A stretch of DNA of 64,000 nt from a virus. Taxonomy: Duplodnaviria > Caudoviricetes. Shown one piece after another: positions 1 through 64,000 of this stretch. Position 1 is the first letter of the stretch. Every line of letters begins with the position of its first letter. The stretch spans positions 7,453 through 71,452 of the IMG/VR virus record IMGVR_UViG_3300011923_000008; one strand, given 5' to 3'. The notes beneath the pieces are model-generated. The model ran no database searches. It saw only the letters and a program-made list of their open reading frames with translations, and was not told the DNA's origin. The position numbers were made by a program, and so were the translations under genes.

Positions 1-3000
1 CGTACTTGCGGATACCGTTGATGGTGCGCAGCTTGGTGGCGTTCAAGTCCCACATCTTGGCGTCTACCGTGCGCTCGGTGGCATAGGCCAGCAGCTCCAC
101 CTCGAAGTCCTCGCCGTACTTCTCCAGCAGCTTGTTGCCCTGGCGGATGGCCCGGCCCTCGCGCTGCTCGATGTCGCTGGGCTTCCAGGTCACATCCACA
201 TGGTGAAGCGCCACGATGCGCTGCTGCACGTTGGTGCCGGCGCCCATGCGCGGGGTGGAGCCCAGCAGCACGCGCACCTTGCCGCCGTTGACCGCATCGA
301 ACAAAGCCGCCTTCTGCTCATCGTTGTTCGCCTCCTGCACAAAGCGGATTTCCTCGGCAGGGATGCCCGCGGCGATCAGGTTGTTCTTGATCTGCTGGTA
401 GGCGCTCCAAGGCGAAGACTGCGCCAGCCGCAGCTCTGCAATCTCGTTGGCGTCGTAGCGGTCCAGTGCCTCCTGCACTTCATCGAAGGCCTCTTGGTCG
501 TCCACGCGCAGCGCTTCGGAGCGCTTGGCCACCAGGTCGTCGTATTCCTTGAGAATCTTGTCGTCGCCCTTGGCCTTGGGCACTGAGCGATCCAGAAAAA
601 CCAGTTGCGTGCCCAGATCGGGCGTCCACTTGTCGTAGATGCGCTTGATGTTCTCGGCCACCACCTGCAGCTTGCCGCCTTCTTCCTGGCTGGCGCTGCG
701 CGGGTCCACGGCCCGGATGTCCAGGGACAGCTTGCGGGCGCGGTCCATCAGGCGCAGGCGCTCGGCGTTGCGCTCGTAGGGGTCTTGGATGTCGTCCAGC
801 TCGTCGAAGCTGTCCATCACGGCTTTCAGCTCCGCATCTTGGGCGGGCGTTGGCTTGATCGGTACCAGTTGGCGGTCTTTGCCCCCGGCGATCTTGGGCA
901 CCGGGAAGGCGGCGCCGTTGTTGTCCTCGGCGTAGAAGCGCTTGATGTCTTCCAGGCTCACGGCGTCCGTGGTCTGGTAGTAGAGGTCCATGAGCGAGCG
1001 CATGTTGGACCAGGTGCGGCCCAGGCGCGTCACCTGCTTGAGGCGGCCCGATTCCGTGGGCTCAAACGCTGGGGTGGCCTCCACGAACTGGGCGCGGAAG
1101 GCATCGAAATGGGTCAGCCCCATTTCCTGCAGCGAGTCGGCGGCCAAGTAACGCAGCATGGTGAACATCTCCACCGCGCTGTTGCTGATGGGCGTACCCG
1201 TCAGGAACGTGACGCTGCCCGTGGGCTGATCGCGCAGCACGCGCACCTTGTTGTAGAGGTCGTTGGCCTTGCGAGAGCCGGTCTTGTCGCCCATGCCGCG
1301 CACGCCGGTCAGGTTGGACGAGTAGTAGAGGTTCTTGAACTCGTGGGCCTCGTCCACGCTCATGTCATCCACACCCAGCTGCTCGAAAGTCAGCAGGCGG
1401 TCGCGCACGCCCTCGGCCAGGCGATCCATGCGGCCCTGGATTTTCTCGGCCAGGCGTTCGGCCTCCTTGACGTTGAACGGCTTGCGGCGGCCGGTGTCCT
1501 GCCCGTCCTCGCGCGCTTGCTCCCAGGCGTCCTCAATGGCTGCTTGGGCCTGGGCCATTTCCTGCTCCAGGTAGCGGCTTTCGGTTTCGGGCGCAATGCC
1601 GATGAAACCGAAGGACGAATGCGGCACGATCACGATGTCCCAATCGCCCGTGGCGATCTTGCCGAACAGGCGACGGCGGCGCTTGGCCTCGAAGTCCTTC
1701 TTGCCGGCGGCGAGCACCTTGGCGCCCGGGTAAAGGCGGTACACGTCCGCCTCCCACTGCTCCACCAGGTGGTTGGGCACCACGATCATGGGCTTGCGCG
1801 ACAGACCCATGCGGCGGCGCTCCATCGCGCGGGCGATGGCGGTGAAGGTCTTGCCAGCGCCCACGGCGTGATCCACCAGCGTGAAGCGCTCATAGATGCC
1901 GCGCCAAATGGCGTTCATCTGGTGGCGGCGCATCTTGATGATGGTGTCGGGCACCTTGCCGGGCAGCTGCAGGTGCTGGCCGTTGAACTGGCGTACCACC
2001 CGGGTGTTGAACTTCTCGTTGAAGATGTCCACCAGGCGCTGGCGCCGCTCGCCGTCCTTGAATACCCAGTCGCCGAACTCCGCTTCAATCTCGCGGGCCT
2101 TGAGTCCGGCCAGCGCGGTCTTTTCCTTGTCGATGTAGGTGTTGCCGTCCGCATCGCGGGCCGTCACGGTGACGGCCTTGCTGTTGAGGATGCGCGAGAC
2201 GATGTAATCGACCGGCGCGCCCTCGGTGCTCCAGTTGGCCAGCGCCGCGCGGTCGGAGCTGTTCACCGTCACGTTGAAGCTGTTGGTGAGCGCAGAGAAC
2301 GACACGCGGGCCTTGCCCCCGGCCAGGTGCTGCACAAACTCCCCGTAGACATCGGCCGGCACCCAGGTGGCGCCCATGGTGGCCGCCACGTTTTCAGCGG
2401 TCCAGTCGGCGGGAATGACCTTCTCCAGCGCCTGCACGTTCTGCGCCAGCCCGGCCGCGCGGGCGGCGTTCAGCTTGCGCTTGACCATGCCCGACAGGTA
2501 GGCGTCGGCCGTCTCCCAGGCCTGCGTCTCGGGGTCTTGGAACACCAGGGGATCGGCGCCTTTCTGCAGCTGCTGCGCGGCCTCGGCCTCATTCACACCC
2601 AGCAGCGAGGCAATGCGTTCCAAGTCCACCCGGCCGCGCTCGGCCAGCGTGATCGCCAGGGCATCCGATGCCGTGGCGGCCTTGGTCGCTGGCTCGTACT
2701 TGGGCACCACGCGCTCACGCAGGATCGGCGCAGACTGGGCCTGCTCCTTCTGCGCGGGCAGCCCCGAGCGCGCGGCCTGGTCGGCAGAGCGCGCGGGCTG
2801 GTAGCCCACTTCCAGGGCAGCCACCAGCCCACCATCGGGCATGGTCATGGCCATCTTGAGGTTGGTGGCGCGGTTGACCGGGCCATTCGCCTTCACAAAA
2901 GCCTCGTAGGCCTTGGCCAGCGCCTTGCGGTTGCCCTCCATCACGGCTTGCGCCGCGTCGGCGGTTTCCAGCACCAGCTGGCGCTTGAGCAGATCGCGCA

Positions 3001-6000
3001 GTCCCACCAGGCCCTGCAGGCGCTGCATGCCCAGCTTGCCCAGGCGCATCGACTCGGGCACATCGGCCGGCGTGTCGAACACCTTGCGCTCGTACAGGTT
3101 GCGGCGGGTTGGCGTGCCGTCCTCGCCCAGCACCTTGAGTTTCTTGCCGTCTGCGTCGATCGCCTGCTCGAGCACGTACCACTTGCCGTTGGCGTCCTGG
3201 CTGAGCGCTTCGCTCCAAGGGCTATTTTCGTTGATCGGCTGATAGGCAAACTCGAAGTCACCCTCGGGCGTCTCGCGCTCGATGACGCGCTGCAGGCCTT
3301 CGGGCGTGCTCTTGACGTGGCCGGCTTCCTCGTTGGAGACGGCGATGCGCAGGGCATCGCTCATGCCCTTGTGGCGGGCCGCAATGCCATCCAGCACCTG
3401 CTGGTCAACGCTGTGGACGTTCTCAGGCAGGCGGTTGGTGGCCTCGCGCAGCAGTGCGCCCAGGTCGGTCTGCTTGTCCAGGCGCACCGTGATGTCGGCG
3501 CCGTGCTGCATCGAGCCCGAGCGCTCCATGACACCCAGCACGTTGCGGGCGTTGTCGCGGAAATAGGCGTTCACCGTCATGGGCTCGCCGCCCAGCGGGT
3601 CGGGCACCTGCACGGTTTCCACCCAGGCCGGTACCAGCGCGGCGGCGGCCTCGTCGGCGTCCTTCTTCTTGGCGGCCACCTTGCGGTATTCGGCTACGGC
3701 GGCCTGCATGGCCGCCTGCTCGCCGGCATCGAGCTTCTGGAAGATCAGGATGTCCGTGACCACCTCAGTGCGGGCGTTCTCCTTGAATGCCGTGTCAGGC
3801 AGGCGGAATGCGCTCACCAGCTTGGCCTGCTGGGCCAGCGCCAGCCGGGTGCTCTTGTCCTGCGCATCCATGAGGAAGCGCGACACCACCATGGCCTGCA
3901 GGCCACCGGGGCGCAGCGCATCCATGCCGGCGCGGAAGAACTGGTTATGGATGGAGACGCCCTGCAACTCGGGCTTGTACTGGAAGCGCAGCGACTCGCT
4001 GCCAAACGGCGGGTTGCCAATGTTCAGCATGAAAGCGTTGTCTGCCACCGGCACCTTCTGGAAACCGGAGTGCAGCACGGTCGCCTGCGGATACAGCGCC
4101 TGGCCGATGCGCGCGGTCAGGCTGTCGTACTCGATGCCCACGAACTGGTTGGCCATGTCCTTGGGCGCCAGGCCCAGGAAGTTGCCGGTACCCATGGACG
4201 ACTCCAGCACCAGGCCGCCCCGGTAGCCCAGGCGGCGCACCATGTCCCACATGGCCGACACCACTGTCTGCGAGGTGTAGTGCGCGTTGCGGGTGGAGCG
4301 GCGCGCGGCGGTGTATTCCTCCTTGGTCAGCAGATCGCGCAGCTGCTCGCCGCGCTCTTTCCACTTGTCCTTGAAGTTGCCGCTGATGGGCTCGGGGAAT
4401 GCGTTGGCCAGGCCGCCCCAGCCCACGTAACGCGCCAGCAGCGCCTGCTCGTCGGGCGTCGCGCGCCGGTTCTCGGCCTCAATGCGCTTGAGCGTGGTGA
4501 TGGCCGCCAGGTTGTCATTGAACTTTTGGACCTCGCCGCCCTTGCCCAGCCCCACATCGGCGGTGATTTGGAAGTCAGCAGCGGGGATGTTGGGGGCGCT
4601 TGCCTCGCCCCCAGGAACGGCTACACGCCCATCGACTTCCGGTACGCGCGCTCCTGCGCTGCCATCTCCTTGCGCTCCCAGGGCTCCAGGTTGGCGCCCG
4701 GCTCGGGCTTGAGCAGGACGAACTGCGGCAGGGCCACTTCCTCCGCTTCGTGCTGCTGGAAGCCCTGTTGCATCAGGTCCTGCACCTCCTGCTGCGTTGC
4801 CTTGCCGGCCGTCTGCAGTGCTTGCTCCAGCTCCCCGGCGGCTTTCAGGGCGGCCACCTTCTGCGGCAGCCACTTGGCCCAATGCTTGCGGGCCATCGCT
4901 TCGTATTGTTGTGCGCTCATTGCCCTTTTCCTCTATTTGTGGGACGCCAGGCGAAATGGTAGCAGCGCCCTCAGTTTCCCCCTCAGGTGTAGTCCGTTGA
5001 ATTTGTGCGAGTTCTGGCCGATACACCACCACGGTGGTAGCGTTCGGGTTGACGTTCCAGCCCTCGGGCGCATTGGGTTCCGTGAAGGCCAAACCGTCAT
5101 AGCCCAGATCCATTACGCGCTGGCGCAACTCAGCTGCCAACGCCTTGTCACCCACCGAAGTGTCGAAAAGGCGCTTCACCTCCTGATCCACCTGGCCCTG
5201 GCGCATGTCGAGAATCTTGGCCTCTGGCGCCAGCTTGACATTCATTTGAGCGCCATCGCCGTCAGCGAATGCGTTGGCCTGAGCCTCAGTCAGCCCCTTT
5301 CGATTTGCCGCCCTGCCAGAGGCCGCGCGCGCGAAGAAGGCCGCATAGCCCGGGTCCGATGTCAGGTAAACGCCTCGGCCTTGGTGGTCGTACCCAACAC
5401 CACGGGGCGCCCCATCGATCTTGAAGGCATCGAACTGTTCAGCAGAGCCGTGCAGCAGGTCCCCAAAGCTCGCACCATTCGCCACCGGCACAGCGCCAGC
5501 CTCGTCGGCCGCATCCAGAACAGAGGTAGCGGTATGCGCTTCGATGTCTGCTTTGTCTTCGACATCGATCACGGCACGCTTGGTGTCCACCCCCTTCTTG
5601 CCGCCAGCCATGGCAATGTAAGCCCCCTGCAGGTGGTCAAGGGTCAGCGCACCGGCCGCCTCGGCGCCCAGGTGCTCGCGGATCTGGTCCAGCGAGAACT
5701 TGGCCGCATCCTTGAACTTGTGATAGCCCAGGCGGAAAGCCGCGTCCAGCACGCGCGTGAGCACCGGCAGCAGCCTTTGCTCCTGCTCGGGCACCATGTT
5801 CATGCGCGTGTTCTTGCCCAGGATGTCGCCCAGGTCGGCCAGCGCATTCATCAGGTCGGCTTTGGCGCGGGTCTGGTCAGCGCTGGGCTTCTTGGCCGTT
5901 GCTGGCGCGGGCGCCTTGGCGGCTTCGATTTTGCCGGCCGGCTTCTTGGTCATGGCCGCGTCGCTCACCCAGGCCTTGAACTGGTCTTGCGTCATCTGGG

Positions 6001-9000
6001 TAATGGCGCCCAGACCGGTCCAGCCCTTGGCATAGTTGTCTAGGTAGGTCTGGCGCGCAGCAGTCTCATTGTCCGCGCCCAGCACCACCTTGTGCTCATC
6101 AAAGGTGCCGTCGCGATACACCTGGTCCACCACGAACACCGGCAGGCTGGGGTCGGTGGCCCGGTCGGTCAGGAAAACGTCCACATGATCCTTGTCCGCG
6201 CCCACGGTGCCCTTGAGGTAGCCGTAGTGGTTTTTCAGAGCTGGCCACTCGGGGCGGCGCTTACTGCCGGCAGGGTTCTCGATGCTGATGTCCAGGCCGT
6301 TGATCCGAACGTGCCCCTTCTTATAGTTACCCGCCTCAATTTGGGCCTCGGTGGGAGCGTCCAGGTCGTTTCGCTGGCTCGTTGCGGCTTCATGAGCCGC
6401 TTCGGTAACGGATACTGCGCCTCCTTTTGGCGCTGGCAGGGCGGACTGCTGCTGGGTTGCAACCGCTGGGCCGACATAAGGCAACTTGCCTGACGTGCGA
6501 TCATCATCAGCGCTCAATGCGTCGATAGCAGCATACAGCTCAGAAATTTTCGGGCTGAGTTTCTTCAGCGTCGCAGAAAGATCTTTCTCAGCACTTGCCA
6601 AGTCCGCACCCTCCAAAATGTCCGCAGCTTCTGCGAGCCCCAGTTGGACACTTCGGTACTGATAGGCTGCATCTAGTAGATCCTGCGGTAGCTTGGCAAT
6701 AATTGCCTCACCCTCCGGGGTCAGATCACCATCGTCGCGGGTGATCATTTCAATCACTTGCGTGCGGTGCCGTAGAACATTGGTATCAACTGCAGCTTGA
6801 GACACTTCTGGTGCGGCTATGGGTTGAATGGCATCGGCAATCTTGCGCTGCAGGTCACCGTTCAGGTTCGCCCATTGGGAGTTGGGCAGGTTCTTGGCAA
6901 TGATCGGCTTTACGCCATCCAGGCGCTTGGCGACGGCCTGGCGCTCGGCGACAGGCATACGGGTCCAGCTGGCGCCAGCATCATCGAGGCGCTGCGCGCG
7001 CTGGGCGCGGTCAGCTTCTTGCGTTTGAGCTTGCGCGCTTGGCGCTGGCGCTGCTTGCGCTCCAGGGTTCGCAGTCGGGGCGGCGCCATTGGTCAGCCCT
7101 TTGGCAGCAGTTGCAGGTGCAGCGCCAGCGCGTGCAGGGCCTTGACCTTGCGGTGCAGAGCCTGCTGCAGCCGGTGCTGCTCCTGCTTGCGCCGGTTGCG
7201 CGCCAGCCGGCTTGGTTTGAGCGGTTTCAAGGCCATTCGTTTGTGCTCCATTGGTTGCAGTGCCCGGCGCATCCTTGGCGCGGGCTTGAATCTCTTTCTG
7301 AATCTTTTTCTGCCGCGCGTGGTCGGCGGGCAGCAAGCTGGCCAGCTGGTGCAGCTCGTCGGTGCTCATGTCGGGCAGCACCTTGCGATTGAGCTGGGCC
7401 AGGGTCGCCACGTTGGCGCCCTGGGCCTGCACGCCTGGTGCCGCTGGCGCTTCGCTGCTGGCGCCCTGAATCTCGATGCTGTCCGGCACAGCGCCAGCGT
7501 CCTCTTGCACGCTGGCGAAAGCGCCGTCGCCACCCTCGGGCATCTCCGAGGCCGTCAGATCAGCCTGCAGCTCTGCCTGCAACTGAGCCTCCTGACGGCG
7601 GGTGCGGCGGCTGCTCAACTCCATCGCCAGCTGGCGGCGCACTTCCGGCGCTTGGGCAGTGCGATACAGATCCGACAGATCCGCGTCGCTCCACTGAGCA
7701 AAGTCCATTCCGCCGATTTCCCCGGTTTCGGGGTTCACCTCAGGCGCTTCCTGCTCCTTCTTGTCGGCGGGCTTAGCCTTCTCGACCTGCTCGGCCGCCT
7801 GCGCCAGCATGGATGCCTGCTGCAGCTGCGCGGTGACGCCGCTATCCACGGCCAGCGCTGCGGCGTTCTCCATCGTCCCAGCGGCAGGCCCAGGACGGAG
7901 GCCCATGGCTTCAGATGGGCGCGGCGCGGCAGCGCCTGTCGATTCGAGAATCTCGTCGTCCGGGCTTGACACAGCACGGCTGGCTGCGATCTGCGCATCG
8001 CGCTCGGCCTGGGCCTGGGCCTGCTGGCGCGCCAACGCCGCGGCGGCATCGGGCGGTGCAGTCTGTGGAACAGCAAGCTCGCCCTGCTCTTGCTGTTGCA
8101 GTGCCTGCAGGCGCAGGGCGAACTCGTCGCTTACGCGCTTGAGCCCCGGATTGGGGGCGGCGGGCGGCGCGTCCGTATCGGCTGGAGCTTCTTCACCGGG
8201 CGCGTCGCCTGGCTGGGCCTTCTGGCCAAAGGAATCGCGCACCCCCTTGAAGCCTGCGGCGCCCGCGCCCATGGCGCCACCGGACAGTACGCCCATGACG
8301 GCGGCAGAGTCCAGTTCTTCATACCAGGGCTTGTCGAGCGCGATGTTCTGGAAAATCTGCTCGGCCATCGACTGGGGCAGTTCTTCCAAGAAGCCCTCGG
8401 AGATTGCGCCCTCAATGACCTGGCGCGGGATGCCCTTGACGGCGGCCTCGGCCACCAGCGGATTGGCCGCAGCGGTGGCGGCCTTATCGGCTGCCTCCTT
8501 GTTCATGCCCTTGATGCCCTGCGCCAGCATGGTGTCAGCCTCGCCGATGCCGAGACGGTTGGCCACCTTGTTGCCCAGTGCCCCGAATGCGGTCGTAGCC
8601 GCGCCAGAAGCCAGCGATAGGCCGGCTTGGGTAGGCGTCAGCAGCCCATCCTTGGTTTCCTGGCGGATCTGCTCAGCAGCGGAGCCCGCGCCCACGACGC
8701 CTTCGCCCACAGCGCCAGCCACCCATGGTGCCACCTTGGGTGCCACTGCCAGCAGACCGCGTGCAGCCACGCCACCTGCGCCCATGCTCGGCAGCGATTC
8801 GCCAACGGCAGTAGCGATGAGGCTGGGATTTGAGAGCGCGACACCAGCCTTGTCCACGATGCCATCGGCTGCTTGGAACTTGCGTTGCGCTTCCTTGGTG
8901 GCGTCGGAGTGCCACTCGTTGACGATCTCCTTTGCCTCCTTGGGCCGGAAGCCGAAGGCGCCGCCTTCGTTCTCCAGCGCCTTGCCCACAGCGCCTCCGG

Positions 9001-9214
9001 TGGGGATGTCGGCCAGGCCTACCAGCGCCTCTGGCACCGCGATGGCGCCCTTCACTGCGGTAGCGGCAATGTCCTGGCCCCAACCCTTTAGGCCGCGCGG
9101 AGCAGCTGGGGCACTGGAAGCATCAGGGCCAAAGTCCTGTTTCCATGGCTCGGAGCCACCATCTGCGGACTTGCCGCCGTACTGTTCTTCCCAGGGTTTT
9201 TTTGCATCGGTCAT
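1..9214 (-). CDS. Giant polyvalent virion protein (>3071 aa, runs off left edge): N-terminal ejected-protein region, pyrophosphatase-like domain, ART-like domain, N6-adenine MTase, SNF2 helicase (DarB-like)
   Basis: Hand translation from ATG 9214 (MTDAKKPWEEQY) is in the same frame as ...DAKMWDLNATKLRTINGIRKY at position 2; absent from the track because no stop lies in the window. Motifs: DHVDVF/FDEHKVVLG (~6080-6190), HGS..GRGVYLT..GYDG (~5030-5465), LESSMGTGNF (~4180-4210), GNPPF (~4001-4018), DHAVGAGKT (~1846-1875), DEAHEFKN (~1331-1357). Confidence 0.93.
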   Translation of the reverse strand, partial: MTDAKKPWEEQYGGKSADGGSEPWKQDFGPDASSAPAAPRGLKGWGQDIAATAVKGAIAVPEALVGLADIPTGGAVGKALENEGGAFGFRPKEAKEIVNEWHSDATKEAQRKFQAADGIVDKAGVALSNPSLIATAVGESLPSMGAGGVAARGLLAVAPKVAPWVAGAVGEGVVGAGSAAEQIRQETKDGLLTPTQAGLSLASGAATTAFGALGNKVANRLGIGEADTMLAQGIKGMNKEAADKAATAAANPLVAEAAVKGIPRQVIEGAISEGFLEELPQSMAEQIFQNIALDKPWYEELDSAAVMGVLSGGAMGAGAAGFKGVRDSFGQKAQPGDAPGEEAPADTDAPPAAPNPGLKRVSDEFALRLQALQQQEQGELAVPQTAPPDAAAALARQQAQAQAERDAQIAASRAVSSPDDEILESTGAAAPRPSEAMGLRPGPAAGTMENAAALAVDSGVTAQLQQASMLAQAAEQVEKAKPADKKEQEAPEVNPETGEIGGMDFAQWSDADLSDLYRTAQAPEVRRQLAMELSSRRTRRQEAQLQAELQADLTASEMPEGGDGAFASVQEDAGAVPDSIEIQGASSEAPAAPGVQAQGANVATLAQLNRKVLPDMSTDELHQLASLLPADHARQKKIQKEIQARAKDAPGTATNGAQTNGLETAQTKPAGAQPAQAGAAPAAAGSAPQGQGPARAGAAPATAAKGLTNGAAPTANPGAQAAPAPSAQAQTQEADRAQRAQRLDDAGASWTRMPVAERQAVAKRLDGVKPIIAKNLPNSQWANLNGDLQRKIADAIQPIAAPEVSQAAVDTNVLRHRTQVIEMITRDDGDLTPEGEAIIAKLPQDLLDAAYQYRSVQLGLAEAADILEGADLASAEKDLSATLKKLSPKISELYAAIDALSADDDRTSGKLPYVGPAVATQQQSALPAPKGGAVSVTEAAHEAATSQRNDLDAPTEAQIEAGNYKKGHVRINGLDISIENPAGSKRRPEWPALKNHYGYLKGTVGADKDHVDVFLTDRATDPSLPVFVVDQVYRDGTFDEHKVVLGADNETAARQTYLDNYAKGWTGLGAITQMTQDQFKAWVSDAAMTKKPAGKIEAAKAPAPATAKKPSADQTRAKADLMNALADLGDILGKNTRMNMVPEQEQRLLPVLTRVLDAAFRLGYHKFKDAAKFSLDQIREHLGAEAAGALTLDHLQGAYIAMAGGKKGVDTKRAVIDVEDKADIEAHTATSVLDAADEAGAVPVANGASFGDLLHGSAEQFDAFKIDGAPRGVGYDHQGRGVYLTSDPGYAAFFARAASGRAANRKGLTEAQANAFADGDGAQMNVKLAPEAKILDMRQGQVDQEVKRLFDTSVGDKALAAELRQRVMDLGYDGLAFTEPNAPEGWNVNPNATTVVVYRPELAQIQRTTPEGETEGAATISPGVPQIEEKGNERTTIRSDGPQALGQVAAAEGGRPESRRGAGASTADGRQGNAAGGAGPDATGLPAARSGGSGPAAVRPAQARAGRQPGALGAQGDGSAGARVPEVDGRVAVPGGEASAPNIPAADFQITADVGLGKGGEVQKFNDNLAAITTLKRIEAENRRATPDEQALLARYVGWGGLANAFPEPISGNFKDKWKERGEQLRDLLTKEEYTAARRSTRNAHYTSQTVVSAMWDMVRRLGYRGGLVLESSMGTGNFLGLAPKDMANQFVGIEYDSLTARIGQALYPQATVLHSGFQKVPVADNAFMLNIGNPPFGSESLRFQYKPELQGVSIHNQFFRAGMDALRPGGLQAMVVSRFLMDAQDKSTRLALAQQAKLVSAFRLPDTAFKENARTEVVTDILIFQKLDAGEQAAMQAAVAEYRKVAAKKKDADEAAAALVPAWVETVQVPDPLGGEPMTVNAYFRDNARNVLGVMERSGSMQHGADITVRLDKQTDLGALLREATNRLPENVHSVDQQVLDGIAARHKGMSDALRIAVSNEEAGHVKSTPEGLQRVIERETPEGDFEFAYQPINENSPWSEALSQDANGKWYVLEQAIDADGKKLKVLGEDGTPTRRNLYERKVFDTPADVPESMRLGKLGMQRLQGLVGLRDLLKRQLVLETADAAQAVMEGNRKALAKAYEAFVKANGPVNRATNLKMAMTMPDGGLVAALEVGYQPARSADQAARSGLPAQKEQAQSAPILRERVVPKYEPATKAATASDALAITLAERGRVDLERIASLLGVNEAEAAQQLQKGADPLVFQDPETQAWETADAYLSGMVKRKLNAARAAGLAQNVQALEKVIPADWTAENVAATMGATWVPADVYGEFVQHLAGGKARVSFSALTNSFNVTVNSSDRAALANWSTEGAPVDYIVSRILNSKAVTVTARDADGNTYIDKEKTALAGLKAREIEAEFGDWVFKDGERRQRLVDIFNEKFNTRVVRQFNGQHLQLPGKVPDTIIKMRRHQMNAIWRGIYERFTLVDHAVGAGKTFTAIARAMERRRMGLSRKPMIVVPNHLVEQWEADVYRLYPGAKVLAAGKKDFEAKRRRRLFGKIATGDWDIVIVPHSSFGFIGIAPETESRYLEQEMAQAQAAIEDAWEQAREDGQDTGRRKPFNVKEAERLAEKIQGRMDRLAEGVRDRLLTFEQLGVDDMSVDEAHEFKNLYYSSNLTGVRGMGDKTGSRKANDLYNKVRVLRDQPTGSVTFLTGTPISNSAVEMFTMLRYLAADSLQEMGLTHFDAFRAQFVEATPAFEPTESGRLKQVTRLGRTWSNMRSLMDLYYQTTDAVSLEDIKRFYAEDNNGAAFPVPKIAGGKDRQLVPIKPTPAQDAELKAVMDSFDELDDIQDPYERNAERLRLMDRARKLSLDIRAVDPRSASQEEGGKLQVVAENIKRIYDKWTPDLGTQLVFLDRSVPKAKGDDKILKEYDDLVAKRSEALRVDDQEAFDEVQEALDRYDANEIAELRLAQSSPWSAYQQIKNNLIAAGIPAEEIRFVQEANNDEQKAALFDAVNGGKVRVLLGSTPRMGAGTNVQQRIVALHHVDVTWKPSDIEQREGRAIRQGNKLLEKYGEDFEVELLAYATERTVDAKMWDLNATKLRTINGIRKY
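4621..4920 (-). CDS. 99-aa helical protein nested in the +1 frame of the giant gene
   Basis: Protein-like sequence MSAQQYEAMARKHWAKWLPQKVAALKAAGELEQAL...; purine-rich SD GAGGAAAAGGG just upstream; host frame here is a low-complexity G/A/R/P linker. Confidence 0.72.
   Translation of the reverse strand: MSAQQYEAMARKHWAKWLPQKVAALKAAGELEQALQTAGKATQQEVQDLMQQGFQQHEAEEVALPQFVLLKPEPGANLEPWERKEMAAQERAYRKSMGV
7093..7236 (-). CDS. 47-aa basic peptide nested in the +1 frame of the giant gene
   Basis: MALKPLKPSRLARNRRKQEQHRLQQALHRKVKALHALALHLQLLPKG*; GGAG 9 nt before ATG; host frame is an A/P/G/Q linker. Below the track length cut-off. Confidence 0.45.
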   Translation of the reverse strand: MALKPLKPSRLARNRRKQEQHRLQQALHRKVKALHALALHLQLLPKG

Positions 9215-9220
9215 GCGCGC

Positions 9221-9262
9221 ATGCTCGGGCGCAAAGGGGATTGCGTCGAACCCTATACAGGG
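9221..9262 (-). promoter_or_regulatory. Late promoter copy 1 (giant gene), likely leaderless
   Basis: CCCTGTATAGGGTTCG-N20-GAGCAT-N6-ATG(9214). Confidence 0.75.
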
Positions 9263-9294
9263 CCGGCGTTATAGTGGCGGCAGGAGGTAACACA

Positions 9295-9789
9295 ATGTTA
9301 GGCAACACAGCCAAAAAAAGAAATATTTTTATAGCAGCAAACCTAATAGGCATAGTGGCTATAACCTATTTTCATCCGCTGCTTAGAGTGGCGAACTTGC
9401 CGGTCACCGAATGGGCTTATTTGGCATCTCTGCCAATTGCTGCGGCAGCCATCTTTTTCGGGCTCTATGCGCTTGCATTCAGGAAGCGAGCACGCGGCGG
9501 CTGGCCTACCGGATTTTTGGTTTTGGCGTGGCTGTTTGCGTTGTCCAACTTGGCTATGCCTGCGCGCACCACCGAACCCAATCCGGTGCTGCAAGGCCAT
9601 TGGACGCAAGAGAGCACTCGCAGCGCAAGCAAAGGACCATGGCTTGAATTCTCGCCATCTGGTTCACGCTTTTGTCGTGCACCAGATGGCACCATAGTGA
9701 CGGTGTACCCACCAGGCGTGAAGCCAGAAGCCTCGACAGCTGACCCGGCCTGTCTGATTGCCAGTGTGGTCAGTGTCGAGCAGCTGTGA
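9295..9789 (+). CDS. Membrane moron protein, about three TM helices plus C-terminal soluble domain with two Cys
   Basis: AGGAGG SD then ATG 9295 (MLGNTAKKRNIFIAANLIGIVAITY); opposite strand to late genes; stop abuts stop of convergent gene. Confidence 0.8.
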   Translation: MLGNTAKKRNIFIAANLIGIVAITYFHPLLRVANLPVTEWAYLASLPIAAAAIFFGLYALAFRKRARGGWPTGFLVLAWLFALSNLAMPARTTEPNPVLQGHWTQESTRSASKGPWLEFSPSGSRFCRAPDGTIVTVYPPGVKPEASTADPACLIASVVSVEQL

Positions 9790-11793
9790 TTACACCTTTT
9801 CCCAGTTGCCTTGGTCGTTCGGATTGCCGCCCTTGTAACGGTACCCATTGCGGGTATCCCCAATTTTGGGAACGCCTGCGGCTGCTTGCGCTGATGCACC
9901 TGTGTCTGCACGCTCAACCTGCCCTGTCTGGGTGTTGTAACGGTAGATGCTGCCCTCGCTGGTGGAACCATCTGGGTTCTTCGTGGCGGGCGTAACCTGC
10001 ACCTTCCAGGGCGAATCCGCCTGTTTGCCAGACAGATCGCGGATTTGCTGGGCCACGGCTGCTTTCTCCTCTGGGGTCTTGGCAGCGTCGTAGCGCTTGG
10101 CCAAGTCTTCACGGCGCGTCGCATCACGGATGTCAAAACCGCGCACCTGGGTGTCCAGATTCAGACGGCCCTGGTCGACAGCATTTCGAGCGTTCGCGCG
10201 GCCAGTCTCCCCGGTTTCGCGCATGACCGCACGCCCAGTGTCGCCTGCCTCGCGCATTGCGGCAATGCCCGCGCTGGTTTCGTTCTGCATGCTCGTCTGC
10301 GCCAGCGCGGTAGCGTTGCGCTCGGCGGCTTGCTGGGCCTGCGATTCCTGGTTCATCAGTGCCTGGACCCCATTGCGCTGGGCAGCGGTGAGGCCGCGCG
10401 CGCCGGGCACCACCGTGGTCAAGGCGGACATCAGGTCGCTGCGCTCACGTGAGTTCGAGGCCTCCGGGCCAATAACGCCCGACCAGCCCGCTTGGGCACC
10501 TGGGGCAAAGCCGCGAGCGCTCTGCCCGGCTGCAATACGGGCAACGGACTCCTGTTCAGAACGCTGGGCCAGCGCGTCGGCGGCGGCCATGTTTCGTGGC
10601 GACGGAAGGCCGCGCGTCTGTGCACCAGCATTGGCCGCTGCTGGTGAATCGCCATAGCTGTTGCCACTGCGGTAAACGCCCGGCATAACCTGTGCTGCTT
10701 CTGGCGGCGCTGGCGGCACAAACCCCGGCAATCCTGCCACGGTGGGCACCGCATTTGGATTTGCCAGTGGTGGGTTGACAGAGCCCCGGCCAGCACCGGC
10801 GGGCGAAGGAGTGACCCCGGCTGGCAGCGGCTGCTGGCCTGGCACCGGTGGCTTGGCGGCGGCCGCTTGCTGCATGCGCTTTTGATCGGTGAATGGGGTC
10901 ATGCTCGCTGGATCGACACCATCTGGCACGAGCTTGGGGCTCAGGTAGGCCGCATCGAGACCTGCCGCGCGCATGGGGCGAACAACCGCACTGTCATAGG
11001 CGCCGACCAAACCACGCGGCACCATGGTCGCTACGTCGGCGATGGCCCGGCCGGCGTCATTGCTCACATCCTTGACGGTATCCCAGGCCGACCCGATAGC
11101 TGCGCGATCGGCTTGGGCCTGCGGCGATACAGCTGGTGGAGCTGCAGGTGGAGACGCTGCGGTGGCCGCCGCTGCCGCGGGCGCGCCGCTTGCGCCACTG
11201 CCCCCCTGCAGACGGTTGCCTGGGAAAGTGTTGCTTGGGGACGGTGCGGCGGTGGGAGCTGGCAAACCTGCCGGGCGCGGCGCCGGCGCACCAACCTGGG
11301 TGGTGCCGGGTGTGGACACAGCTGCGGCCGAGTCGCCGAAGCTGTTGGCGCGCCGTTTTTCATCGTCGACAAGCCCACCGTCTGCAAAAAACAAAGGCGG
11401 TTCCGGATTCTGGGGCGCGCCCAGCACGCCAGGGGCGAAGCCACGGGCAGTGGTGGGAGTATGAGTCGCGTTCTTGACCTGGTCCAGCGCCTGGACGCCA
11501 ACCGCATGCACCTGCTCGGGTGGCAGCTTGAACTCGCCATTGCTCAGCTGCACTGGCACGCCGCTGCCCTTTTGTGCGGCCTTGGCCGGCACAAAGCCGC
11601 GCGGCGCGCCACCCATAACCTCCAACTGCTGCTCACCCACGGCCTGGGTGCTGTCGGCCGGCATGATGTAGGTTCCATTCGGTACCTCGTCAGCAACCTC
11701 GTCCGAGGTGCCGGTGCCGGGCCCACGCACTGGGCCCCCATTTGCAAATGGTTTTGCGGTTTTGGACTTCGCCGCAGGTTGAAAGCCTCGCAT
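9790..11793 (-). CDS. Internal virion (ejection) protein, 667 aa
   Basis: AGGAGG SD before ATG 11793; GGPVRGPGTGTSD motif, A/P/Q-rich body, C-terminal GYRYKGGNPNDQGNWEKV; sits directly upstream of the giant gene. Confidence 0.75.
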   Translation of the reverse strand: MRGFQPAAKSKTAKPFANGGPVRGPGTGTSDEVADEVPNGTYIMPADSTQAVGEQQLEVMGGAPRGFVPAKAAQKGSGVPVQLSNGEFKLPPEQVHAVGVQALDQVKNATHTPTTARGFAPGVLGAPQNPEPPLFFADGGLVDDEKRRANSFGDSAAAVSTPGTTQVGAPAPRPAGLPAPTAAPSPSNTFPGNRLQGGSGASGAPAAAAATAASPPAAPPAVSPQAQADRAAIGSAWDTVKDVSNDAGRAIADVATMVPRGLVGAYDSAVVRPMRAAGLDAAYLSPKLVPDGVDPASMTPFTDQKRMQQAAAAKPPVPGQQPLPAGVTPSPAGAGRGSVNPPLANPNAVPTVAGLPGFVPPAPPEAAQVMPGVYRSGNSYGDSPAAANAGAQTRGLPSPRNMAAADALAQRSEQESVARIAAGQSARGFAPGAQAGWSGVIGPEASNSRERSDLMSALTTVVPGARGLTAAQRNGVQALMNQESQAQQAAERNATALAQTSMQNETSAGIAAMREAGDTGRAVMRETGETGRANARNAVDQGRLNLDTQVRGFDIRDATRREDLAKRYDAAKTPEEKAAVAQQIRDLSGKQADSPWKVQVTPATKNPDGSTSEGSIYRYNTQTGQVERADTGASAQAAAGVPKIGDTRNGYRYKGGNPNDQGNWEKV

Positions 11794-11820
11794 GGAGCCT
11801 CCTAAATTCAAGTTCTGGAC

Positions 11821-11862
11821 ATTTTTAAGGCCTGGACTGAGACGGCCAAGCCCTATACAGGC
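11821..11862 (-). promoter_or_regulatory. Late promoter copy 2
   Basis: GCCTGTATAGGGCTTG-N20-AAAAAT, followed by a leader with SD. Confidence 0.7.
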
Positions 11863-13761
11863 TCAGTAGCTGTAGCTGTGGGTCGTGCTGGTGCTTGTGC
11901 TCTTGCTTTCGCTGTAGCTGTTGCTATTGCTTCCCGAACCGCTGACGCTGGCCGATACATGCATGGCCGAATAAGCCCCGGCGGCCAGTTGTGCACCCCA
12001 GGTGCCCATGGCCTTGGAGCCCTCCAGTGTGATTTGTGCCTGTTGGTAGGAGCGCTGGGACAGCGCGTTGTAGTGGCCAAGCTTCATTTCCGAGTAGGCA
12101 ATGTTTGTGCGCACGGCCATATCGGCGTACTTGCTCTGCACTTCCGCCTCGGCGATGCCAAGGCTGGTGAGGGCGCGAAAGCCGTCCACCTGGCTGCGGA
12201 AAACCTCTGCGCCATATTGCAGCTGCTGCAGGGATGCGCCAACCTTTTCACGGAACCCGCCCCATTCGGTTTGGTACTTCGCCAGCCAGATCCGTGCCGC
12301 CTCCATCTTGACCTGGGCCCCCTTGAAGCGAATTTCGCTCTTGCTAGCAATGGCGCCGACGGTCGCTGCATACGCTCGCGACTGGGACTCCAGCATGCCC
12401 GCCTTCGCCTCTTCAGCTTTCACTTGGCTACTGTAGGCATCAAACTTCACTTTTTCAGCGCCGATCTGCTCAGCAAATGCCTGAACGTCGGCCCTGTAAG
12501 CGTCAAACTGGTTTTTGATGACATCGGCCTGCACCTGTGCGCCTCGCATCAGGCTGGAGTAAATCTCGGTGGCCGCCTGCACGCCTTGGAACTTGGCCTT
12601 GTAGACCTCGACCTTTTGCTGGTTGAGCTGGCCAATGGTGGCCAGCCCCTCCAGATGGGTCTTGAAGGCCTGCAGTTTCGCCAGCGCACCGTCGAGCTTG
12701 GTGCGGTAGACCTGGGCCAGCGTGCTGAATGCTGCGGTCTTCGCGTTGAACAGGCCAATATGGGCGTTGTACAGGCTGATCTGCGATTCCGCCTCGAAAC
12801 GAGCCATCTCAAACAGCCGCTTGGCGGTGTTCTCGAACAGGTTCTGCAGCAGTTGCTCCAAGGCCATGCCCTGCGTCACAGCGAAGCGCAGATTCTCTAT
12901 CTCCATCTGAGCAGCCTGGACGAAGACTTCGCGGTTGGTTTCCGCCGCTTTAAGTCGGCCCTGCTCGCGGATCACGCTGGCCGCTTTGGTGAGCATGCCT
13001 GGGGGCATGGAGAAGCCGCGGCCTGCCCATACATCCACAGCCTCCTGCACTCCCCGGCTTGTTTCAGCGCTGTCGCGCTCACGCGCCCGAGAAAAAAGGG
13101 CATCCTCAACTGCTGGCGGCAGGCCTGTGCCGCCCTCCATCATTCGCTGAACCTGCGCCACCAAGTCATCCAGCAGTTCAGACTCGTACTTGGGCTCCGA
13201 CCAGTTGATGAACACGTTGGGCACAACAATGCCGTCGGCGTTGGGCGGATTGCCATCGAAATCAGGCAAATCGGGGAAGATGAAATCAGGGACCTTGATC
13301 ACCTCCAAAGCCTCAAGCTCGGGAAGGACGATGCTGGGCGCCTCGGGCATCTCGATGGCTGTGTCGATGCTGGGCCGCTGGGGCGCCGGAATGATGGCCA
13401 TGCTAGGCGCTGCTGGCACGGTGAGCGCCGGCATGGCTGGTGCATCTGGCAGCGCGTCCATGTCGCCGACATCCAAATTGGATAGCAGCGCATCAATGTT
13501 GCGAAGCGTGGGGTCTGACGGCATCGCCAGTACGCTGGGGGAGAAGCTGGGAGCGGCGCCAGCCTTGATCGCCGGTGCTGACAGCACGGGAATATCCAGC
13601 AGCTGCGGATCGGCCACCCCGACCATCCGTACATCCGCAATTTTGCTCATGCTCTCTTCCAAGGCGGCCTGGTGCTCACCGGCCTGGTCCTTGAAATACT
13701 GCATCTTGTCGGTAACTTCCTCGATGGCCGTGGCCATCGCGTTTGGTGCATCGGTAGCCAT
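11863..13761 (-). CDS. Virion structural protein, Pro-rich N-half, coiled-coil C-half, Ser/Thr-rich tail
   Basis: ATG 13761 overlaps upstream stop (TGATG); long clean ORF in tail block. Confidence 0.75.
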   Translation of the reverse strand: MATDAPNAMATAIEEVTDKMQYFKDQAGEHQAALEESMSKIADVRMVGVADPQLLDIPVLSAPAIKAGAAPSFSPSVLAMPSDPTLRNIDALLSNLDVGDMDALPDAPAMPALTVPAAPSMAIIPAPQRPSIDTAIEMPEAPSIVLPELEALEVIKVPDFIFPDLPDFDGNPPNADGIVVPNVFINWSEPKYESELLDDLVAQVQRMMEGGTGLPPAVEDALFSRARERDSAETSRGVQEAVDVWAGRGFSMPPGMLTKAASVIREQGRLKAAETNREVFVQAAQMEIENLRFAVTQGMALEQLLQNLFENTAKRLFEMARFEAESQISLYNAHIGLFNAKTAAFSTLAQVYRTKLDGALAKLQAFKTHLEGLATIGQLNQQKVEVYKAKFQGVQAATEIYSSLMRGAQVQADVIKNQFDAYRADVQAFAEQIGAEKVKFDAYSSQVKAEEAKAGMLESQSRAYAATVGAIASKSEIRFKGAQVKMEAARIWLAKYQTEWGGFREKVGASLQQLQYGAEVFRSQVDGFRALTSLGIAEAEVQSKYADMAVRTNIAYSEMKLGHYNALSQRSYQQAQITLEGSKAMGTWGAQLAAGAYSAMHVSASVSGSGSNSNSYSESKSTSTSTTHSYSY

Positions 13762-14921
13762 CAGATACTCCTTTTGCTGACGAGTGCCAGCACTTTCCAA
13801 TCATTGATATAGGCACTGCTGCCCGTCAGGCGCAGGGTGTAAGCAAAGTGGCGGCCGAGCAGTCCTCTGCCAAACTCGAACCGTGCGTTGGTAAGGGCAT
13901 CAGCCACTGGCCGGCCCTTGAGTGGGTAGGTGTAGGTGACCGGCCTGCCCGACTGCGTCTGGGTCACGCCCATGGTCGCGGTGCCTGCGAGCTGATATTC
14001 AATGTGCGACTCGACCGGCAGGCCCAGGTTCTGGCCCGTCATGTCAATGAGGCCCGTGCGAACTTCTGCCACCATCTGCTCACCACCACCATCCAGGGCG
14101 TAGACGCCATCGAGCGTGGTGGCATATAGCGCCCCATCGATAACAGCCAAACCGTTGACGCCGAAAGGTGCCCATCGGCTCATTGCCATGTTATTCAGGT
14201 GCGCTGTCCATGCCTGGCCCAGAATCACGCCAGGTGTGAGCACCTCGTCGTCTGCGCTGGCCCAGTCTTCAACCAGCTGAACAGCGTGCAGGTGGTCGAC
14301 AACTTCATCCACAGCGATGGCGCTATCAACCACCAGAAACACAGCCGGCCTTACCCCGCCTAGCACCAAATCGCTCGCGACGGCAATGTCTTCAACCAAC
14401 GAAACGATGCGGGCTCGGCCAAGGACTTCATCACCAGCAGTGGCGCTGTCAGTCACCAGGTCGGAGAAGATGACAAATGCGCGATCACTGGCAACAGCTT
14501 TGTCGCTCACCAGTTGGACGACGGTACGCTGGGCGATCACTTCGTCACTGGCCGTGGCCGTATCGGTGATCAGCGTGAGGGTGGTCCCCAGCACCTCATC
14601 GCTGGGAATGACAGTGTCTTCAATCAGGGTGCGCAGAATCCCAACCACTTGGTCGCCTGCTACCGCGCTATCCACCAGCAAGGTGACGGCATGCAAGGTC
14701 TGCAGGCATTCATCGCTTGCGACAGCGACATCTGCTATCAAGGTGACTGTCTTTTCCAGCACCTGATCGCTGGCCGTGGCGCTGTCCGTGACGAGGAAGC
14801 CCACTGTCGTGAACACCTGGTCGCTGGCAATGGTGCGGTCGTCTATAACGCTGTAGAGCCGGATAAAAACACTGTCGGTAACAATGGCCGTGTCTTGAAG
14901 GTCATCGCGGTATTCACTCAT
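13761..14921 (-). CDS. Tail protein with about 12 tandem D-x-A-x-A-S-D-x-V repeats
   Basis: 386-aa ORF coupled to neighbours; repeats such as LVTDSATASDQV, LITDTATASDEV. Confidence 0.8.
   Translation of the reverse strand: MSEYRDDLQDTAIVTDSVFIRLYSVIDDRTIASDQVFTTVGFLVTDSATASDQVLEKTVTLIADVAVASDECLQTLHAVTLLVDSAVAGDQVVGILRTLIEDTVIPSDEVLGTTLTLITDTATASDEVIAQRTVVQLVSDKAVASDRAFVIFSDLVTDSATAGDEVLGRARIVSLVEDIAVASDLVLGGVRPAVFLVVDSAIAVDEVVDHLHAVQLVEDWASADDEVLTPGVILGQAWTAHLNNMAMSRWAPFGVNGLAVIDGALYATTLDGVYALDGGGEQMVAEVRTGLIDMTGQNLGLPVESHIEYQLAGTATMGVTQTQSGRPVTYTYPLKGRPVADALTNARFEFGRGLLGRHFAYTLRLTGSSAYINDWKVLALVSKRSI
14250..14900 (-). repeat. Tandem 18-21 aa coding repeats
   Basis: Recurring L(I/V)xDxAxASDxV units in the translation; boundaries approximate. 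Confidence 0.75.
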
Positions 14922-17460
14922 TGATGACTCCTATGAAATGGTGAGCACTTTGGTGGTCGGCGAGCCGGCAATAGCCAAAATGCTTGCGCCGGCCTGCGCT
15001 GTCTCGCTCATCCAAATTGGCATAAATCGATTTGCCCGCCGCATTGCGGACTGCATCCACGTAGAAAAACACCCCTTGGTTGTTGGGCGAGCTCATGAAA
15101 TAGCTCTCGCTCACCTTGTCGGCAACGCGCTCGGGCCGGTCATAGATGCTGAAATCCAGTCTGGCCTTGGGGTCGAACTCCTCCAGGACATCCGTCTTCC
15201 GCGTCACAAAGGGTGGCGGCGCGCCACCGCCGGACAAGGTGACCCCGCCACCCTTTTCCAAGTAGGTGACGATGGGGGTCACGTCTTGCAGTGGGTTGAG
15301 CCAGGGGCCGGTGTCGGAGAAGCCGCCCACCAGGGCCTGGTTGAGCAGTTCGCGCTCCGCCCAGACGGGATTGCCGTCCTTGGGGAAGTAGCCCTTGGTC
15401 GGGTAAGTGGGCCCATTCGTCCAGTGCGAGCCCGAATCGAAGGTCCAAATGTCATAGGTGTATGGGTCGATCAGCGAATACATGTCGGAGCGCTTCTCCT
15501 GCCGCACCGAACCGGCGGTTTCCTCGCGCCCATAGATCACCGCATCCCGGCAGAAGTACGGAACCGACACCGCCATGCGCTTGCTGCGGTCGAATGTCGT
15601 TTTGACCGCCTTGTCGTGGGAGTAGTAGCGCCACCTATACATCGTTCCAGTCATCGAAAAGAATGCGTGGAACGTGTAGTAAATCTCCCCATAGCCCTTA
15701 TCCTTGCCCACCAGCTTGGTGTTGATCTCGCTGGGCGCAATGGTTTCGCGCTCGTCTATGTCGGTGGTGTAGATCGAGCCAAGCACGCGGCTGTTGCCCA
15801 CGTACTCGGTCTGCTCCCAGGACCCGATGATCATCTCGTCCTCGAAATTGCCTTCTGTGACCCGCGCATACTCCCGTGGCTCGCCGAAGTGCTTCACCAC
15901 CTTAAGGTCCTGCCCGGTGTGATACGCGAAAACGATGGTGTCGCGCTTGGACTCTGGGCCTTCCCAGTGCTCCATGGGCTTGTCAGGGACGGTAAGCAGG
16001 CCCAGCTCGGGCAGCATGGGCTCGGCGAATTTGATGCCAGAGTTCAGCAACCAGCCTCGGTTGGTTTGCACCACATTGCCTCGGTGGCTGGCCATAGGGG
16101 CCATTTCCAGGTCGCGCCAGTAGGCATATTCGGCATCGGCGTCCCTGCCAGCGCGCGAAAGCAGTTCAGACGCAGAGACGCGGCGCAGCTTGTATTTCAC
16201 CGCTAGACCCTCGGCGCTGTCCGCGCGGGCCCGCTCGTAGATAGGCATCAGATAGCCGGTCAAACGCTGCTGCTCAATGGGGTCGTCTCGTGTCCAATCT
16301 TCCAAAAGCTTCCCATCAAACTGCGCGGCACCCAGACGCAGGGCCATCTTGTAGGTCAGCCCGTAGGCGAGCCCCACCCCCTCGTCGTAGTCATAGCAGG
16401 TGTTGTAGGCTTCACTCCCGCTCGCGTTAAAGCTCCAGCCGCATGCGCTGGAATATGCCAGGTGATCGTAGAAGTCTGCCGTGCCGCACACCTCAATTAC
16501 GACGCCCGCCCGCCGCCAGGCCTCAAACTCAGCCGTTGATTCCGGAAAGCCCTCACCCGACGGCATGCCGCCGAAGCGATCAAGCATCCACAGGATTTCT
16601 TCGTCCTGAACTACATCTTTTGCCCACTGCCGAAAGTGCTGGGTGGTGGTGGCCGGCACCAGCGGCAGCGGCATGGCGTAAACGCCTCTGGCGTTGACCT
16701 GCAGCAGCCAAGGTTTGCCTGCGTCATCGAAGCTCACACCGTGGCATTCGCTGTGACGGTAGCCAAAGCGCGTCTGGCCATTCTTTGGCGGAATACCTGT
16801 AAAACCCGGTAAGCGCAGATTCACCAGTTCCTTGTCAATGAGGTCCTGCACCTTGGCTGGAAGAGTTAGCTTTGCCCGCTCCAAAGGGGTATCTGGCAAC
16901 TTGTCGAAGTCCTGGCGGCCGAAGCCACCAGCAATTTGAACCACCTCCGCCATTGCGCCGGAATACCACGTCGCCCGCAGACGCATGTACTGCGTCTCGG
17001 TATATGCCGTGGGTGTTTTGGGCTCCAGCTCCTTAAAGCGTGGGCCATACTGAATCACGAAGCGCTGCAGCGCCAGATGGCCCGGCGCCAGCTGCTCGCC
17101 ATACCCCCCCAGGCGCTTGCGCGTCTGCTCGGTCACGTCCATCTCCACTGACTCACCCTCAAGCACCCGCGCTTTGGTGATAACTCCGGAAAATGGCATT
17201 GGGATGTAGGACTTTGCAAGGCCATCGGATTCATCGGTCGGAGGTGGGTTTTCGGGCAACTGCACGATCACCTTGACAATGCCGCCCATATCGATGGCCG
17301 TGGCTATGCCCCCGCTTGGCAGCGCGCGGGTCATCTTTAAGCTATCGAGGCCAGATAGGGTTTTGATGTTGACGAGCCGGCGCATAAGCGCCTCGACAGC
17401 TGCCGCATCTTCGCCCTGTGGCTCGGCCCCAAAAAGGCCGTACGGGCGTGCCTGATGCAT
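14914..17460 (-). CDS. Large virion/tail protein, 848 aa
   Basis: Long ORF, aromatic and beta-rich, coupled within tail operon. Confidence 0.75.
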   Translation of the reverse strand: MHQARPYGLFGAEPQGEDAAAVEALMRRLVNIKTLSGLDSLKMTRALPSGGIATAIDMGGIVKVIVQLPENPPPTDESDGLAKSYIPMPFSGVITKARVLEGESVEMDVTEQTRKRLGGYGEQLAPGHLALQRFVIQYGPRFKELEPKTPTAYTETQYMRLRATWYSGAMAEVVQIAGGFGRQDFDKLPDTPLERAKLTLPAKVQDLIDKELVNLRLPGFTGIPPKNGQTRFGYRHSECHGVSFDDAGKPWLLQVNARGVYAMPLPLVPATTTQHFRQWAKDVVQDEEILWMLDRFGGMPSGEGFPESTAEFEAWRRAGVVIEVCGTADFYDHLAYSSACGWSFNASGSEAYNTCYDYDEGVGLAYGLTYKMALRLGAAQFDGKLLEDWTRDDPIEQQRLTGYLMPIYERARADSAEGLAVKYKLRRVSASELLSRAGRDADAEYAYWRDLEMAPMASHRGNVVQTNRGWLLNSGIKFAEPMLPELGLLTVPDKPMEHWEGPESKRDTIVFAYHTGQDLKVVKHFGEPREYARVTEGNFEDEMIIGSWEQTEYVGNSRVLGSIYTTDIDERETIAPSEINTKLVGKDKGYGEIYYTFHAFFSMTGTMYRWRYYSHDKAVKTTFDRSKRMAVSVPYFCRDAVIYGREETAGSVRQEKRSDMYSLIDPYTYDIWTFDSGSHWTNGPTYPTKGYFPKDGNPVWAERELLNQALVGGFSDTGPWLNPLQDVTPIVTYLEKGGGVTLSGGGAPPPFVTRKTDVLEEFDPKARLDFSIYDRPERVADKVSESYFMSSPNNQGVFFYVDAVRNAAGKSIYANLDERDSAGRRKHFGYCRLADHQSAHHFIGVINE

Positions 17461-17463
17461 CGC

Positions 17464-18060
17464 TTAGCCGCCGGGAGGCGTCAGGGAGATGCGGTAGCCG
17501 AGATCCCAGGTATCACCATTCTGGAAAGTTCGCGCCACTGGGAACAGAGTTGCCGACAGAAGAGCGCCAGTCACACCACCGCGTTGGCTGTTCGTCATCA
17601 CAGCCGCACCGGTGACATTCAACTGGCCGCTCGTGGCAATGGTCAGCTTGGCAGCCGCTGTCATGTTGTCGATGCTGTTGGTCGCTGTCTTGACAGGCGT
17701 CCAGACAGGACGGGTCGCACCGGTGTGGCCCTCGGTCTGGCTGACGATTTCATTGGCCACAGCTGCATAGGTTGCAGCAGTCCAATTGGGCATCGGGGCG
17801 GCCGATCCAGAAGAAATGGCCAGGTAGTGGCCCGCTGGCTTGGCCGTACCAGGATCCAGCGCGACGTTGAGCAGCTGCGCCAAGCCTTCAACCGGGATCA
17901 GGTTGGGAGTGATTTCCCAGTTACCACCATTGGTGCGGTCGAAATACTCACCAGAGGCCATAACGCCTTGGTGGGGGAAGTAGATGCCTTCGCCCGTGAT
18001 GTCGAAACGGTCGCGGCGCAGATCATGCGCAAGCGCTTTGCGCAGGTTGTGGTTGTGCAT
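17464..18060 (-). CDS. Tail structural protein, 198 aa
   Basis: AGGAG SD before ATG 18060; T/A/G-rich beta-type sequence. Confidence 0.75.
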   Translation of the reverse strand: MHNHNLRKALAHDLRRDRFDITGEGIYFPHQGVMASGEYFDRTNGGNWEITPNLIPVEGLAQLLNVALDPGTAKPAGHYLAISSGSAAPMPNWTAATYAAVANEIVSQTEGHTGATRPVWTPVKTATNSIDNMTAAAKLTIATSGQLNVTGAAVMTNSQRGGVTGALLSATLFPVARTFQNGDTWDLGYRISLTPPGG

Positions 18061-18114
18061 GGGAACTCCTTGGTGGTTGAACCAAGGCGCACTCATGCGC
18101 GCCGAATTGAGAAC

Positions 18115-19317
18115 TCAGGATACAGCGGTGGTCAGCCGACCTCCAAACACTATGCTGTGCGCGGTAGCCCCCTTGATGCCTTGGAGCCGCAGAGCGTGTT
18201 TCTCGACCACAGACCCATCTGGGGTTCCGAGAACATAGCCGTTATCAGCCAGCCAGACGCAGGCCGCCCCTCCGCCGCCAGCGATTTCCCCAGCTTCTTC
18301 CGCTTTGAGAGCGATCGCGCTGCCAGGCACTGGCGCCCGGGATGTCTTGCGGATCATTTCCAGCCCGTCTGGCGTTGAGCCAGCGAGAAATGCCACATGG
18401 TCGACCTGGCCTACCCATATCCCACCATCGACAGGCATCACAAACGTGATGCGCTGCGGCATTTGAACGAAGTCATGGCGTGGGTCATGGAGGTGGTACG
18501 CGAGCGCCTGCGAAAAGCGCAAAACATTAGAAGTGGCCGTCAATAGCCGCCCCCGCCACAGCCCCAGGTAGCGACCGGTTCGCATGGGCATCATGTGGGC
18601 GAACATAGCCGCGCGCCCCAGGCCTGACGTGCTGGAAATATCCAAATCCAGACGCGAGACTGGCAAATCTTCCAATCGCCGCAGCTCGCCACCATTGTGG
18701 CTGGTGCAGTAGACGCGCGTTGTGACGACAGACGCATCCATGCACAACGGCAGCACCAGGGATAGACCACCGCCATCAGGCACCTTCAATTCAGAGGCAG
18801 ATGACATACCAGACTCGGTACCGTCCTCTCGCACCCACGCAATGGCTACGCTGTATTGGCCGCTGACCAGCGCCCCCGTACCTGAGCTAACCATGGGTGG
18901 TGGTGGCGTCTCTATGGTCAGCGGCTGGGCGCTCTTGCCGTTGAACCGGAAGATACCGGCAGGCCCAGCCACCACCACCACATTGTTCAGAACGATGTGG
19001 CCGGGCGGATAGGCATCGCCCAGCTTCGCCAGCAACTCGCAACTCCAGTTTTTGGGGTCAACCTTCACCCAGTCCTCACCCAGCATCCCGAACACGTCGC
19101 GGTGAACAGGACTTTGCCAAAGCCCAGATAGCGGTTGGCTGGTTGCCCGCCGCAGGCCTGGCCGCATGCTCAGGCGGCCGGTTTCACTGATCGAAACGTT
19201 CAAGGCTTCCCGAACATAGAGCCGCCGATACTCGCCACCTACCTGCAGGGCATCATCGCGGGCCGAGGCGTTATCGATGCCTGCAAGGGGCATCATGGGA
19301 TAGGGTTTGGTTGCCAT
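18115..19317 (-). CDS. Tail protein, 400 aa (propeller/nozzle-like, inferred)
   Basis: Clean ORF in tail block; starts at upstream stop. Confidence 0.7.
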   Translation of the reverse strand: MATKPYPMMPLAGIDNASARDDALQVGGEYRRLYVREALNVSISETGRLSMRPGLRRATSQPLSGLWQSPVHRDVFGMLGEDWVKVDPKNWSCELLAKLGDAYPPGHIVLNNVVVVAGPAGIFRFNGKSAQPLTIETPPPPMVSSGTGALVSGQYSVAIAWVREDGTESGMSSASELKVPDGGGLSLVLPLCMDASVVTTRVYCTSHNGGELRRLEDLPVSRLDLDISSTSGLGRAAMFAHMMPMRTGRYLGLWRGRLLTATSNVLRFSQALAYHLHDPRHDFVQMPQRITFVMPVDGGIWVGQVDHVAFLAGSTPDGLEMIRKTSRAPVPGSAIALKAEEAGEIAGGGGAACVWLADNGYVLGTPDGSVVEKHALRLQGIKGATAHSIVFGGRLTTAVS

Positions 19318-21998
19318 CAGAAGGCTCCTTTGCGATATTGATCAGAATTTCCATCAGGGCGAATGAAGCGCACGCCCGGCTTCACGTCGTGCACGCCCTG
19401 AGTAGGCGCCGCGATGCCCGTGGGCCCAATGCCCTGGGTGGGTGGCTTAGCCGTGTCGCTGGCATTGCGCACCCGCATGCGCTTCTCAAATTGCTCATAG
19501 TCGTACTCGCAAGCGAAAGCATCAAACCCTTCGAGGGCCAGGTCACGCACGCGGTGTGACAGCCAGGCTACCCCGAACTGCTCAGCGTTGAAGCCGGCCG
19601 GGATCGTCGGCATGAGCGGACCCACACGCAGGCCTTGCCAGGCATATGGAGTGTCGCCCGGCTTGCTCGCGCCCATGGTCAGCGAATGCCACCCGGCCAG
19701 CTGCAGCACTCGATTCTTGTGGTCGACCAGCGTGCCCGCGCCGACTTCGCCAGCAAAACCCAGGGGCCTAACCGTCTGGGGCCCAAGGTAAGGCGCGAAT
19801 TGCACCGTGGGCTTGCCCCATAACGTGGCCTCGCTCTCCTGGTACGTTTCGACCGCTTGCTCTCCGGGCAGCGAATGCATGCCCACGCGCAGCATCTGGA
19901 AGCCATAGGGCTGAACATACCGCCGCGCCAGGTCCAGCGTGGGCTCCCCAACTAGCTTGGTCTGCAAGTCTGGCCAGGTGGGGGCTACTGGCCGCGAGCG
20001 GTGCTCGACGCGTGGCGTGCCCGGCCCCTTGAGCAGCTGGTTGTTGGTTGGGCTGTGGTCCACATAGTGCAGGTTGCTCGACGGGTGGTTGCGCAGCGCC
20101 TGCGCCGGGGCCTCGACAGTCGCGTAGATGGTGTGGGGAGACAGCCGCGGCGCGGGTATTTCCAGCGGCGCCGCGATGCCGTCTCGCAGGGCGATAACTC
20201 GATTGCGCAAGGTGACGGCCGGTTCTCCCATGAGGTACTCCACGATGCCGGGCTCGACCCGGATCGAGTTTGCGGTGACAACAGTCGCGCCAAACCGCAA
20301 CGACTCAAAGCCCTCGGGATAGGCAAACAGGTAGCTGACGACCGGCTTGGGCACCTGGTTGCCGCTCAGATTGGGGTCAATCCCCTCTGGCACGATCTTC
20401 TGCACCTCAGGCAGGCCGCCCTGCTTGGTCACCACTGGGCGGGGGATCTCGGGCGGCGCAATGCCAGCCACTGTCACCCAGCTGCGGCGATCACGCACGA
20501 TCGGCACGCCCCACTGCGTCATGTAGGCTTCGCTCGTCTCTATGCGGCGCCATTGGGTGCGCACCGCAGGCATGCCCAATTCTTCGTGGACAGCCCCTTG
20601 AACGTAGATCTCCGGCGTCACCTTTCGCAGTGATGGCTCGCCAAACAGATCCTTGTGCGTCCAGCGCGGCCCGATCACGGTCCACCGAATATTGAGGATC
20701 GCTCCGCCCACACTCGACATATCCCCGCCGCTCACCTGCTCAATGTAGCGAGTGTGCAGCTTCACCACAGGCAAGGGGATGGGCGGCGGCTCAATGGTGT
20801 AGCGATCTTCAAAGCTCAGCGTGCGCACGCCGGCAGCCACCATGGGCGTGCCTGTGGCCACCGAATCCCAGCCCCCGACATTCCGATATTCGCGGCTGCG
20901 GTTTTCGATCACTGGTGTGCCGGTGGTGAGCATGCTTACACCAAAGGGCCCAATGATGGCCGCATTGTTGAAGACGGCATGCCAGATGGAAACCACTGCC
21001 GAATCGAACCCATCCATCACCTGGGGGCGGTTGCGATGGGTAACGCTCCCTGCGGGCTGGTAGACGGGCAGCGCTGGCGGCTCAATGCCACCAGGCGCAA
21101 GAACCCGGGCGTTGTTGTCGATCTGCGAGTAGCCGTGGCGCTCACTCAGGAATCCCTGGGGACCCAGCGTCTTGTTGCGATTCTCGATGGCTGTCCACTG
21201 TCCAAAGCCCGGCGGATTCAAACCATCGGCAGGGTCATGCACCTGCGCGATGAACTGCCGTAGGTTCCATACACTCGCCTGCCCAAAACGCAGTACCTCT
21301 TGCGCATGGGAGGCAAGGCCCTGCGGCCTCGCGTACTGGCGCAGGTTCTGCACTGCAGGCTGGCCAACTGCACCAACAAAACCCTGGGGGGCTATGGTTT
21401 GCGACATCGGGATGATGCGCTCGCCCCATTGGGTCATCTCGGTGCCGACTGGGAAGATGTAGCGCAGCCCCCCGACGGCGTGGCTCTCCAGCATCACGAG
21501 AGACGAGAAACCTGCAGGGGATAGGTCGCGCGGGCTCCGGCTGACCCAGGCCGTGCCGATGCGCAGCAGATCGACGGCGCCGGCGGCGGTGACCCGTCGC
21601 ACGCCATGGGTGATGGTGACTGTACCCACAGCGAGCGCCTGCAGGCCCGAGGGTCTCACATACCGATTCCAGAGCTGGACCACCGGCCGGCCAGAGGCCA
21701 GGTAATCGCTGCCACCATGGGTTACCCGTTGATCCCGGTTCCATACCCGCGCGCCGATACCAACGTTTGAGCTACCCCACCCTTGCGCGGCCGCGAACTG
21801 CTGCTGCCACCGCACACTGACCGCGCCCAGCTCCAGGGTGTCGAAGCCCACGGGAAACAGGTATTGCGTCGTGCCGATGGGCCCGTCGCTGGGCACAAAT
21901 TCCAGGCCGACCTGCGCGCCAAGCGGCGGGGTGTAGAGTCCTTTGAAGTCCAGCGCCACTGTGTGGCCGGCGGGCGGCGTGTAGTCGACCATCGTCAC
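19317..21998 (-). CDS. Tail protein with internal G..G.P.V...R degenerate repeats, 893 aa
   Basis: Long ORF with ATGA overlap to upstream gene. Confidence 0.75.
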   Translation of the reverse strand: MTMVDYTPPAGHTVALDFKGLYTPPLGAQVGLEFVPSDGPIGTTQYLFPVGFDTLELGAVSVRWQQQFAAAQGWGSSNVGIGARVWNRDQRVTHGGSDYLASGRPVVQLWNRYVRPSGLQALAVGTVTITHGVRRVTAAGAVDLLRIGTAWVSRSPRDLSPAGFSSLVMLESHAVGGLRYIFPVGTEMTQWGERIIPMSQTIAPQGFVGAVGQPAVQNLRQYARPQGLASHAQEVLRFGQASVWNLRQFIAQVHDPADGLNPPGFGQWTAIENRNKTLGPQGFLSERHGYSQIDNNARVLAPGGIEPPALPVYQPAGSVTHRNRPQVMDGFDSAVVSIWHAVFNNAAIIGPFGVSMLTTGTPVIENRSREYRNVGGWDSVATGTPMVAAGVRTLSFEDRYTIEPPPIPLPVVKLHTRYIEQVSGGDMSSVGGAILNIRWTVIGPRWTHKDLFGEPSLRKVTPEIYVQGAVHEELGMPAVRTQWRRIETSEAYMTQWGVPIVRDRRSWVTVAGIAPPEIPRPVVTKQGGLPEVQKIVPEGIDPNLSGNQVPKPVVSYLFAYPEGFESLRFGATVVTANSIRVEPGIVEYLMGEPAVTLRNRVIALRDGIAAPLEIPAPRLSPHTIYATVEAPAQALRNHPSSNLHYVDHSPTNNQLLKGPGTPRVEHRSRPVAPTWPDLQTKLVGEPTLDLARRYVQPYGFQMLRVGMHSLPGEQAVETYQESEATLWGKPTVQFAPYLGPQTVRPLGFAGEVGAGTLVDHKNRVLQLAGWHSLTMGASKPGDTPYAWQGLRVGPLMPTIPAGFNAEQFGVAWLSHRVRDLALEGFDAFACEYDYEQFEKRMRVRNASDTAKPPTQGIGPTGIAAPTQGVHDVKPGVRFIRPDGNSDQYRKGAF

Positions 21999-22342
21999 AC
22001 CTCCGGTGCAACGTTCGCCATGATCACATCGTTGCGGCCCGCCAGGCGCCCCACTACATCAAAGCGCAGTGATGGGTTGAGCCCATCAACGCGCCAGGTG
22101 CCGTCGGGTGCAGACACGGTGCGGGCGACCACCACACCATCGAAGCGCGCACCAGCCGGGCCACGCCAGAGCACGCGCACTTCGGCCGCCGTTGGCACCC
22201 CCTCGACCGTGGTGATGCCGTCCGGAAACTCACCAGCCAGATACCCAACCCCTCCAAGCCCGAGTGGCTTCTGGCGAAACCCGACGCCGATGCCGCGACG
22301 AATGCGCAGCACTGAGCCTTTGAGCAAGGGAGGATTACTCAT
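21995..22342 (-). CDS. Small tail accessory protein (Ig/prealbumin-like, SAPDGTWRVDGL motif)
   Basis: 115-aa ORF overlapping both neighbours. Confidence 0.7.
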   Translation of the reverse strand: MSNPPLLKGSVLRIRRGIGVGFRQKPLGLGGVGYLAGEFPDGITTVEGVPTAAEVRVLWRGPAGARFDGVVVARTVSAPDGTWRVDGLNPSLRFDVVGRLAGRNDVIMANVAPEV

Positions 22343-23324
22343 AGAGCATCAGCAGGGACAGGAGGGATGACAGCGTGACGCCGCTGGCCCTCGCCTCGTT
22401 TTGGTCAGATTTAACGGTTGGGATAACTCCCGACCTTGACCCGAGACTGATCATTTTCTTAGTGACAGCACCGGCGTTTAAGTCAAACTGAACACCTTGG
22501 GTGAAAACATCACGATGCCCCAAGTACAAGTTGCGAAACACCGAGACATCTGGAGATGGGCAATACACTTGATCCACGACTGAGTACGCAGGGGCCACTG
22601 CATTTTGCAAAGCAATATCTGATGCAAAGCCTTTGGCTGTGAACAACATGCCATCTAAATATCCTGAGAGGGCCAGATTCTGCGAGTAGATCTGATTATT
22701 CGCCAATGGAATCATTGTGATGTCAGGCGCATAGCATCGCAGTGCATTGCCTGAGATGATGCCGGCGGCGTTTTCAGCACGCTCAATGAATAGGGCAAAC
22801 GAAGCTGCGTCCAACGATCCAGTTATTTGCGCCCCACCCCGCGACCCAGCGCCATATACGAACCCGAAAAAGCCTTCGGCAGCACTGTAGGTGATGAACG
22901 AGGAGCCGGCAGAGGTGATTCTTTGCGTTGTAGTAGTTGAGGTTGTTCCGTATGACTGAGGCATGTAGACGGTGAACGCATCAGAGCCCTTAAACCGAAC
23001 CTCTACCCTGCATCTTGGTGTCCCACCGGTTATGACTGCTGCAGATGAATTCAACCCCTCCACCCCAAAACCGTAGTAGACCGTTATGCTCACAGGTGCC
23101 ACCGCCTGCAATGCATCCGTAAACAGGTACTCGCAGAATCCTGCATAGGTGTTATCCGCACCAAAGGCAGCAACCGAGGCAATGTCCAGTTGCCCGGCCG
23201 CCGACGACTGCACTAGGCCGGCGCTCAAAAAGGACTGGTGGATATCGCCCATGATGAGCTTCCAGCTCGGCAGATCCTTGGAGATGACGCGGGTCGCAGG
23301 CGTCCAGGAACGTGTGTATCCCAT
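22335..23324 (-). CDS. Putative receptor-binding tail fibre/spike, 329 aa
   Basis: Position in tail block; visibly AT-richer than flanking genes after the N-terminal part. Confidence 0.65.
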   Translation of the reverse strand: MGYTRSWTPATRVISKDLPSWKLIMGDIHQSFLSAGLVQSSAAGQLDIASVAAFGADNTYAGFCEYLFTDALQAVAPVSITVYYGFGVEGLNSSAAVITGGTPRCRVEVRFKGSDAFTVYMPQSYGTTSTTTTQRITSAGSSFITYSAAEGFFGFVYGAGSRGGAQITGSLDAASFALFIERAENAAGIISGNALRCYAPDITMIPLANNQIYSQNLALSGYLDGMLFTAKGFASDIALQNAVAPAYSVVDQVYCPSPDVSVFRNLYLGHRDVFTQGVQFDLNAGAVTKKMISLGSRSGVIPTVKSDQNEARASGVTLSSLLSLLMLYE

Positions 23325-23327
23325 GGC

Positions 23328-23726
23328 TTACCCCTTTGGCGCACCAAGCGGCGTCTCGCCGGGCCAGTAGCCTTTAGCCTCGTGCCAGGCAGAGTACTCA
23401 TCCAGTAGTGCCTGGTCATTGACTGCGGCAGCCAAGCGCATGGCCACGCCTGTCGCCCAAAGGTGGCTGTTCTCACCAGTCTGGTTGGGCCCGTCGCGCT
23501 CGGCGATGAACATCTGGAAGGGAGGTAGACCAGCCACCAGGGACCAGTTGACCTTGTGGTCATGAATCACGATGCTTGGCGCGCTCACGCCGTTGACCGA
23601 AAGCACCTGCGCCGGCGGCTTGGCCGGGCCGTCAGCCGGCACGGGCGTAGGTGAGGTTTCCAGTGCAAGGGCCGGGGCGGCAGGCGCTGGTGCCACGGGC
23701 ACATACAAATCGTTGAAGTCGTTCAT
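23328..23726 (-). CDS. Hypothetical protein, 132 aa
   Basis: GGAG SD before ATG 23726. Confidence 0.7.
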   Translation of the reverse strand: MNDFNDLYVPVAPAPAAPALALETSPTPVPADGPAKPPAQVLSVNGVSAPSIVIHDHKVNWSLVAGLPPFQMFIAERDGPNQTGENSHLWATGVAMRLAAAVNDQALLDEYSAWHEAKGYWPGETPLGAPKG

Positions 23727-23727
23727 G

Positions 23728-24078
23728 TCAGGCGTCTCCAATCCGTTGCGGCTGGCCCTGGCGCAAGGGGGTGTAGCGGCCCTGGGTGCCTGGGCGGCAC
23801 GATGCAGCTAGCGCCTCGACCGCCGCGACTGTGGTCTGTGGATTGCGCAGGTCGGCCGCCATCGACGCGATGGCTACGTGCACATCCTCAGTGCACACCG
23901 CGCTTTTGCTCAGTTGCTCCAGGATGGTGGCCTGCGTGCCGAACACGATCTGCAGCTGGTTCTGGTAGGTGCGCGCCTGCTCTGTCCAGAAGTCGCGCTG
24001 CTGTTGCATGGCGGCCAGCTTCAATTGCAGGTGATCAATCTGCGCCTGCAGGTCTTTGGTCTTGGCAATTGCGCTCAT
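23728..24078 (-). CDS. Hypothetical coiled-coil protein, 116 aa
   Basis: Tightly packed ORF in late operon. Confidence 0.7.
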   Translation of the reverse strand: MSAIAKTKDLQAQIDHLQLKLAAMQQQRDFWTEQARTYQNQLQIVFGTQATILEQLSKSAVCTEDVHVAIASMAADLRNPQTTVAAVEALAASCRPGTQGRYTPLRQGQPQRIGDA

Positions 24079-24079
24079 G

Positions 24080-24403
24080 TCAGGGCTGGCCTTTCTTCAC
24101 CTTGGTGGGCTTGTTGGCGACCGACGGGCTGCCAAAGCGCACAGCAGGACGGGCCACTGTGCCCGCCGCTACGGCGCCCGGCACCCGGTCGGTGATGTTG
24201 ATGTTTTCGGGGAGAGGCTCGGCCTCGATGATCTTTTTGGCGGCCTCAATCGCCTCAGCCTGCTGGCCTACGGCAAAGACCAAGAAGAAGCCAGGGCCCA
24301 CGGGCGGCATGGGCGCATTGATCTGAACATGCTCAGCGCTGACTACTTCGACAAGGATCTCCACCTTGCCACGGGCAGAATCCAAAAGAATGGTCTCAGG
24401 CAT
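24080..24403 (-). CDS. Hypothetical protein, 107 aa
   Basis: GGAG SD; tightly packed. Confidence 0.7.
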   Translation of the reverse strand: MPETILLDSARGKVEILVEVVSAEHVQINAPMPPVGPGFFLVFAVGQQAEAIEAAKKIIEAEPLPENINITDRVPGAVAAGTVARPAVRFGSPSVANKPTKVKKGQP

Positions 24404-24466
24404 ACTGTCTCCAATGATGGGCGGCCAACTAGGCCGCGCTTTCGATGTGAGACTCCTGGGAAACGC

Positions 24467-24874
24467 TCACACCCGAAAAATCTTGTTGACCCCGTTGTCC
24501 CAGGTCACGATGATGTCGCCCCCGTTGGGAGTGATTGGCAGGCCGGTAGCCGTGTCGATGTAAGCGATCAACGGGCTGGTGGCTTCGGTGCCGGTGTCCT
24601 TGAAGATCACGATGGCGTTGATCGTGGCCCCCGATACCGATGTGAACGTGCAATCCGCACCATCTGCAGCCCCACCGGTGGTGGCCTTGCCCGTCAGCGT
24701 CACAATCTGGCTAATTCGGGAAGACACCGGCACGTCAGCCAGGTACTGGTGCACCGCAGTCTGCGGCGTGTAAGCGCTGGTACTGACAAGCACGACCTTG
24801 ATCGTGTCCGTCATCCAGTTGATCTGAGCTTCTAAGAATCGCTGACGGGCCGCGTCGTACAAGGTGTTGGCCAT
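24467..24874 (-). CDS. Phage structural protein, 135 aa
   Basis: MANTLYD...DTIKV...PNGGDIIVTWDNG type sequence seen in phage tail blocks; AAGGAG SD. Confidence 0.75.
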   Translation of the reverse strand: MANTLYDAARQRFLEAQINWMTDTIKVVLVSTSAYTPQTAVHQYLADVPVSSRISQIVTLTGKATTGGAADGADCTFTSVSGATINAIVIFKDTGTEATSPLIAYIDTATGLPITPNGGDIIVTWDNGVNKIFRV

Positions 24875-25083
24875 GCGTGCTCCTTGCCTTGTTCAGGCGA
24901 AGAAGCGCACTCCAGCGCGCCAGGGGTTGAAATAGGTGGTCGGCGGATGCGGACAGCTGGTGGCGCATCGATTCGCAGATGAGCCGCCTGGCCGTGTTTC
25001 TTCACCAGCGACACTCGCGTATCGCCAATGGTCAGCGACTGGCCAAGGCTCAGATCTACATACAAGGTGGTTTTACCGCTCAT
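24832..25083 (-). CDS. CsrA/RsmA-like protein, 83 aa
   Basis: LYVDLSLGQSLTIGD-TRVSLVKKHGQAAHLRIDAPPAVRIRR aligns nearly gap-free with CsrA [43 protein letters not shown]. Confidence 0.7.
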   Translation of the reverse strand: MSGKTTLYVDLSLGQSLTIGDTRVSLVKKHGQAAHLRIDAPPAVRIRRPPISTPGALECASSPEQGKEHAWPTPCTTRPVSDS

Positions 25084-25090
25084 GCCTGCA

Positions 25091-25132
25091 AGTGTTCCAG
25101 CAAGTGCCGTGCGGGGCGAACCCTACGCGGGG
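25091..25132 (-). promoter_or_regulatory. Late promoter copy 3 (tail operon), likely leaderless
   Basis: CCCCGCGTAGGGTTCG-N20-AACACT-N7-ATG(25083). Confidence 0.75.
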
Positions 25133-25191
25133 GCGACTGACTTTGCTATGCTGTAACAGGCTTGATACAGTTTTCCAGGAAAGGGATGGGG

Positions 25192-25767
25192 ATGAAATCG
25201 GCTCAGATATTGTTTGCCTGCAGCCTTTTGCTTGCCGGCGCGGCACATGCACAGATCTACAAATGCAAGGATGAACGCGGTCAGTTGCTGCTTTCTGACA
25301 AGCCATGTGCATCTGGCGAACTACTGCAGCGAAAAGCTACGGAATCAGAAAAGGCTGAGGGCGACATGCGAGCCTATGAGGCCAACATGCTCAAGCAAGA
25401 GCGTCGGAATAGAGAGGCTGCGCGTAATGCAGATTCCAACTATGGCAACGCACAGCCACTGCAATACGCGCCTCCACCGGTTGGCTCTCAGCCTCAAAGC
25501 TACGAGGAGAGGCTTGCGGAACGCAATGCAGGCGTAAAGAGCATCCTGGTGCCATCGCGAATTCCTTCTGCAAAGCCGACCAGAAACCAAAACGCTGCCC
25601 CTATCCCGGCTCCGCCTCCCCCTCAGCCCACCACCTTCACCAACTGCGGAGGTGGTTTTTGCACTGACAACTTTGGCGGCACGTATCACCAAGTGAGCCA
25701 AGACTTCATGACCGGCCCAAATGGCCAAGCCTGCCATAGATCTGGGACTGTCTGGAACTGCAACTGA
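25192..25767 (+). CDS. Secreted DUF4124-like moron protein with Cys-containing C-terminal domain
   Basis: Signal peptide MKSAQILFACSLLLAGAAHA, then QIYKCKDERGQLLLSDKPC; C-terminal CGGGFC...C...WNCN. Confidence 0.8.
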   Translation: MKSAQILFACSLLLAGAAHAQIYKCKDERGQLLLSDKPCASGELLQRKATESEKAEGDMRAYEANMLKQERRNREAARNADSNYGNAQPLQYAPPPVGSQPQSYEERLAERNAGVKSILVPSRIPSAKPTRNQNAAPIPAPPPPQPTTFTNCGGGFCTDNFGGTYHQVSQDFMTGPNGQACHRSGTVWNCN

Positions 25768-25901
25768 CGCAGGTGCTGCACAGTCCTGTGCTCGCTGGCA
25801 TGTGTCCCTTGGCCAACACAAAACTATCGCCATTTGTTATACTGGCAGCACTTCGAAAGAAGTTCGGGCTTGGTCGCCCGGTTTGCACTCTGCGGCACCA
25901 A

Positions 25902-25929
25902 GCCGCTTTACATTGATAGCGGCTTTTTT
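25902..25929 (+). terminator. Intrinsic terminator-like hairpin upstream of C4-like RNA
   Basis: GCCGCT-N10-AGCGGC followed by T6. Confidence 0.55.
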
Positions 25930-25949
25930 CATGTCTTGGTGCGCCCAGT

Positions 25950-26038
25950 TTATGGCGGCCCAAGCGGGACACCGAAAGGTGTGCCGGTTTCTGCTCCGCA
26001 GGGTGCCCGGTCGACCAACCCGCTTGGGCTGCCGCCTT
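25950..26038 (+). ncRNA. C4-type antisense RNA (P1 c4 / P4 CI-like)
   Basis: Closing stem ATGGCGGCCCAAGCGGG / CCCGCTTGGGCTGCCGCC, inner ACACC-GAAA-GGTGT hairpin, CCGGT arms, exposed CGACCAA (26012-26018) complementary to TTGGTCG at 25870 and 26042; lies just before an antirepressor. Confidence 0.7.
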
Positions 26039-26090
26039 CTCTTGGTCGAGAGGTCGCAGCGGTTAATCCATAAGCACCTTGGAGCAAGAC

Positions 26091-26765
26091 ATGCAGAATT
26101 CCCTCGCCTTCTCGGCGCCCACTGAACATTCCACCTTCAACTTCGGCAATCACCCCGTTCGCATTGTCATGCGCGCTGAAGAGCCATGGTTTGTGGCTTC
26201 CGACATTTGCGCAGCATTGGGATACGCAAACACGAGCAAAGCTGTAGCTGACCACCTTGATGCAGATGAGCGGTCTAACGAACAGTTAGACCGGTCCCGG
26301 ATGGGCAGCAAGTCTGTGATCATCAATGAATCGGGACTATATGCTTTGGTACTTCGAAGCCGCAAGCCCGAGGCCAGAAGGTTTGCCAAGTGGGTGACCG
26401 GCGAAGTCCTGCCAAGCATCCGCAAAACTGGGCAATACGTAAAGGCTGGGCACGCTCTGTCGCCGCAAGAAATGGTGGCCGCCTTGGTTAAGCATATCGA
26501 GGCTCCGAACAGCGTGCCAACCATCGAATTTATGCCTTTGGTTAACGCAGTGCTCCGGAAACAAGGTTTCGATTTGAGCCCCGCTTCCATGTCACCAGAG
26601 CAGGCAACTGCGATCACCGACAGGATCAACAGCCTGGCCAAGCTATTTCACCCGCTCTCACCTCAATTTGCTGACGTGCTTGGCATTCGTCGCGCGATGA
26701 GAGGTCTCCATCCCAAATTCGGGACCAGGGAGCCTGGATATAGCCAACTCCTTGCTGCTCTGTAA
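26091..26765 (+). CDS. Bro-N domain antirepressor
   Basis: VRIVMRAEEPWFVASDICAALG...INESGLYALVLRSRKPEARRFAKWVTGEVLPSIRKTGQY; GGAG SD. Confidence 0.92.
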   Translation: MQNSLAFSAPTEHSTFNFGNHPVRIVMRAEEPWFVASDICAALGYANTSKAVADHLDADERSNEQLDRSRMGSKSVIINESGLYALVLRSRKPEARRFAKWVTGEVLPSIRKTGQYVKAGHALSPQEMVAALVKHIEAPNSVPTIEFMPLVNAVLRKQGFDLSPASMSPEQATAITDRINSLAKLFHPLSPQFADVLGIRRAMRGLHPKFGTREPGYSQLLAAL

Positions 26766-27601
26766 TGAATACTGGGCACGCCTCGAAAATCACCAACTGG
26801 TTTGCTGCGCGCTGGCAGCGCGGGCCTGCGGTGCACATCGCGCCCACGGCGCGCGACTTGCCGGTACCGGCGCCGGCGGACGCGCGGGGCGTCTTCCATC
26901 AGGGTGCAGTTCATGTCGTTGCGCAGCAAATGCCCACCACCCTGGCCCAGACGCTCATGCACGAGGCCGTCGGCCACTACGGCATGCGCAAGTGGTTGGG
27001 CGCCGAGTGGCCGGCCTTCATGCGTGCAGTCCAGAACGGCGCGAAGGCTGGGGACACGGGGCTACAGCAGCTGCAGGCACACATCCGCCAGACCTATGTT
27101 GATGACGCTGGGTCCTACCAGCTTTCCGCCAGGATGGAATCAGACGAGATTGCGGCGTACACAGCCGAAGCGTTGATCTGCTACCAGACGGGGACGCTGC
27201 GCCCAGATCGCGCTTGGCAAAAGGCGCTCCAAGCCACAAAAGGCCGGCTGATCCGAGAAGGCTTGCTCGTTGAAGGCCAGGTGACGCAGGCCGAATTGGA
27301 AGGCGCCCTATTCCTGGCTGCCAAGCACATGGAAGGCTGGCCCTGGTTGCACGCTCAGGGGCGCATTTCGGCACTTTTGGCGAGGTGCGGTATTATTTGG
27401 CCCATGCCTAAGTTTGACCCCCTCAAGCGACCACCTACCTACCTGGAGAGCATGGAGCTTCTGCGCCGTGCTGATCAGCAGGTTAAGGACAAGGAAGAGC
27501 GCGCAGGATTTTTTCGAATTGGGGGTAGTCTTCTGCTCTTGGCCGTATTGGTATTTGGCGGGGGTGCAATGCTCATCTATGGGATAGCCAAGCTATTCTG
27601 A
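26765..27601 (+). CDS. Zincin metallopeptidase (HExxGH) with C-terminal TM segment
   Basis: LMHEAVGHYGMR and downstream DEIAA; TAATG overlap with the Bro-N gene. Confidence 0.8.
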   Translation: MNTGHASKITNWFAARWQRGPAVHIAPTARDLPVPAPADARGVFHQGAVHVVAQQMPTTLAQTLMHEAVGHYGMRKWLGAEWPAFMRAVQNGAKAGDTGLQQLQAHIRQTYVDDAGSYQLSARMESDEIAAYTAEALICYQTGTLRPDRAWQKALQATKGRLIREGLLVEGQVTQAELEGALFLAAKHMEGWPWLHAQGRISALLARCGIIWPMPKFDPLKRPPTYLESMELLRRADQQVKDKEERAGFFRIGGSLLLLAVLVFGGGAMLIYGIAKLF

Positions 27602-27626
27602 CCAGCGTTCGTCATCCCGCCAACGC

Positions 27627-27647
27627 GCCCTCGTAAGAGGGCTTTTT
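27627..27647 (+). terminator. Intrinsic terminator
   Basis: GCCCTC-GTAA-GAGGGC-T5. Confidence 0.7.
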
Positions 27648-27700
27648 CACATGTGTTTCCTTCATTAGAATTTGCGGTAACGCCACAGCTAAGGTGAAAA

Positions 27701-28132
27701 ATGACTACGGAGGATTTGCTGCTTGTAGCAGCTTTTGCGGGGGGAGCTATTGGATTGTGGATGCTCAAAAGATGGGATGAGCGGCGCATGGATCACCTGG
27801 CTCAAATCAAGTTTCCTAAAGCCACATCTAACAATCCGCTGCAAAAGAAGTTGACCTGGGAGCAAAAGAAGCAAGAGTTAGAACAAGAATTGAAGCGCGC
27901 CCACTCCATAAGCGATGGACAGGCTTTGGCACCTTACGCTGGCTTCCTCTTAGGCTTGGCAGTGGGGTTCCGCTTCTTTGGCGGGATTGGATTGCTCTTC
28001 GGAATACCTTTAGGCATTGTGGCCTACTACCTTGTCAAAGCATGGGTATCAAGAGGTCGCGCGAAAGCCGCGAAGGCACTTGCAGATCATCTGGGTAGCG
28101 ATAGAGGAGGCAGTTACTTAGCTCAGCGATGA
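27701..28132 (+). CDS. Membrane protein, about three TM helices, 143 aa
   Basis: Hydrophobic segments at N-terminus and residues ~88-120; AAGGTG SD; AT-richer codon use. Confidence 0.8.
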   Translation: MTTEDLLLVAAFAGGAIGLWMLKRWDERRMDHLAQIKFPKATSNNPLQKKLTWEQKKQELEQELKRAHSISDGQALAPYAGFLLGLAVGFRFFGGIGLLFGIPLGIVAYYLVKAWVSRGRAKAAKALADHLGSDRGGSYLAQR

Positions 28133-28158
28133 TGCGCAGCCATCACCCGAGGGCTTTT

Positions 28159-28353
28159 TCATGCCCGAGACCGTTCTTCAACCATCTGCCTCAAAGATGC
28201 CTCGAGTCGCTCAGCCATCGGATCTTTCCTGAGATGCTCGGTATAGACAGTTGTACAGGCCAGACGCGATGTGACGACCCTTCGAAATAGGTTGGGCCAT
28301 GGGCGAGCGACGGTGCCCGCCTTTGGCGCGAATGGTTGCATCTCAGTTGCCAT
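28159..28353 (-). CDS. Small late protein, 64 aa
   Basis: Has its own copy of the late promoter with the same ATG spacing as terS and csrA-like genes. Confidence 0.6.
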   Translation of the reverse strand: MATEMQPFAPKAGTVARPWPNLFRRVVTSRLACTTVYTEHLRKDPMAERLEASLRQMVEERSRA

Positions 28354-28360
28354 GCCCCCC

Positions 28361-28402
28361 AGTGTTCCGGGAGCGGCTGCCTCAGTCGAACCCTACACGG
28401 GG
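28361..28402 (-). promoter_or_regulatory. Late promoter copy 4, likely leaderless
   Basis: CCCCGTGTAGGGTTCG-N20-AACACT-N7-ATG(28353). Confidence 0.75.
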
Positions 28403-28407
28403 GCATG

Positions 28408-28428
28408 AAAAAACCCGCCGGAGCGGGT
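28408..28428 (-). terminator. Intrinsic terminator after HEPN gene
   Basis: ACCCGC-TCCG-GCGGGT-T6 on minus strand. Confidence 0.75.
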
Positions 28429-28439
28429 AGTTTCGAGCA

Positions 28440-28865
28440 CTAGGCCTGCATCTTATCTTCTACTGCGGCCCTAGCCTTTTTGAGATCGGCACAGTGTCCA
28501 AGGATGACACCAACTCGAGATAGCGCATCTTTCTTGTGCCTCAACGTGTAGTCCAAGTTGAGATCATAGTCTGCCTCGTTTCGCTGGTCTTTAAGCTTCT
28601 TGAGGTAGTGAACAATTTGCTTGGCTGAAAGACGCCCGGGGTTTGGCCCATCACCATACGCTTTAGTCCGCCGGATGACGAAAGCATGAGAGCCTTCGCC
28701 ACGAATTCTCTCCACCCCTGGAATTGCGGGGATCAGTTCATCGACGCTATGAAGCGCTGCATAGTACCCCCGTGAGGTTGAGCATCTCAGCTGTACTTCG
28801 CTGCAACCCTCAACGTCACCGAGAACATTTGCTAAGTCAAGCAGATCGGTGGGTGAGCAGCTCAT
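28440..28865 (-). CDS. HEPN domain protein (putative RNase toxin)
   Basis: SRGYYAALH, GSH and LKDQRNEADYD match the UPF0332-type HEPN pattern. Confidence 0.85.
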   Translation of the reverse strand: MSCSPTDLLDLANVLGDVEGCSEVQLRCSTSRGYYAALHSVDELIPAIPGVERIRGEGSHAFVIRRTKAYGDGPNPGRLSAKQIVHYLKKLKDQRNEADYDLNLDYTLRHKKDALSRVGVILGHCADLKKARAAVEDKMQA

Positions 28866-29619
28866 CGTTGGTCATGTAGTGAAACTCGACGTTGAACTTC
28901 ATGGGGTCCCATGTCTCATCGTCGTAGAACTTAGCAACGAGCGCGTCTTCCAGCGCAATCTCTTTCTCGATGTCGCCAGGAAAATTGAGGGCAGCCACCA
29001 AACGCATTCCATCCTCATGGTCGTTGATAGGATGCATGCTTATGGACTCAATTCGAGCATGCTGCTCCATAGCAACGCGCGCGCCAACCTCAATCTTACG
29101 AACAACCTCATCTGGATCGATGCCAAGATCTTTGAGGGTTTGAAGAGTGTACTCGGCCGCCCTAATAGCTTTCAGCAATGATTCAGGCTTGTTAGCCAAA
29201 TCCTGAACCAAGTCTAAAGCTTGTTGATACCGACCTGTCTGCAATAGCGATCTAAATGCATTCTCTGCGGACTCAGCATCACCGGCCACCATGCGATATG
29301 ACTCCGTCGTCAGTTCGACTGACTTGGTAAGATTGCCAGTCAGACGATAGTTCACTGCTGCATTGGCAAGTGTCACGAACGAACGCTTGTTCTTCAGCGC
29401 ATTGTTTGTCCAGTACTCGACCTCATCAGGCTGCCAGCGGCAAACAGCAATTGCCGCTTTGACCGTGCTGGCAGTCGCGGCATCTACTTTTGCGAGTTGG
29501 TCTGCTTCTCTTTCGAGGCGTTTCAACTCGAACTCTGACACTTGATCAGGGTTGTCCACGTACGATTGTGCCTTCTCGATGAGAGCATTTCCAGTCGTCT
29601 GCGGTTGTTGATACGCCAT
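28837..29619 (-). CDS. TPR-like helical protein with C-terminal alpha/beta domain, partner of HEPN gene
   Basis: 260 aa; A/L-rich helical repeats (ANAAVNYRLTGNLTKSVEL; AFRSLLQTGRYQQALDL); 29-nt overlap with HEPN gene; low GC. Confidence 0.8.
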   Translation of the reverse strand: MAYQQPQTTGNALIEKAQSYVDNPDQVSEFELKRLEREADQLAKVDAATASTVKAAIAVCRWQPDEVEYWTNNALKNKRSFVTLANAAVNYRLTGNLTKSVELTTESYRMVAGDAESAENAFRSLLQTGRYQQALDLVQDLANKPESLLKAIRAAEYTLQTLKDLGIDPDEVVRKIEVGARVAMEQHARIESISMHPINDHEDGMRLVAALNFPGDIEKEIALEDALVAKFYDDETWDPMKFNVEFHYMTNDELLTHRSA

Positions 29620-29738
29620 TGCTTCGCCAGTGATTTGATTCTTTTGTGCGTTGGATAATACACGAAGAGTTAATAACGCTCTACTCTAGAGGCCTTGATA
29701 CATATAACTTCGTTGGCTTTGCGCCATCGATCTATGCC

Positions 29739-29897
29739 ATGAAATCGTACCTCGCTTCAGCAGCACTGCTCTTGGCCTCCCCTGCCATGGCCGCGAACTA
29801 CGCCACCTGCATCCTTGACAAGGCCCCTGCAGCGCAGAACGACGTTGCGGCCCACGCCATCATGCAGTCGTGCCTGGCTGAGCACCCAGTCACTTAA
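29739..29897 (+). CDS. Short secreted two-Cys peptide, possibly truncated four-cysteine family protein
   Basis: MKSYLASAALLLASPAMA signal peptide then ANYATCILDKAPAAQNDVAAHAIMQSCLAEHPVT*; stop overlaps convergent gene stop. Confidence 0.55.
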   Translation: MKSYLASAALLLASPAMAANYATCILDKAPAAQNDVAAHAIMQSCLAEHPVT

Positions 29898-32314
29898 CGC
29901 GGCGCCAATCTCCACCCGCCCGGCACATCCACCACCTGCATCCCCAGCTTCCGCGCTTCCGCACCGGCCTTCAGGCGATTACGGTAAGTCGGCTGTTCGG
30001 TTTGCGTGGCCTGGTTCGCGACGTTGATGGCGGCGGCTGGGGTGGCGGCGTTGAGTCTCGTGCTCTCAGCGAGCCAGCGAGTATTGCGAGGATCTGCGAC
30101 GATTCCCGCTGCCACCCGAGAAGCTGCAGGGACGGCCAGCATGCCCGTCAACATGGGGACATTTCCTGTTGCGATAGCCGTCATCACCCCTGTCAGCCCA
30201 CCGATAAGGCCTGTTTGGCGCGCCGTCCCACTGGGGTTCGCGAACACTTGAGCGCCTTCGCGCCGCAGCGAGGCCATGCGCCCCATCTGTTCCACCTTCT
30301 GGCGTAGGCCAGGGAAGCCGGCATTGGCGAAGAGCGCGGTGCGCGCCGGAGCAGACATCGCGGCCAGGTTGGTCAGGAAGGATTCGGGGCTGAATGCTGC
30401 ACCCATTTCATCCTGAGACGAGTTCCGCGCGCGGCCGAGGCGCTGCAGCACGGCGGCGGCCACCTCTCGGCGGTTCTCGATTGGCATGGACTTCATGACG
30501 CGGTTGATCTGGGTCCCGCCATCCGACAAGCCGCTGGTGGCAGCCTTGAAGATCTTCTCGGGCGCATCACGGTTCACCACGGACTCCAGTTGCTCCAGGC
30601 GCTGGATGCTGGCCTTGGTGTACTGGTTGGCCCGACTCCATGCCTGCTGTGCTGCCGGACCAGCAGCTTCTGCGGCAGTGCCCAGGTCATCGCTGAGCGC
30701 AGCGTACAGGGCGCGCCACTTGCTGCGGGGTACATCGGCAGTCAAGCCACCCTCGCTGATTTCCTGGCCGACCAGCGTGCGCAGCTTCTTCAGAGACTCA
30801 TAGGGGAGTTGGCCGTCCACCTTACTGGTGAGCATGCCATGCACGCGCGCTTCGATCTGTTGTGGCGTCATCGCGGGCTGCAGGTTGTTCATACCCAGAA
30901 GCGACCGCTCAGCATTTTCAGCTTCGATGCGTGCAGCCTGGGCCTGCAGCCGGCCGCGCAGTTCATTGGCTTGGTCGCGCACGCCCGGGCGAGAGAGGAT
31001 GGCCGCAAGGTCAGTGGTGTCACTGCGCAGGCCTCCCTCAATGCCTTGGATGCGTGCATTCTTGAACCACTCGGAAAGTGCAGGGGCGCCATCAATGCCG
31101 GCGTTCAGATCCTCCAGCGCGGCCCGAGTCCTATCCGACGAGATCATGGTGTTTGCAGGGATGTGCTCGTCCAGCTTGTCGTACAGGTTCTTCTGCACGG
31201 TTTTCACGTTGTTCTTGAACGTGTCCACGCCCTTGGCAATGGCCTCGCCCGCACCCCAGCCGTTGGCATTAGGTGAGAGCTTCTGCGTGATGTCATCGAC
31301 GGCAGCCTGCAGGGCATTTGCCTGCTGCTCGCCTCGGCGCGCCATAAAGCCTGAGCTGCCAGGCACGTTTGACAGCGCCGTCTCAGTAGCCTGGATGGCG
31401 CGCGACTGGGTGGCCTGACCCAAGGTAGGCGTGATGCCAGCAGACTCCTCAAAGGTTTTGATGTTGTCGGCCATCTGCTGGCGGCCAGCCTCCCCGCCGC
31501 GCACGGCACCACGGATGGCAGCTTTGCCAGCGAAGGCGCCCACAGTGGGCGACAGTCCAGCGGCAAGGCCTGCGGCCAGCTGCGCGCCCTCGCCGCCACC
31601 ACCCTCGCGAGCAGCGCCCGATCCAGCACCGGCAGCCGCGCCGCTGGCAATCTGGGTGCCAACACCCTCTGCCAGCCCCTGGCCCACTGCAGAGACGATG
31701 GGGGATGCTGCGCGCGCGAGCACGCCGCCAACCCCTACACCTGCAGCAGCTCCAGCACCACCTTCGACAATGTCCTGCGCGACCCGCTCGCTGGCCGTTT
31801 CTGGCTGTGGCAGACCGACATGGGTAGCCAGGTTGCTTGTGGCCTCCTTGAGCATCTGCAGGCGTGGGCCGTTGCCCTCGCCCATCACGGCGTCAGCAGC
31901 AGCGTTCAGCGGCTTGGCAATCAGGTTGTCCGTCACCATTGCCGGGACGCTGGCCAGGCCTTGCGCCAAGCTGCGAGTGCCCAGCCCGATGCCGCGCGCC
32001 ACCTTATCCCCGAATGACGCCTCTGCAGCCGGCGCGCTGGGCGCTGGTCCAGCAGCTGGTGCTGCAGCCGCTGCACCTGGTGCGGGCCGAATCACAACAT
32101 CGTTGTCCCAGGGATTTCCAGAAGGCGCTGCCGCCGGCGCGCTTGGCGCTGCAGCTGCTTGCGCTTGTGGCGCGCTACCCGGCTGGGTTTGAGTGGTTTG
32201 AGGCTCATGGGCTGGTGCAGTTGGAGCAGCAGAAGGTGCCGGCGCGGCGGCAGCGGACGGCAAAGAAGGTGCAGGACGGATGATCTCGTCGTTATCCCAG
32301 GGGTTTGCCATCAC
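29894..32314 (-). CDS. Internal virion (ejection) protein, 806 aa
   Basis: N-terminal NPWDNDxxIRPAP twice; G/A-rich hydrophobic stretches; ATGA overlap with upstream gene. Confidence 0.75.
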   Translation of the reverse strand: MMANPWDNDEIIRPAPSLPSAAAAPAPSAAPTAPAHEPQTTQTQPGSAPQAQAAAAPSAPAAAPSGNPWDNDVVIRPAPGAAAAAPAAGPAPSAPAAEASFGDKVARGIGLGTRSLAQGLASVPAMVTDNLIAKPLNAAADAVMGEGNGPRLQMLKEATSNLATHVGLPQPETASERVAQDIVEGGAGAAAGVGVGGVLARAASPIVSAVGQGLAEGVGTQIASGAAAGAGSGAAREGGGGEGAQLAAGLAAGLSPTVGAFAGKAAIRGAVRGGEAGRQQMADNIKTFEESAGITPTLGQATQSRAIQATETALSNVPGSSGFMARRGEQQANALQAAVDDITQKLSPNANGWGAGEAIAKGVDTFKNNVKTVQKNLYDKLDEHIPANTMISSDRTRAALEDLNAGIDGAPALSEWFKNARIQGIEGGLRSDTTDLAAILSRPGVRDQANELRGRLQAQAARIEAENAERSLLGMNNLQPAMTPQQIEARVHGMLTSKVDGQLPYESLKKLRTLVGQEISEGGLTADVPRSKWRALYAALSDDLGTAAEAAGPAAQQAWSRANQYTKASIQRLEQLESVVNRDAPEKIFKAATSGLSDGGTQINRVMKSMPIENRREVAAAVLQRLGRARNSSQDEMGAAFSPESFLTNLAAMSAPARTALFANAGFPGLRQKVEQMGRMASLRREGAQVFANPSGTARQTGLIGGLTGVMTAIATGNVPMLTGMLAVPAASRVAAGIVADPRNTRWLAESTRLNAATPAAAINVANQATQTEQPTYRNRLKAGAEARKLGMQVVDVPGGWRLAPR

Positions 32315-33702
32315 TGCTTCCTCCGCACCGAGCCGTCAGCGGTCTTGAAATAGGAGCCCGAAGGCAGAGCTTGGTAAGCGGCCGCGTCAGACGCCACCGG
32401 TAGATACTTCATGTTCAGGTCCTCGACCGTCTTCATGGCCGCCTTGCGCTGATCGACTGGAATGGTGGGATCGCCGATCTGACCAGCCATTTCACGATAT
32501 AGCAGCACATCCTTGTCGGACTGTGGGCCGGACATCTTGGGCATCTTCGACACCAAAGCACCTTGGAGGGCCTTAAGCTGGGCCGCCGACTGAGCCCCAT
32601 CCGTGGACACCCCAAAAGCACGCGCCACTTGATCGGCTGCCGCCCCAGCGTAGCTACCTGTTGCAGTGTCCAGAAGCGGCCGGGCCTGGTCGAGTATCGA
32701 GAACACGTCCTGCGTGTCCTTCGTCTGCTGCAACCCCTCTTTGCTCGCAGCAGGATCCGCCGGGCCACCAGGAATGGCCTGCAAGTTGCCGTTGGGCAGC
32801 GCGCGGTAACCTGTTGGCGCCGCCTTGGCTGCCGTGGCGCGCAGCTCGGCTTCTTGTATGCCACCTAGCGTTTGCAGCAGGGAGCGCTGATTTGCACCCG
32901 TTTCCTGGGCCTGTGTACGCGCCATCGCATCCTGGCCCGCCATTTGGGCCTGGCTCAGGTCTGTCATGCTGGAAAGCCGCGAACGCGCGTCGGCACCCTG
33001 CTCTCGCATTGCCGACTGCTGTATATCGACATTGCCCTGGAGTGCAGCTTGGTCCAAACGCGGCTGAGCCTCTTGCAAGGCTGCATCAATGGCCAGGGCC
33101 GACCGATAAGCGCGCACTGCCGGATTACCTTCAGCACCCCGGCCACCCCAGCGGCTGGTGTTGGTGATGCTGCTTGCCGAAGTCGCCAGGTTCTCCAGTT
33201 GCTTACGCGCTGAATAGTCGTTGGTGCTATTGGATACTTGCGGCGTATCCATTTGCGGAATGTTCAAGGATGCGGGTGGCGCTGCCATGGGATTTGCCGG
33301 TGGCCGTCCCAACTGCGTCGGGGATTGCGGCATAGGCGGCGGACTCGCACCCAGATAACCGCCCCCTGCGCTCGCGCCATTGATAGATACATTGCCACCC
33401 ACGTTCCCGCCGCTGTAGGAATTCCCATCACGGTTGATGTTGGACATCATTGCCGCGGCAGATTGGGGTGCTGGAGCAGCACTCAAAGACTGCGCAGGAG
33501 GTTGAATCGATGCGGCGACGCGTGAAAGCGGTCCGGCTGCCAGGGCCGCCGATGGTCGCGCTTGCACGTTGGGATTGCTTTGGACTGCCGCTGCGTCACC
33601 GAACGAATTGGCAGCGGGTGGCTGAGCCGCAGGAGCTGCACCAGGTAGTTGGCTGAGCAGATCTTGTGCACGTCCACGCTGTGTGGGGTCAACGGTTGCC
33701 AT
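32311..33702 (-). CDS. Internal virion (ejection) protein, 463 aa
   Basis: A/Q/P-rich; C-terminal YQALPSGSYFKTADGSVRRKQ. Confidence 0.75.
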   Translation of the reverse strand: MATVDPTQRGRAQDLLSQLPGAAPAAQPPAANSFGDAAAVQSNPNVQARPSAALAAGPLSRVAASIQPPAQSLSAAPAPQSAAAMMSNINRDGNSYSGGNVGGNVSINGASAGGGYLGASPPPMPQSPTQLGRPPANPMAAPPASLNIPQMDTPQVSNSTNDYSARKQLENLATSASSITNTSRWGGRGAEGNPAVRAYRSALAIDAALQEAQPRLDQAALQGNVDIQQSAMREQGADARSRLSSMTDLSQAQMAGQDAMARTQAQETGANQRSLLQTLGGIQEAELRATAAKAAPTGYRALPNGNLQAIPGGPADPAASKEGLQQTKDTQDVFSILDQARPLLDTATGSYAGAAADQVARAFGVSTDGAQSAAQLKALQGALVSKMPKMSGPQSDKDVLLYREMAGQIGDPTIPVDQRKAAMKTVEDLNMKYLPVASDAAAYQALPSGSYFKTADGSVRRKQ

Positions 33703-33732
33703 TGATAGGGCCTTTCACTTGAGACTGATGCA

Positions 33733-33774
33733 AGTCTCCCAGTGCAAAGGCCTTCAGCCAATCCCTAGCGGGTG
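33733..33774 (-). promoter_or_regulatory. Late promoter copy 5
   Basis: CACCCGCTAGGGATTG-N20-GAGACT, followed by a leader. Confidence 0.6.
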
Positions 33775-33777
33775 GCT

Positions 33778-34434
33778 TTACCAGTGGCTCCGGACAATTG
33801 GCGGCCGACGGTCACGCTGCTTGCGCTGCACGTTGGCGTCAGGCCGACGCCCAAAGGCCTGTTCAAACATGGCAAGGGCAGTAGCGGATCGCTGAGCGTC
33901 AAAGACTTCAGCATCTGGCTTCATGAACGCGCGATGAAACACCCAGTCAAGCAGACGGGTATGAAATCGCGCATTGATCTCAGGCGCACCGTCCAAGGCT
34001 GTGGCACTCAAGGGTGCCAAGGCTCCACGCACGACAGTGGCTTCAATGATCATTCCCTCATGCGGCGTCGGCACAAACCGCAGCTGCGCAGGCTGCGAAG
34101 CGTTGGCCTGGATGAAGAGAAAGTAACGCGGCTTACCTGTACGGCTCTCCCATTGTCCATAGGTTCGGTCGAGCATTTCGATGCTTGACTCTTCCAATAG
34201 GCGGCCGACGAGGGTCACCCGCTTGACCTCGAACACGCTGGCATCAAGGCTGCAGGTAGATTGACCTGGAATCAAGGTCACCTCAGCACGATCTTCAATC
34301 AGCTTGGCCCTCTCGCAGGCCTCCTGAACGGCTTCATTGAGGTAGCCGACGAGCTCCTGGTCTGACCAGAACTGACGACCATCTGCGTCATCAGCTTGGC
34401 ACCGGAACAGTTGAATGAGTTCGCCGACATTCAT
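33778..34434 (-). CDS. Head-tail adaptor-like protein
   Basis: FWSDQELVGYLNEAVQEAC and LLDWVFHRAFMKPDAE pattern typical of podoviral adaptors; position after capsid genes. Confidence 0.75.
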   Translation of the reverse strand: MNVGELIQLFRCQADDADGRQFWSDQELVGYLNEAVQEACERAKLIEDRAEVTLIPGQSTCSLDASVFEVKRVTLVGRLLEESSIEMLDRTYGQWESRTGKPRYFLFIQANASQPAQLRFVPTPHEGMIIEATVVRGALAPLSATALDGAPEINARFHTRLLDWVFHRAFMKPDAEVFDAQRSATALAMFEQAFGRRPDANVQRKQRDRRPPIVRSHW

Positions 34435-34443
34435 GGTGCAGCC

Positions 34444-34830
34444 TTAGTCGCCAGCGGAGACCACCAGCCACTCAGCTTCGACTTCTTCGCGGGTGACTGC
34501 GAAGCCCAGGCGAGCTTTGAGCTTGGTCAGGTTCGGCTTGCCTTCGGCAGTAAAGTCGCCTTCTTCGCCACCATCGAGCATGGCCTGCAGCGCCTGCTTG
34601 ATCAGCAGGGAGCGGTTGGCCGTGTCGACTGGAGCGGTGCCGCCGGCGGTGGGCTGGACCACTGCACCTGTTTCGCCAGATTGTCCGGTGACGATGATCG
34701 CGCCACGGGCAATGGCTTCACGATGGAAGATCGCAGGGATTTCGTTGCCTTCGGTCGAGATGACCGTGGTGTGGCCGCTGGTCAGACCGATGTGCATCGG
34801 CTCAGCGGTGGGAGAGCGAAATTTGAGCAT
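34444..34830 (-). CDS. Hypothetical virion-associated protein, 128 aa
   Basis: Clean ORF between decoration and adaptor genes. Confidence 0.75.
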   Translation of the reverse strand: MLKFRSPTAEPMHIGLTSGHTTVISTEGNEIPAIFHREAIARGAIIVTGQSGETGAVVQPTAGGTAPVDTANRSLLIKQALQAMLDGGEEGDFTAEGKPNLTKLKARLGFAVTREEVEAEWLVVSAGD

Positions 34831-34845
34831 GGTGATTCATCTTTC

Positions 34846-34876
34846 AAAAGACCCGGCAGGTTTGACGCTGCCGGGT
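34846..34876 (-). terminator. Hairpin after capsid/decoration genes
   Basis: ACCCGGCAG-N8-CTGCCGGGT followed by CTTTT on minus strand. Confidence 0.55.
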
Positions 34877-34910
34877 GAAAGGCCTTAACGGCCCGACCAC
34901 TGAGACAAAC

Positions 34911-35312
34911 TCAGCCTTGGGTGAAAGCCGACCGGCCTTCCACGTAGTAGTGCACAGTCACTCGCGCCAGGCCAGCGGTGGCAGCCGCGCCCGTCTGGGT
35001 GAGCAGCGCATTGATGGCTTGGGCAGCAGGCGTCTTGAAACCTGTGATGGTCAGCTCAGTGCGACCAGCAGTCTTCAAGTCGATGGGTGTTGCGGTGTAG
35101 CGGTCATCGTCGGCCGCATCGCCCAGCTTCAAAGTCGCCGTGGTGGCGCTGTTCCAGGGGGTGATCACGGTCACATCACCGCCCACGGGCACGGCATTGC
35201 CGGGCAGGTCAATGGCAGCTTCTGCGGTGCCGTAAGCTTTGGGATCGCCAAAGGCGATCAGCATGGTGGCCACAATCAGTTCCTGGCGGCCGGCGTTCTT
35301 CTTGATCGACAT
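34911..35312 (-). CDS. Capsid decoration/cement protein
   Basis: 133-aa beta-rich ORF right after the major capsid gene; AGGAG SD. Confidence 0.7.
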   Translation of the reverse strand: MSIKKNAGRQELIVATMLIAFGDPKAYGTAEAAIDLPGNAVPVGGDVTVITPWNSATTATLKLGDAADDDRYTATPIDLKTAGRTELTITGFKTPAAQAINALLTQTGAAATAGLARVTVHYYVEGRSAFTQG

Positions 35313-35379
35313 GATCAGCTCCTATCAACAACAAGGGAAAAAGGATGGCAGGGCACCCTGGCCCTGCCCTGGAGGCTGC

Positions 35380-36480
35380 TTACTGCAGGTAGTGGTCGAC
35401 CGCCACAATGCCGAAGTCTTCGACACTGTCGTCGTAGATCGAGTGGAACTGTGGCTTGAGGAAGCCGATCATCTTGTCCACGTTGATGCCCTGCTGGCTG
35501 TCGTACTGGAAGAGCTTTTCAACCCAGTCCGGCGCGCCCAGGTCGCACATGGCCATGGCTTGTGCACCGCACAGCAGCGTGCGGGTGCCGTTGACGTTGC
35601 CATCGGCGCCCCACTTTGAGCCCGCTGGAGCACCCTTGGTGTTGTAGACCTTGTTGTGCTCGTGGATCACGGCTCCGTCGACAGTCACAGTTGCGCCGCT
35701 GAACCAAGGCGAATCCGTGCCCGCCTTCGTGGCCACCGCCACCACTGCGCGCTGGTAATCGGGGTCCTTCTTCAGCGCCGCCAGCGTGCCGGGGGCCACC
35801 AGCAGCACAAAGTACTGCTTGCCGCCATCGGTCAGTGGGCGCACATAGTGCTCCTTGGCGTAGGCGATCAGGTCCACGATCATCTTGTACGAAGGCAGGA
35901 ATGCCGACGTGATGGCCGCAGTGTTGGACGCCTGCAGGCTGGTGCCGTCGTACATCAGGGAGCGCTTGGCGCTCGGTGCACGCACATCAGCGGCGAAGGA
36001 CAGCGACGGGAATGGCGAGCCCACGCGCAGCGCGCCGTTTGGCTTGTAGGCGTAGCTGATGCCCGACATCGTCAGGAATGCCAACTGGTCGCAGCGATCA
36101 GCCAGCCAGTAGGCCAGGTTGTCGCGGCCGGTCTCACGGAAGTTGATGACCGTCTTCTGGTCGGACAGCTTTCCCTTGTTGCGCACACCATGGGTCATCA
36201 GGTCCAGGCTGATGATCTGGCTGTGCGACTGCATGGCTTCTTCGTTGCCTTCGCGCTCGTTGTCGCCGATCACACCGTCTTCGACCAGGTCGGCGACCAG
36301 TTGGAAGATGGCCTGCTCGCCCTTCTCTGTCTTGGTCAGCTCCTTGATCACCTGCACCATCGAGCCCTGGGTGGTGCCCATGAAGCGCTTGAGGAACATC
36401 TGGTCGCGGGCGGCGCGCCAAACGTCGCGCGACCAGACCAGCTTTTGAACGGGCGTCAGCCCTGCGAAATTCGTCTGCAT
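35380..36480 (-). CDS. Major capsid protein, N4-gp56/DUF4043 type
   Basis: MQTNFAGLT..KLVWSRDVW; ELTKTEKGEQA; LEGNEE-like REGNEE; GGAG SD. Confidence 0.88.
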   Translation of the reverse strand: MQTNFAGLTPVQKLVWSRDVWRAARDQMFLKRFMGTTQGSMVQVIKELTKTEKGEQAIFQLVADLVEDGVIGDNEREGNEEAMQSHSQIISLDLMTHGVRNKGKLSDQKTVINFRETGRDNLAYWLADRCDQLAFLTMSGISYAYKPNGALRVGSPFPSLSFAADVRAPSAKRSLMYDGTSLQASNTAAITSAFLPSYKMIVDLIAYAKEHYVRPLTDGGKQYFVLLVAPGTLAALKKDPDYQRAVVAVATKAGTDSPWFSGATVTVDGAVIHEHNKVYNTKGAPAGSKWGADGNVNGTRTLLCGAQAMAMCDLGAPDWVEKLFQYDSQQGINVDKMIGFLKPQFHSIYDDSVEDFGIVAVDHYLQ

Positions 36481-36643
36481 TGCATGCTCCAAATAAGTGG
36501 TTACTTGTTCGGGACATGCGCCGCCCTATTGCGAAGTGCATGGCATGGGCTGCCAAGGGGCCAGGCCTTTTACGTCGGCCAGCAGACGAGGTGCACCCTG
36601 TTTGAACCAGCAGGCCGGGTGAGCGCCTGCTGTGGTTTGGTTA

Positions 36644-37717
36644 TCAGTCGCCGCGCAGCTTCTTGATCTCAGCGGGTGACAGGTTTTCGAACTGCTCGTC
36701 CGTCATCTGCGCCACGTTGACCCTGCCTGCATTGGCTCGATCACCTACTCCGCCGTTCAGTGCAGGGGGCTGAGCCACTGAGGCTGCAGCGCCGCGAGCA
36801 ATTGCAGCGGATGTACGAGAGTCTGCCGGAGCTGCTGCAGAAGCAGAATCCTTACCCGGGGTAGGTGCTGCAGCGGCGGCAGCGGTGGCAGGAGCGAACC
36901 GGGGTGCGATGGCGGCCACAGCCGCGCGCAGAGCTTCGTGAGCAGGCATGCCCTTGGCGATCTTGGCGTCACGCGCTGCCACGATCAGCTCAACTGCCTC
37001 GGCGCCTTCTGGCGTGTCCAGGTACGGGTACTTCTCGACAGTCAGTGCCGTCTCAGCCGCCAGCGCCCGGCCCACGGCCTGCTGGTGTTCAGCCTGGCGC
37101 TGCTCGTCAGCGCGCTGGATTGCCGCCTTGGTGGCTTCATCACGCAGGTGCGCGTTGATGCCCTTGCGGATTTCGGCAGCTCGCTTGTGGTCGCCGTCGA
37201 TCAAGGCGCTCACATATGCCTGCTCCTGGGCATCTTCGTCGAAGGGTGCTGCCGGCGCAGCTGCTGGTGCTGCTGGAGCCGCTGGTGCGCCCGTAGGATT
37301 TGCAGGGGCTGGGCTGGCCGCCTGGTTGCCGCCTTGGCGCAAGCGCTCGATCTCGGCCTGCGCTTCGGCCAGGTCCTTTTCAGCCTGTTTGCGACGCTCA
37401 TTCACTTCATTGAAGCGGGCGGGCGGGATACCAGCGGATCGGCCGCCTTGGCCGCCCTCTCCAGCGCCTTCTGCTTCCTGGCCTTCGCCGGCGCCCTCGT
37501 CGCCTTCGCCACCCGCTTCACCGGCCTCTGCACCCTCGCCCCCGGCATCTTGGCCCACCAAGCTGGCCAGGGTGCCGGCATTCAGCTCAGGGTCGACAAC
37601 GTCGCCACGGTCTTCAGCAGGTGCAGGCGCAGGAGCGGCGCCAGTGCCGCCCGCGTCAGAGCCGCTCTCGCCAGCTTCGTTCAGGCGCTTCATCATTTTC
37701 AACAGCAACACGTTCAT
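36644..37717 (-). CDS. Scaffolding protein
   Basis: Acidic low-complexity N-terminus, IPPARFNEVNERRK coiled coil, C-terminal MTDEQFENLS...RGD; between portal and capsid. Confidence 0.8.
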   Translation of the reverse strand: MNVLLLKMMKRLNEAGESGSDAGGTGAAPAPAPAEDRGDVVDPELNAGTLASLVGQDAGGEGAEAGEAGGEGDEGAGEGQEAEGAGEGGQGGRSAGIPPARFNEVNERRKQAEKDLAEAQAEIERLRQGGNQAASPAPANPTGAPAAPAAPAAAPAAPFDEDAQEQAYVSALIDGDHKRAAEIRKGINAHLRDEATKAAIQRADEQRQAEHQQAVGRALAAETALTVEKYPYLDTPEGAEAVELIVAARDAKIAKGMPAHEALRAAVAAIAPRFAPATAAAAAAPTPGKDSASAAAPADSRTSAAIARGAAASVAQPPALNGGVGDRANAGRVNVAQMTDEQFENLSPAEIKKLRGD

Positions 37718-37753
37718 GGTTCAGTCCTCTCAGTGGTCTATGTAAATGGGTGC

Positions 37754-37945
37754 TCAGTTCTTGCCGCCGCTCTGGAGCGCCTGCAGGGCGCCCAGCTCAG
37801 CCATCTTTTCCTTGGCCTTGCCGAGCGCTGCCTTCAGCCGGGCCGGGTCCTTGCGGATTTCTTCGGCGCGCGCCAGGGTGCGCATGTCGTCTTCTGCTTG
37901 CCAGTCGCGCTCAGAACTGGCCACGGCAATATCTTTCTTCGCCAT
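37754..37945 (-). CDS. Small head-region protein, 63 aa
   Basis: AAGGAG SD; WQAEDDMRTLARAEEIRKDPARLKAA. Confidence 0.75.
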   Translation of the reverse strand: MAKKDIAVASSERDWQAEDDMRTLARAEEIRKDPARLKAALGKAKEKMAELGALQALQSGGKN

Positions 37946-37955
37946 ATCGGCTCCT

Positions 37956-40112
37956 TCAAAGTTGCAGGCCGTCTGGCCCAGGGGTTTTGATGCCGGCCAT
38001 CAAGCCGACGCCGGGATTGGCTGGAAGCACAGGGTTCGTGTTCTGCGCAGCACCTGGTGGCAGCACCGGCTCAGCAATTGCGGCCGCGCCGCCAGCTGCA
38101 GGGTCTGCAGTGGCCGCCATGCCAGAGGCAGCAGGCACAATCGGCGCCGCGTCATGGTCCACATAGCCAGCGGATCCCAGCAGGCCATCGGCCGTCGTGG
38201 CGGTGCCCGGCGTCATCTCGATGATCTGCGCCGTCTGAACTGCGCTGTATTGCGTCTCGACGTTCGTGCCGATAGCTCTGTTGTCGGACAGGCGGGCGTC
38301 TGCCTTGGCCTTGATCGCCTGCGCAGCCATGAGATCGGCCTTGGCCTGCAGCGTCGGATCGACAGGCGCCTGGCTTGACTGCATGGCTTCCAGGATCTCC
38401 GACTTGTCGGCCAGGTTGGAGTAGCGGATGACGGTGGCATCAGGCAACCGCACGCCGGCATTGCGCATTTCCATGACCTGCTGGAACTGGCTGTTCTCAA
38501 AGGTGACCTGCATTGGCTGCTCGGAAATCACCACGTCATAGGTGCCCACGGTCACATCGTTGATGTAGTCACCCGTCGCAGGATCAAACTTGTTGATCTC
38601 CAACACTTCGTCCGTTGGCTTGCCACTCAGTGGATCCATCTCCGTGATGCGGAAGATGCGGTAACTGTCGTAGTAGCGCTGGATCAGCTTGGTGATCCGC
38701 GTGGCCAGCAGATGCCGGGTATAGGCCAGGTTGTCGAGGGGCACTGCCAGCTGCTGCTGGCTGGCGAACTGCTTGGACTGGATGGCGATGCCCGAGATCT
38801 CCGGACCTTGGCTGCCGCGCATCGCGTCGGGCACGGTCACGTCCTTGAGCGCCTTGTCTGCGCGGTCGATGATGCGATCGATGCCGGTAGGCACCTGGTT
38901 GGGGCCAATCTTCTTGGGTGGTTTGCTTTCCTTCTTGTACTCGATGACCAGGCCCGTCTGCGCGCCGACATTCTCCAGTTCCTCGGTGTCCATGTTGGAC
39001 AGCGAATCTTGCTCCACCATCCAGCCGCCATTGGCCGAGCTGTTGAGGATGTGGATGAACTGGCTCACCGCTTTGTTCAAGACTTCTTGCGGGCCAATGG
39101 CGCTATCAACCATGCCGCGCGTTTTGCCGCGTCGGAAATAAGCGAAGTACGGGACGATCGTGAAGTGGTCATAAGGACTGTAGTCCTCATGCAGCGTACG
39201 GCACCAAGTGCTCACGATCCAACGAATACGCTTGCGCATGCGCTTTGCGCGCACCGCCCCCTTGGCCAGAGCATCTGCTTTCGAATCGTCCGCCATGGTG
39301 GACTCGACCAGCACATCGCCAGTGGTGGGGTGCACCAGGCACGGGGTGAGCTCATAGACAAACTGCTGCCGCTCGATCACGCGGTAGCGCTTGAAGCCCT
39401 GCTCGTCAGTGCGGTAGGCGTCGTAGAGGCTGGCCTGGCTGAACATGCCGAACTTGCTGCGCTCGGCCTCGTCATCGAAGTCACCGAAGTCCGGCCCCTC
39501 GTCGTTGCTCGACTCCGCCTCGGTCCGAGCGGCCTTACCGTAGCGCTGCTCAATCTCATCTAGCGTCAGCCAGCGCGTCACCAGCACATCGCCCCAGTCG
39601 TCTGGGTCGTAGCTCTTGGCATCCGGGTCCGGGATCACGTCCAGCGGATCCAGGGTATCAATGGTCACCTCACCCAGGATGTTGCTCTCAAAATCCATGC
39701 GCAGGTCGAAGTAGCCACGCTGCGCGATCAGGCCGTCGCTGAATACCTGAGTCTCCATCCAATGCAGGTTGGTCGAATCCGTCACCTGCTTGACCAGCTT
39801 GGTCAGGATCGTGGCCTTATCGAGGTCGGCCTGGCCGCCGCGCGGCTTGTAGACGATGTCCATGCGGTTGTGGATTTGGTAGCCCACGGCTGAATTGATC
39901 GAGGGCTGCACCTCGTTGAACTCGTAGCATGGCCGGCCCTGCTCCTGCAGCACAGCACGATCCACCGCGCTCCACTGCTCACCGCCGCCCAGGTACATGC
40001 CCTCGCACCGGTTGGCATGTTCCATGAATTGAGTGTGGCCACGGTCCTTGCCGTAGAGGTAGCGGGCCCAGTTCTCTCGCGCCTTGTCGTTGTCTTGTGC
40101 CATGGTGTTCAT
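37956..40112 (-). CDS. Portal protein, P22-like
   Basis: 718 aa after terL; YLGGGEQW, GRPCYEFNEVQPSIN, DPDAKSYDPDDW, SGIAIQSKQ. Confidence 0.9.
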   Translation of the reverse strand: MNTMAQDNDKARENWARYLYGKDRGHTQFMEHANRCEGMYLGGGEQWSAVDRAVLQEQGRPCYEFNEVQPSINSAVGYQIHNRMDIVYKPRGGQADLDKATILTKLVKQVTDSTNLHWMETQVFSDGLIAQRGYFDLRMDFESNILGEVTIDTLDPLDVIPDPDAKSYDPDDWGDVLVTRWLTLDEIEQRYGKAARTEAESSNDEGPDFGDFDDEAERSKFGMFSQASLYDAYRTDEQGFKRYRVIERQQFVYELTPCLVHPTTGDVLVESTMADDSKADALAKGAVRAKRMRKRIRWIVSTWCRTLHEDYSPYDHFTIVPYFAYFRRGKTRGMVDSAIGPQEVLNKAVSQFIHILNSSANGGWMVEQDSLSNMDTEELENVGAQTGLVIEYKKESKPPKKIGPNQVPTGIDRIIDRADKALKDVTVPDAMRGSQGPEISGIAIQSKQFASQQQLAVPLDNLAYTRHLLATRITKLIQRYYDSYRIFRITEMDPLSGKPTDEVLEINKFDPATGDYINDVTVGTYDVVISEQPMQVTFENSQFQQVMEMRNAGVRLPDATVIRYSNLADKSEILEAMQSSQAPVDPTLQAKADLMAAQAIKAKADARLSDNRAIGTNVETQYSAVQTAQIIEMTPGTATTADGLLGSAGYVDHDAAPIVPAASGMAATADPAAGGAAAIAEPVLPPGAAQNTNPVLPANPGVGLMAGIKTPGPDGLQL

Positions 40113-41677
40113 GCGGCCTGAGCCGATCCTCGTTTGCGCTGGCTGATGCCCAGGCGATCACGCCATGAGCGTTCCTTCTTCGCCTGCTTTGGGGTGGGGA
40201 TGTTGGAGACAAAGGTCATGGCCACGCAGTCGCCCTTGTCCGGGCTGCGGCCCAGCGCCTCGCGGATCTCGTCCTTGCTGCGCACCTGGATGGCGGCCTT
40301 CTGCCCCATGGTCACCACCTTGTAGCGGACGGCGCACAGGTCGGCGGCAAGCTCTGGGTCAGGCGGCAGAGCCACGGGATCTGGGTTTAGAGGGTCCAAG
40401 GCTTCACGCATGCGCCAGTACATCTCAGCGCGCTTGTTGCGAAAGCGCAGCTGGCCGGCCTTGTCCATGAGCTCGCTCGAGTTGGAGCCAACAACGGACA
40501 GCACCAGCAGATTGAGCCCCACCAGGAAGTCCAGCGCGCTCGAGCCAATGCCGATACCGTCCACGCAGATGCACGCGCCGTTGCGCACCAGGGGCACCAC
40601 GAAGCCTGCTGCCTTGGGGCCGTCATTGGTCACGATGCCCGGCACGGTCACAAGGTGATCAAACCAATTGCCATAGCGCGGGGCGGCGCTGGATTTGTCG
40701 ATGCCGCCGCGCGCGGGGTCGAAGCCGAGAGCGGTCATTTGGCCCTTGGCATCCCTGGGCTTCCAGCGGGCCTGCGCTGCCTTCACCCATTCGGTCGGAA
40801 TCAGCTGCCAGGCAGGGTCAGCCGCGCCGGCGTTGAAATCCCCGCGCAGCATCTGGGAGCGCAGGGGCTCGGGCAGCGCCTGCAGCTTGGCCTTGTAGCC
40901 AGTGGCTGCCAGGAACAGGTTGTCATCCACGCTCGACGGGATGAATGTGCGGCTCTGGGGTCTGACCAGTTCGCCCCCCATCATCACGGGCTCTGGCCCG
41001 TCGGTCTCCTGGTCCTCGCCCTTTTCGTTGGTGAAATACCAGCGCAGCTCTCCCGGCTTGGCAGGGTTGCCGTGGTTGGGGTCCAGCCATGGCGCCCAAA
41101 AGCGCTTCACCCACTCGCCCTCCGGCTCGGTGGGGGGATTGCCCGCGCAAACCACGCGCTGGCGCACCTTGGGGTTGTCCGTGCGCAACCAGCCGATCAG
41201 CGTGCGGAACTGCATTTCTGTGAAGTGGCAGATCTCGTCGAACAGCTTGGCGTCGTGCGGGCGGCCCTGGTACTTGATCCAATCGCCTGCGTCCTTCACG
41301 CTGCCCAGCTCCAGGATCCGCTTGCCAGGCAGACGCCAGACACCGTCCTGGCTGTTGTAGCCCTTGCGGGTGCCGATGATCTTGGCCATGCGCTCTTCGA
41401 TACCCACCAGCTGCACGGCTTCGCGCCGGAAGATGATGCTGTGCTCTTGGGAGGTAAGCGACAGCCCCAGCAGCAGATCGGTCTTGCCGCCGCCGGCCGA
41501 GCCGCCGTAGAAGACGATGTCCGCTGGCGAGTTGTAGGCGCTCAGCTGTGGGCCATCCTGCGGCACCCAGATCGGTGCACCTTCGGCCAACAACAGCTTG
41601 TCCAGCTCCCGCTTGAGGTCGGCAGGCATGGCCTTCACCATCTCCAACATTTCAGCAGTGGATGGAGCCTTGCTCAT
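40109..41677 (-). CDS. terL: Terminase large subunit
   Basis: Walker A FYGGSAGGGKT, Walker B LFDE, coupling motif GNPP, nuclease GFDPARGG and PDKGD. Confidence 0.95.
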   Translation of the reverse strand: MSKAPSTAEMLEMVKAMPADLKRELDKLLLAEGAPIWVPQDGPQLSAYNSPADIVFYGGSAGGGKTDLLLGLSLTSQEHSIIFRREAVQLVGIEERMAKIIGTRKGYNSQDGVWRLPGKRILELGSVKDAGDWIKYQGRPHDAKLFDEICHFTEMQFRTLIGWLRTDNPKVRQRVVCAGNPPTEPEGEWVKRFWAPWLDPNHGNPAKPGELRWYFTNEKGEDQETDGPEPVMMGGELVRPQSRTFIPSSVDDNLFLAATGYKAKLQALPEPLRSQMLRGDFNAGAADPAWQLIPTEWVKAAQARWKPRDAKGQMTALGFDPARGGIDKSSAAPRYGNWFDHLVTVPGIVTNDGPKAAGFVVPLVRNGACICVDGIGIGSSALDFLVGLNLLVLSVVGSNSSELMDKAGQLRFRNKRAEMYWRMREALDPLNPDPVALPPDPELAADLCAVRYKVVTMGQKAAIQVRSKDEIREALGRSPDKGDCVAMTFVSNIPTPKQAKKERSWRDRLGISQRKRGSAQAA

Positions 41678-42417
41678 GCGGCTGCACCTCCAGTGATGGC
41701 AGCCAAGGCGCCGGGGTTGGCTGCCAAAATCCTGGCCATGCGCACAGCCCGCTCTGCATCTGTCAGCTCGCGCCCACCCAACTGGCCCGGCATGTCGCCG
41801 CCCTCGGCATCATCTTTGATGCCCCAGGCCTGACGCTCGAGTCCAACCAGCAGGCGCAGGGATTCAGCCAGAGAGCGCATGGTGCTGGAGCGGCCAGCCA
41901 GGCTCATTGCGCGGTTCATTCCATCCAGAAGCTTGGACCGTGCCGCGCTGCTCAGCTGTTCGCCGGCCGGGCGCTCGGCCAGCGCCTGCTCGATTTCCTC
42001 GAAGAGTTCGGGTCGCGTGGTCTGGAGCTCAAGCTCCTCCAGCAGGGACAGGCACAGGCTGCGGGCCCGCTGAATGTCGCGGCGCTGACCCAGGCGCACA
42101 TCTGCCACAGCCTGTGCATTGCCGTCGATCACCAGCTTCTCAGCCGCCCGAGCCTCTTTGGATACCTCGCTGGATACCGCCGCTTTGGATACCAGCGCTT
42201 CCGCCTTCGCGTGGATCTTCTGGGTGAGGTCGCGCTCCCAGCCATCACGCTTTGCACGCTTGTTGATGGCCCCATGGGTGATGTCGTGCTCATCGGCGAT
42301 CTGGCGCAGCGTCTTGATGCCCGCCCGGTAGTCCAGCTCAATGCGCTCCCAGTCCACAGCCTGGCGTGCAGGCGCGAGGTTTTGTTTGCTGTCGGTCGAT
42401 GTCTTGGGCGTGGTCAT
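41674..42417 (-). CDS. terS: Terminase small subunit
   Basis: VDWERIELDYRAGIKTLRQIADEHDITHGAINKRAKRDGWERD HTH; ATGA overlap with terL. Confidence 0.88.
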   Translation of the reverse strand: MTTPKTSTDSKQNLAPARQAVDWERIELDYRAGIKTLRQIADEHDITHGAINKRAKRDGWERDLTQKIHAKAEALVSKAAVSSEVSKEARAAEKLVIDGNAQAVADVRLGQRRDIQRARSLCLSLLEELELQTTRPELFEEIEQALAERPAGEQLSSAARSKLLDGMNRAMSLAGRSSTMRSLAESLRLLVGLERQAWGIKDDAEGGDMPGQLGGRELTDAERAVRMARILAANPGALAAITGGAAA

Positions 42418-42424
42418 TGAACGA

Positions 42425-42466
42425 ATGATCCATGCCGGGCTCCCCCAGGTCGAACCCTATCGGGGG
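42425..42466 (-). promoter_or_regulatory. Late promoter copy 6 (terminase/head operon), likely leaderless
   Basis: CCCCCGATAGGGTTCG-N20-GATCAT-N7-ATG(42417). Confidence 0.75.
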
Positions 42467-42491
42467 TAGGTGTTGCCACCTGTGAGAGACG

Positions 42492-43013
42492 CTACCCGAT
42501 CAAGGCCAGCTGGTTGCTTTTCTGAGCCTCTTTCAGTTGCCGCGCCAGTGACGCCTGCTCACGCTCCATATCGCTGATGCGATCGGCAAGCGCCCGGTTG
42601 CGCACTGTGGCCTCAACCAGCAGTGCCGCCACATCGTTCTGCGTCTGCAGCTGCGCATACTGCAGGGCAAAGCCCCCCAGCTGGCGGGCCAGGGCCCGCG
42701 CCTCTGGGGTGAAGAGGCGCAACTCCTGATCCCCAATTTCGATCAGCACCATGTTGTTGTGCAGGTCGGTCACGGAGATGGCCCGAGGCTCGGGCAGCGG
42801 GTCCACCACTTCATAGACGCCATCGACCAGGCGCCGCATGCGCCCTTCTTCGATCCAGCGGCTGACGTGGTCGTCGACCTTGGTGTAGGGGAAGTCTGTG
42901 AGCTCCATCAACCGCTGACGACTGATCGCCTGACCAGCTTCGCGCAGCGAGACAATGCAGTCCCAGATAATCTGACCTGTGGAGTTGGTGCTAACGGTAG
43001 TATTCATCATCAT
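42492..43013 (-). CDS. Winged-HTH plus coiled-coil protein, candidate late activator
   Basis: ISRQRLMELTDFPYTKVDDHVSRWIEEGRMRRLVDGVYEV wHTH pattern; last gene before first late promoter. Confidence 0.7.
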   Translation of the reverse strand: MMMNTTVSTNSTGQIIWDCIVSLREAGQAISRQRLMELTDFPYTKVDDHVSRWIEEGRMRRLVDGVYEVVDPLPEPRAISVTDLHNNMVLIEIGDQELRLFTPEARALARQLGGFALQYAQLQTQNDVAALLVEATVRNRALADRISDMEREQASLARQLKEAQKSNQLALIG

Positions 43014-43081
43014 TTCCCGGTAAACTGAGTTTGCTCAGGTCTCAGACCGGGAAACGCCACCTTCGGGTGGCTTTCCTTTTT

Positions 43082-43342
43082 TCAGCCGTCCATAAGCCGG
43101 CGCACCGTGACGTTGAGGGCATCGACCTCGTCCATCTTCTTGATCCGCCACATCGCGCGCTGGCCGTGCCACCCGTTACGACTTCCCTGGTGGCAGTCCT
43201 TGCACAGGGCCACTGCCGTGTACTGGCTCCCCTGCTTTACGTGGTGGGCATCGCTGGGTCCCGGCTCGTCGCAGACGCTGCAGGGCAGTTCCTTGACTTT
43301 GGCCAGGTGGTCGCGCTCTTTAGCGTTGAGGCGGTTCAGCAT
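43082..43342 (-). CDS. Ref-like/HNH-type Zn nuclease
   Basis: CSVC..DAHH..VALCKDCH. Confidence 0.8.
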   Translation of the reverse strand: MLNRLNAKERDHLAKVKELPCSVCDEPGPSDAHHVKQGSQYTAVALCKDCHQGSRNGWHGQRAMWRIKKMDEVDALNVTVRRLMDG

Positions 43343-43632
43343 GGCAATAACTCCATGCTTCTTGCATCCAACTTGGTGGATACCACTCGCCCTTCGGCAT
43401 TACTCACCTGAAGGCAGATCGTCATTTCGTGGTGCTCGACAATCCAGTTCAGCTTGTAGACACTGAATTTGCCTCGAATATTGCTGGGCGGGTTTCTCGT
43501 CACGGCACCATGAAACTGGCTTCGGGCGAGGCGCACAAGCTTGTCACTCACCTGGTACAACTCGACGGCCTTTGCGTTTTGCAGTTTTGCCGCGGCTGCA
43601 GCTCGGCGGTTGAAGGCTGTCTTTTTCAGCAT
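43336..43632 (-). CDS. Hypothetical protein, 98 aa
   Basis: Overlaps both neighbours; GGAG upstream. Confidence 0.65.
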   Translation of the reverse strand: MLKKTAFNRRAAAAAKLQNAKAVELYQVSDKLVRLARSQFHGAVTRNPPSNIRGKFSVYKLNWIVEHHEMTICLQVSNAEGRVVSTKLDARSMELLPC

Positions 43633-44000
43633 GCTCCGCAACCTCCCCGTGCCAGTGCAAACACGCTGTTGGGCTGCGTGCGCAGGGCCAACGCCACCGT
43701 TTCTGCCGCGTTCAAGGGCGCCGGTGGCTCCCCTTTGACGGGTTTGTCAGTGCTGGCCATAGCCTCCAGCATGGTCTGGCTGCCGTCGGCCAGCTGGTAC
43801 TTGACGGGCCTTCGGCTGCGATCGACGCTCATGAGGCCCAAGCTCACGGCCCGGGTGCAGTAGGTCCATGTGTGGCGCGGCTCGATCTCTCCCGTCATGC
43901 GCGCGGTGATCTCCGAGCAGGTGCAGGAACCGAGCTTGCCGACGATATCCAGCACTTCGCGAAAGCGCTGCCCCAGTGGGCGGCCAGTGGTGTGGGTCAT
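43626..44000 (-). CDS. Winged-HTH protein
   Basis: EVLDIVGKLGSCTCSEITARM...YCTRAVSLGLMSVDR; GGGGAG SD; ATGA overlap. Confidence 0.7.
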   Translation of the reverse strand: MTHTTGRPLGQRFREVLDIVGKLGSCTCSEITARMTGEIEPRHTWTYCTRAVSLGLMSVDRSRRPVKYQLADGSQTMLEAMASTDKPVKGEPPAPLNAAETVALALRTQPNSVFALARGGCGAC

Positions 44001-44470
44001 TGGCGGAACTCCCCAAAAAACGATTCCATGCTGGCCCAGCGCTGCTGGGCGTTCTGTGTGGGCCACAGCACCAGCTGTGCATGCTCAGTCCACAGGAACT
44101 GGTCAATGTCGCGATGCAGCTCGCAGAAGGCTGCTTCGTCCATGCTCTCGAAATCCATGCTCTTGGGCACAGCGTTGGGCTTGCCGTCCAGGCCTGGCAC
44201 GAAATCGCAGTGGCCGGCGCCCATAAGGAGCCAGGCGCGCAGCTTGCTGGCATCGTCGAAGGCCTCGGTGCGGTCCAGCAGCCGGTTGATCCTCAGGAAG
44301 AAGAAACGGTGATGCTCAGGCGAACGCGGCAGCCAGAACTGGAAGCCCAAGGTTTCGCCGGGCTTGAGGCTGTTCACGGCATTCTTGAAGCGGGCATAGG
44401 CCCGGTGCCCAGCAGCGTCGGAGCCGCAGAGCTTGCCGTCCTGGCCTTTGGTGATGACGAGGCGGGTCAT
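43997..44470 (-). CDS. DUF1367/NinB-like protein
   Basis: PRSPEHHRFFF, VPKSMDFESMDE; nin-region position. Confidence 0.8.
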   Translation of the reverse strand: MTRLVITKGQDGKLCGSDAAGHRAYARFKNAVNSLKPGETLGFQFWLPRSPEHHRFFFLRINRLLDRTEAFDDASKLRAWLLMGAGHCDFVPGLDGKPNAVPKSMDFESMDEAAFCELHRDIDQFLWTEHAQLVLWPTQNAQQRWASMESFFGEFRQ

Positions 44471-44628
44471 GGCAGCAACTCCAATTTCGCACAGACGGCA
44501 CCCCAATTGGTGGTGCGCAACAGCACGCCACCCTTTTCTGCGCACTCATTTCTGCCCTGCAGCGAAAACCAGCAGGACACGGCGAACAGAAGTGCCATCG
44601 CGGTGAGGAAGATGATCAAGGGCTTCAT
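44467..44628 (-). CDS. Small membrane peptide, 53 aa
   Basis: MKPLIIFLTAMALLFAVSCWFSLQGRNECAEKGGVLLRTTNWGAVCAKLELLP*; ATGA overlaps on both sides; not in track. Confidence 0.7.
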   Translation of the reverse strand: MKPLIIFLTAMALLFAVSCWFSLQGRNECAEKGGVLLRTTNWGAVCAKLELLP

Positions 44629-45125
44629 GCCAGCTCCTGGCGGCCCCAGTGGGCCAGCAGCACGCTCTCAGCGCGGTTGTGGTCTTTGGCGCGCGACAGC
44701 GATGCGGCAGCCTCTGGGTGCTTGGTACGGGCCAGCGCGAGCGACTCGCCCTTTTCCTTGCCCACGCCCAAATCCTTCTTCCACTGGCGCGGCGCCACGT
44801 ACCGCACCTTGTATTTCAAGCACTCCAGCACCGATTCGATGGCGCCCAGCGAGCGCAGCAGGCTGCCTTGCGTCTGCACAGCGTTGTTGGCACCGCCCAT
44901 GGTGCCCACTTGCTCGAGCACAACGGTGGGCAGGCCATCTTCTGCCGGGCAGTGCTTGAGCAGCAGCTGGCACAGCGCGCGGCCGTCGATCTTGCGCTTG
45001 ACCAGAGCCTTGGGGCCGGCACCAGGTGCTGCCATGGTGGGCAAGTCGAACACCACACGCACGCCGTTGTGGTCGGTGACGGCGATCGCGCCGGTCAAAC
45101 CTGGGTCAATTCCAATAATGATCAT
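44625..45125 (-). CDS. RuvC-like Holliday junction resolvase
   Basis: IIGIDPGLTGAIA, VVLEQV, KDHNRAESVLLA. Confidence 0.9.
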   Translation of the reverse strand: MIIIGIDPGLTGAIAVTDHNGVRVVFDLPTMAAPGAGPKALVKRKIDGRALCQLLLKHCPAEDGLPTVVLEQVGTMGGANNAVQTQGSLLRSLGAIESVLECLKYKVRYVAPRQWKKDLGVGKEKGESLALARTKHPEAAASLSRAKDHNRAESVLLAHWGRQELA

Positions 45126-45143
45126 TGGTGGTCGCTCCTATTT

Positions 45144-46529
45144 TTATTCAAAATCTCGGGGGGCGGCCGTGCCGGGCTTCGGACCGTCCCAGTTCATGAA
45201 TCGCACGTTCTCGCCTACGTAACAGAGGTCAATATCGCCAGTGGCGCCACCTCGCTGCTTTGCAACTCGCAGGTTGCAGTAGTAGCGCCAATCCGCACTC
45301 AGGGTTGGCTTGGCATGGATCGGGCGAAACGGAAACATCACGATGTCGGCGTCTTGCTCGATCTCTCCGCAGTCCCGCAGGTCTGACAGAAGCGGAATTT
45401 GGTCGACGCGCTTCTCAACCTCTCGATTCAGCTGCGCCAACAACATCACTGTGATGCCCAGCTCCTTGGCCAGTTTTTTCAGGTTGCGTGTGACTTCTCC
45501 AAGCTGCGAAGTGCGGTTCGCACGTGGGTCGGTTCCATCCATGAGGCCGAGATAGTCGATGATCAACAGACGCAGGCCATGACGACGCTTGAGCGCACGC
45601 GCCTTGGTGCGCAAGGTGTTGATGTTTAGGCTGGACTTATCGTTCACGTAGAACGGCAGTTTTCGAATCTGATCGGCTGCCTGGGTCAGGTCGGCCCAGT
45701 CCTGATCTCCGAGTCGCTCGGGCCGGCGGATCTTCGACAGATGAACATTCGATACCATCGAGACTTGGCGATCTTGCAGGTGTTGGCGCGGCATCTCCAG
45801 TGAGAACATGCCGACAGTAGCGCCGATCTGAGCGCAGTACATGCCAATCGTCACCGCCAGCGCCGTTTTCCCCATGCTCGGCCGTGCACCGATGATTACC
45901 AAATCACCCGGCCTCATGCCGCCATCAAGTTGATTGTCCAAGTCACGAAGGCCTGTTGGAAGAAAACCGCTACCCTTGTTCTCCAGCCGGGTGTTGAGCT
46001 CATCAATGAACTCGGTCATACCTTCGTCTGAGCCGGTCCACTCCTCTCCTGGGGAGGCTTCGAGCAGACCAGCCAGTTGGGCCGACACTTGCTCTACGCG
46101 ATCACCTATAGGCATCGAGTGGTCTGCTGCAAGATCCCTGGCCTTATCGACAACGCCCAATAGCTGCCGACTTAGTGCCCGTTCATGGACGATCTCGGCG
46201 TAGCGTCGTACAGCCGATCCGTTTGTCGTGCTAGCCTGCGAGATCTCGTTCAGGTAGTACAACTCGACTCGACCCTGCAGGTGTTCAAACACTGTCAGTA
46301 CGTCGATAACCTTGCAGGCCATGGCCATGCTTGCGATTGCCGAGTAAATCTCGCCGTATTGCTCCACCGCGAAGTGGTGCGCCTGCAAGATGTCGCCCAC
46401 CACATCGAAATGCCGGGCGTCCATGAGCAGCGATCCCAGAACCGCCTGTTCGGCTTCGATGCTCGCCAGCGGTGAGGTAATCGACTGCTGTTCGCCATCG
46501 AGTGGCGGAAAGGTTTGTGGGGCATTCAT
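45144..46529 (-). CDS. dnaB: Replicative helicase, DnaB family
   Basis: AEQAVLGSLL, GARPSMGKT, IIDYLGLM, LAQLNR, DLRDCGEIEQDAD. Confidence 0.95.
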   Translation of the reverse strand: MNAPQTFPPLDGEQQSITSPLASIEAEQAVLGSLLMDARHFDVVGDILQAHHFAVEQYGEIYSAIASMAMACKVIDVLTVFEHLQGRVELYYLNEISQASTTNGSAVRRYAEIVHERALSRQLLGVVDKARDLAADHSMPIGDRVEQVSAQLAGLLEASPGEEWTGSDEGMTEFIDELNTRLENKGSGFLPTGLRDLDNQLDGGMRPGDLVIIGARPSMGKTALAVTIGMYCAQIGATVGMFSLEMPRQHLQDRQVSMVSNVHLSKIRRPERLGDQDWADLTQAADQIRKLPFYVNDKSSLNINTLRTKARALKRRHGLRLLIIDYLGLMDGTDPRANRTSQLGEVTRNLKKLAKELGITVMLLAQLNREVEKRVDQIPLLSDLRDCGEIEQDADIVMFPFRPIHAKPTLSADWRYYCNLRVAKQRGGATGDIDLCYVGENVRFMNWDGPKPGTAAPRDFE

Positions 46530-47473
46530 GCAGCACCACCTTTCGTGACCGTGCGCTCGATGACATGCTGCATACCACGGTCCGTCAGCAGGAAGTCGAG
46601 ATCGCACTGCCAGCCAGCATGCTCAGCGCTGCGCTGGCTGCGTCCCATCAGGAAATCGTTGTCACGGGCACGACTGAAGTAGCCGCGCAGCCATTCGATG
46701 GCCTCGCTAGCACTCTGCGCCCTCGGCGTGTTATCGGATTTTTTGCTCGTCAGGACCCAACGCCAGACACGGGCAATAGCCTTGCGGCGCTTGTCGCTCA
46801 GAAGCCGAACGCGTGGAAGTTCCGGAAGAATTTCATGGTATGCCGAAACAACTGCGTCAACATCACAGCGAGACAGCTTTGAGTCTTTGACGACAACATC
46901 GGCACTGGGCTCATCATCGAGAAGACAAGTTTGATCCGTCCCCGCTCCGTCGCCCCCGGCGACAGAACCGTTAGGTTCTTCATTCTTTTCCTGTTCCTGT
47001 TCTTGCTCTTGGCTTCGTAGGCCCTTTGAAGGGGCTTTCGAAGAGTCGCTATTTCCACGCTTTCGCTCCAGGTGGAAAGCCTGTTGATAGCGGTCGAAGA
47101 AGACGCCCAAGAAAGGGTTGTCTGGGAGGGCGTCATAGTCCTTCTGGATTCCCTTGCAACGCAAGTCAGACGCTTTGAGTTCGCTAGCAATTTGGTAGCT
47201 TGCCATCTCGTGAACCCACACGAATTCCGAGTCTTCGTCGTAGGAGCAATAACCTACTTCGACACACTTCTGAAGGCCCTTCATAGCCCCTTCTTGACCT
47301 AGGCCAGTTTCATGCGCCATGTACAAAACAGGCTGCGCGAACAAACCGAGCATGTTGGAGCTGGGAGAGGACATCAGGTACAAGGCCACCACAAGCCCTT
47401 CGGGGGACCTTCGAAGGGCCTTTATGGTCTTGCCGTGCCACATCTTTGGCACAACTTTGGCGTAGTCACGCAT
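46526..47473 (-). CDS. Replication initiator protein
   Basis: N-terminal wHTH-like region, QEQEQEQE linker, C-terminal WQCDLDFLL; directly upstream of dnaB. Confidence 0.85.
   Translation of the reverse strand: MRDYAKVVPKMWHGKTIKALRRSPEGLVVALYLMSSPSSNMLGLFAQPVLYMAHETGLGQEGAMKGLQKCVEVGYCSYDEDSEFVWVHEMASYQIASELKASDLRCKGIQKDYDALPDNPFLGVFFDRYQQAFHLERKRGNSDSSKAPSKGLRSQEQEQEQEKNEEPNGSVAGGDGAGTDQTCLLDDEPSADVVVKDSKLSRCDVDAVVSAYHEILPELPRVRLLSDKRRKAIARVWRWVLTSKKSDNTPRAQSASEAIEWLRGYFSRARDNDFLMGRSQRSAEHAGWQCDLDFLLTDRGMQHVIERTVTKGGAA
47021..47425. repeat. Possible origin iterons inside the initiator gene
   Basis: Dispersed AAG(G/C)CCCTTC-like repeats in both orientations near 47021-47040, 47272-47292, 47393-47422. 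Confidence 0.35.
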
Positions 47474-47771
47474 GAGGCAAACCCCTCTCAGCAGCCATCT
47501 GCGCTTTGCGCTCTGGCGACCGGCTGTTGATCAGCGCATACATGGCCCTGCGATTGCGCTCTGCGCTCTCGTGGAACAGCGGGTCCTTGGTGAGCTCGAA
47601 GTCCACCAGGTCAGCGTGCATCAGCAGGCCCTGAGCCTTGATGCGCAGTTCCATGGCCTGGTCAGCAGGCGCCATGGCGTTTGGCAACTCATCGAAGCTC
47701 ACGATCATTGCAGGCAGGTCCTGCTCACCGTCCGGCCCGATGATCCGGATCATTGACATTTGGGCGTTCAT
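47466..47771 (-). CDS. Hypothetical protein, 101 aa
   Basis: GGAG SD; ATGA overlap with upstream gene. Confidence 0.7.
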   Translation of the reverse strand: MNAQMSMIRIIGPDGEQDLPAMIVSFDELPNAMAPADQAMELRIKAQGLLMHADLVDFELTKDPLFHESAERNRRAMYALINSRSPERKAQMAAERGLPHA

Positions 47772-47923
47772 GACTGCTCCACAGCCTGCTCGTAGGCGTC
47801 GGCAAAGGCTTCTGCAGCTGCCGTGCCCAGAGGCCAGGGGCATGCTTGTTCGATGGGGGTGCCGGCCGCGCGCGCACGCTGGGCCAAGCTCTGGATGTAT
47901 TCGAGGCTCACGACTTCAGGCAT
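47768..47923 (-). CDS. Hypothetical protein, 51 aa
   Basis: MPEVVSLEYIQSLAQRARAAGTPIEQACPWPLGTAAAEAFADAYEQAVEQS*; AGGAGG SD; not in track. Confidence 0.7.
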   Translation of the reverse strand: MPEVVSLEYIQSLAQRARAAGTPIEQACPWPLGTAAAEAFADAYEQAVEQS

Positions 47924-48449
47924 GGGTGCCTCCTGCGGAATCCGAATCGAGTGGATTGCCCTCGCAGAGCTTGAGCGTCAAAGTAGCGCCATGCCACTTC
48001 TGGTTCGCCCACTCGTTCATCACCTCGTTGACAACCGTGCCCCGGTCCGCGTTCACGCCTTGGAAAGCCTTGCGGTGCTCGGCCGCGGCACTGATCACCT
48101 GGAGGGTGGTCTTTGGCACGCTCGCGCGCACGCATTCGAACTTGTCTTCCGACTGGGGCTCAACGAACTCCAGCGCCTTTGCAGCGATCACCGCGAAAGG
48201 GTTGTCGCCCGCTTTATCGCACTGGATCTGGGCGGCTTCCCATTGGCGCTGCGCCCAGTTGGCCAGCACTTCGTTGATCACGCGGCTGCGGCTGCAGTCG
48301 GCATCGCTGTAGCGCAGGCGGAAGTGCACTTCGGCGTCGATCATGTTCAGGGTGAACTTGTGCATGTTCACGCGCAGCTCCGAACGGTCGAGGTTCGGAT
48401 TTGCTTCTCGGGCGAAGCTGGGCGCTTCGTTGTCTTTGCTCAGTGTCAT
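47916..48449 (-). CDS. Protein with two tandem ribbon-helix-helix-like units (cII position)
   Basis: ELRVNM..RSRVINEVLANWA and CVRASV..RGTVVNEVMNEWA. Confidence 0.7.
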   Translation of the reverse strand: MTLSKDNEAPSFAREANPNLDRSELRVNMHKFTLNMIDAEVHFRLRYSDADCSRSRVINEVLANWAQRQWEAAQIQCDKAGDNPFAVIAAKALEFVEPQSEDKFECVRASVPKTTLQVISAAAEHRKAFQGVNADRGTVVNEVMNEWANQKWHGATLTLKLCEGNPLDSDSAGGTHA

Positions 48450-48608
48450 TTTTGGGTCCTTGTTGTGGTCAAGGTTGCTCAGGGGGTGGGTGATGGCCAG
48501 GTGGATCAGCGGGCTGAGGACTGGCGCGAATGGCTGGCAGCAAAACGGGACCTTGCGAACCGATCGGCGCGGGCAAAATCGCGTCAGGTCAGTCCTGCTG
48601 CGCCGTTC

Positions 48609-48896
48609 TCAATCGGGGGCAGCAATGCCTGCGCTCGCTGCTAAATCAAGTTCTGGGAACCGCGTCTCAGGAACACCGCAGATGGCGCAATGCCGAATTC
48701 CATTGAGGACAAAGCCCACGGATGCAGGAACATAGACGTGGCCAAGAGCCGCGCATTTAGCAACCAGCGCATCCCTTTTGCAGTCGATCTCCTTGGACGC
48801 GGCGGCAATGACCGCTATGCGCTCCTGTGTCAGGGCTTGAAGGGCGTCAACGATCGCTTGACGCTGTTGGGTTTCGGTGCCTGCAGGTTCAAACAT
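48609..48896 (-). CDS. Hypothetical protein with C..H..C..C motif
   Basis: GGAGG SD; overlaps cro stop. Confidence 0.65.
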   Translation of the reverse strand: MFEPAGTETQQRQAIVDALQALTQERIAVIAAASKEIDCKRDALVAKCAALGHVYVPASVGFVLNGIRHCAICGVPETRFPELDLAASAGIAAPD

Positions 48897-49101
48897 GAGG
48901 GACCTCCACAGACGCCCTGGCGCCCAGCACCCCGTCAGGCACAGCAATGCCACTACGGACGCATGCGGCAATCACGCGATCAACCAGCCGTGCTGGAAGC
49001 ACGTCTGGCCACTGCGAAATGGCTTGCGGGTTGATACCAATGGCTTTGGCGGCTACAGCCACAGAGCCACCCAACAATTCAATGGCGTCTGCTTTTTTCA
49101 T
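48889..49101 (-). CDS. cro: Cro-like repressor
   Basis: AIELLGGSVAVAAKAIGINPQAISQWP; divergent from cI. Confidence 0.92.
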   Translation of the reverse strand: MKKADAIELLGGSVAVAAKAIGINPQAISQWPDVLPARLVDRVIAACVRSGIAVPDGVLGARASVEVPHV

Positions 49102-49109
49102 TCCCGAAT

Positions 49110-49172
49110 GTTAGCACGCTTACAATCATGGAAGCAAGCACACTAACCATCAATACAAGTAAGCTCACTTTC
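49110..49172. promoter_or_regulatory. Three 14-bp operators between cro and cI
   Basis: GTTAGCACGCTTAC (49110), GCAAGCACACTAAC (49134), GTAAGCTCACTTTC (49159); 24-25 bp period. Confidence 0.8.
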
Positions 49173-49847
49173 GTGAGCACACTTCAAGAACGAATCGCAG
49201 AAATCATGGCAGCGGCCAATCTGACAGTCGGCCAAATCGCCGAGCTGACAGGGGTGTCGTCGTCTGCTGTTACGCAATGGAAAGATGGTCCGACCAAGAC
49301 CATCAAGGCATCTCCCGCGACAAAGCTTGCCGCCAAGACGGGCTACAGCGCGATCTGGATATCCACCGGTGAAGGCGCCAAGCGTTTGGCACCGCAGCAT
49401 TCGTCAATCTCGTCTGAAGTAGGTGATCGGATCGAACTTCGAGAAATGAGGAAGATACCGGTGGTGGGCGAAGTAAAAGGCGGGGACGACGGATACCTGG
49501 AAGAGCTCGAATATCCGGTGGGACATGGCGAGGGCTTTGTGCTCTACCCGACGAACGACCCGAACGCTTATGCAGTTCGGGTGCGTGGTGATTCGATGCA
49601 TCCAAGATACCGGGCCGGCGAGTTCGTGATCGTCGAACCAAACATAGAACCGCAGGAAGGTGATGACGTGGTGGTGGCGTGCACCAACGGCAAGAAAATG
49701 CTCAAGCAATTGAATTGGCGTAGAGATGGCGAAATCCAGTTGCTATCCATCAACAATGGCTACGGCCCGCTCACTGTGTATGAGCACGAAATTCAAGCGA
49801 TCCAGCTGGTGGCAGGCAGAGCGCGCCGCAATGCTCTGCAGTTCTAA
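49173..49847 (+). CDS. cI: CI repressor, HTH plus S24 peptidase (start may be 49128)
   Basis: LTVGQIAELTGVSSSAVTQW; VKGG cleavage-site region; VRGDSM and KQL catalytic Ser/Lys. Confidence 0.95.
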   Translation: MSTLQERIAEIMAAANLTVGQIAELTGVSSSAVTQWKDGPTKTIKASPATKLAAKTGYSAIWISTGEGAKRLAPQHSSISSEVGDRIELREMRKIPVVGEVKGGDDGYLEELEYPVGHGEGFVLYPTNDPNAYAVRVRGDSMHPRYRAGEFVIVEPNIEPQEGDDVVVACTNGKKMLKQLNWRRDGEIQLLSINNGYGPLTVYEHEIQAIQLVAGRARRNALQF

Positions 49848-49871
49848 TTCGGCCGTTTACCGAGGTGCCAC

Positions 49872-50249
49872 ATGAATGAAAAGGATGTCTGCCTTGCTTC
49901 TCTTCAGCGCCATGTGCCACACACATTTGAAGCGATGCAGCACCTAGTCATGGCCATGGACGACTATGTCAAAAGCATGGGGAAGAAGACCATCTTCGGT
50001 AAGGACAAGGCTCCAGCGGCTTACGAGAAGTACCTTCAACACCTGCAGCGAACATGCCTTGCGCTACAGCGAGACGGGCAAGTCTCCCCCAGTGCAAGCT
50101 CAGAAGAAATCATACTGAAGCTGCAATCAGTCATAGCTCTGTTCAAAAGAGCGTTTCCGAATTGGCCCAATGCCTACATGTACTTTGAGTGGTCAACGAC
50201 GGAAGACAAGAGCAATACTGCTGGGCTGATCACCCTTCTTGTGGGTTGA
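49872..50249 (+). CDS. Hypothetical protein co-oriented with cI
   Basis: GAGGTG SD; 125 aa; followed by terminator. Confidence 0.8.
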   Translation: MNEKDVCLASLQRHVPHTFEAMQHLVMAMDDYVKSMGKKTIFGKDKAPAAYEKYLQHLQRTCLALQRDGQVSPSASSEEIILKLQSVIALFKRAFPNWPNAYMYFEWSTTEDKSNTAGLITLLVG

Positions 50250-50322
50250 GCATCAGCGCTGTTGTGTGACTGACCTATACCGGCTACCTACGCACTGACT
50301 GCGTCCCCTACACCCAAATGCG

Positions 50323-50345
50323 CCGCCGCAAAGGCGGTTTTTTTT
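50323..50345 (+). terminator. Terminator of cI operon
   Basis: CCGCC-GCAAA-GGCGG-T8. Confidence 0.8.
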
Positions 50346-50362
50346 CGCCTACGCCCAGAAAT

Positions 50363-50424
50363 GTTAGCTTACTTAAAAATATTTCGTAAGTATGCTTGAC
50401 TTTGAATGTAAGCACGCTAACAAT
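50363..50424 (+). promoter_or_regulatory. Three operators and early promoter of the recombination operon
   Basis: GTTAGCTTACTTAA (50363), GTAAGTATGCTTGA (50386), GTAAGCACGCTAAC (50408); TTGACT-17-AACAAT. Confidence 0.8.
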
Positions 50425-50962
50425 ACTACTTAACGACACCATACAGCACAACAGTTCTGCAGGTGGCGCCACCGGCCAGATGGTCAACCGGCGTCGAAAG
50501 ATGGGAAGGCAGAAGAAGGCGAATGCCCGCTGCTGAGGAGCCATGAAGGTGCTGCCCCTGCACCGCAGAGGATGGGGCGTTGTTAGGTCTGGTGCCGGGC
50601 GACCGGGAAAAGCTAGACCGAAAACCAAAGCGCTTTCTCAAGAGAGCTTTTTGGTTTGGAAGGGAGAACGTCATGTAGGAAAGATGGCCTGCACGAGCCT
50701 ATCGTGCCCCGGCCTGCAGGGTTAGCAGGACCATCATCGAAGCGGCGGCACCGAAGCAATGGAAACATGCAACGGGGGTGCACCACAGTCAAAACGCGAG
50801 GGGTGATGACCTCGGGAAGGCAATCAGTCCATGCCCAAGACGGTGCGAAAGCGCGGGCGCATGGCTTGCGAGGCACGTCAGACAGTGTCATAGCCGGGAA
50901 TGGCCGTCCGGCCCGCTTCGATGATGGAGATTTTCAGATAGCCACATACAAAGGGTCATCCC

Positions 50963-50995
50963 TTTACATTCAAAATCTACTGTATAGAATCACAG
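50963..50995 (+). promoter_or_regulatory. LexA box overlapping an internal promoter
   Basis: CTGTATAGAATCACAG (50980-50995) fits CTGT-N8-ACAG; TTTACA-16-TAGAAT. Confidence 0.75.
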
Positions 50996-51011
50996 CATTA
51001 AAGGAGATGAT

Positions 51012-51302
51012 ATGCAGTGCATTCCTGGCGACTTGGCTGTCGTCGTCAACGATCATGAGTACCCAGGCAACAACGGTGCCCTGCTCCGCGTTCTGAAAAG
51101 CGCCAAGCCGGAATTTGGCAACACGCCCTACGACTGGCTGTGTGAACCACTGTCCACATTCCGCTTTTCCAAGACCATCAAGCCCGGCATGCCTTGCGTG
51201 ATTCTTTACCGCGATGTGGAGCTCAAGCCGCTGCGAGACGGCGACGGCCAAGATGAAACACTGTCTTGGCTGACCACACCAGAGTCTCTGCAACCAGCCT
51301 GA
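51012..51302 (+). CDS. Hypothetical protein (KOW/SH3-like start PGDLAVVV)
   Basis: AAGGAG SD; 96 aa. Confidence 0.8.
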   Translation: MQCIPGDLAVVVNDHEYPGNNGALLRVLKSAKPEFGNTPYDWLCEPLSTFRFSKTIKPGMPCVILYRDVELKPLRDGDGQDETLSWLTTPESLQPA

Positions 51303-51446
51303 CTTTCAGAACCCTCCCGCCCGATACCCCTCGGGCGTTCGAGCCACCCTCACCGGTGGCTCTTTTTTGTTCCCCTGAGCGCTGCCCTCCAGTCGGCGCC
51401 TTCGCCCGCCTCCACAGCGGGCTTTTTTATTTCAGGAGCTTCCACC

Positions 51447-51896
51447 ATGCCAGGTTATTCCGAAGGCGACGTTTGCGACCGTGACGGTTGCAGCGGCCAA
51501 ATTCAAATTCGGCCAGTCGAGGGTTGCAGTTGCCACATCAGCCCGCCTTGTAGCGCCTGCACCGCGCCGCGAAACTATTGCGACACCTGCGACTGGGAAG
51601 AGGAAGACGAACCAGCACCAGTGGTGAAGCCACAGAGCCAAGAAGAGAAAGACTACTGGGCTGGCTGGCGGAAAGAGCAGGATCGGCTGCGCAATTTGCC
51701 CTTGGACAACACGAAGGTCAGTTGGCGAGACAGGCCGCACTCCAACTGCTCAATGATCAAAGAAGGTGTGTATCCACAGTCGGGAGACGCGGCGGCCGAC
51801 CGAGCCATGGTGCGCAAGGCGGTGGATGGGACTTTTGGTGGCCGCTTCGAATACTTTGGCGATGGCAAGTTCAAGTTCATCGCCTATACCGATTGA
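51447..51896 (+). CDS. Cys-rich Zn-binding protein
   Basis: CDRDGC..CSCH..PCSAC..CDTC; AGGAG SD. Confidence 0.85.
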   Translation: MPGYSEGDVCDRDGCSGQIQIRPVEGCSCHISPPCSACTAPRNYCDTCDWEEEDEPAPVVKPQSQEEKDYWAGWRKEQDRLRNLPLDNTKVSWRDRPHSNCSMIKEGVYPQSGDAAADRAMVRKAVDGTFGGRFEYFGDGKFKFIAYTD

Positions 51897-51906
51897 GGAG
51901 AAGCCC

Positions 51907-52197
51907 ATGAACGACTTGTCCATTCACCGCGCGCTGGCTCGCGGGCAGCGCCGCTGGGACGGCATGGAGCCGGACGACGACGATCCGCCCGTTTCCATGG
52001 CCGTGCACATGGAGTTGGTTGACAAGTTCTTCAAGCTAGAGGAGCAGAAGGCTCGCCTGCTTGAAGAGGCCCGCGACCTGGCTCAAACAGCCAACCGCAC
52101 CCGCTGCTGTATGGGCGACAGGATGCTGCGGCTCTGCGACGAGATCGAGGGCATTACCCCGGACCCAGAGGTATCACAAGAGGAGCCAGAGGCATGA
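51907..52197 (+). CDS. Hypothetical protein, 96 aa
   Basis: GAGGAG SD before ATG 51907. Confidence 0.75.
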   Translation: MNDLSIHRALARGQRRWDGMEPDDDDPPVSMAVHMELVDKFFKLEEQKARLLEEARDLAQTANRTRCCMGDRMLRLCDEIEGITPDPEVSQEEPEA

Positions 52198-52553
52198 AGC
52201 GCATCCCCTTCCCCGCTGATGTCAGCGACACCACACGGCGCTACCCGCGCACTTTGGAACAGGCCTTTGGCCCGTACCAGCGCCAATCTGTGATCGTGCC
52301 CATGGGCTCGGCTGGTAGCGGCCAGGGCTCAATGCCTCTCTCCGCGCTGCTCATCTGCATTGCGGCAGCAGCGCTGGCCCTGCTGAGCGGCTGCACTGGC
52401 GCAGATGCTGGTGAGCAGCCCCAGCCCAAGCACCTGGTCGCCCAGCAAGAGCAGCGCCGGGCCGTCGCAGCGGCGCACCTGTGCGGCCCTGGCAAGGCGG
52501 CCGTCTGGCACGACAGCTTCGAAATGCAATGCACGCGAGAGGTGAACCCTTGA
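52194..52553 (+). CDS. Hypothetical protein with TM/lipobox-like segment
   Basis: ATGA overlap; LLICIAAAALALLSGC. Confidence 0.75.
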   Translation: MKRIPFPADVSDTTRRYPRTLEQAFGPYQRQSVIVPMGSAGSGQGSMPLSALLICIAAAALALLSGCTGADAGEQPQPKHLVAQQEQRRAVAAAHLCGPGKAAVWHDSFEMQCTREVNP

Positions 52554-52645
52554 GAGCCATCCTCCACGCCTTCCTCTGGAGCGCCATCACGGCGCTTTCT
52601 TTTTCTGCAGCTGCCGTGCTTTCGACATCGGCCCGCTTTTTATGA
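52550..52645 (+). CDS. 31-aa hydrophobic peptide
   Basis: TTG start overlapping upstream stop, GAGGTG SD; MRAILHAFLWSAITALSFSAAAVLSTSARFL*. Confidence 0.4.
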   Translation: MRAILHAFLWSAITALSFSAAAVLSTSARFL

Positions 52646-52667
52646 CTTCACCACCACTGAGAACTTC

Positions 52668-52859
52668 ATGAGCATTGCATCACCACACGACATTTATGTG
52701 CGTCATACCGGCAAGGATGGCAAATCCTACTTCTCTGAACATCGAGGCTGGGACGCCGAGCGCTTCATAACCGCACGCCAGGCCGAAGCCGCGAAGGAAG
52801 GCGGTATGGCCTCGGCGGTGCAGATCACTCATCAGCAATTCCTCAAGGAGCGGAAATGA
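52668..52859 (+). CDS. Hypothetical protein, 63 aa
   Basis: ATGA overlap with recombinase gene. Confidence 0.7.
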   Translation: MSIASPHDIYVRHTGKDGKSYFSEHRGWDAERFITARQAEAAKEGGMASAVQITHQQFLKERK

Positions 52860-54082
52860 ACAGCTATCTCACCACCCAACAGGCAGCGCAGCAGGTGCCT
52901 GCAGTCCTGATGGGCTTTGGCTCGCTTGAGTCCTTCGAGTTCCTGCAGCGCAGCGCCAAGGCCTTCACCAACAGCACCATGGTGCCGCCGGCCTATCAGG
53001 CTGTGATCACCAAGGGCTACGGCCAGCGGGCCACCACAGAGCCAAACCCTGCCGCCGTGTCGAACTGCATGATCGCCCTGGACATGGCCCAGCGCCTGCA
53101 GGCCAACCCGCTGATGGTGATGCAGAACTTGCATATCATCGAAGGCAAGCCGAGTTGGTCAAGCCAGTTCATCATCGCGGCGATCAACTCCTGTGGCCGC
53201 TTCTCGCCGCTGCGCTTTGACCTCCAGTGGCTAGACGAGATGGACGCCACCTATTCAACCTTCGAGTGGGTGGACGGGCGCAAGGTCGAGCAGAAGCATG
53301 CGGTGCGGATCCGAAACGCCCGCTGTGTCGCCTGGGCCGTCGAGCGCGGCACCTCGATCCCCCAGTTCAGCTTGGATGACTTGAAGGCCCACGGCAGCAT
53401 CTACCGCTGCTGCAAGCACTACGGCATCCCAATCATCGAATCGCCGCCGGTCACGATGGAGATGGCAGTCAATGAAGGCTGGTATGGCAAGAACGGCAGC
53501 AAGTGGCGCTCCATGCCCGATTTGATGATGCAGTACCGCACCGCTGCATTCTTCGGCCGCATCTACGCACCGGAGCTGCTGATGGGCCTGCCCACCGACG
53601 ACGAGGTGCGCGACGTGTTCGTGCAGGACCAAGACGGTGCGCTCCACCACGAAGGCGCGCGCCGCGTCCCTAAGAGCAGCGGCACCGTGGAAACCGTTCG
53701 CCCGACTTGGACGCAAGAGGACTGGGACAAACAGCTTCCCAACATGCTCAAGGGCATCGCAGGCGGCAAGTCGGTAGAAGAGGCGCTGGCCTGGCTAGAG
53801 GCCAAGGCTGTTGTCAGCCCTGAACAGGAAAAGCAACTGCGCGAGAAGGCCGCCAGCGTACAGCCGCAGCCTGCCTCCACCCTAGTTGATGCAGAGGACA
53901 CACCGGCCGCTGACGCGCCGACGGTCGACCCGGCAAAGCTGGCCGCCGACATGAAGGCCTGCACCGACCTCGACAAGCTCTACGAAATGGGCGCCTTGAT
54001 AGAAGCCGTGGCCGATGAGGTCCAGCGCCGCAACCTGACTGAGACCTTTGATGCCCGCGTGGCAGAACTGGAGCAACCATGA
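52856..54082 (+). CDS. recT: RecT-like single-strand annealing protein
   Basis: LMVMQNLHIIEGKPSWSS, KWRSMPDLMMQYRTAAFFGRIYAPELLMGL; paired with YqaJ exonuclease. Confidence 0.8.
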   Translation: MNSYLTTQQAAQQVPAVLMGFGSLESFEFLQRSAKAFTNSTMVPPAYQAVITKGYGQRATTEPNPAAVSNCMIALDMAQRLQANPLMVMQNLHIIEGKPSWSSQFIIAAINSCGRFSPLRFDLQWLDEMDATYSTFEWVDGRKVEQKHAVRIRNARCVAWAVERGTSIPQFSLDDLKAHGSIYRCCKHYGIPIIESPPVTMEMAVNEGWYGKNGSKWRSMPDLMMQYRTAAFFGRIYAPELLMGLPTDDEVRDVFVQDQDGALHHEGARRVPKSSGTVETVRPTWTQEDWDKQLPNMLKGIAGGKSVEEALAWLEAKAVVSPEQEKQLREKAASVQPQPASTLVDAEDTPAADAPTVDPAKLAADMKACTDLDKLYEMGALIEAVADEVQRRNLTETFDARVAELEQP

Positions 54083-55995
54083 CCTTCAAGATCCTCAACC
54101 TGCAGCAGGGGTCGGATGCTTGGCACGAGCACCGTCGCACGGCGCGCAATGCCAGCGACGCGCCGGCGATGATGGGTGCCAGCACCTACAGGAGCCGCAG
54201 CGAACTGATCCGCCAGATCGCAACGGGCATCACGCCCGAAGTCGATGCAGCCACCCAGCGTCGCTTCGATGACGGCCACCTGTTCGAAGAACTGTGCCGG
54301 CCGCTGGGGGCTGAGATCATCGGTGAAGCCCTGTCGCCCTGCGTCGGCACCGATGGAAAGTACAGCGCCAGTTTCGACGGCCTGACATTCGCCTACGACG
54401 TGGCATTCGAGCACAAGACTTTATCGAAGCGTCTGGCCGACGTCATGCAAGACGGCTGCACCGGCGCAGACCTGCCGCTGGAATACCAAATTCAGATGGA
54501 GCAGCAGGCTATGGTGTCCGGCTGCAGTCGCATCCTGTTCATGGCGAGCCGCTGGAGCCCTGACGAATTCGCCGGCGGCGAGTATGTTCCCGACGACTAC
54601 CGCCACTGCTGGTACACGCCGAATCCCGAACTGCGCGCCAAAATCGTCGCCGGCTGGGAGCAACTAGAGAAGGATGTGGCGGCCTACCAGCCCGCGGCAG
54701 GGCCTGCCCAGCCAGTGACCGAAGCCAAGCTGCGCGATGCGTTGCCAGCACTGCGACTCGATGCGAGAGGCGAGATCACCGCCAGCAACCTGGATGACTT
54801 CAAGGCTATCGCCCTGGCCAAGATCAACAGCATCAACACTGTACTGGAGACGGACCAGCAGTTTGCTGAAGCCGACGACGATGCCAAATGGTTGCGCGGT
54901 GTTGCTGACGCCATGAAGCAGGCTAGCAAGCGAGTGCGAGCCAACATGCAGAGCGTGGATGAAGCGCTGACGGTGCTCGAACAGCTGGACAAGATCGCCT
55001 CGACCAAGGCCAACGATCTGGAAAAGCGCGTGAAGTCCGAGAAAGATGCGCGCAAGCAGACGCTGGTGCTACAGGCCCAGCAGGACCTAGACTTTCACAT
55101 TGCAGCTCTCAATCAGCGCTTGGGAAGCAACTGGCTTCCATACCGCGCAGGCGTGTTCGGTGAAGTGACCAAAGGCCTGAAATCGCTCGACAGCATGCGC
55201 GACAAGCTGGCCGTGGCGCTGACCAATGCCAAGGTGGACGCGAACGCGCTGGCCGACCGGTTTCATGCGAACCGTGATCACCTGGAACGTGAAGACGGCA
55301 GCTGGATGACCCTCTTTCCAGACTTCGCCACCGTCGGCGCCAAGGCTCCCGAAGACTTCCAGGCGTTGGCCGCCATGCGGATTGGCCAGCACCAGGCGGC
55401 AGAAGCCAAGAAGCTGGAGGCTGAGCGCGAGCGCATCCGGGCTGAGGAAGAAGCAAAGGCCAAACGCGAAGCAGACGCCCGAGCAGCTCAAGAAGCGGCC
55501 GAGCGCGACCGGCAACTCGAAGCCGAGCGTGCCCGCATCCGCGCCGAAGAGCAGGCAAAGGCTCAAGCCGATGCAGCAGAAGAGCGCAAGCTCATTCAGG
55601 AGCAAGCCCAGAGCGCAAAGGCTGAGATCGCTCAGGCTGCACAGACCGGGGCACTGGCTAAGCCAGTGGCCAATGATCTTGCCCGCCTGGCCACCAGCAA
55701 CGCTGCAGAGGCAGTGGCCGGGATCGACGCCAAGCAGGTGATCAATGCAGCCCAAACCAGCGCGGCAGCACAGGCGGATGAAAGCGTGATCAGCATCGGC
55801 AAGATCAACACCACCTTGAAGGCTGGCGGCATCGATGTGCTGGTGAATGCCGGCACGCTCGACAGCCTGGGCATCAGCTACCGCAAGGAGCGCAACTCCG
55901 TCCAGATGCCTGAATCCAGCTTCCCACGCCTCTGCCTGGCCTTGGCCATGCGCCTGCAGAAGATGGCCAACGAATACACGCATCAAACCGTGTGA
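54079..55995 (+). CDS. YqaJ-like exonuclease with long coiled coil
   Basis: QGSDAWHEHR..ASDA, ASFDGL, EHK, YQIQMEQQ. Confidence 0.92.
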   Translation: MTFKILNLQQGSDAWHEHRRTARNASDAPAMMGASTYRSRSELIRQIATGITPEVDAATQRRFDDGHLFEELCRPLGAEIIGEALSPCVGTDGKYSASFDGLTFAYDVAFEHKTLSKRLADVMQDGCTGADLPLEYQIQMEQQAMVSGCSRILFMASRWSPDEFAGGEYVPDDYRHCWYTPNPELRAKIVAGWEQLEKDVAAYQPAAGPAQPVTEAKLRDALPALRLDARGEITASNLDDFKAIALAKINSINTVLETDQQFAEADDDAKWLRGVADAMKQASKRVRANMQSVDEALTVLEQLDKIASTKANDLEKRVKSEKDARKQTLVLQAQQDLDFHIAALNQRLGSNWLPYRAGVFGEVTKGLKSLDSMRDKLAVALTNAKVDANALADRFHANRDHLEREDGSWMTLFPDFATVGAKAPEDFQALAAMRIGQHQAAEAKKLEAERERIRAEEEAKAKREADARAAQEAAERDRQLEAERARIRAEEQAKAQADAAEERKLIQEQAQSAKAEIAQAAQTGALAKPVANDLARLATSNAAEAVAGIDAKQVINAAQTSAAAQADESVISIGKINTTLKAGGIDVLVNAGTLDSLGISYRKERNSVQMPESSFPRLCLALAMRLQKMANEYTHQTV

Positions 55996-56076
55996 CCAAG
56001 CCGGTACCAGTGCCGGCCCCTCCCCGCGCAGTCCCACAACAGGCTGCGCTTTTTTCATCCCGACAAGGAAATTACC

Positions 56077-56349
56077 GTGAACAAGTCCGAACTGATCGAA
56101 CACATCGCCGACAACGCCAAGCTCACCAAAGCAGAAGCCGGCCGCGCCCTCCACGCCGTGACAGCGGCCATCACCGACACGCTGCGCAGCGGCCACTCGC
56201 TGCAGATCATGGGTTTTGGCACCTTCGAGGTGGTGCGCCGCGCCGGCCGCCCAGGTCGCAATCCGCGCACAGGCGAATCGGTGCGCATCGAAGAATCCAA
56301 GGCCCCCAAGTTCCGCCCTGGCAAGGAGTTGAAGGCTGCGGTGAACTGA
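56077..56349 (+). CDS. HU family DNA-binding protein
   Basis: MNKSELIEHIA..GFGTFEVVRRAGRPGRNPRTGE..PKFRPGKELKAAVN. Confidence 0.95.
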   Translation: MNKSELIEHIADNAKLTKAEAGRALHAVTAAITDTLRSGHSLQIMGFGTFEVVRRAGRPGRNPRTGESVRIEESKAPKFRPGKELKAAVN

Positions 56350-56418
56350 CCGCCACGAACTGAGCACCAGCCGCCCGCCTCGCGCGGGCATTTTTTCGCC
56401 CACTGAGACCCAAAAAAA

Positions 56419-57039
56419 ATGACCCTTGCACTCGCCTATGACACGGAGACGACTGGTCTTCCTCTGTTCAAAGAACCCAGCGAACACCCCGATCAACCCC
56501 ACATCGTGCAGCTGGGCGCCATCCTGGTTGACCTGAACACCCGGGCCACCATTGCCAGCATGGACGTGATCATCCGCCCAGATGGCTGGACGATTCCTGA
56601 CGAGGTGGCCCAGGTGCACGGCATCACCACCGAGCGTGCGCTTGCCGTCGGCATCCCTGAGCGCACAGCGCTCGAGATGTTCATGACCTTGTGGGATGGC
56701 CGCCTGCTGCTGGGCCACAACGAGAGCTTCGATCGCCGCATCTTGCGCATCGCCCAGCACCGCTTCCCCGCCAGCGTCTGCGATGACCAGCGCGACAACT
56801 GGAAGGCCGCCAACAGCCACTGCACGCAACTGCTGTCCACACCGATCCTGCAGCTGCCGCCCACGGAGAAGATGAAGGCCGCGCGCCGCTTCCACCACAA
56901 GAGCGCCAACCTCCGCGAGGCCTACGAGCACTTCATGGGCAAGCCGCTGGTGGACGCGCACAGCGCGATGGCCGACTGTCGCGCAGCACTCGATGTTTTC
57001 TTCGCCATCCAGGACCTGAAGGCAGCTCAGGCTGCGTGA
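56419..57039 (+). CDS. DEDDh 3'-5' exonuclease
   Basis: YDTETTG, GHNESFD, HSAMAD. Confidence 0.93.
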   Translation: MTLALAYDTETTGLPLFKEPSEHPDQPHIVQLGAILVDLNTRATIASMDVIIRPDGWTIPDEVAQVHGITTERALAVGIPERTALEMFMTLWDGRLLLGHNESFDRRILRIAQHRFPASVCDDQRDNWKAANSHCTQLLSTPILQLPPTEKMKAARRFHHKSANLREAYEHFMGKPLVDAHSAMADCRAALDVFFAIQDLKAAQAA

Positions 57040-57064
57040 AGGCCCTCAACTTCAAAGGAGCACC

Positions 57065-57748
57065 ATGCCCTTCCAACTCTCAGAACCTACCAAGGTCACG
57101 ATCGTCAATGCCAACCCCCGCCGCGAGCTGCACGGCGAAGAAAAGGTCCGCGCGATCGACATTGCTTTCGTGATCACCGGGTCGAACGATTTGCTGGACC
57201 TGCTTGAACCCGGTCTGCGTGAGCACCACTTCTGCAACAAGGCGGCCCAGGCTGGCCAAGTGGAGCTGCCGGATATCGCGATCCCGCTGCCGAACATCCG
57301 CCACCCACAATTGCCTCTGGCCTATCATTACGCGAAGGGCCAAAAATGGCGTGGCTATCGCTTCATCTGGGACTGGGGCACCGAAGGCGAGCACGTCGAC
57401 TTCACCGATGCCGTGCTGTGCGGCCTGCAGTATGAACTGGTCGAAGGCGGGAGCGTGACCATCAAGGGCACCATCCAGTACAACGGCGACGAGCTCCAGG
57501 ACAACGACACCTTCGGCGAACTATCGGGCCTGGCCGCCGAGGGCGAAATCTACATCAAGCTGCTGGCACCGGCCGAAGTCATGCTGGCCAAGAAGGGCTA
57601 CCGCGCCGGCAAGCCTGATACGCCGTCGTCTGGCAGCGACAGCGACGATGGTGGCCAGCAGGATCTGGACGGGCTTGATTCCGATGGCGAAGGATTGACA
57701 CCAGAGAAGGCTTTCGCCAACTCCCTGGAGGATGACTCACCGATCTGA
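57065..57748 (+). CDS. Hypothetical phage protein, 227 aa
   Basis: AAGGAG SD; clean ORF. Confidence 0.85.
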   Translation: MPFQLSEPTKVTIVNANPRRELHGEEKVRAIDIAFVITGSNDLLDLLEPGLREHHFCNKAAQAGQVELPDIAIPLPNIRHPQLPLAYHYAKGQKWRGYRFIWDWGTEGEHVDFTDAVLCGLQYELVEGGSVTIKGTIQYNGDELQDNDTFGELSGLAAEGEIYIKLLAPAEVMLAKKGYRAGKPDTPSSGSDSDDGGQQDLDGLDSDGEGLTPEKAFANSLEDDSPI

Positions 57749-57791
57749 TAGCAGTGCAAGCACGGGGCCTGGGCAGGCCTCGTGCCCAGTT

Positions 57792-58046
57792 CTATAAGCC
57801 CAGCGGCACCCGAGTACCGTCCTTGGCGACCAGCGCGTTGGTATCGCCAGGCACCAGTTTCACACCCAACAGCGTCTGCACCGCCTCAGTCGATGCCGGG
57901 CTACCCAGCCCTTTGCGCACGATCTTGCGCGTCTCAATGAAGTCTTTCAGGGACGCGGCATCAAGCTCGATGCACTGAGGGTAGGCGTTGTCATGTTGGG
58001 ACCAGTGCGCGCGGATGGCACTGACCATGGTGTCGTAAAGCGTCAT
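57792..58046 (-). CDS. Small moron protein opposite to the early operon
   Basis: 84-aa protein-like ORF between two hairpins. Confidence 0.7.
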   Translation of the reverse strand: MTLYDTMVSAIRAHWSQHDNAYPQCIELDAASLKDFIETRKIVRKGLGSPASTEAVQTLLGVKLVPGDTNALVAKDGTRVPLGL

Positions 58047-58127
58047 AGCGACAAGTCTACCGCCCCCAGTGGGCCCCTATTCACAGCCCGCCCTGAGCAA
58101 TCGAGGCGGGCTCTTCTCATTCACCTC

Positions 58128-59192
58128 ATGGCTGCCTACTACAACGAAATAGAGCCGTATGCAGCCCAATGGCTGCGCAATCTCATCGCTGCGGGCCACA
58201 TTGCACCCGGTGATGTTGACGAAAGGAGCATTGAAGATGTTCACCCCGACGAACTCAGGACCTACACCCAATGCCACTTCTTCGCCGGCGTTGGTGTTTG
58301 GTCCTACGCCCTGCGCGCCGCAGGATGGCCAGATGACCGATCTGTTTGGACTGGTTCCTGTCCGTGCCAACCTTTCTCCGAGGCAGGCCAAGGAGCTGGG
58401 TTTGCTGACGAGCGGCACCTGTGGCCTCACTTCCACTGGCTCATACAAGAGTGTCGCCCTCCAGCAATCTTTGGTGAGCAGGTTGCGAGCAAGCCTGCAG
58501 GACCTTGGATCGACCTTGTATCCTCAGACTTGGAAGCCATGGACTACGCCGTCGGAGCGTGCGCTTTCCCGTCTTCGGGCGTCGGCGCGCCGCACATCAG
58601 AGACCGCTTGTACTGGCTGGCCAACTCCAGCAGCGCAGGAGTTCGAGCCAAAGGACTTGGAGCGCCTGCAGGAGAGGCGCCAAGAGCTGCAGAGGAAGTA
58701 CCGGAACAACGGGTTTGGACTGACGCTGGGCCAGGCGGCGCCACTGATGTCGGGCTGGCCCACACCAAACAGCACGATTGTGGACGCCAAGCCCAACCCT
58801 CCAATCACACGGGGCCGCACACTGACAGATCCACAAATCAGCACAGCGGATATAGCAGTGCACCTTTGCGGCTGGCCGACGCCGAGCTGCAACAACGACA
58901 GAACGGGCAATCCCGAGTCGGCCTTGTCAATGACCAGAGCGGACGGGAGCAAGGTGCAGCAGCGACTACAGGACTTCGCAGCGATATGTCTCCCGGCCCG
59001 GTTAACGGCCTCTGGCGATCTGCTGATTGGCTGCTCTGCCGGGATGGAAAGTGGCGGCCAGTTGAACCCGGCACATTCCCGCTGGCTCATGGGGCTGCCG
59101 CCCGAGTGGGACGCCTGCGCGCCTACGGAAATGCCATCAATGCGCAAGCCGCGCAAACCTTCATCGAAGCAGCAATGAGCTGCATCCCATAG
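58128..59192 (+). CDS. C5-cytosine DNA methyltransferase, alpha chain (motif IX not seen)
   Basis: Motif I HFFAGVG, IV GSCPCQPFS, VI GEQV, VIII PHIRDRLYW, X RLRAYGNAI; region between VIII and X is low complexity. Confidence 0.92.
   Translation: MAAYYNEIEPYAAQWLRNLIAAGHIAPGDVDERSIEDVHPDELRTYTQCHFFAGVGVWSYALRAAGWPDDRSVWTGSCPCQPFSEAGQGAGFADERHLWPHFHWLIQECRPPAIFGEQVASKPAGPWIDLVSSDLEAMDYAVGACAFPSSGVGAPHIRDRLYWLANSSSAGVRAKGLGAPAGEAPRAAEEVPEQRVWTDAGPGGATDVGLAHTKQHDCGRQAQPSNHTGPHTDRSTNQHSGYSSAPLRLADAELQQRQNGQSRVGLVNDQSGREQGAAATTGLRSDMSPGPVNGLWRSADWLLCRDGKWRPVEPGTFPLAHGAAARVGRLRAYGNAINAQAAQTFIEAAMSCIP
58333..59178 (+). CDS. Overprinted +1-frame ORF, putative methyltransferase beta chain (three GWPTP units and motif IX-like segment)
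   Basis: AGGA SD before MTDLFG; GWPTP x3; GGQLNPAHSRWLMGLPPEW. Confidence 0.8.
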   Translation: MTDLFGLVPVRANLSPRQAKELGLLTSGTCGLTSTGSYKSVALQQSLVSRLRASLQDLGSTLYPQTWKPWTTPSERALSRLRASARRTSETACTGWPTPAAQEFEPKDLERLQERRQELQRKYRNNGFGLTLGQAAPLMSGWPTPNSTIVDAKPNPPITRGRTLTDPQISTADIAVHLCGWPTPSCNNDRTGNPESALSMTRADGSKVQQRLQDFAAICLPARLTASGDLLIGCSAGMESGGQLNPAHSRWLMGLPPEWDACAPTEMPSMRKPRKPSSKQQ

Positions 59193-59238
59193 ATTCCTAG
59201 CCCGCCCTGAGCGGGCATTTCCATTTCTGGAGCCCAAC

Positions 59239-60234
59239 ATGGCTGAAAACAACTCTTCCGCTCCCCTCAAGACTGCCGAGGGGACTGCAACGCTTTGGTG
59301 TGTGCACGTTACAGGCGCTGATGATGTGCACCCAATGCCATCCCGCGAGGTGGCGCTAGAAGAATCAAACGCCCTGAATACCTCGATTTGCCGTATCAAG
59401 CGTCAGGACATTGACCCGGTGCTGATCGCAGTGGTTGCTGAGTGGCCGCATTCCGCTGACTCGCATGCGGCCGGCTTGATGATCCGCGACGAATGCTTGC
59501 GGATGCGAGGCGACCAGGCAGTAGCAGCACGGGCAGCGACCGCAGCAGTGGCTGTGCCTGATGACTTCGAGTTGCGTGAGAGGTGGCGGGCCGCTGGCGG
59601 AAGCTTCCACGGGCCATGCGTTGAAACCGGCACCATGCCAGAGGCGCAACTGCTCCCGTTTTTGCGCGATCTTGCCGCCACCCCAGCCCTTCCAGCTACC
59701 GAGGATTCCTCGGCAGGTGACCTGGCAGAGGGGCCTGACGGTTTCGGTAGTGCGGAACACTGGAAAGAGAAAGCCCAATATTGGGCAGGGGTGGCTCATG
59801 AGCTTCGTGGACAAGCGCTGCGAGGTGAGCCTGTGGACGGGATCATCCAACCGACATCCCAGGCAGAGGTGCAGGCCGAGCCGGTGATTTACGTCAGCCG
59901 TGGCCAGCTCGAAACCCACACAGATCCCGATAGTGATGGCGGCCGCTACCTGCCGGCGCGCCGCACGCCGTTGGGCCTGCTCAACTATCCACTCTACTCA
60001 GCACCCCAGGCCCAGCCCGCTGATGCGCTGGATGCGGCGCGGTATCGCCATTTGCGGGACGGGGTAATGGTTGACGGGGAAATCAATGAATCCCTGTATG
60101 TGCGCGTTGATCAAGCGTCTTATCCCAACCGCTGGGCGCTGGTGGGCCAGGATCTTGACGAGGCAATCGACGCCGCCATGGCTGCAGCCCAGGAAGGCGG
60201 CAATGCCTCAGCCGGAAAGGATGGTGCAGCATGA
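59239..60234 (+). CDS. Mosaic Ead/Ea22-like hypothetical protein
   Basis: GGAG SD; modular segments ending DAARYRHLRD...LDEAIDAAM. Confidence 0.8.
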   Translation: MAENNSSAPLKTAEGTATLWCVHVTGADDVHPMPSREVALEESNALNTSICRIKRQDIDPVLIAVVAEWPHSADSHAAGLMIRDECLRMRGDQAVAARAATAAVAVPDDFELRERWRAAGGSFHGPCVETGTMPEAQLLPFLRDLAATPALPATEDSSAGDLAEGPDGFGSAEHWKEKAQYWAGVAHELRGQALRGEPVDGIIQPTSQAEVQAEPVIYVSRGQLETHTDPDSDGGRYLPARRTPLGLLNYPLYSAPQAQPADALDAARYRHLRDGVMVDGEINESLYVRVDQASYPNRWALVGQDLDEAIDAAMAAAQEGGNASAGKDGAA

Positions 60235-60440
60235 GCAAGCTATCGCAACTCAAATCGAAAGTTGGCTACCAGGAGCGCGTACCTCGTTGCTCCACCTGTA
60301 AGCACTATTCATCGCAGCAGCTCATGCGTAACTCGCTTCCTGGCTTCTATCAGCGGTTCTGCAAGCTCTATAGCTTTCAAATCAAAGACCATGCGTGCTG
60401 CAACGATTGGCAGTCGCCTCAGGGTGAGGTTCTTGCATGA
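60231..60440 (+). CDS. Small Cys-rich protein
   Basis: CSTCKH..C..CCND; ATGA overlap. Confidence 0.75.
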   Translation: MSKLSQLKSKVGYQERVPRCSTCKHYSSQQLMRNSLPGFYQRFCKLYSFQIKDHACCNDWQSPQGEVLA

Positions 60441-60474
60441 CCGCCCAGCGCGCCCAACAGAGGGAGGGCCAGTG

Positions 60475-60945
60475 ATGTTCAAAGCGACCTGTTGTACCGC
60501 TGGGATCGTGAAGGGCCTAGTTGAGCATGGAGACCACCGCCGCCACTTCGGCTCTTATCTCGCCTTGCCTTGGCATCTTGAGGTAGCAGAGCGTAATGGG
60601 CTCATCACTGTCGCCGACAAAGTGACGCTGACTGCTTCAGGCCGCCAGTATTACGACGAAAAGCAACTCGCCGATCTACCAGATAGCCGTGCATACATGT
60701 GGACCAGAGAAGATTCCTTTTTGGCACACCGCCCAGGCCCAACCACAGAAGGACAGCAACCAATGAAAGCGAAACTCGCACTAGCAGTAGCTGCTGCCAT
60801 TCACCCCGGAATTCTCGGCCTGCTCCCTGAGCCAAAGACACCGAGGATTCGATTACAGGTCGACCATGAGCGCTTGATGCAGGCCCAGGCAAAGCGCGAC
60901 CGAAAAGCGGCTAAGCGGGCTGCCCAGGCCAAGAAGGAGGATTGA
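60475..60945 (+). CDS. Hypothetical protein, possibly two fused genes
   Basis: GGGAGG SD before MFKATCC; second SD-like AAGGA before internal MKAKLALAV. Confidence 0.65.
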   Translation: MFKATCCTAGIVKGLVEHGDHRRHFGSYLALPWHLEVAERNGLITVADKVTLTASGRQYYDEKQLADLPDSRAYMWTREDSFLAHRPGPTTEGQQPMKAKLALAVAAAIHPGILGLLPEPKTPRIRLQVDHERLMQAQAKRDRKAAKRAAQAKKED

Positions 60946-60946
60946 G

Positions 60947-61141
60947 ATGGCGACAACCAACCCTCACAGCCTACGCGCACACGCAGACGCGATCCGCGCA
61001 GCCAACATGAAGGCCGAAGGTTACACCTCTCGCCAGATTGCGGGATCACTTGGCAAGGAATCTAAGCAGATCAAAGGGATGGTTTTGCTCGGACAGCGGC
61101 TGATTGCCGAACGATCCCCCGCCCCCAAGGAAGCACCATGA
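60947..61141 (+). CDS. Small HTH protein
   Basis: AAGGAGG SD; KAEGYTSRQIAGSLG. Confidence 0.75.
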   Translation: MATTNPHSLRAHADAIRAANMKAEGYTSRQIAGSLGKESKQIKGMVLLGQRLIAERSPAPKEAP

Positions 61142-61278
61142 ACGCGCTGTACATCCGACGCTCATCCAGCACCTTGTTCTTACTACCAGCCGTGGCTGTC
61201 GGGATCGACATCGACGGCAGACCATTCATAGAAATAGCTTGGCTCAACGTCGCCATCGGCATTGGAGAAAAACCTTGA
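61138..61278 (+). CDS. 46-aa hypothetical protein
   Basis: MNALYIRRSSSTLFLLPAVAVGIDIDGRPFIEIAWLNVAIGIGEKP*; overlaps both neighbours. Confidence 0.55.
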   Translation: MNALYIRRSSSTLFLLPAVAVGIDIDGRPFIEIAWLNVAIGIGEKP

Positions 61279-61487
61279 AAACAACCCTGCAAATTGTCGT
61301 GCGCGGCAAAACAAAAACCTACGCTTTTGAGTTCAAAGGCGACCCCAAGTACATCAAAGAATGGCAAGAGCAAGGGCTCGACATTGATGAGGTTCTTAAC
61401 AGCGTCCCTGAATGGGTTGTGAGGGCCGGACTGATGCGCCCCTGGATTGCAGTTCAGGATGCATGGCGTTGGCTCCGAATCTTTTGA
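61275..61487 (+). CDS. 70-aa hypothetical protein
   Basis: GGAG SD before TTG 61275. Confidence 0.65.
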   Translation: MKTTLQIVVRGKTKTYAFEFKGDPKYIKEWQEQGLDIDEVLNSVPEWVVRAGLMRPWIAVQDAWRWLRIF

Positions 61488-61500
61488 CCAAGGAAGCACC

Positions 61501-61590
61501 ATGACCCCTGAAGTAATTCAAGCCATCGGTAACCACATCGTCGGCCCCATCTGCGTTGCGGCAGTGCTGATTTGTATTTTTAAGGACTAA
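61501..61590 (+). CDS. 29-aa membrane peptide
   Basis: AAGGAAG upstream; MTPEVIQAIGNHIVGPICVAAVLICIFKD*. Confidence 0.55.
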   Translation: MTPEVIQAIGNHIVGPICVAAVLICIFKD

Positions 61591-61596
61591 AGCACC

Positions 61597-62057
61597 ATGA
61601 CCGACAACACAGAAGCACAGCCCGAAGCGCTGCGGCTGGCCGAACGCCTGGACCTGTATGCAACTGGCGATGAGCATCAACGTGATGTGGAGGATTCTGC
61701 CGACGAGCTGCGCCGCCAGCACGCCGAGATACAGCAGCTCAGGCCCAGCTATCAGCGCGGCAGGCTGCGCCGGATGGGCAATGGAAGTGCGGCAACGAGT
61801 ATTTGCCTTACCACCCCGACGCCTCGCACGTTGATCCGGCCTATCGTGACGGCTGGAATGACTGCTATCGGGCCGCCCCCCCCTCACATGAGCGGGAGCC
61901 GCGCACCCATGAATGGCATCACAACAGCCGTGTCGAATCGGCGGCGGGTATTCGGGATGCCCTAAGTGGCATGGGTGTGTACCTCACGATCACGACCATT
62001 CTTCAGCTTGTTGACATCACACGCAAAGCACACGGAATAGGAGCCACCAATGGCTAA
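61597..62057 (+). pseudogene. Frameshifted hypothetical gene (or sequencing error) at ~61740
   Basis: Adding one C at CTCAG joins RRQHAEIQQL to QAQLSARQAAPDGQWK...YHPDASHVDPAYRDGWNDC. Confidence 0.65.
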
Positions 62058-62556
62058 AGCCACCGCCAGGCGCACACAACGACAGCCGACCCACAGCCGC
62101 GCCATGAAAAAAGGCATCTACCGCAAGGCCTCTCCCATCGAGGCCTTGATGGTGCGCCAGAGCATGCAGGCCGATGTCGTCAACCTGGGCCTGCACTGCA
62201 TGATGACCGACCACGGCAGCGAGCAGCCCGAGATGCTGGCCAGCCTTTCCTATCTGATCGGAATCGGCGCAGAGATTGCGCGAGCCATCCCGGTGGCCGG
62301 CAACAACAGGCCCGGCCTGCACCAGGCGCTGGCCGCCGTGGTGGACATGGCCGTAGACGGCCACCGCTGGGATTCAAGCTGGGGAGCGCAGCTCTCGCAT
62401 GCTGTCGAAATCAGCATTGATCTCTTCTGCAGCTATCGAAACCTGGGCCGCCGCTTTGAGCCAGGTGCGCGCCTGCTCTCGCACGAGGTAAAGGCCGGCA
62501 CCGTTGGCGCAGATGCGATCAAGCCACTGGATCTTCCAAGCGAGGCCCTTAAATGA
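62050..62556 (+). CDS. Hypothetical helical protein, 168 aa
   Basis: AGGAG SD. Confidence 0.8.
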   Translation: MAKATARRTQRQPTHSRAMKKGIYRKASPIEALMVRQSMQADVVNLGLHCMMTDHGSEQPEMLASLSYLIGIGAEIARAIPVAGNNRPGLHQALAAVVDMAVDGHRWDSSWGAQLSHAVEISIDLFCSYRNLGRRFEPGARLLSHEVKAGTVGADAIKPLDLPSEALK

Positions 62557-62696
62557 ACCGATCCATATCGATGAGCAGACGGGCACGCCAGCGCGGCGAT
62601 AAACGCGATCGCTGGAAAGAACCAACCGAGCAACCCGAGCCCGCACACAGCGGGCCTTTTTCTTTGGAGAACAGCAATGTTGCACGACAGAATTGA
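62553..62696 (+). CDS. 47-aa Arg-rich peptide
   Basis: ATGA overlap; MNRSISMSRRARQRGDKRDRWKE...; runs through a hairpin, so may not be real. Confidence 0.3.
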   Translation: MNRSISMSRRARQRGDKRDRWKEPTEQPEPAHSGPFSLENSNVARQN

Positions 62697-62934
62697 TGCC
62701 ACAGACGAAATGATCGACAAGATCTGTGAAGGGCTAGTTCAGAATGCAGCCAAAATTCGCTTCCTAATTCGGCTTGGCCTGCCTGTCAGCCGTCGCCCGA
62801 ATGGTCGCCCGCTGGTGTTCCGCGCCGACCTGGAGCGGCTGCAGGCTCAACGCACAGCAGCCGAACCTCAAACTATGACGACAACACAGGCTGCCAACGG
62901 CCCACGCTGGAAGAAGACAGCTGCAGGAGGATAG
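62677..62934 (+). CDS. Excisionase-like DUF4224-type protein
   Basis: AAKIRFLIRLGLPVSRRPNGRPLV; directly upstream of integrase. Confidence 0.8.
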   Translation: MLHDRIDATDEMIDKICEGLVQNAAKIRFLIRLGLPVSRRPNGRPLVFRADLERLQAQRTAAEPQTMTTTQAANGPRWKKTAAGG

Positions 62935-62938
62935 AAGT

Positions 62939-64000
62939 ATGGCGCGTACACGCGACCGAGCCAGCGCGGCAGGGCTCCTGCCGCGAATGGAAGCTTACGT
63001 ATGGAAGGATGGCAAGACTAAGTCCTACCGCTACCACCCCGCGAAGGGAAAACCAATTGCTCTTGGGAAAGACTTAGCGAATGCCATACGCACCGTCCTC
63101 AACCTAAACGGCAGTGCTCCAGCCGAAATCACTGGCACGCTGCTTTGGGTTTGGGAGAACTACAAAAAGGGGCCACGCTGGAAGAAATACGCAGCTTCAA
63201 CACGCGAAGACTATGAGGCTGCCTGGAAGCAACTCGACTCGCGACTTGGGCACATGCACATGTCAGAGATCACGACAGCAGTGGTAGTCCACTATGTTCA
63301 TGTCGAGCGAAGTGATTCTCCAAGACGCGCAGACATTGAGAAAAGCTTGCTATCAAGACTTTTTGGCCATGGGATAAAGCTCGGTGCATGCACGGCAAAC
63401 AGCACAATAGGTGTCGAGCCACATGGCAGCGAGCCCAGAACCACCGCCCCAAAGCAAGAAGTGTTGGCTAAATTTCTTGATTGGCTCACCCAGCAAACAC
63501 CACAGCGGCAGATCATAGGTATGGCAGCAGAGTACGCCAGCCTGGCCGGCAACCGGAAAGCTGAATTCTTGACTCTTGAATGGAGCCATGTCGATCAGAA
63601 AGCCGGTGAGATCCGCTTGGTTCGCGCAAAGCAGCGCGGCGCCAAACGAGGTCAGATCATTGAGACGATTGCAATCAGCCCTCTCATGAACGACCTGCTC
63701 CATCGGCTTCGCAAGGTCAGCTTCGAGCGCGGCACCGATTGTCTATATGTTTTCCCAACGCGCGACAACAATGCCTACACGCACCGGGGCTTCAAGACGC
63801 TTTGGCAACGGTGTATTGACCAGGCGTTGGTGGAGAAGGTGCTGACCAAAGACAACCGATTCACCTTTCATGACCTGCGCGCCTATTACGTGACGATGCA
63901 CAAAAAGCAACGAGGCCACTTGCCTGACATGCACTCAAATCCTGCCACTACAGCGCGCGTCTATGACCGCTCCGAAGAGATCGGAAGAGAGTCCCTCTAG
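62939..64000 (+). CDS. int: Tyrosine integrase
   Basis: GNRKAEF (R), FHDLRAYY (HxxR), TTARVYDR (Y); stop TAG at 63998-64000. Confidence 0.95.
   Translation: MARTRDRASAAGLLPRMEAYVWKDGKTKSYRYHPAKGKPIALGKDLANAIRTVLNLNGSAPAEITGTLLWVWENYKKGPRWKKYAASTREDYEAAWKQLDSRLGHMHMSEITTAVVVHYVHVERSDSPRRADIEKSLLSRLFGHGIKLGACTANSTIGVEPHGSEPRTTAPKQEVLAKFLDWLTQQTPQRQIIGMAAEYASLAGNRKAEFLTLEWSHVDQKAGEIRLVRAKQRGAKRGQIIETIAISPLMNDLLHRLRKVSFERGTDCLYVFPTRDNNAYTHRGFKTLWQRCIDQALVEKVLTKDNRFTFHDLRAYYVTMHKKQRGHLPDMHSNPATTARVYDRSEEIGRESL

Follow-up and report, generated by a model that had tools for sequence, protein, structure and literature searches.

Introduction

Control of several late operons by one phage protein acting at a conserved upstream site is known for Ogr of P2, Delta of P4 and B of 186, all of them Cys4 zinc-finger proteins, and the P2 Ogr-type sites are centred near -55. 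In phage lambda, the late genes are turned on by Q, a delayed-early product encoded directly before terS, which acts as an antiterminator at a single promoter (PR'). The lambda cI mRNA made from PRM is leaderless, starting at the A of AUG, and this promoter needs an activator beside its -35 region. Leaderless genes are unusual outside actinobacteria, Deinococcus-Thermus and archaea, and we know of no description of the Mu late genes as leaderless. Promoters dependent on Mu C have a -10 but no -35 hexamer, and the C site, which is centred at -43.5 and forms an imperfect dyad of 16 bp, overlaps the -35 region (PMC2582627). Ltr proteins, the sole phage factor that late transcription needs, attach to DNA immediately upstream of terS (PMC3753634).

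Here we describe a putative late regulon in a 64,000-nucleotide stretch of a viral record (IMGVR_UViG_3300011923_000008), hereafter the window, which belongs to a Comamonas prophage with kinship to Pseudomonas phage F116. F116 is a classic phage for generalised transduction in P. aeruginosa, and prophages related to it are widespread in Pseudomonas and Comamonadaceae. Literature searches on phage AP1, on Hollowayvirus, on the motif and on the late promoters of F116 gave us no description of the late switch of F116-like phages.

A close parallel is with the four Mu C/Mor late promoters (Plys, PI, PP, Pmom), since in both cases several late promoters have a -10 without a -35 element; the box in the window covers approximately -50 to -34. 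However, its sequence differs from that of the Mu C site, and our candidate activator, a 173-aa protein, has no Pfam Mor match. Judging from the structural model, its domain order would also be reversed, with a winged helix at the N terminus and a long helix at the C terminus, whereas Mor and C have an N-terminal dimerisation domain followed by a C-terminal HTH. The candidate shares the map position of lambda Q, last in a nin-like region and directly before terS, and is likewise proposed to be a delayed-early product that turns on the late genes, but it would serve seven promoters without -35 elements in place of one, and it lacks a Q-family domain. The proposed arrangement of one phage protein, several late operons and a conserved upstream site is that of Ogr, Delta and B, whose sites lie further upstream and whose zinc fingers contrast with a winged-helix protein containing a single Cys and no Pfam match. 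Members of the Ltr super-family (RinA, LtrC, ArpU and others) belong to phages of Gram-positive bacteria and use one repeat region upstream of terS, whereas the hosts here are Proteobacteria, the seven boxes are dispersed and the 173-aa protein has no sequence family in common with them. Finally, a leaderless geometry confined in lambda cI to a single lysogeny gene is found here at the first gene of most late operons and throughout a phage lineage. A late regulon dependent on an activator is a known kind; what appears to be new is the protein family and the systematically leaderless first genes.

Results

The pattern CC[CT]G-N1-3-TAGGG-N-T[CT]G has exactly six matches in the window, all on the minus (late) strand, compared with a chance expectation of 0.077 and a maximum of 2 in 300 Markov shuffles. 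The exact TAGGGTTCG occurs four times where 0.13 is expected. All six boxes listed in the first-pass annotation are present at the coordinates it gave, each between minus-strand genes (Table 1). They share one layout, in which a C-tract is followed by 2-3 bases, TAGGGTTCG or a close variant, exactly 20 nt and an nAnnnT hexamer, and the constant spacer and hexamer that had been claimed are indeed found at six sites out of six. An ATG follows the hexamer closely at four of them (7 nt on at 42417, 28353 and 25083, 6 nt on at 9214), again as previously noted, while the remaining two have leaders of about 20 nt, the hexamer-to-ATG gap being 30 nt for ATG 33702, which is preceded by GAAAGG, and 27 nt for ATG 11793, which is preceded by AGGAGG. 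The motif is not equally frequent inside genes or on the other strand: elsewhere in the window there are just two weaker core-only matches, at 19301 (+) and 31729 (-), both intragenic and both without C-tract and hexamer. A consensus scan of the late strand gave no consensus sigma70 (TTGACA-type) promoter coincident with any of the six sites. The sequence 'GGAAC' also invites a sigma54 or ECF reading, which was dropped because an ATG comes immediately afterwards and the GG-to-GC distance does not suit a -24/-12 promoter.

Two descriptions of the motif had to be revised. The box had been called a quasi-palindrome, and although CCC-N5-GGG arms exist, the rest of it (TA, TTCG) is asymmetric, leaving the palindrome weak. 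The division of the late genes into six units is right for the window but not for the whole provirus, which has seven; the seventh site (L118, G000:C1:2803, minus strand) has the same geometry and lies ahead of a holin-like gene just outside the left window edge, so that an ATG at leaderless spacing is found at five of seven provirus sites. The unit of promoter 4 continues after its CsrA-like gene with the remaining F116-like virion and tail genes down to 11863. As suggested earlier, inverted genes do lie between late units: a plus-strand block at ~25.2-28.1 kb, with an antirepressor gene in it, separates two of them. Terminator-like hairpins are also seen inside the late region, for example at 35347-35368 after the capsid gene.

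Table 1. Proposed promoters, regulatory genes and terminator-like element in the window; the first coordinate of each box is its core start
Feature	Position	Strand	Parts	Basis or remark
Late promoter 1, terS/terL/portal/capsid unit	42415..42466	-	C-tract + TAGGGTTCG 42451-42466; GATCAT 42425-42430; ATG 42415-42417, 7 nt on; no SD	pattern match; terS by phrog_1206
Late promoter 2, 463-aa and 806-aa genes	33700..33775	-	TAGGGATTG 33759-33767, C-tract to 33775; GAGACT 33733-33738; ~20-nt leader, GAAAGG, ATG 33702	pattern match
Late promoter 3, 64-aa gene of no known family	28351..28403	-	box 28387-28395; AACACT 28361-28366; ATG 28353, 7 nt on	pattern match
Intrinsic terminator-like hairpin stem	28413..28428	-		T-run abuts promoter 3, closes preceding unit
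Late promoter 4, CsrA-like first gene	25081..25133	-	box 25117-25125; AACACT 25091-25096; ATG 25083, 7 nt on	phrog_8397 CsrA-like; phrog_8040 Hc3
Late promoter 5, ~667-aa gene	11791..11863	-	TAGGGCTTG 11847-11855; AAAAAT 11821-11826; ~20-nt leader, AGGAGG, ATG 11793	pattern match; phrog_11341
Late promoter 6, giant gene of ~4621 codons	9212..9263	-	box 9247-9255; GAGCAT 9221-9226; ATG 9214, 6 nt on	pattern match; gene runs past left window edge
Candidate late activator, 173 aa	42492..43013	-		phrog_8117; last gene of early-right operon
Antirepressor gene	26079-26765	+		within plus-strand block
CI-type repressor, HTH + S24 peptidase	49128..49847	+		domain match

The same arrangement is conserved in relatives. 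Acidovorax phage AP1 has four sites, each consisting of box, 20 nt, hexamer, 7 nt and ATG, and Pseudomonas phage F116 has the same layout with a spacing of 19-21 nt, one site lying directly after gene p37 and before terS and two more in late intergenic gaps. Together with about 60 non-redundant sites of this layout from IMG/VR and genome loci, the two phages back every element of the activator-driven late regulon that the first-pass annotation had proposed, as far as comparison of sequences can. We also examined an unbiased set of 44 non-redundant CC..TAGGG.T sites. An nAnnnT hexamer stands exactly 20 nt from the box in 36 of these 44, against a background of 3.3% per position, and in 29 of the 36 an ATG lies 5-8 nt past the hexamer, with a mode of 7. 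AACACT is the commonest hexamer across sites, and the aligned sites show no conserved -35 or activator site upstream of the C-tract. The sequence features expected of a class II sigma70-type promoter are those observed, namely a putative -10 at fixed distance and a conserved box over approximately -50 to -34 with no TTGACA-type -35. Comamonas sp. PR12 harbours a near-identical prophage at about 663-705 kb of NZ_CP104377.1. The composite motif occurs four times in this prophage and once elsewhere in 5.1 Mb, a confinement that marks it as a phage regulon; a host regulon was dropped as an explanation on the same counts.

No Q-like gene had been recognised previously, and there is indeed no Q homologue, but a regulator candidate in the Q position had been missed. 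The early-right operon (O-like, DnaB, RuvC-like, NinB etc.) is on the minus strand and ends at the gene for the 173-aa protein, the last early gene before terS, which is the position of lambda Q in a lambdoid layout fixed here by the CI-type repressor. The gene is flanked by terS and a phrog_1588 gene. In an AF2 model of the protein (pLDDT 85), residues ~12-69 form an N-terminal winged helix-turn-helix, 79-101 a small beta unit and 102-172 a long helix at the C terminus, and Foldseek against the PDB matches the winged helix to the DNA-binding domains of DtxR/IdeR, IclR and GntR, a generic similarity with E ~1e-2. The sequence matches phrog_8117 (E=1e-39, residues 7-154) and F116p37 (30% identity over 83% of the protein, tblastn), and its family comprises 495 clusters at 50% identity (E<=1e-3). 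It has no Pfam (E<=0.01), NCBIfam or named PHROG match, and a profile search of PDB sequences returned just coiled-coil noise from C/EBP. None of the ORFs tested contains a sigma or RNA polymerase domain.

This protein is the only non-structural one common to the window and AP1, where its homologue is encoded 2.3 kb before terS; in Pseudomonas phage 8P the homologous gene does not adjoin terS. We then compared how protein and box are distributed over 53 non-redundant terS loci that have 3 kb or more of upstream sequence and are not phylogenetically independent of one another. Both are present in 34, so that the two occur together in dozens of related phages, and neither is present in 14; two loci have the protein only, with variant boxes missed by the regex, and three (L053, L076, L083) the box only, with no detectable homologue within 4 kb upstream. 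The 173-aa protein is the best candidate for the late activator, and we infer from these comparisons that it most likely binds the box and activates the promoters.

The promoters could be real and activator-dependent and yet be bound by another factor. The 173-aa protein might then confer packaging specificity together with terS, serve as an AbiEi-like antitoxin or repressor, be an early regulator or have some other role. Such a combination would accommodate the three box-only loci and the separation of the gene from terS in AP1 and phage 8P, and an AbiEi role is suggested by some database records that name homologues 'putative AbiEi antitoxin' and by the atlas, where 11% of the proteins in a neighbouring cluster carry AbiEi_4. 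However, no second non-structural protein is common to the window and AP1, the association of 34 loci with both and 14 with neither against 5 mixed ones argues for the 173-aa protein, and the host genome lacks a regulon of such sites. Furthermore, the AbiEi similarity is confined to the generic winged helix, and there is neither an AbiEi_4 Pfam match nor an adjacent toxin gene. Taken jointly, we therefore regard another factor and another role as unlikely.

The box-associated ATGs open real ORFs, mostly terS, with conserved N-termini (M-T/S-T/S-P). When the spacing is modal, translation in the same frame would meet a stop at the TAG of the box, which makes a longer reading frame impossible. 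Ribosome binding was assessed by anti-SD duplex energies in place of regex motif counts, the latter being confounded because GG followed by GAGACT reads GGGAG. The mean energy over the 20 nt upstream was -3.6 kcal/mol compared with -3.35 kcal/mol for the sites' own shuffles, in agreement with the earlier statement that the leaderless sites have no SD, whereas several terS relatives without the box have a GGAG- or GAGG-type SD instead. With an ATG at the predicted +1 and no SD, these genes would belong, on sequence grounds, to the leaderless mRNA class, and both RNA start sites at the ATG and leaderless translation are predicted. Counting against the leaderless reading, efficient leaderless translation has to our knowledge not been established for Comamonadaceae or Pseudomonas. 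In the subgroup with GG and GAGACT-type hexamers, the GGGAG 9 nt before the ATG could act as an SD.

Alternatively, TAGGGT itself might be the -10 element (T-12, A-11, T-7), with transcription starting ~7 nt further on and leaders of ~28 nt, in which case we would be dealing with leadered genes, and the second hexamer would form part of an unusual ribosome-binding region. TAGGGT does fit TAnnnT and so agrees with the -10 consensus at its three most conserved positions. The second hexamer, for its part, occupies -13 to -8 relative to the ATG, the expected place of an SD, and its GGGAGA-type versions resemble one. We nevertheless consider this improbable, since overall anti-SD complementarity is not above that of shuffles, the commonest hexamer, AACACT, is not SD-like, and the hexamer, with its A and T invariant at a separation of four bases and its spacing to the box fixed at 20 nt, bears the hallmark of a -10 rather than of an SD. 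In addition, the GGG core would be a poor melting region, and TAGGGT as a -10 would be left without a conserved -35 or activator site upstream of the C-tract.

Discussion

We consider it probable that the boxes belong to activator-dependent late promoters used by the host sigma70-type polymerase, with the 173-aa protein as the likely activator and with leaderless first genes. According to this model, the polymerase would read the six promoters of the window and the seventh outside it through a -10 hexamer that keeps A-11 and T-7 only, usually with a G just upstream, and no -35 element. The ~17-bp box, C-tract-N2-3-TAGGGTTCG, at about -50 to -34 and centred near -43, would stand in for the -35, and the phage protein bound to it may recruit or remodel polymerase by class II activation, as at Mu C-dependent promoters. 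Itself subject to CI control, the activator would be the final product expressed from the early-right operon. At four of the six window promoters (five of the seven in the provirus), the preferred start, 7-8 nt after the hexamer at a purine following a pyrimidine, would be the first base of the ATG, and the predicted leaderless first genes are terS, the 64-aa gene, the CsrA-like gene, the giant gene and the holin-like gene. That the 173-aa protein is instead a Q-like antiterminator, loaded at the box and acting by read-through of terminators with no effect on initiation, would suit its gene's Q position and the hairpins of the late region (e.g., 35347-35368) but is very improbable, because each of seven promoters has its own box, promoters without a -35 need help at initiation, no Q family is matched in Pfam, and the sigma-dependent pause that Q uses in the initial transcribed region would here fall inside coding sequence.

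The analysis yields a cis element that can be put to the test, F116p37 / phrog_8117 as a candidate regulator, and corrected terS starts. Should the start sites be borne out, leaderless genes would open most of the late operons in a proteobacterial phage lineage, which would provide a natural system for leaderless translation at high expression, as well as a compact promoter/activator pair, independent of host regulators, that could be used as a tool.

It is tempting to speculate, and we do so tentatively, that the leaderless design is a gate, such that translation of the late first genes requires the winged-helix activator to fire their promoter. Lacking an SD, first genes such as terS, holin and the giant injected protein would be translatable only from RNAs that begin at AUG, and transcripts that run into them from units further upstream, or from the prophage early operon, would be translationally silent. 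If so, the ~500-cluster unannotated family would constitute a new class of late activators in proteobacterial phages with start-gated translation. An inverted repeat that may strengthen the block, and would fold only in read-through RNA, flanks the -10 hexamer on both sides, with its end 0-2 nt ahead of the ATG; it is compensatory and is found at 15 of 62 sites, compared with 3.1 expected.

Geometry and Conservation of the Predicted Late Promoter Sites

The first-pass annotation had described six late promoters of identical geometry, and its pattern has six matches in the window against 0.077 expected from shuffles. All six lie on the minus strand in short gaps between minus-strand genes, with none inside genes or on the other strand, and the exact sequence TAGGGTTCG is present four times (0.13 expected). 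On the minus strand, each site consists of a C-tract, 2-3 bases and TAGGG(T/C/A)T(C/T)G (together, the box), then exactly 20 nt and an nAnnnT hexamer. The four closely following ATGs noted previously lie 6-7 nt past the hexamer as described, and the other two genes have short leaders (see table). In a consensus scan, none of the six sites coincided with an ordinary sigma70 promoter. The count of six holds within the window, but to its left is a seventh site of matching geometry; the first gene after this site encodes a 110-aa holin-like membrane protein (P0074), and the giant gene, of about 4621 codons, ends at the TAG of the site's box.

The geometry recurs in related phages and prophages, including dozens of further sites from loci retrieved via terS and via the 173-aa protein discussed below. 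Acidovorax phage AP1 (OM049504.1), the only cultured phage recovered as a relative by megablast, has four late-strand boxes; they precede terS, two structural units and the holin, and in each case 20 nt, the hexamer, 7 nt and ATG follow. In Pseudomonas phage F116 (NC_006552.1), gene p37 is followed directly by TAAGGTTCG, 19 nt, GACAAT, 8 nt and ATG, and two further C-tract/TAGGGTT boxes lie in late intergenic gaps. Variant boxes (CAGGGTTCG, CAGAGTTCG, TAAGGTTCG) retain the geometry, and the more distant phages Pseudoalteromonas Y7 and 'Dartukuta' carry recognisable TA(G/A)(G/A)GTT boxes upstream of terS. In the chromosome of Comamonas sp. PR12, which carries a near-identical prophage, the composite motif is essentially prophage-only. 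At two boxes conserved between distant loci (L017 17346 and L020 16333, plus strand) GTGATAT replaces the usual hexamer, with a spacing of 21-22 nt and a longer leader; these boxes may form a variant promoter class.

Among 44 non-redundant CC..TAGGG.T sites, selected without presupposing the hexamer, 36 match nAnnnT exactly 20 nt away (background 3.3% per position), and in 29 of these 36 an ATG follows 5-8 nt beyond, most often at 7. The predicted ATGs start genuine ORFs, with N-terminal conservation from residue one. Where the spacing is the modal 7 nt (e.g., window 42457-42459(-)), the box supplies an in-frame TAG 13 sense codons before the ATG, which rules out an upstream start. Predicted and deposited starts differ for first late genes of AP1 (18338 versus 18320, 41633 versus 41612, 45292 versus 45283) and for F116 terS (22776 versus 22851); there the promoter-linked ATG lies 25 codons in frame upstream, and the gene is probably longer than annotated by that amount.

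Coordinates of promoter-linked starts and other features (late promoters numbered from terS leftwards)
Feature	Position	Strand	Remarks
ATG, terS	42417	-	7 nt after hexamer
ATG	33702	-	leader ~20 nt with GAAAGG
ATG, 64-aa gene	28353	-	7 nt after hexamer
ATG, CsrA-like gene	25083	-	7 nt after hexamer
ATG	11793	-	leader ~20 nt with AGGAGG
ATG, giant gene	9214	-	6 nt after hexamer
Seventh late promoter	L118 (G000:C1, provirus sequence) 2759-2812	-	4.6 kb left of window; gccccggta TAGGGTTAG, 20 nt, AAAACT, 7 nt, ATG
Inverted repeat	window 9212-9235; L118 2762-2790	-	ends 0-2 nt before ATG; also at many related loci
Candidate activator gene	42492-43013	-	last early gene, 25 nt upstream of first box
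CI repressor	49128-49847	+	HTH and S24 peptidase
Early-right operon		-	order: O-like initiator, DnaB, RuvC-like resolvase, NinB, two small genes
Late genes	from 42417 leftwards	-	terS, terL, portal, major head protein, head-closure Hc3, CsrA-like gene
Early-left arm			recombination genes and integrase
Block with antirepressor gene	about 25.2-28.1 kb; antirepressor 26079-26765	+	splits late strand between promoters 3 and 4
Terminator-like hairpin	28413-28428	-	adjoins promoter 3

Promoter Reading and Predicted Leaderless Starts

We read the hexamer as a -10 element, whose hallmark is an invariant A with an invariant T four bases further on. Start-site choice prefers a purine 7-8 nt past the hexamer, preceded by a pyrimidine, and by these established rules transcription is predicted to start at the A of ATG in ...GGC ATG. 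With this A as +1, the hexamer occupies -13 to -8 and the box -50 to -34, the position at which phage Mu C binds at late promoters with a -10 but lacking a -35 element (PMC2582627). The main alternative takes TAGGGT as the -10 and assigns the second hexamer to a ribosome-binding site. It draws on the match of TAGGGT to TAnnnT, but fails because Shine-Dalgarno (SD) complementarity is missing, the 20-nt spacing is fixed and nothing is conserved further upstream. Across the site set, anti-SD pairing energy of the 20 nt preceding the ATGs was -3.6 kcal/mol versus -3.35 for their own shuffles, no SD signal above the shuffled level, in line with the lack of an SD that the first-pass annotation had noted at four of its sites; several terS relatives without a box have a GGAG- or GAGG-type SD. 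The predicted leaderless first genes are, on sequence criteria, an unusual and consistent feature. No treatment of late promoters of F116 or its relatives was found in the literature searched, which did not include the first description of the F116 genome by Byrne and Kropinski (2005).

An inverted repeat flanks the hexamer in about a quarter of sites, with a perfect stem of 5 bp or more in 15 of 62 non-redundant sites against 3.1 expected from permuted partners. The stem sequences vary between phages with compensatory changes, indicating selection for pairing. As the 3' arm stops immediately short of the ATG, it would be missing from a leaderless transcript and present in read-through RNA, which prompts the tentative and rather doubtful idea that first late genes without an SD might be translated only from RNA starting at their AUG, the repeat folding in read-through RNA.

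A Candidate Late Activator

No Q-family profile match was obtained, in keeping with the earlier failure to recognise a Q-like gene, but a candidate activator was found at the position of such a gene in lambda. This 173-aa protein matches phrog_8117 (function unknown) and no Pfam or NCBIfam entry. In its AlphaFold model (pLDDT 85), a winged helix-turn-helix at the N-terminus is followed by a beta unit of three strands and a helix of 70 residues, and its best Foldseek matches, with weak E-values, are DNA-binding domains of DtxR/IdeR, IclR and GntR regulators. It is the sole non-structural protein common to the window and AP1 (E<1e-5), and its F116 homologue, F116p37, has the same map position. 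In a set of 53 non-redundant terS loci, each with 3 kb or more of sequence upstream and not phylogenetically independent of one another, 34 have both homologue and box, 14 neither, 3 only the box and 2 only the homologue (variant boxes missed by the regex). The family comprises 495 clusters at 50% identity (E<=1e-3), nearly all of 150-200 aa, and no name for it was found in the sources searched. We propose the protein as a putative box-binding late activator.

Mu C and Mor are closest in function to the predicted system, and the candidate's gene position recalls that of lambda Q and, in phages of Gram-positive bacteria, that of the Ltr proteins (PMC3753634). However, the domain order in the model is the reverse of that in Mor/C, and the protein would act at seven promoters, whereas lambda Q acts at one. 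These differences, the lack of a zinc finger and the absence of a profile match place it outside all three families. As judged from sequence comparison, the regulatory logic is familiar, and the protein family and box appear new.

Prophage Organization

The IMG/VR provirus, a lambdoid prophage whose virion genes are F116-like, is 71.5 kb long, the window being its right-hand 64 kb. The late region also holds several function-unknown PHROGs known from phages of the same type, and no sigma or RNA polymerase domain was found in any tested ORF. The plus-strand antirepressor block bears out the earlier suggestion that inverted genes are interposed between late units. Within late unit 1, a strong terminator-like hairpin (35347-35368(-)) lies directly 3' of the major head gene and is possibly an attenuator setting the ratio of capsid to downstream products. 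The ~530-nt gap (9262-9789) that separates promoter 6 from the end of the 673-aa gene contains only overlapping ORFs on both strands, with no gene assignable. The CsrA-like gene (24832-25083(-)) is the first gene of the longest late unit and is predicted to be leaderless; like its CsrA-like counterpart in F116 (F116p47), it is embedded in the virion module.

Follow-up and report, generated by a model that had tools for sequence, protein, structure and literature searches.

Over positions 58128-59192 of the window (the whole stretch of DNA analysed, 64,000 nt, taken from an IMG/VR provirus of 71,452 bases) two frames of the same strand are open; the ORF list gives 57993/58128-59192 for frame 0 and 58159-59178 for the +1 frame. 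The question raised by this locus is whether both frames are genes and, if so, what their products make together. The initial annotation had proposed that two chains from the two frames form one C5 cytosine methyltransferase, as in M.EcoHK31I. This proposal is supported by comparative evidence and by a model of the complex, and the locus probably encodes a two-chain orphan C5 methyltransferase of the M.EcoHK31I type, with one chain (alpha) in frame 0 and the other (beta) nested in the +1 frame.

M.EcoHK31I (E. coli HK31, YGGCCR; Lee, Kam & Shaw 1995) is a two-polypeptide C5 methyltransferase in which the beta chain lies wholly inside the alpha gene, in another frame and with its own start codons; alpha carries motifs I-VIII, motif X and the TRD, and beta carries motif IX only (PMC2836561; PMC3404938). 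New here are a zone-by-zone selection map, a start-site analysis and a module analysis of such a nested pair.

Locus and catalytic chain

The alpha/beta gene lies on the + strand in the early/recombination region. Genes for a YqaJ-like recombinase and a DnaQ-like exonuclease lie upstream of it, its flanking genes encode proteins of unknown function, and the end of the window holds an integrase. No restriction-type nuclease was recognised among the neighbours, some of which are proteins of unknown function, and the methyltransferase is best called orphan because no restriction endonuclease was recognised nearby. The cassette, its catalytic chain and the motifs of that chain are as follows.

58079..58098 and 59193-59212, + strand: 20-nt direct repeat bracketing the cassette (repeat search), the second copy then a terminator-like hairpin at 59200-59216
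58128..59192, + strand: alpha gene, 354 aa, C5-methyltransferase catalytic chain (PF00145, phrog_363, structure model and homologue alignment)
58278-58304, + strand: motif I, FFAGVGVWS (read from the sequence, as are the four motifs below)
58356-58379, + strand: motif IV, SCPCQPFS
58470-58484, + strand: motif VI, FGEQV
58587-58607, + strand: motif VIII, APHIRDR
59124-59138, + strand: motif X, YGNAI, C-terminal

Alpha was matched by phrog_363 over its full length (1e-86), while the match to PF00145 was confined to residues 73-173 (7e-12) and the score for TIGR00675 fell under its cutoff. Homologues align with alpha from residue 1. Motifs I, IV, VI and VIII are present in a Rossmann-type domain, as in C5 methyltransferases; a disordered linker then leads to a conserved pre-X segment and on to motif X (residues 333-337), in which, among 68 sequences, Y333, G334, N335 and A336 do not vary and I337 is kept in at least 90%. 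All five motifs that the initial annotation had listed for frame 0 were read from the sequence.

The same annotation had seen neither TRD nor motif IX in frame 0, and this was borne out. Both are absent between motifs VIII and X within alpha: the Pfam match ends at residue 173, and the stretch of about 120 residues that separates the two motifs is unconserved and predicted to be disordered, with a pairwise amino-acid identity of 0.14-0.31 and a pLDDT of about 30 over residues 174-296. The monomer model of alpha is confident at residues 1-173 and 335-354, the latter including the C-terminal helix, and its nearest solved fold is M.HhaI (Foldseek, E 7e-7). By inspection, the pre-X segment RPVEPGTFPLAHG might be a degenerate motif IX.

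The second chain and its predicted place in the enzyme

The +1 frame holds the candidate for the missing part.

58237..59178, + strand: beta gene, +1 frame, 313 aa from ATG 58237 (281 aa from ATG 58333), nested wholly in alpha
59062-59109, + strand: motif-IX-like box LNPAHSRWLMGLPPEW in the C-terminal part of beta, with a nearly invariant LNP..WLMGLP..W pattern

Beta is identical to the 313-aa protein P0001 of the public gene callers. Two PHROG families, both labelled DNA methyltransferase, were matched (phrog_1008, 1.8e-34; phrog_31772, 3e-32), whereas no family of Pfam or NCBIfam was, nor any PDB sequence in a profile search. The monomer model of beta was poor (pLDDT 62.5) and Foldseek returned only noise with it; an ESM Atlas feature search gave no usable match, and hhalign of beta against alpha detected no internal paralogy.

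The single-chain methyltransferase of Mycobacterium phage Fancypants carries, in frame between motifs VIII and X, xPTPxAxD units and the box FPEWMMGWPAGW. The beta box was aligned by hhalign on this pre-motif-X box, a weak match (E=0.02, probability 2%). Given its pattern and this match, LNP..WLMGLP is reasonably, though not provenly, read as motif IX. For two actinophage methyltransferases, Fancypants gp73 and Baddon gp4, the beta HMM gave no significant match to the +1 frame. By eye, these two +1 frames resemble the N-terminal part of beta.

Modelling of the complex, which had been suggested together with the two-chain proposal, gave an ipSAE of 0.91 as against 0.00 for the best control. This mark is reached by 58 of 80 solved complexes and by 2 of 110 mismatched pairs, a calibration that holds only roughly because custom alignments were used. 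Between runs, at least 53% of contacts are shared, and the partner pLDDT is at least 62. In the model, the IX-like box contacts alpha at its N-terminal helix, around motif VIII and along the C-terminal segment that bears motif X, and the N-terminal part of beta contacts alpha residues 120-166. The core of the predicted interface is encoded by 58983-59160 (zone 2 of the selection map below). As far as the model is right, the touching segments of alpha and beta are largely encoded by the same DNA, at 58485-58626 and about 59050-59134. The score may be partly model memory, because single-chain C5 methyltransferases have been solved with motif IX on the same surfaces. The model thus supports an association of alpha and beta as a likeness to such enzymes rather than as binding.

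Beta could also be a real, translated protein that is no methyltransferase subunit, such as one that regulates or inhibits alpha or one with an unrelated phage function. Its want of a family annotation and of a recognisable fold would fit such a protein, as would the weak assignment of motif IX. We nevertheless hold this to be improbable: alpha has no conserved or folded sequence where a TRD belongs, the beta box aligns, if weakly, with an IX-like box that precedes motif X in a single-chain relative, the complex model puts the box on the surfaces expected for motif IX, and M.EcoHK31I provides a precedent.

Start of beta and constraint on the two frames

Relatives of the nested pair were collected from viral contigs (80 loci, with alpha 50-63% identical) and from several phage records, giving 85 loci in total. 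The initial annotation had given the +1 frame its own Shine-Dalgarno sequence and had drawn beta as a chain of about 190 aa beginning near the first GWPTP. A Shine-Dalgarno-like site is indeed present, although it lies much further upstream than a start near 58600 would ask for.

58224..58228, + strand: Shine-Dalgarno-like site AGGAG, 8 nt ahead of ATG 58237 (read from the sequence)

An alternative in-frame start, ATG 58333, stands behind AGGA. The conserved part of beta begins at about 58365, and upstream of it an in-frame start was found in all of 72 loci (ATG in 71), which in 65 of the 72 is an ATG behind GGAG, GAGG, AGGA or a stronger site. The position of the start differs by lineage, at -96, -90, -86, -67 or -58 codons from the GSTLY landmark. 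At the alpha codons concerned, the usage is biased towards what beta would need: Asp37, whose codon makes the -90 ATG, is GAT in 62 of 71 loci as compared with 41% GAT gene-wide, and Arg33, whose codon makes AGGAG, is AGG in 25% of loci as compared with 7% gene-wide. Judged from these features, beta most likely starts at ATG 58237. With this start the chain is about 313 aa long, about 88% of alpha is overlapped, and the catalytic motifs IV, VI and VIII are overprinted, which the shorter chain drawn at first would have left clear.

The +1 frame might instead be reached by programmed +1 (or -2) ribosomal frameshifting, which would yield a fusion of the alpha N-terminus with beta. The frame is open from 58153, just 25 nt past the alpha start, and the variation of the beta start between lineages would also be explained in this way. 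The conserved Shine-Dalgarno-like sites ahead of suitably placed ATGs, together with the enrichment of the GAT and AGG codons that make them, favour independent initiation over frameshifting; moreover, no conserved slippery site was seen, and the beta chain of M.EcoHK31I depends on its own start codons, since methylation persists until all usable beta starts have been removed by alpha-silent changes (PMC2836561). Frameshifting is accordingly given little credence, and initiation of beta at an internal ATG is preferred.

Conservation of the +1 frame was checked, its failure having been named at the outset as grounds for giving up the two-chain proposal. In each of the 85 loci, the tblastn match to beta is in the +1 frame of alpha (E 1e-24 to 1e-66). 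From alpha nt 205 to less than 100 nt from the alpha stop, this frame is open in 69 of 74 non-identical loci, compared with 6.5% of synonymous-codon shuffles of alpha and with 0 of 74 loci for the +2 frame, which has about 12 stops per gene. The layout also recurs at lower GC content: in Paenibacillus phage Rani (47% GC) a +1 ORF of 236 codons was matched by the beta profile at E = 4.5e-17, and in E. coli phage Bas78 (50% GC) one of 223 codons at E = 1.4e-32. The nesting is therefore no GC artefact.

For the selection map, alignments guided by alpha and by beta were used, which covered 71 non-identical loci in which both frames are intact (L003, L026 and L070 being excluded). Synonymous-codon identity was taken as the chance that two sequences sharing an alpha residue also share its codon, and was likewise calculated for beta. 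Four zones were distinguished.

58128..58362, + strand: alpha-only constrained zone, with the motif I region and the free N-terminal tail of beta (mean alpha synonymous identity 0.49)
58365..58620, + strand: doubly constrained zone 1, alpha motifs IV, VI and VIII over the conserved N-terminal part of beta (alpha synonymous identity 0.77)
58615..58980, + strand: beta-only constrained zone, three GWPTP-led modules over an unconserved open alpha linker (beta synonymous identity 0.43)
58983..59160, + strand: doubly constrained zone 2, the C-terminal part of beta over the alpha pre-X segment and motif X (alpha synonymous identity 0.79)

The freeze of alpha synonymous sites begins at about 58365, where the conserved part of beta sets in. 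Relative to the upstream zone, the alpha synonymous identity is raised both in zone 1, where the amino-acid identity of beta is 0.68 (Mann-Whitney p=8e-13), and in zone 2 (p=4e-12), with p-values that overstate the evidence because related loci are counted as independent. Synonymous sites of beta are free only at 58623-58980, which is where the alpha protein is unconserved, and rise to an identity of 0.77 in zone 2. Despite the kinship of the loci the pattern is unambiguous, and on this comparative evidence both frames are under purifying selection.

The initial annotation had further called the host frame tolerant of the units encoded opposite it. This applies to the sequence of frame 0, which is unconstrained across the units, but not to its stops, which are kept out: the alpha frame is stop-free across the beta-only zone in 48 of 48 loci, compared with P=0.17 for beta-synonymous shuffles, and the tether to motif X must therefore itself be under selection.

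That the +1 frame is no gene, being either a chance ORF in GC-rich DNA (the methyltransferase gene has 61% GC, a composition at which long spurious ORFs are frequent, and the ORF list has many) or a trace of a single-chain gene broken by frameshift errors, is extremely improbable, as it is contradicted by the synonymous-site pattern, by the constant +1 position and its openness, by the same layout at 47-50% GC and in more than 70 loci, and by the many stops of the +2 frame. By all comparative measures, beta is a real gene conserved under purifying selection, and from this we infer that it is translated. With about 940 nt nested and about 430 nt doubly constrained, the pair is among the longest well-supported same-strand gene overlaps of phages, and the overlapped DNA includes that for the catalytic motifs of a textbook enzyme family.

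Modules, proposed mechanism and relation to known systems

Between the conserved ends of beta lies an array of short modules led by G/S-W-(P)-T-P, each of 29-46 aa, of which the window has three.

58615-58629, 58753-58767 and 58870-58884, + strand: GWPTP of the three modules (read from the sequence)

The three GWPTP units and the DNA repeat that the initial annotation had noticed are both present: the word GGCTGGCCNACNCC occurs in exactly three copies in the 64-kb window (58615, 58753 and 58870) as compared with 0.05 expected, and each copy encodes GWPTP in the +1 frame. A fourth, degenerate WxTP unit, WKPWTTPS, lies upstream of the three clean modules within the conserved N-terminal part, the pattern of which is LS.RQAKELGL.TSGT ... 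LGSTLY.LTWK.W.TPS ... RLRAS..RTS. Within one locus, no pair of internal modules is more than 45% identical, and these modules are therefore not recent tandem duplicates.

The comparison of repeat number across homologues proposed at the outset showed that it varies from one to five modules per beta, with one in Bas78 and no clear module in a compact Paracoccus phage form. Across 71 loci, 56 module architectures were counted, in which modules recur in different orders. In every locus the last module is conserved, and so is the segment that follows it. The similarity of modules correlates poorly with that of backbones between loci (r = 0.24), and in 25 pairs a module at least 85% identical is carried on alpha backbones at most 75% identical. 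Pairwise identities were relied on here, as single-linkage clusters (notably cluster 0) chain unrelated modules. One module of the window (58615-58752) is missing from a relative (L006), and the beta shared by the two, starting at the second module, is 83% identical. The units thus recur in different orders and on divergent backbones, in keeping with the earlier description of them as swappable.

Dissimilar short modules in tandem, placed between motifs VIII and IX, are known from the multispecific C5 methyltransferases of Bacillus phages (SPR, phi3T and rho11s), where their number and order differ between related phages and each TRD has been shown to confer one specificity. These enzymes are single polypeptides. 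The present family is like them in layout, having tandem dissimilar modules of variable number and order (one to five per beta), but differs in that beta carries the modules and alpha the catalytic motifs. The variable array of beta is presumed to be its DNA-recognition region, and the GWPTP modules may each recognise DNA independently or may together belong to a single DNA-binding domain.

The mechanism that we favour can be outlined as follows. The two same-strand genes would together make one cytosine-5 DNA methyltransferase, in which alpha forms the catalytic large domain, with motif I for AdoMet, the PCQ cysteine of motif IV, and motifs VI and VIII, and would hold motif X at the far end of a flexible tether. 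Beta, probably initiated independently in the +1 frame from an internal ATG that has a ribosome-binding site of its own, would supply what alpha lacks between motifs VIII and X. Its conserved N-terminal part would clamp onto alpha, its variable GWPTP array would serve as the presumed recognition region, and its motif-IX-like box would pack against the alpha N-terminal helix, motif VIII and the motif-X helix. We infer that the resulting heterodimer, with beta in the recognition role, methylates phage or prophage DNA and probably shields the phage genome from host restriction. The one pointer to an anti-restriction role is the orphan, early-region context; orphan phage methyltransferases are usually taken to guard phage DNA against host restriction.

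A bolder joint reading has also to be weighed, in which the GWPTP modules are independent target-recognising units, three of which make the enzyme multispecific; in which the array is freely added to, dropped from or exchanged over a stop-free tether while about 480 nt to either side are locked by double coding; and in which the N-terminal part of beta was born by overprinting the catalytic motifs of alpha and binds an alpha segment encoded by the same DNA. Taken together, these proposals are rather unlikely to hold in full. If they did, phages could add, drop and exchange specificities freely in a frame that opposes them only with a stop-free tether. The variable array is a natural system for studying module exchange where the other frame need only stay open, and, if the modules are separable, the two-chain enzyme offers a ready-made heterodimeric scaffold for targeted methylation. 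M.EcoHK31I has been put to such use (PMC2836561).

The parallel to M.EcoHK31I, drawn from its published description, stands in part. As in that enzyme, beta lies wholly within alpha in another frame; motif IX of the M.EcoHK31I beta may have its counterpart in the box described here. A separately supplied beta restores the activity of M.EcoHK31I (PMC2836561). The parallel fails for the TRD, which in M.EcoHK31I is in alpha, whereas here the only conserved sequence for the VIII-X interval is in the beta frame, with the whole variable region there. The M.EcoHK31I beta is moreover of modest size and its enzyme is part of a restriction-modification pair, whereas the beta described here has about 313 aa, overprints alpha motifs IV-VIII, and has no restriction gene recognised nearby. 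The variable array of one to five GWPTP modules, opposite an alpha VIII-X interval that is an unconserved tether, is likewise unlike the description of M.EcoHK31I.

M.AquI is another C5 methyltransferase naturally split into two chains within the variable region, one subunit carrying motifs I-VIII and half of that region and the other carrying the other half with motifs IX-X (PMC3404938). Motif X is thus on its small chain, in contrast to the family described here, which has it on alpha; and for the subunits of M.AquI no nesting in overlapping frames is given in PMC3404938, whereas those described here are nested.

In the literature search no published description of the nesting in this phage family was found, and M.EcoHK31I was the sole enzyme found with such a layout. 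It is the only experimentally shown precedent for a layout that is common in phages and mostly half-annotated. Public data contain more than 7,700 called beta-like proteins, none of them with a Pfam family. By PGAP and in most phage records alpha is annotated alone, and beta was found under an annotated 'DNA cytosine methyltransferase' in 216 phage records and 29 plasmid records. For thousands of genes of this name in phages and prophages, the annotation appears to give only half the enzyme, which affects specificity prediction, REBASE-style cataloguing and expression attempts.

Both ORFs are annotated in a few records. The literature search found no paper that discusses or tests these nested pairs, and 'Mte8' was met there as a gene label only. 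The records are those of K1H (ORF29/ORF28, 'C-specific methylase' and 'Mte8-like protein'), K1ind2, Xanthomonas phage PhiXhv-18 and Paenibacillus phage Rani (gp50/gp51, 'g50 Internal gene'), and at the level of annotation all four belong to the same family and have the same nesting as the pair described here.

Core and accessory parts of the nested chain

Beta, the presumed DNA-recognition chain nested in the +1 frame of the C5-methyltransferase gene alpha, was compared with its counterparts in related loci (L-numbers; coordinates are those within each locus), including two compact nested pairs:

L092:1462-2283, compact nested pair of Paracoccus phage KLEP18-1, alpha of 273 aa
L093:1498-2295, compact nested pair of E. 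coli phage Bas78, alpha of 265 aa

Clear GWPTP modules were absent from KLEP18-1 and numbered one in Bas78, which makes the N-terminal part and the IX-like box the core of beta, with the modules as accessory parts. In the predicted alpha-beta complex, the segments of the two chains in mutual contact were mostly encoded by the same DNA in two frames (window 58485-58626 and about 59050-59134), a correspondence that holds solely if the complex model is right.

Other arrangements of the two frames

One frame was disrupted in several relatives, with alpha interrupted in Pseudomonas phage PACT201 (L002), PMG1 (L003) and L049, and beta cut short in L026 and L070. Decay of the copies, errors in sequencing or additional ways to split the enzyme could account for them. 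Two actinophage methyltransferases were also examined:

L090:1309-2535, methyltransferase gp73 of Mycobacterium phage Fancypants
L091:1309-2379, methyltransferase gp4 of Gordonia phage Baddon

In both, frame 0 holds the IX-like box together with motif X, and a +1-frame ORF (192 codons in Fancypants, 250 in Baddon) lies over motifs IV-VIII, with strings reminiscent of the beta N-terminal part (MS.TSG ... SWK ... PTP). A profile built from beta relatives scored below significance against both +1 frames. Since PTP-type units of Baddon gp4 were located in the +1 frame, and IX and X in frame 0, its sequence suggests that the enzyme is divided between the frames differently from the alpha/beta pair.

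Surroundings of the methyltransferase cassette

The following features were recorded around the cassette:

57792-58046, minus strand, 84-codon ORF with plus-strand early genes on one side and the cassette on the other
58079-58098, 20-nt direct repeat, copy 1, ending 30 nt 5' of the alpha ATG
59193-59212, 20-nt direct repeat, copy 2, beginning directly 3' of the alpha stop codon
59200-59216, terminator-like hairpin at the downstream copy

A family match was sought for the minus-strand ORF and none was found. The repeat copies flanking the cassette match at 18 of 20 positions, and each supplies the 5' side of a GC-rich stem-loop. These bracketing repeats could mark the edges of an inserted moron-type cassette.
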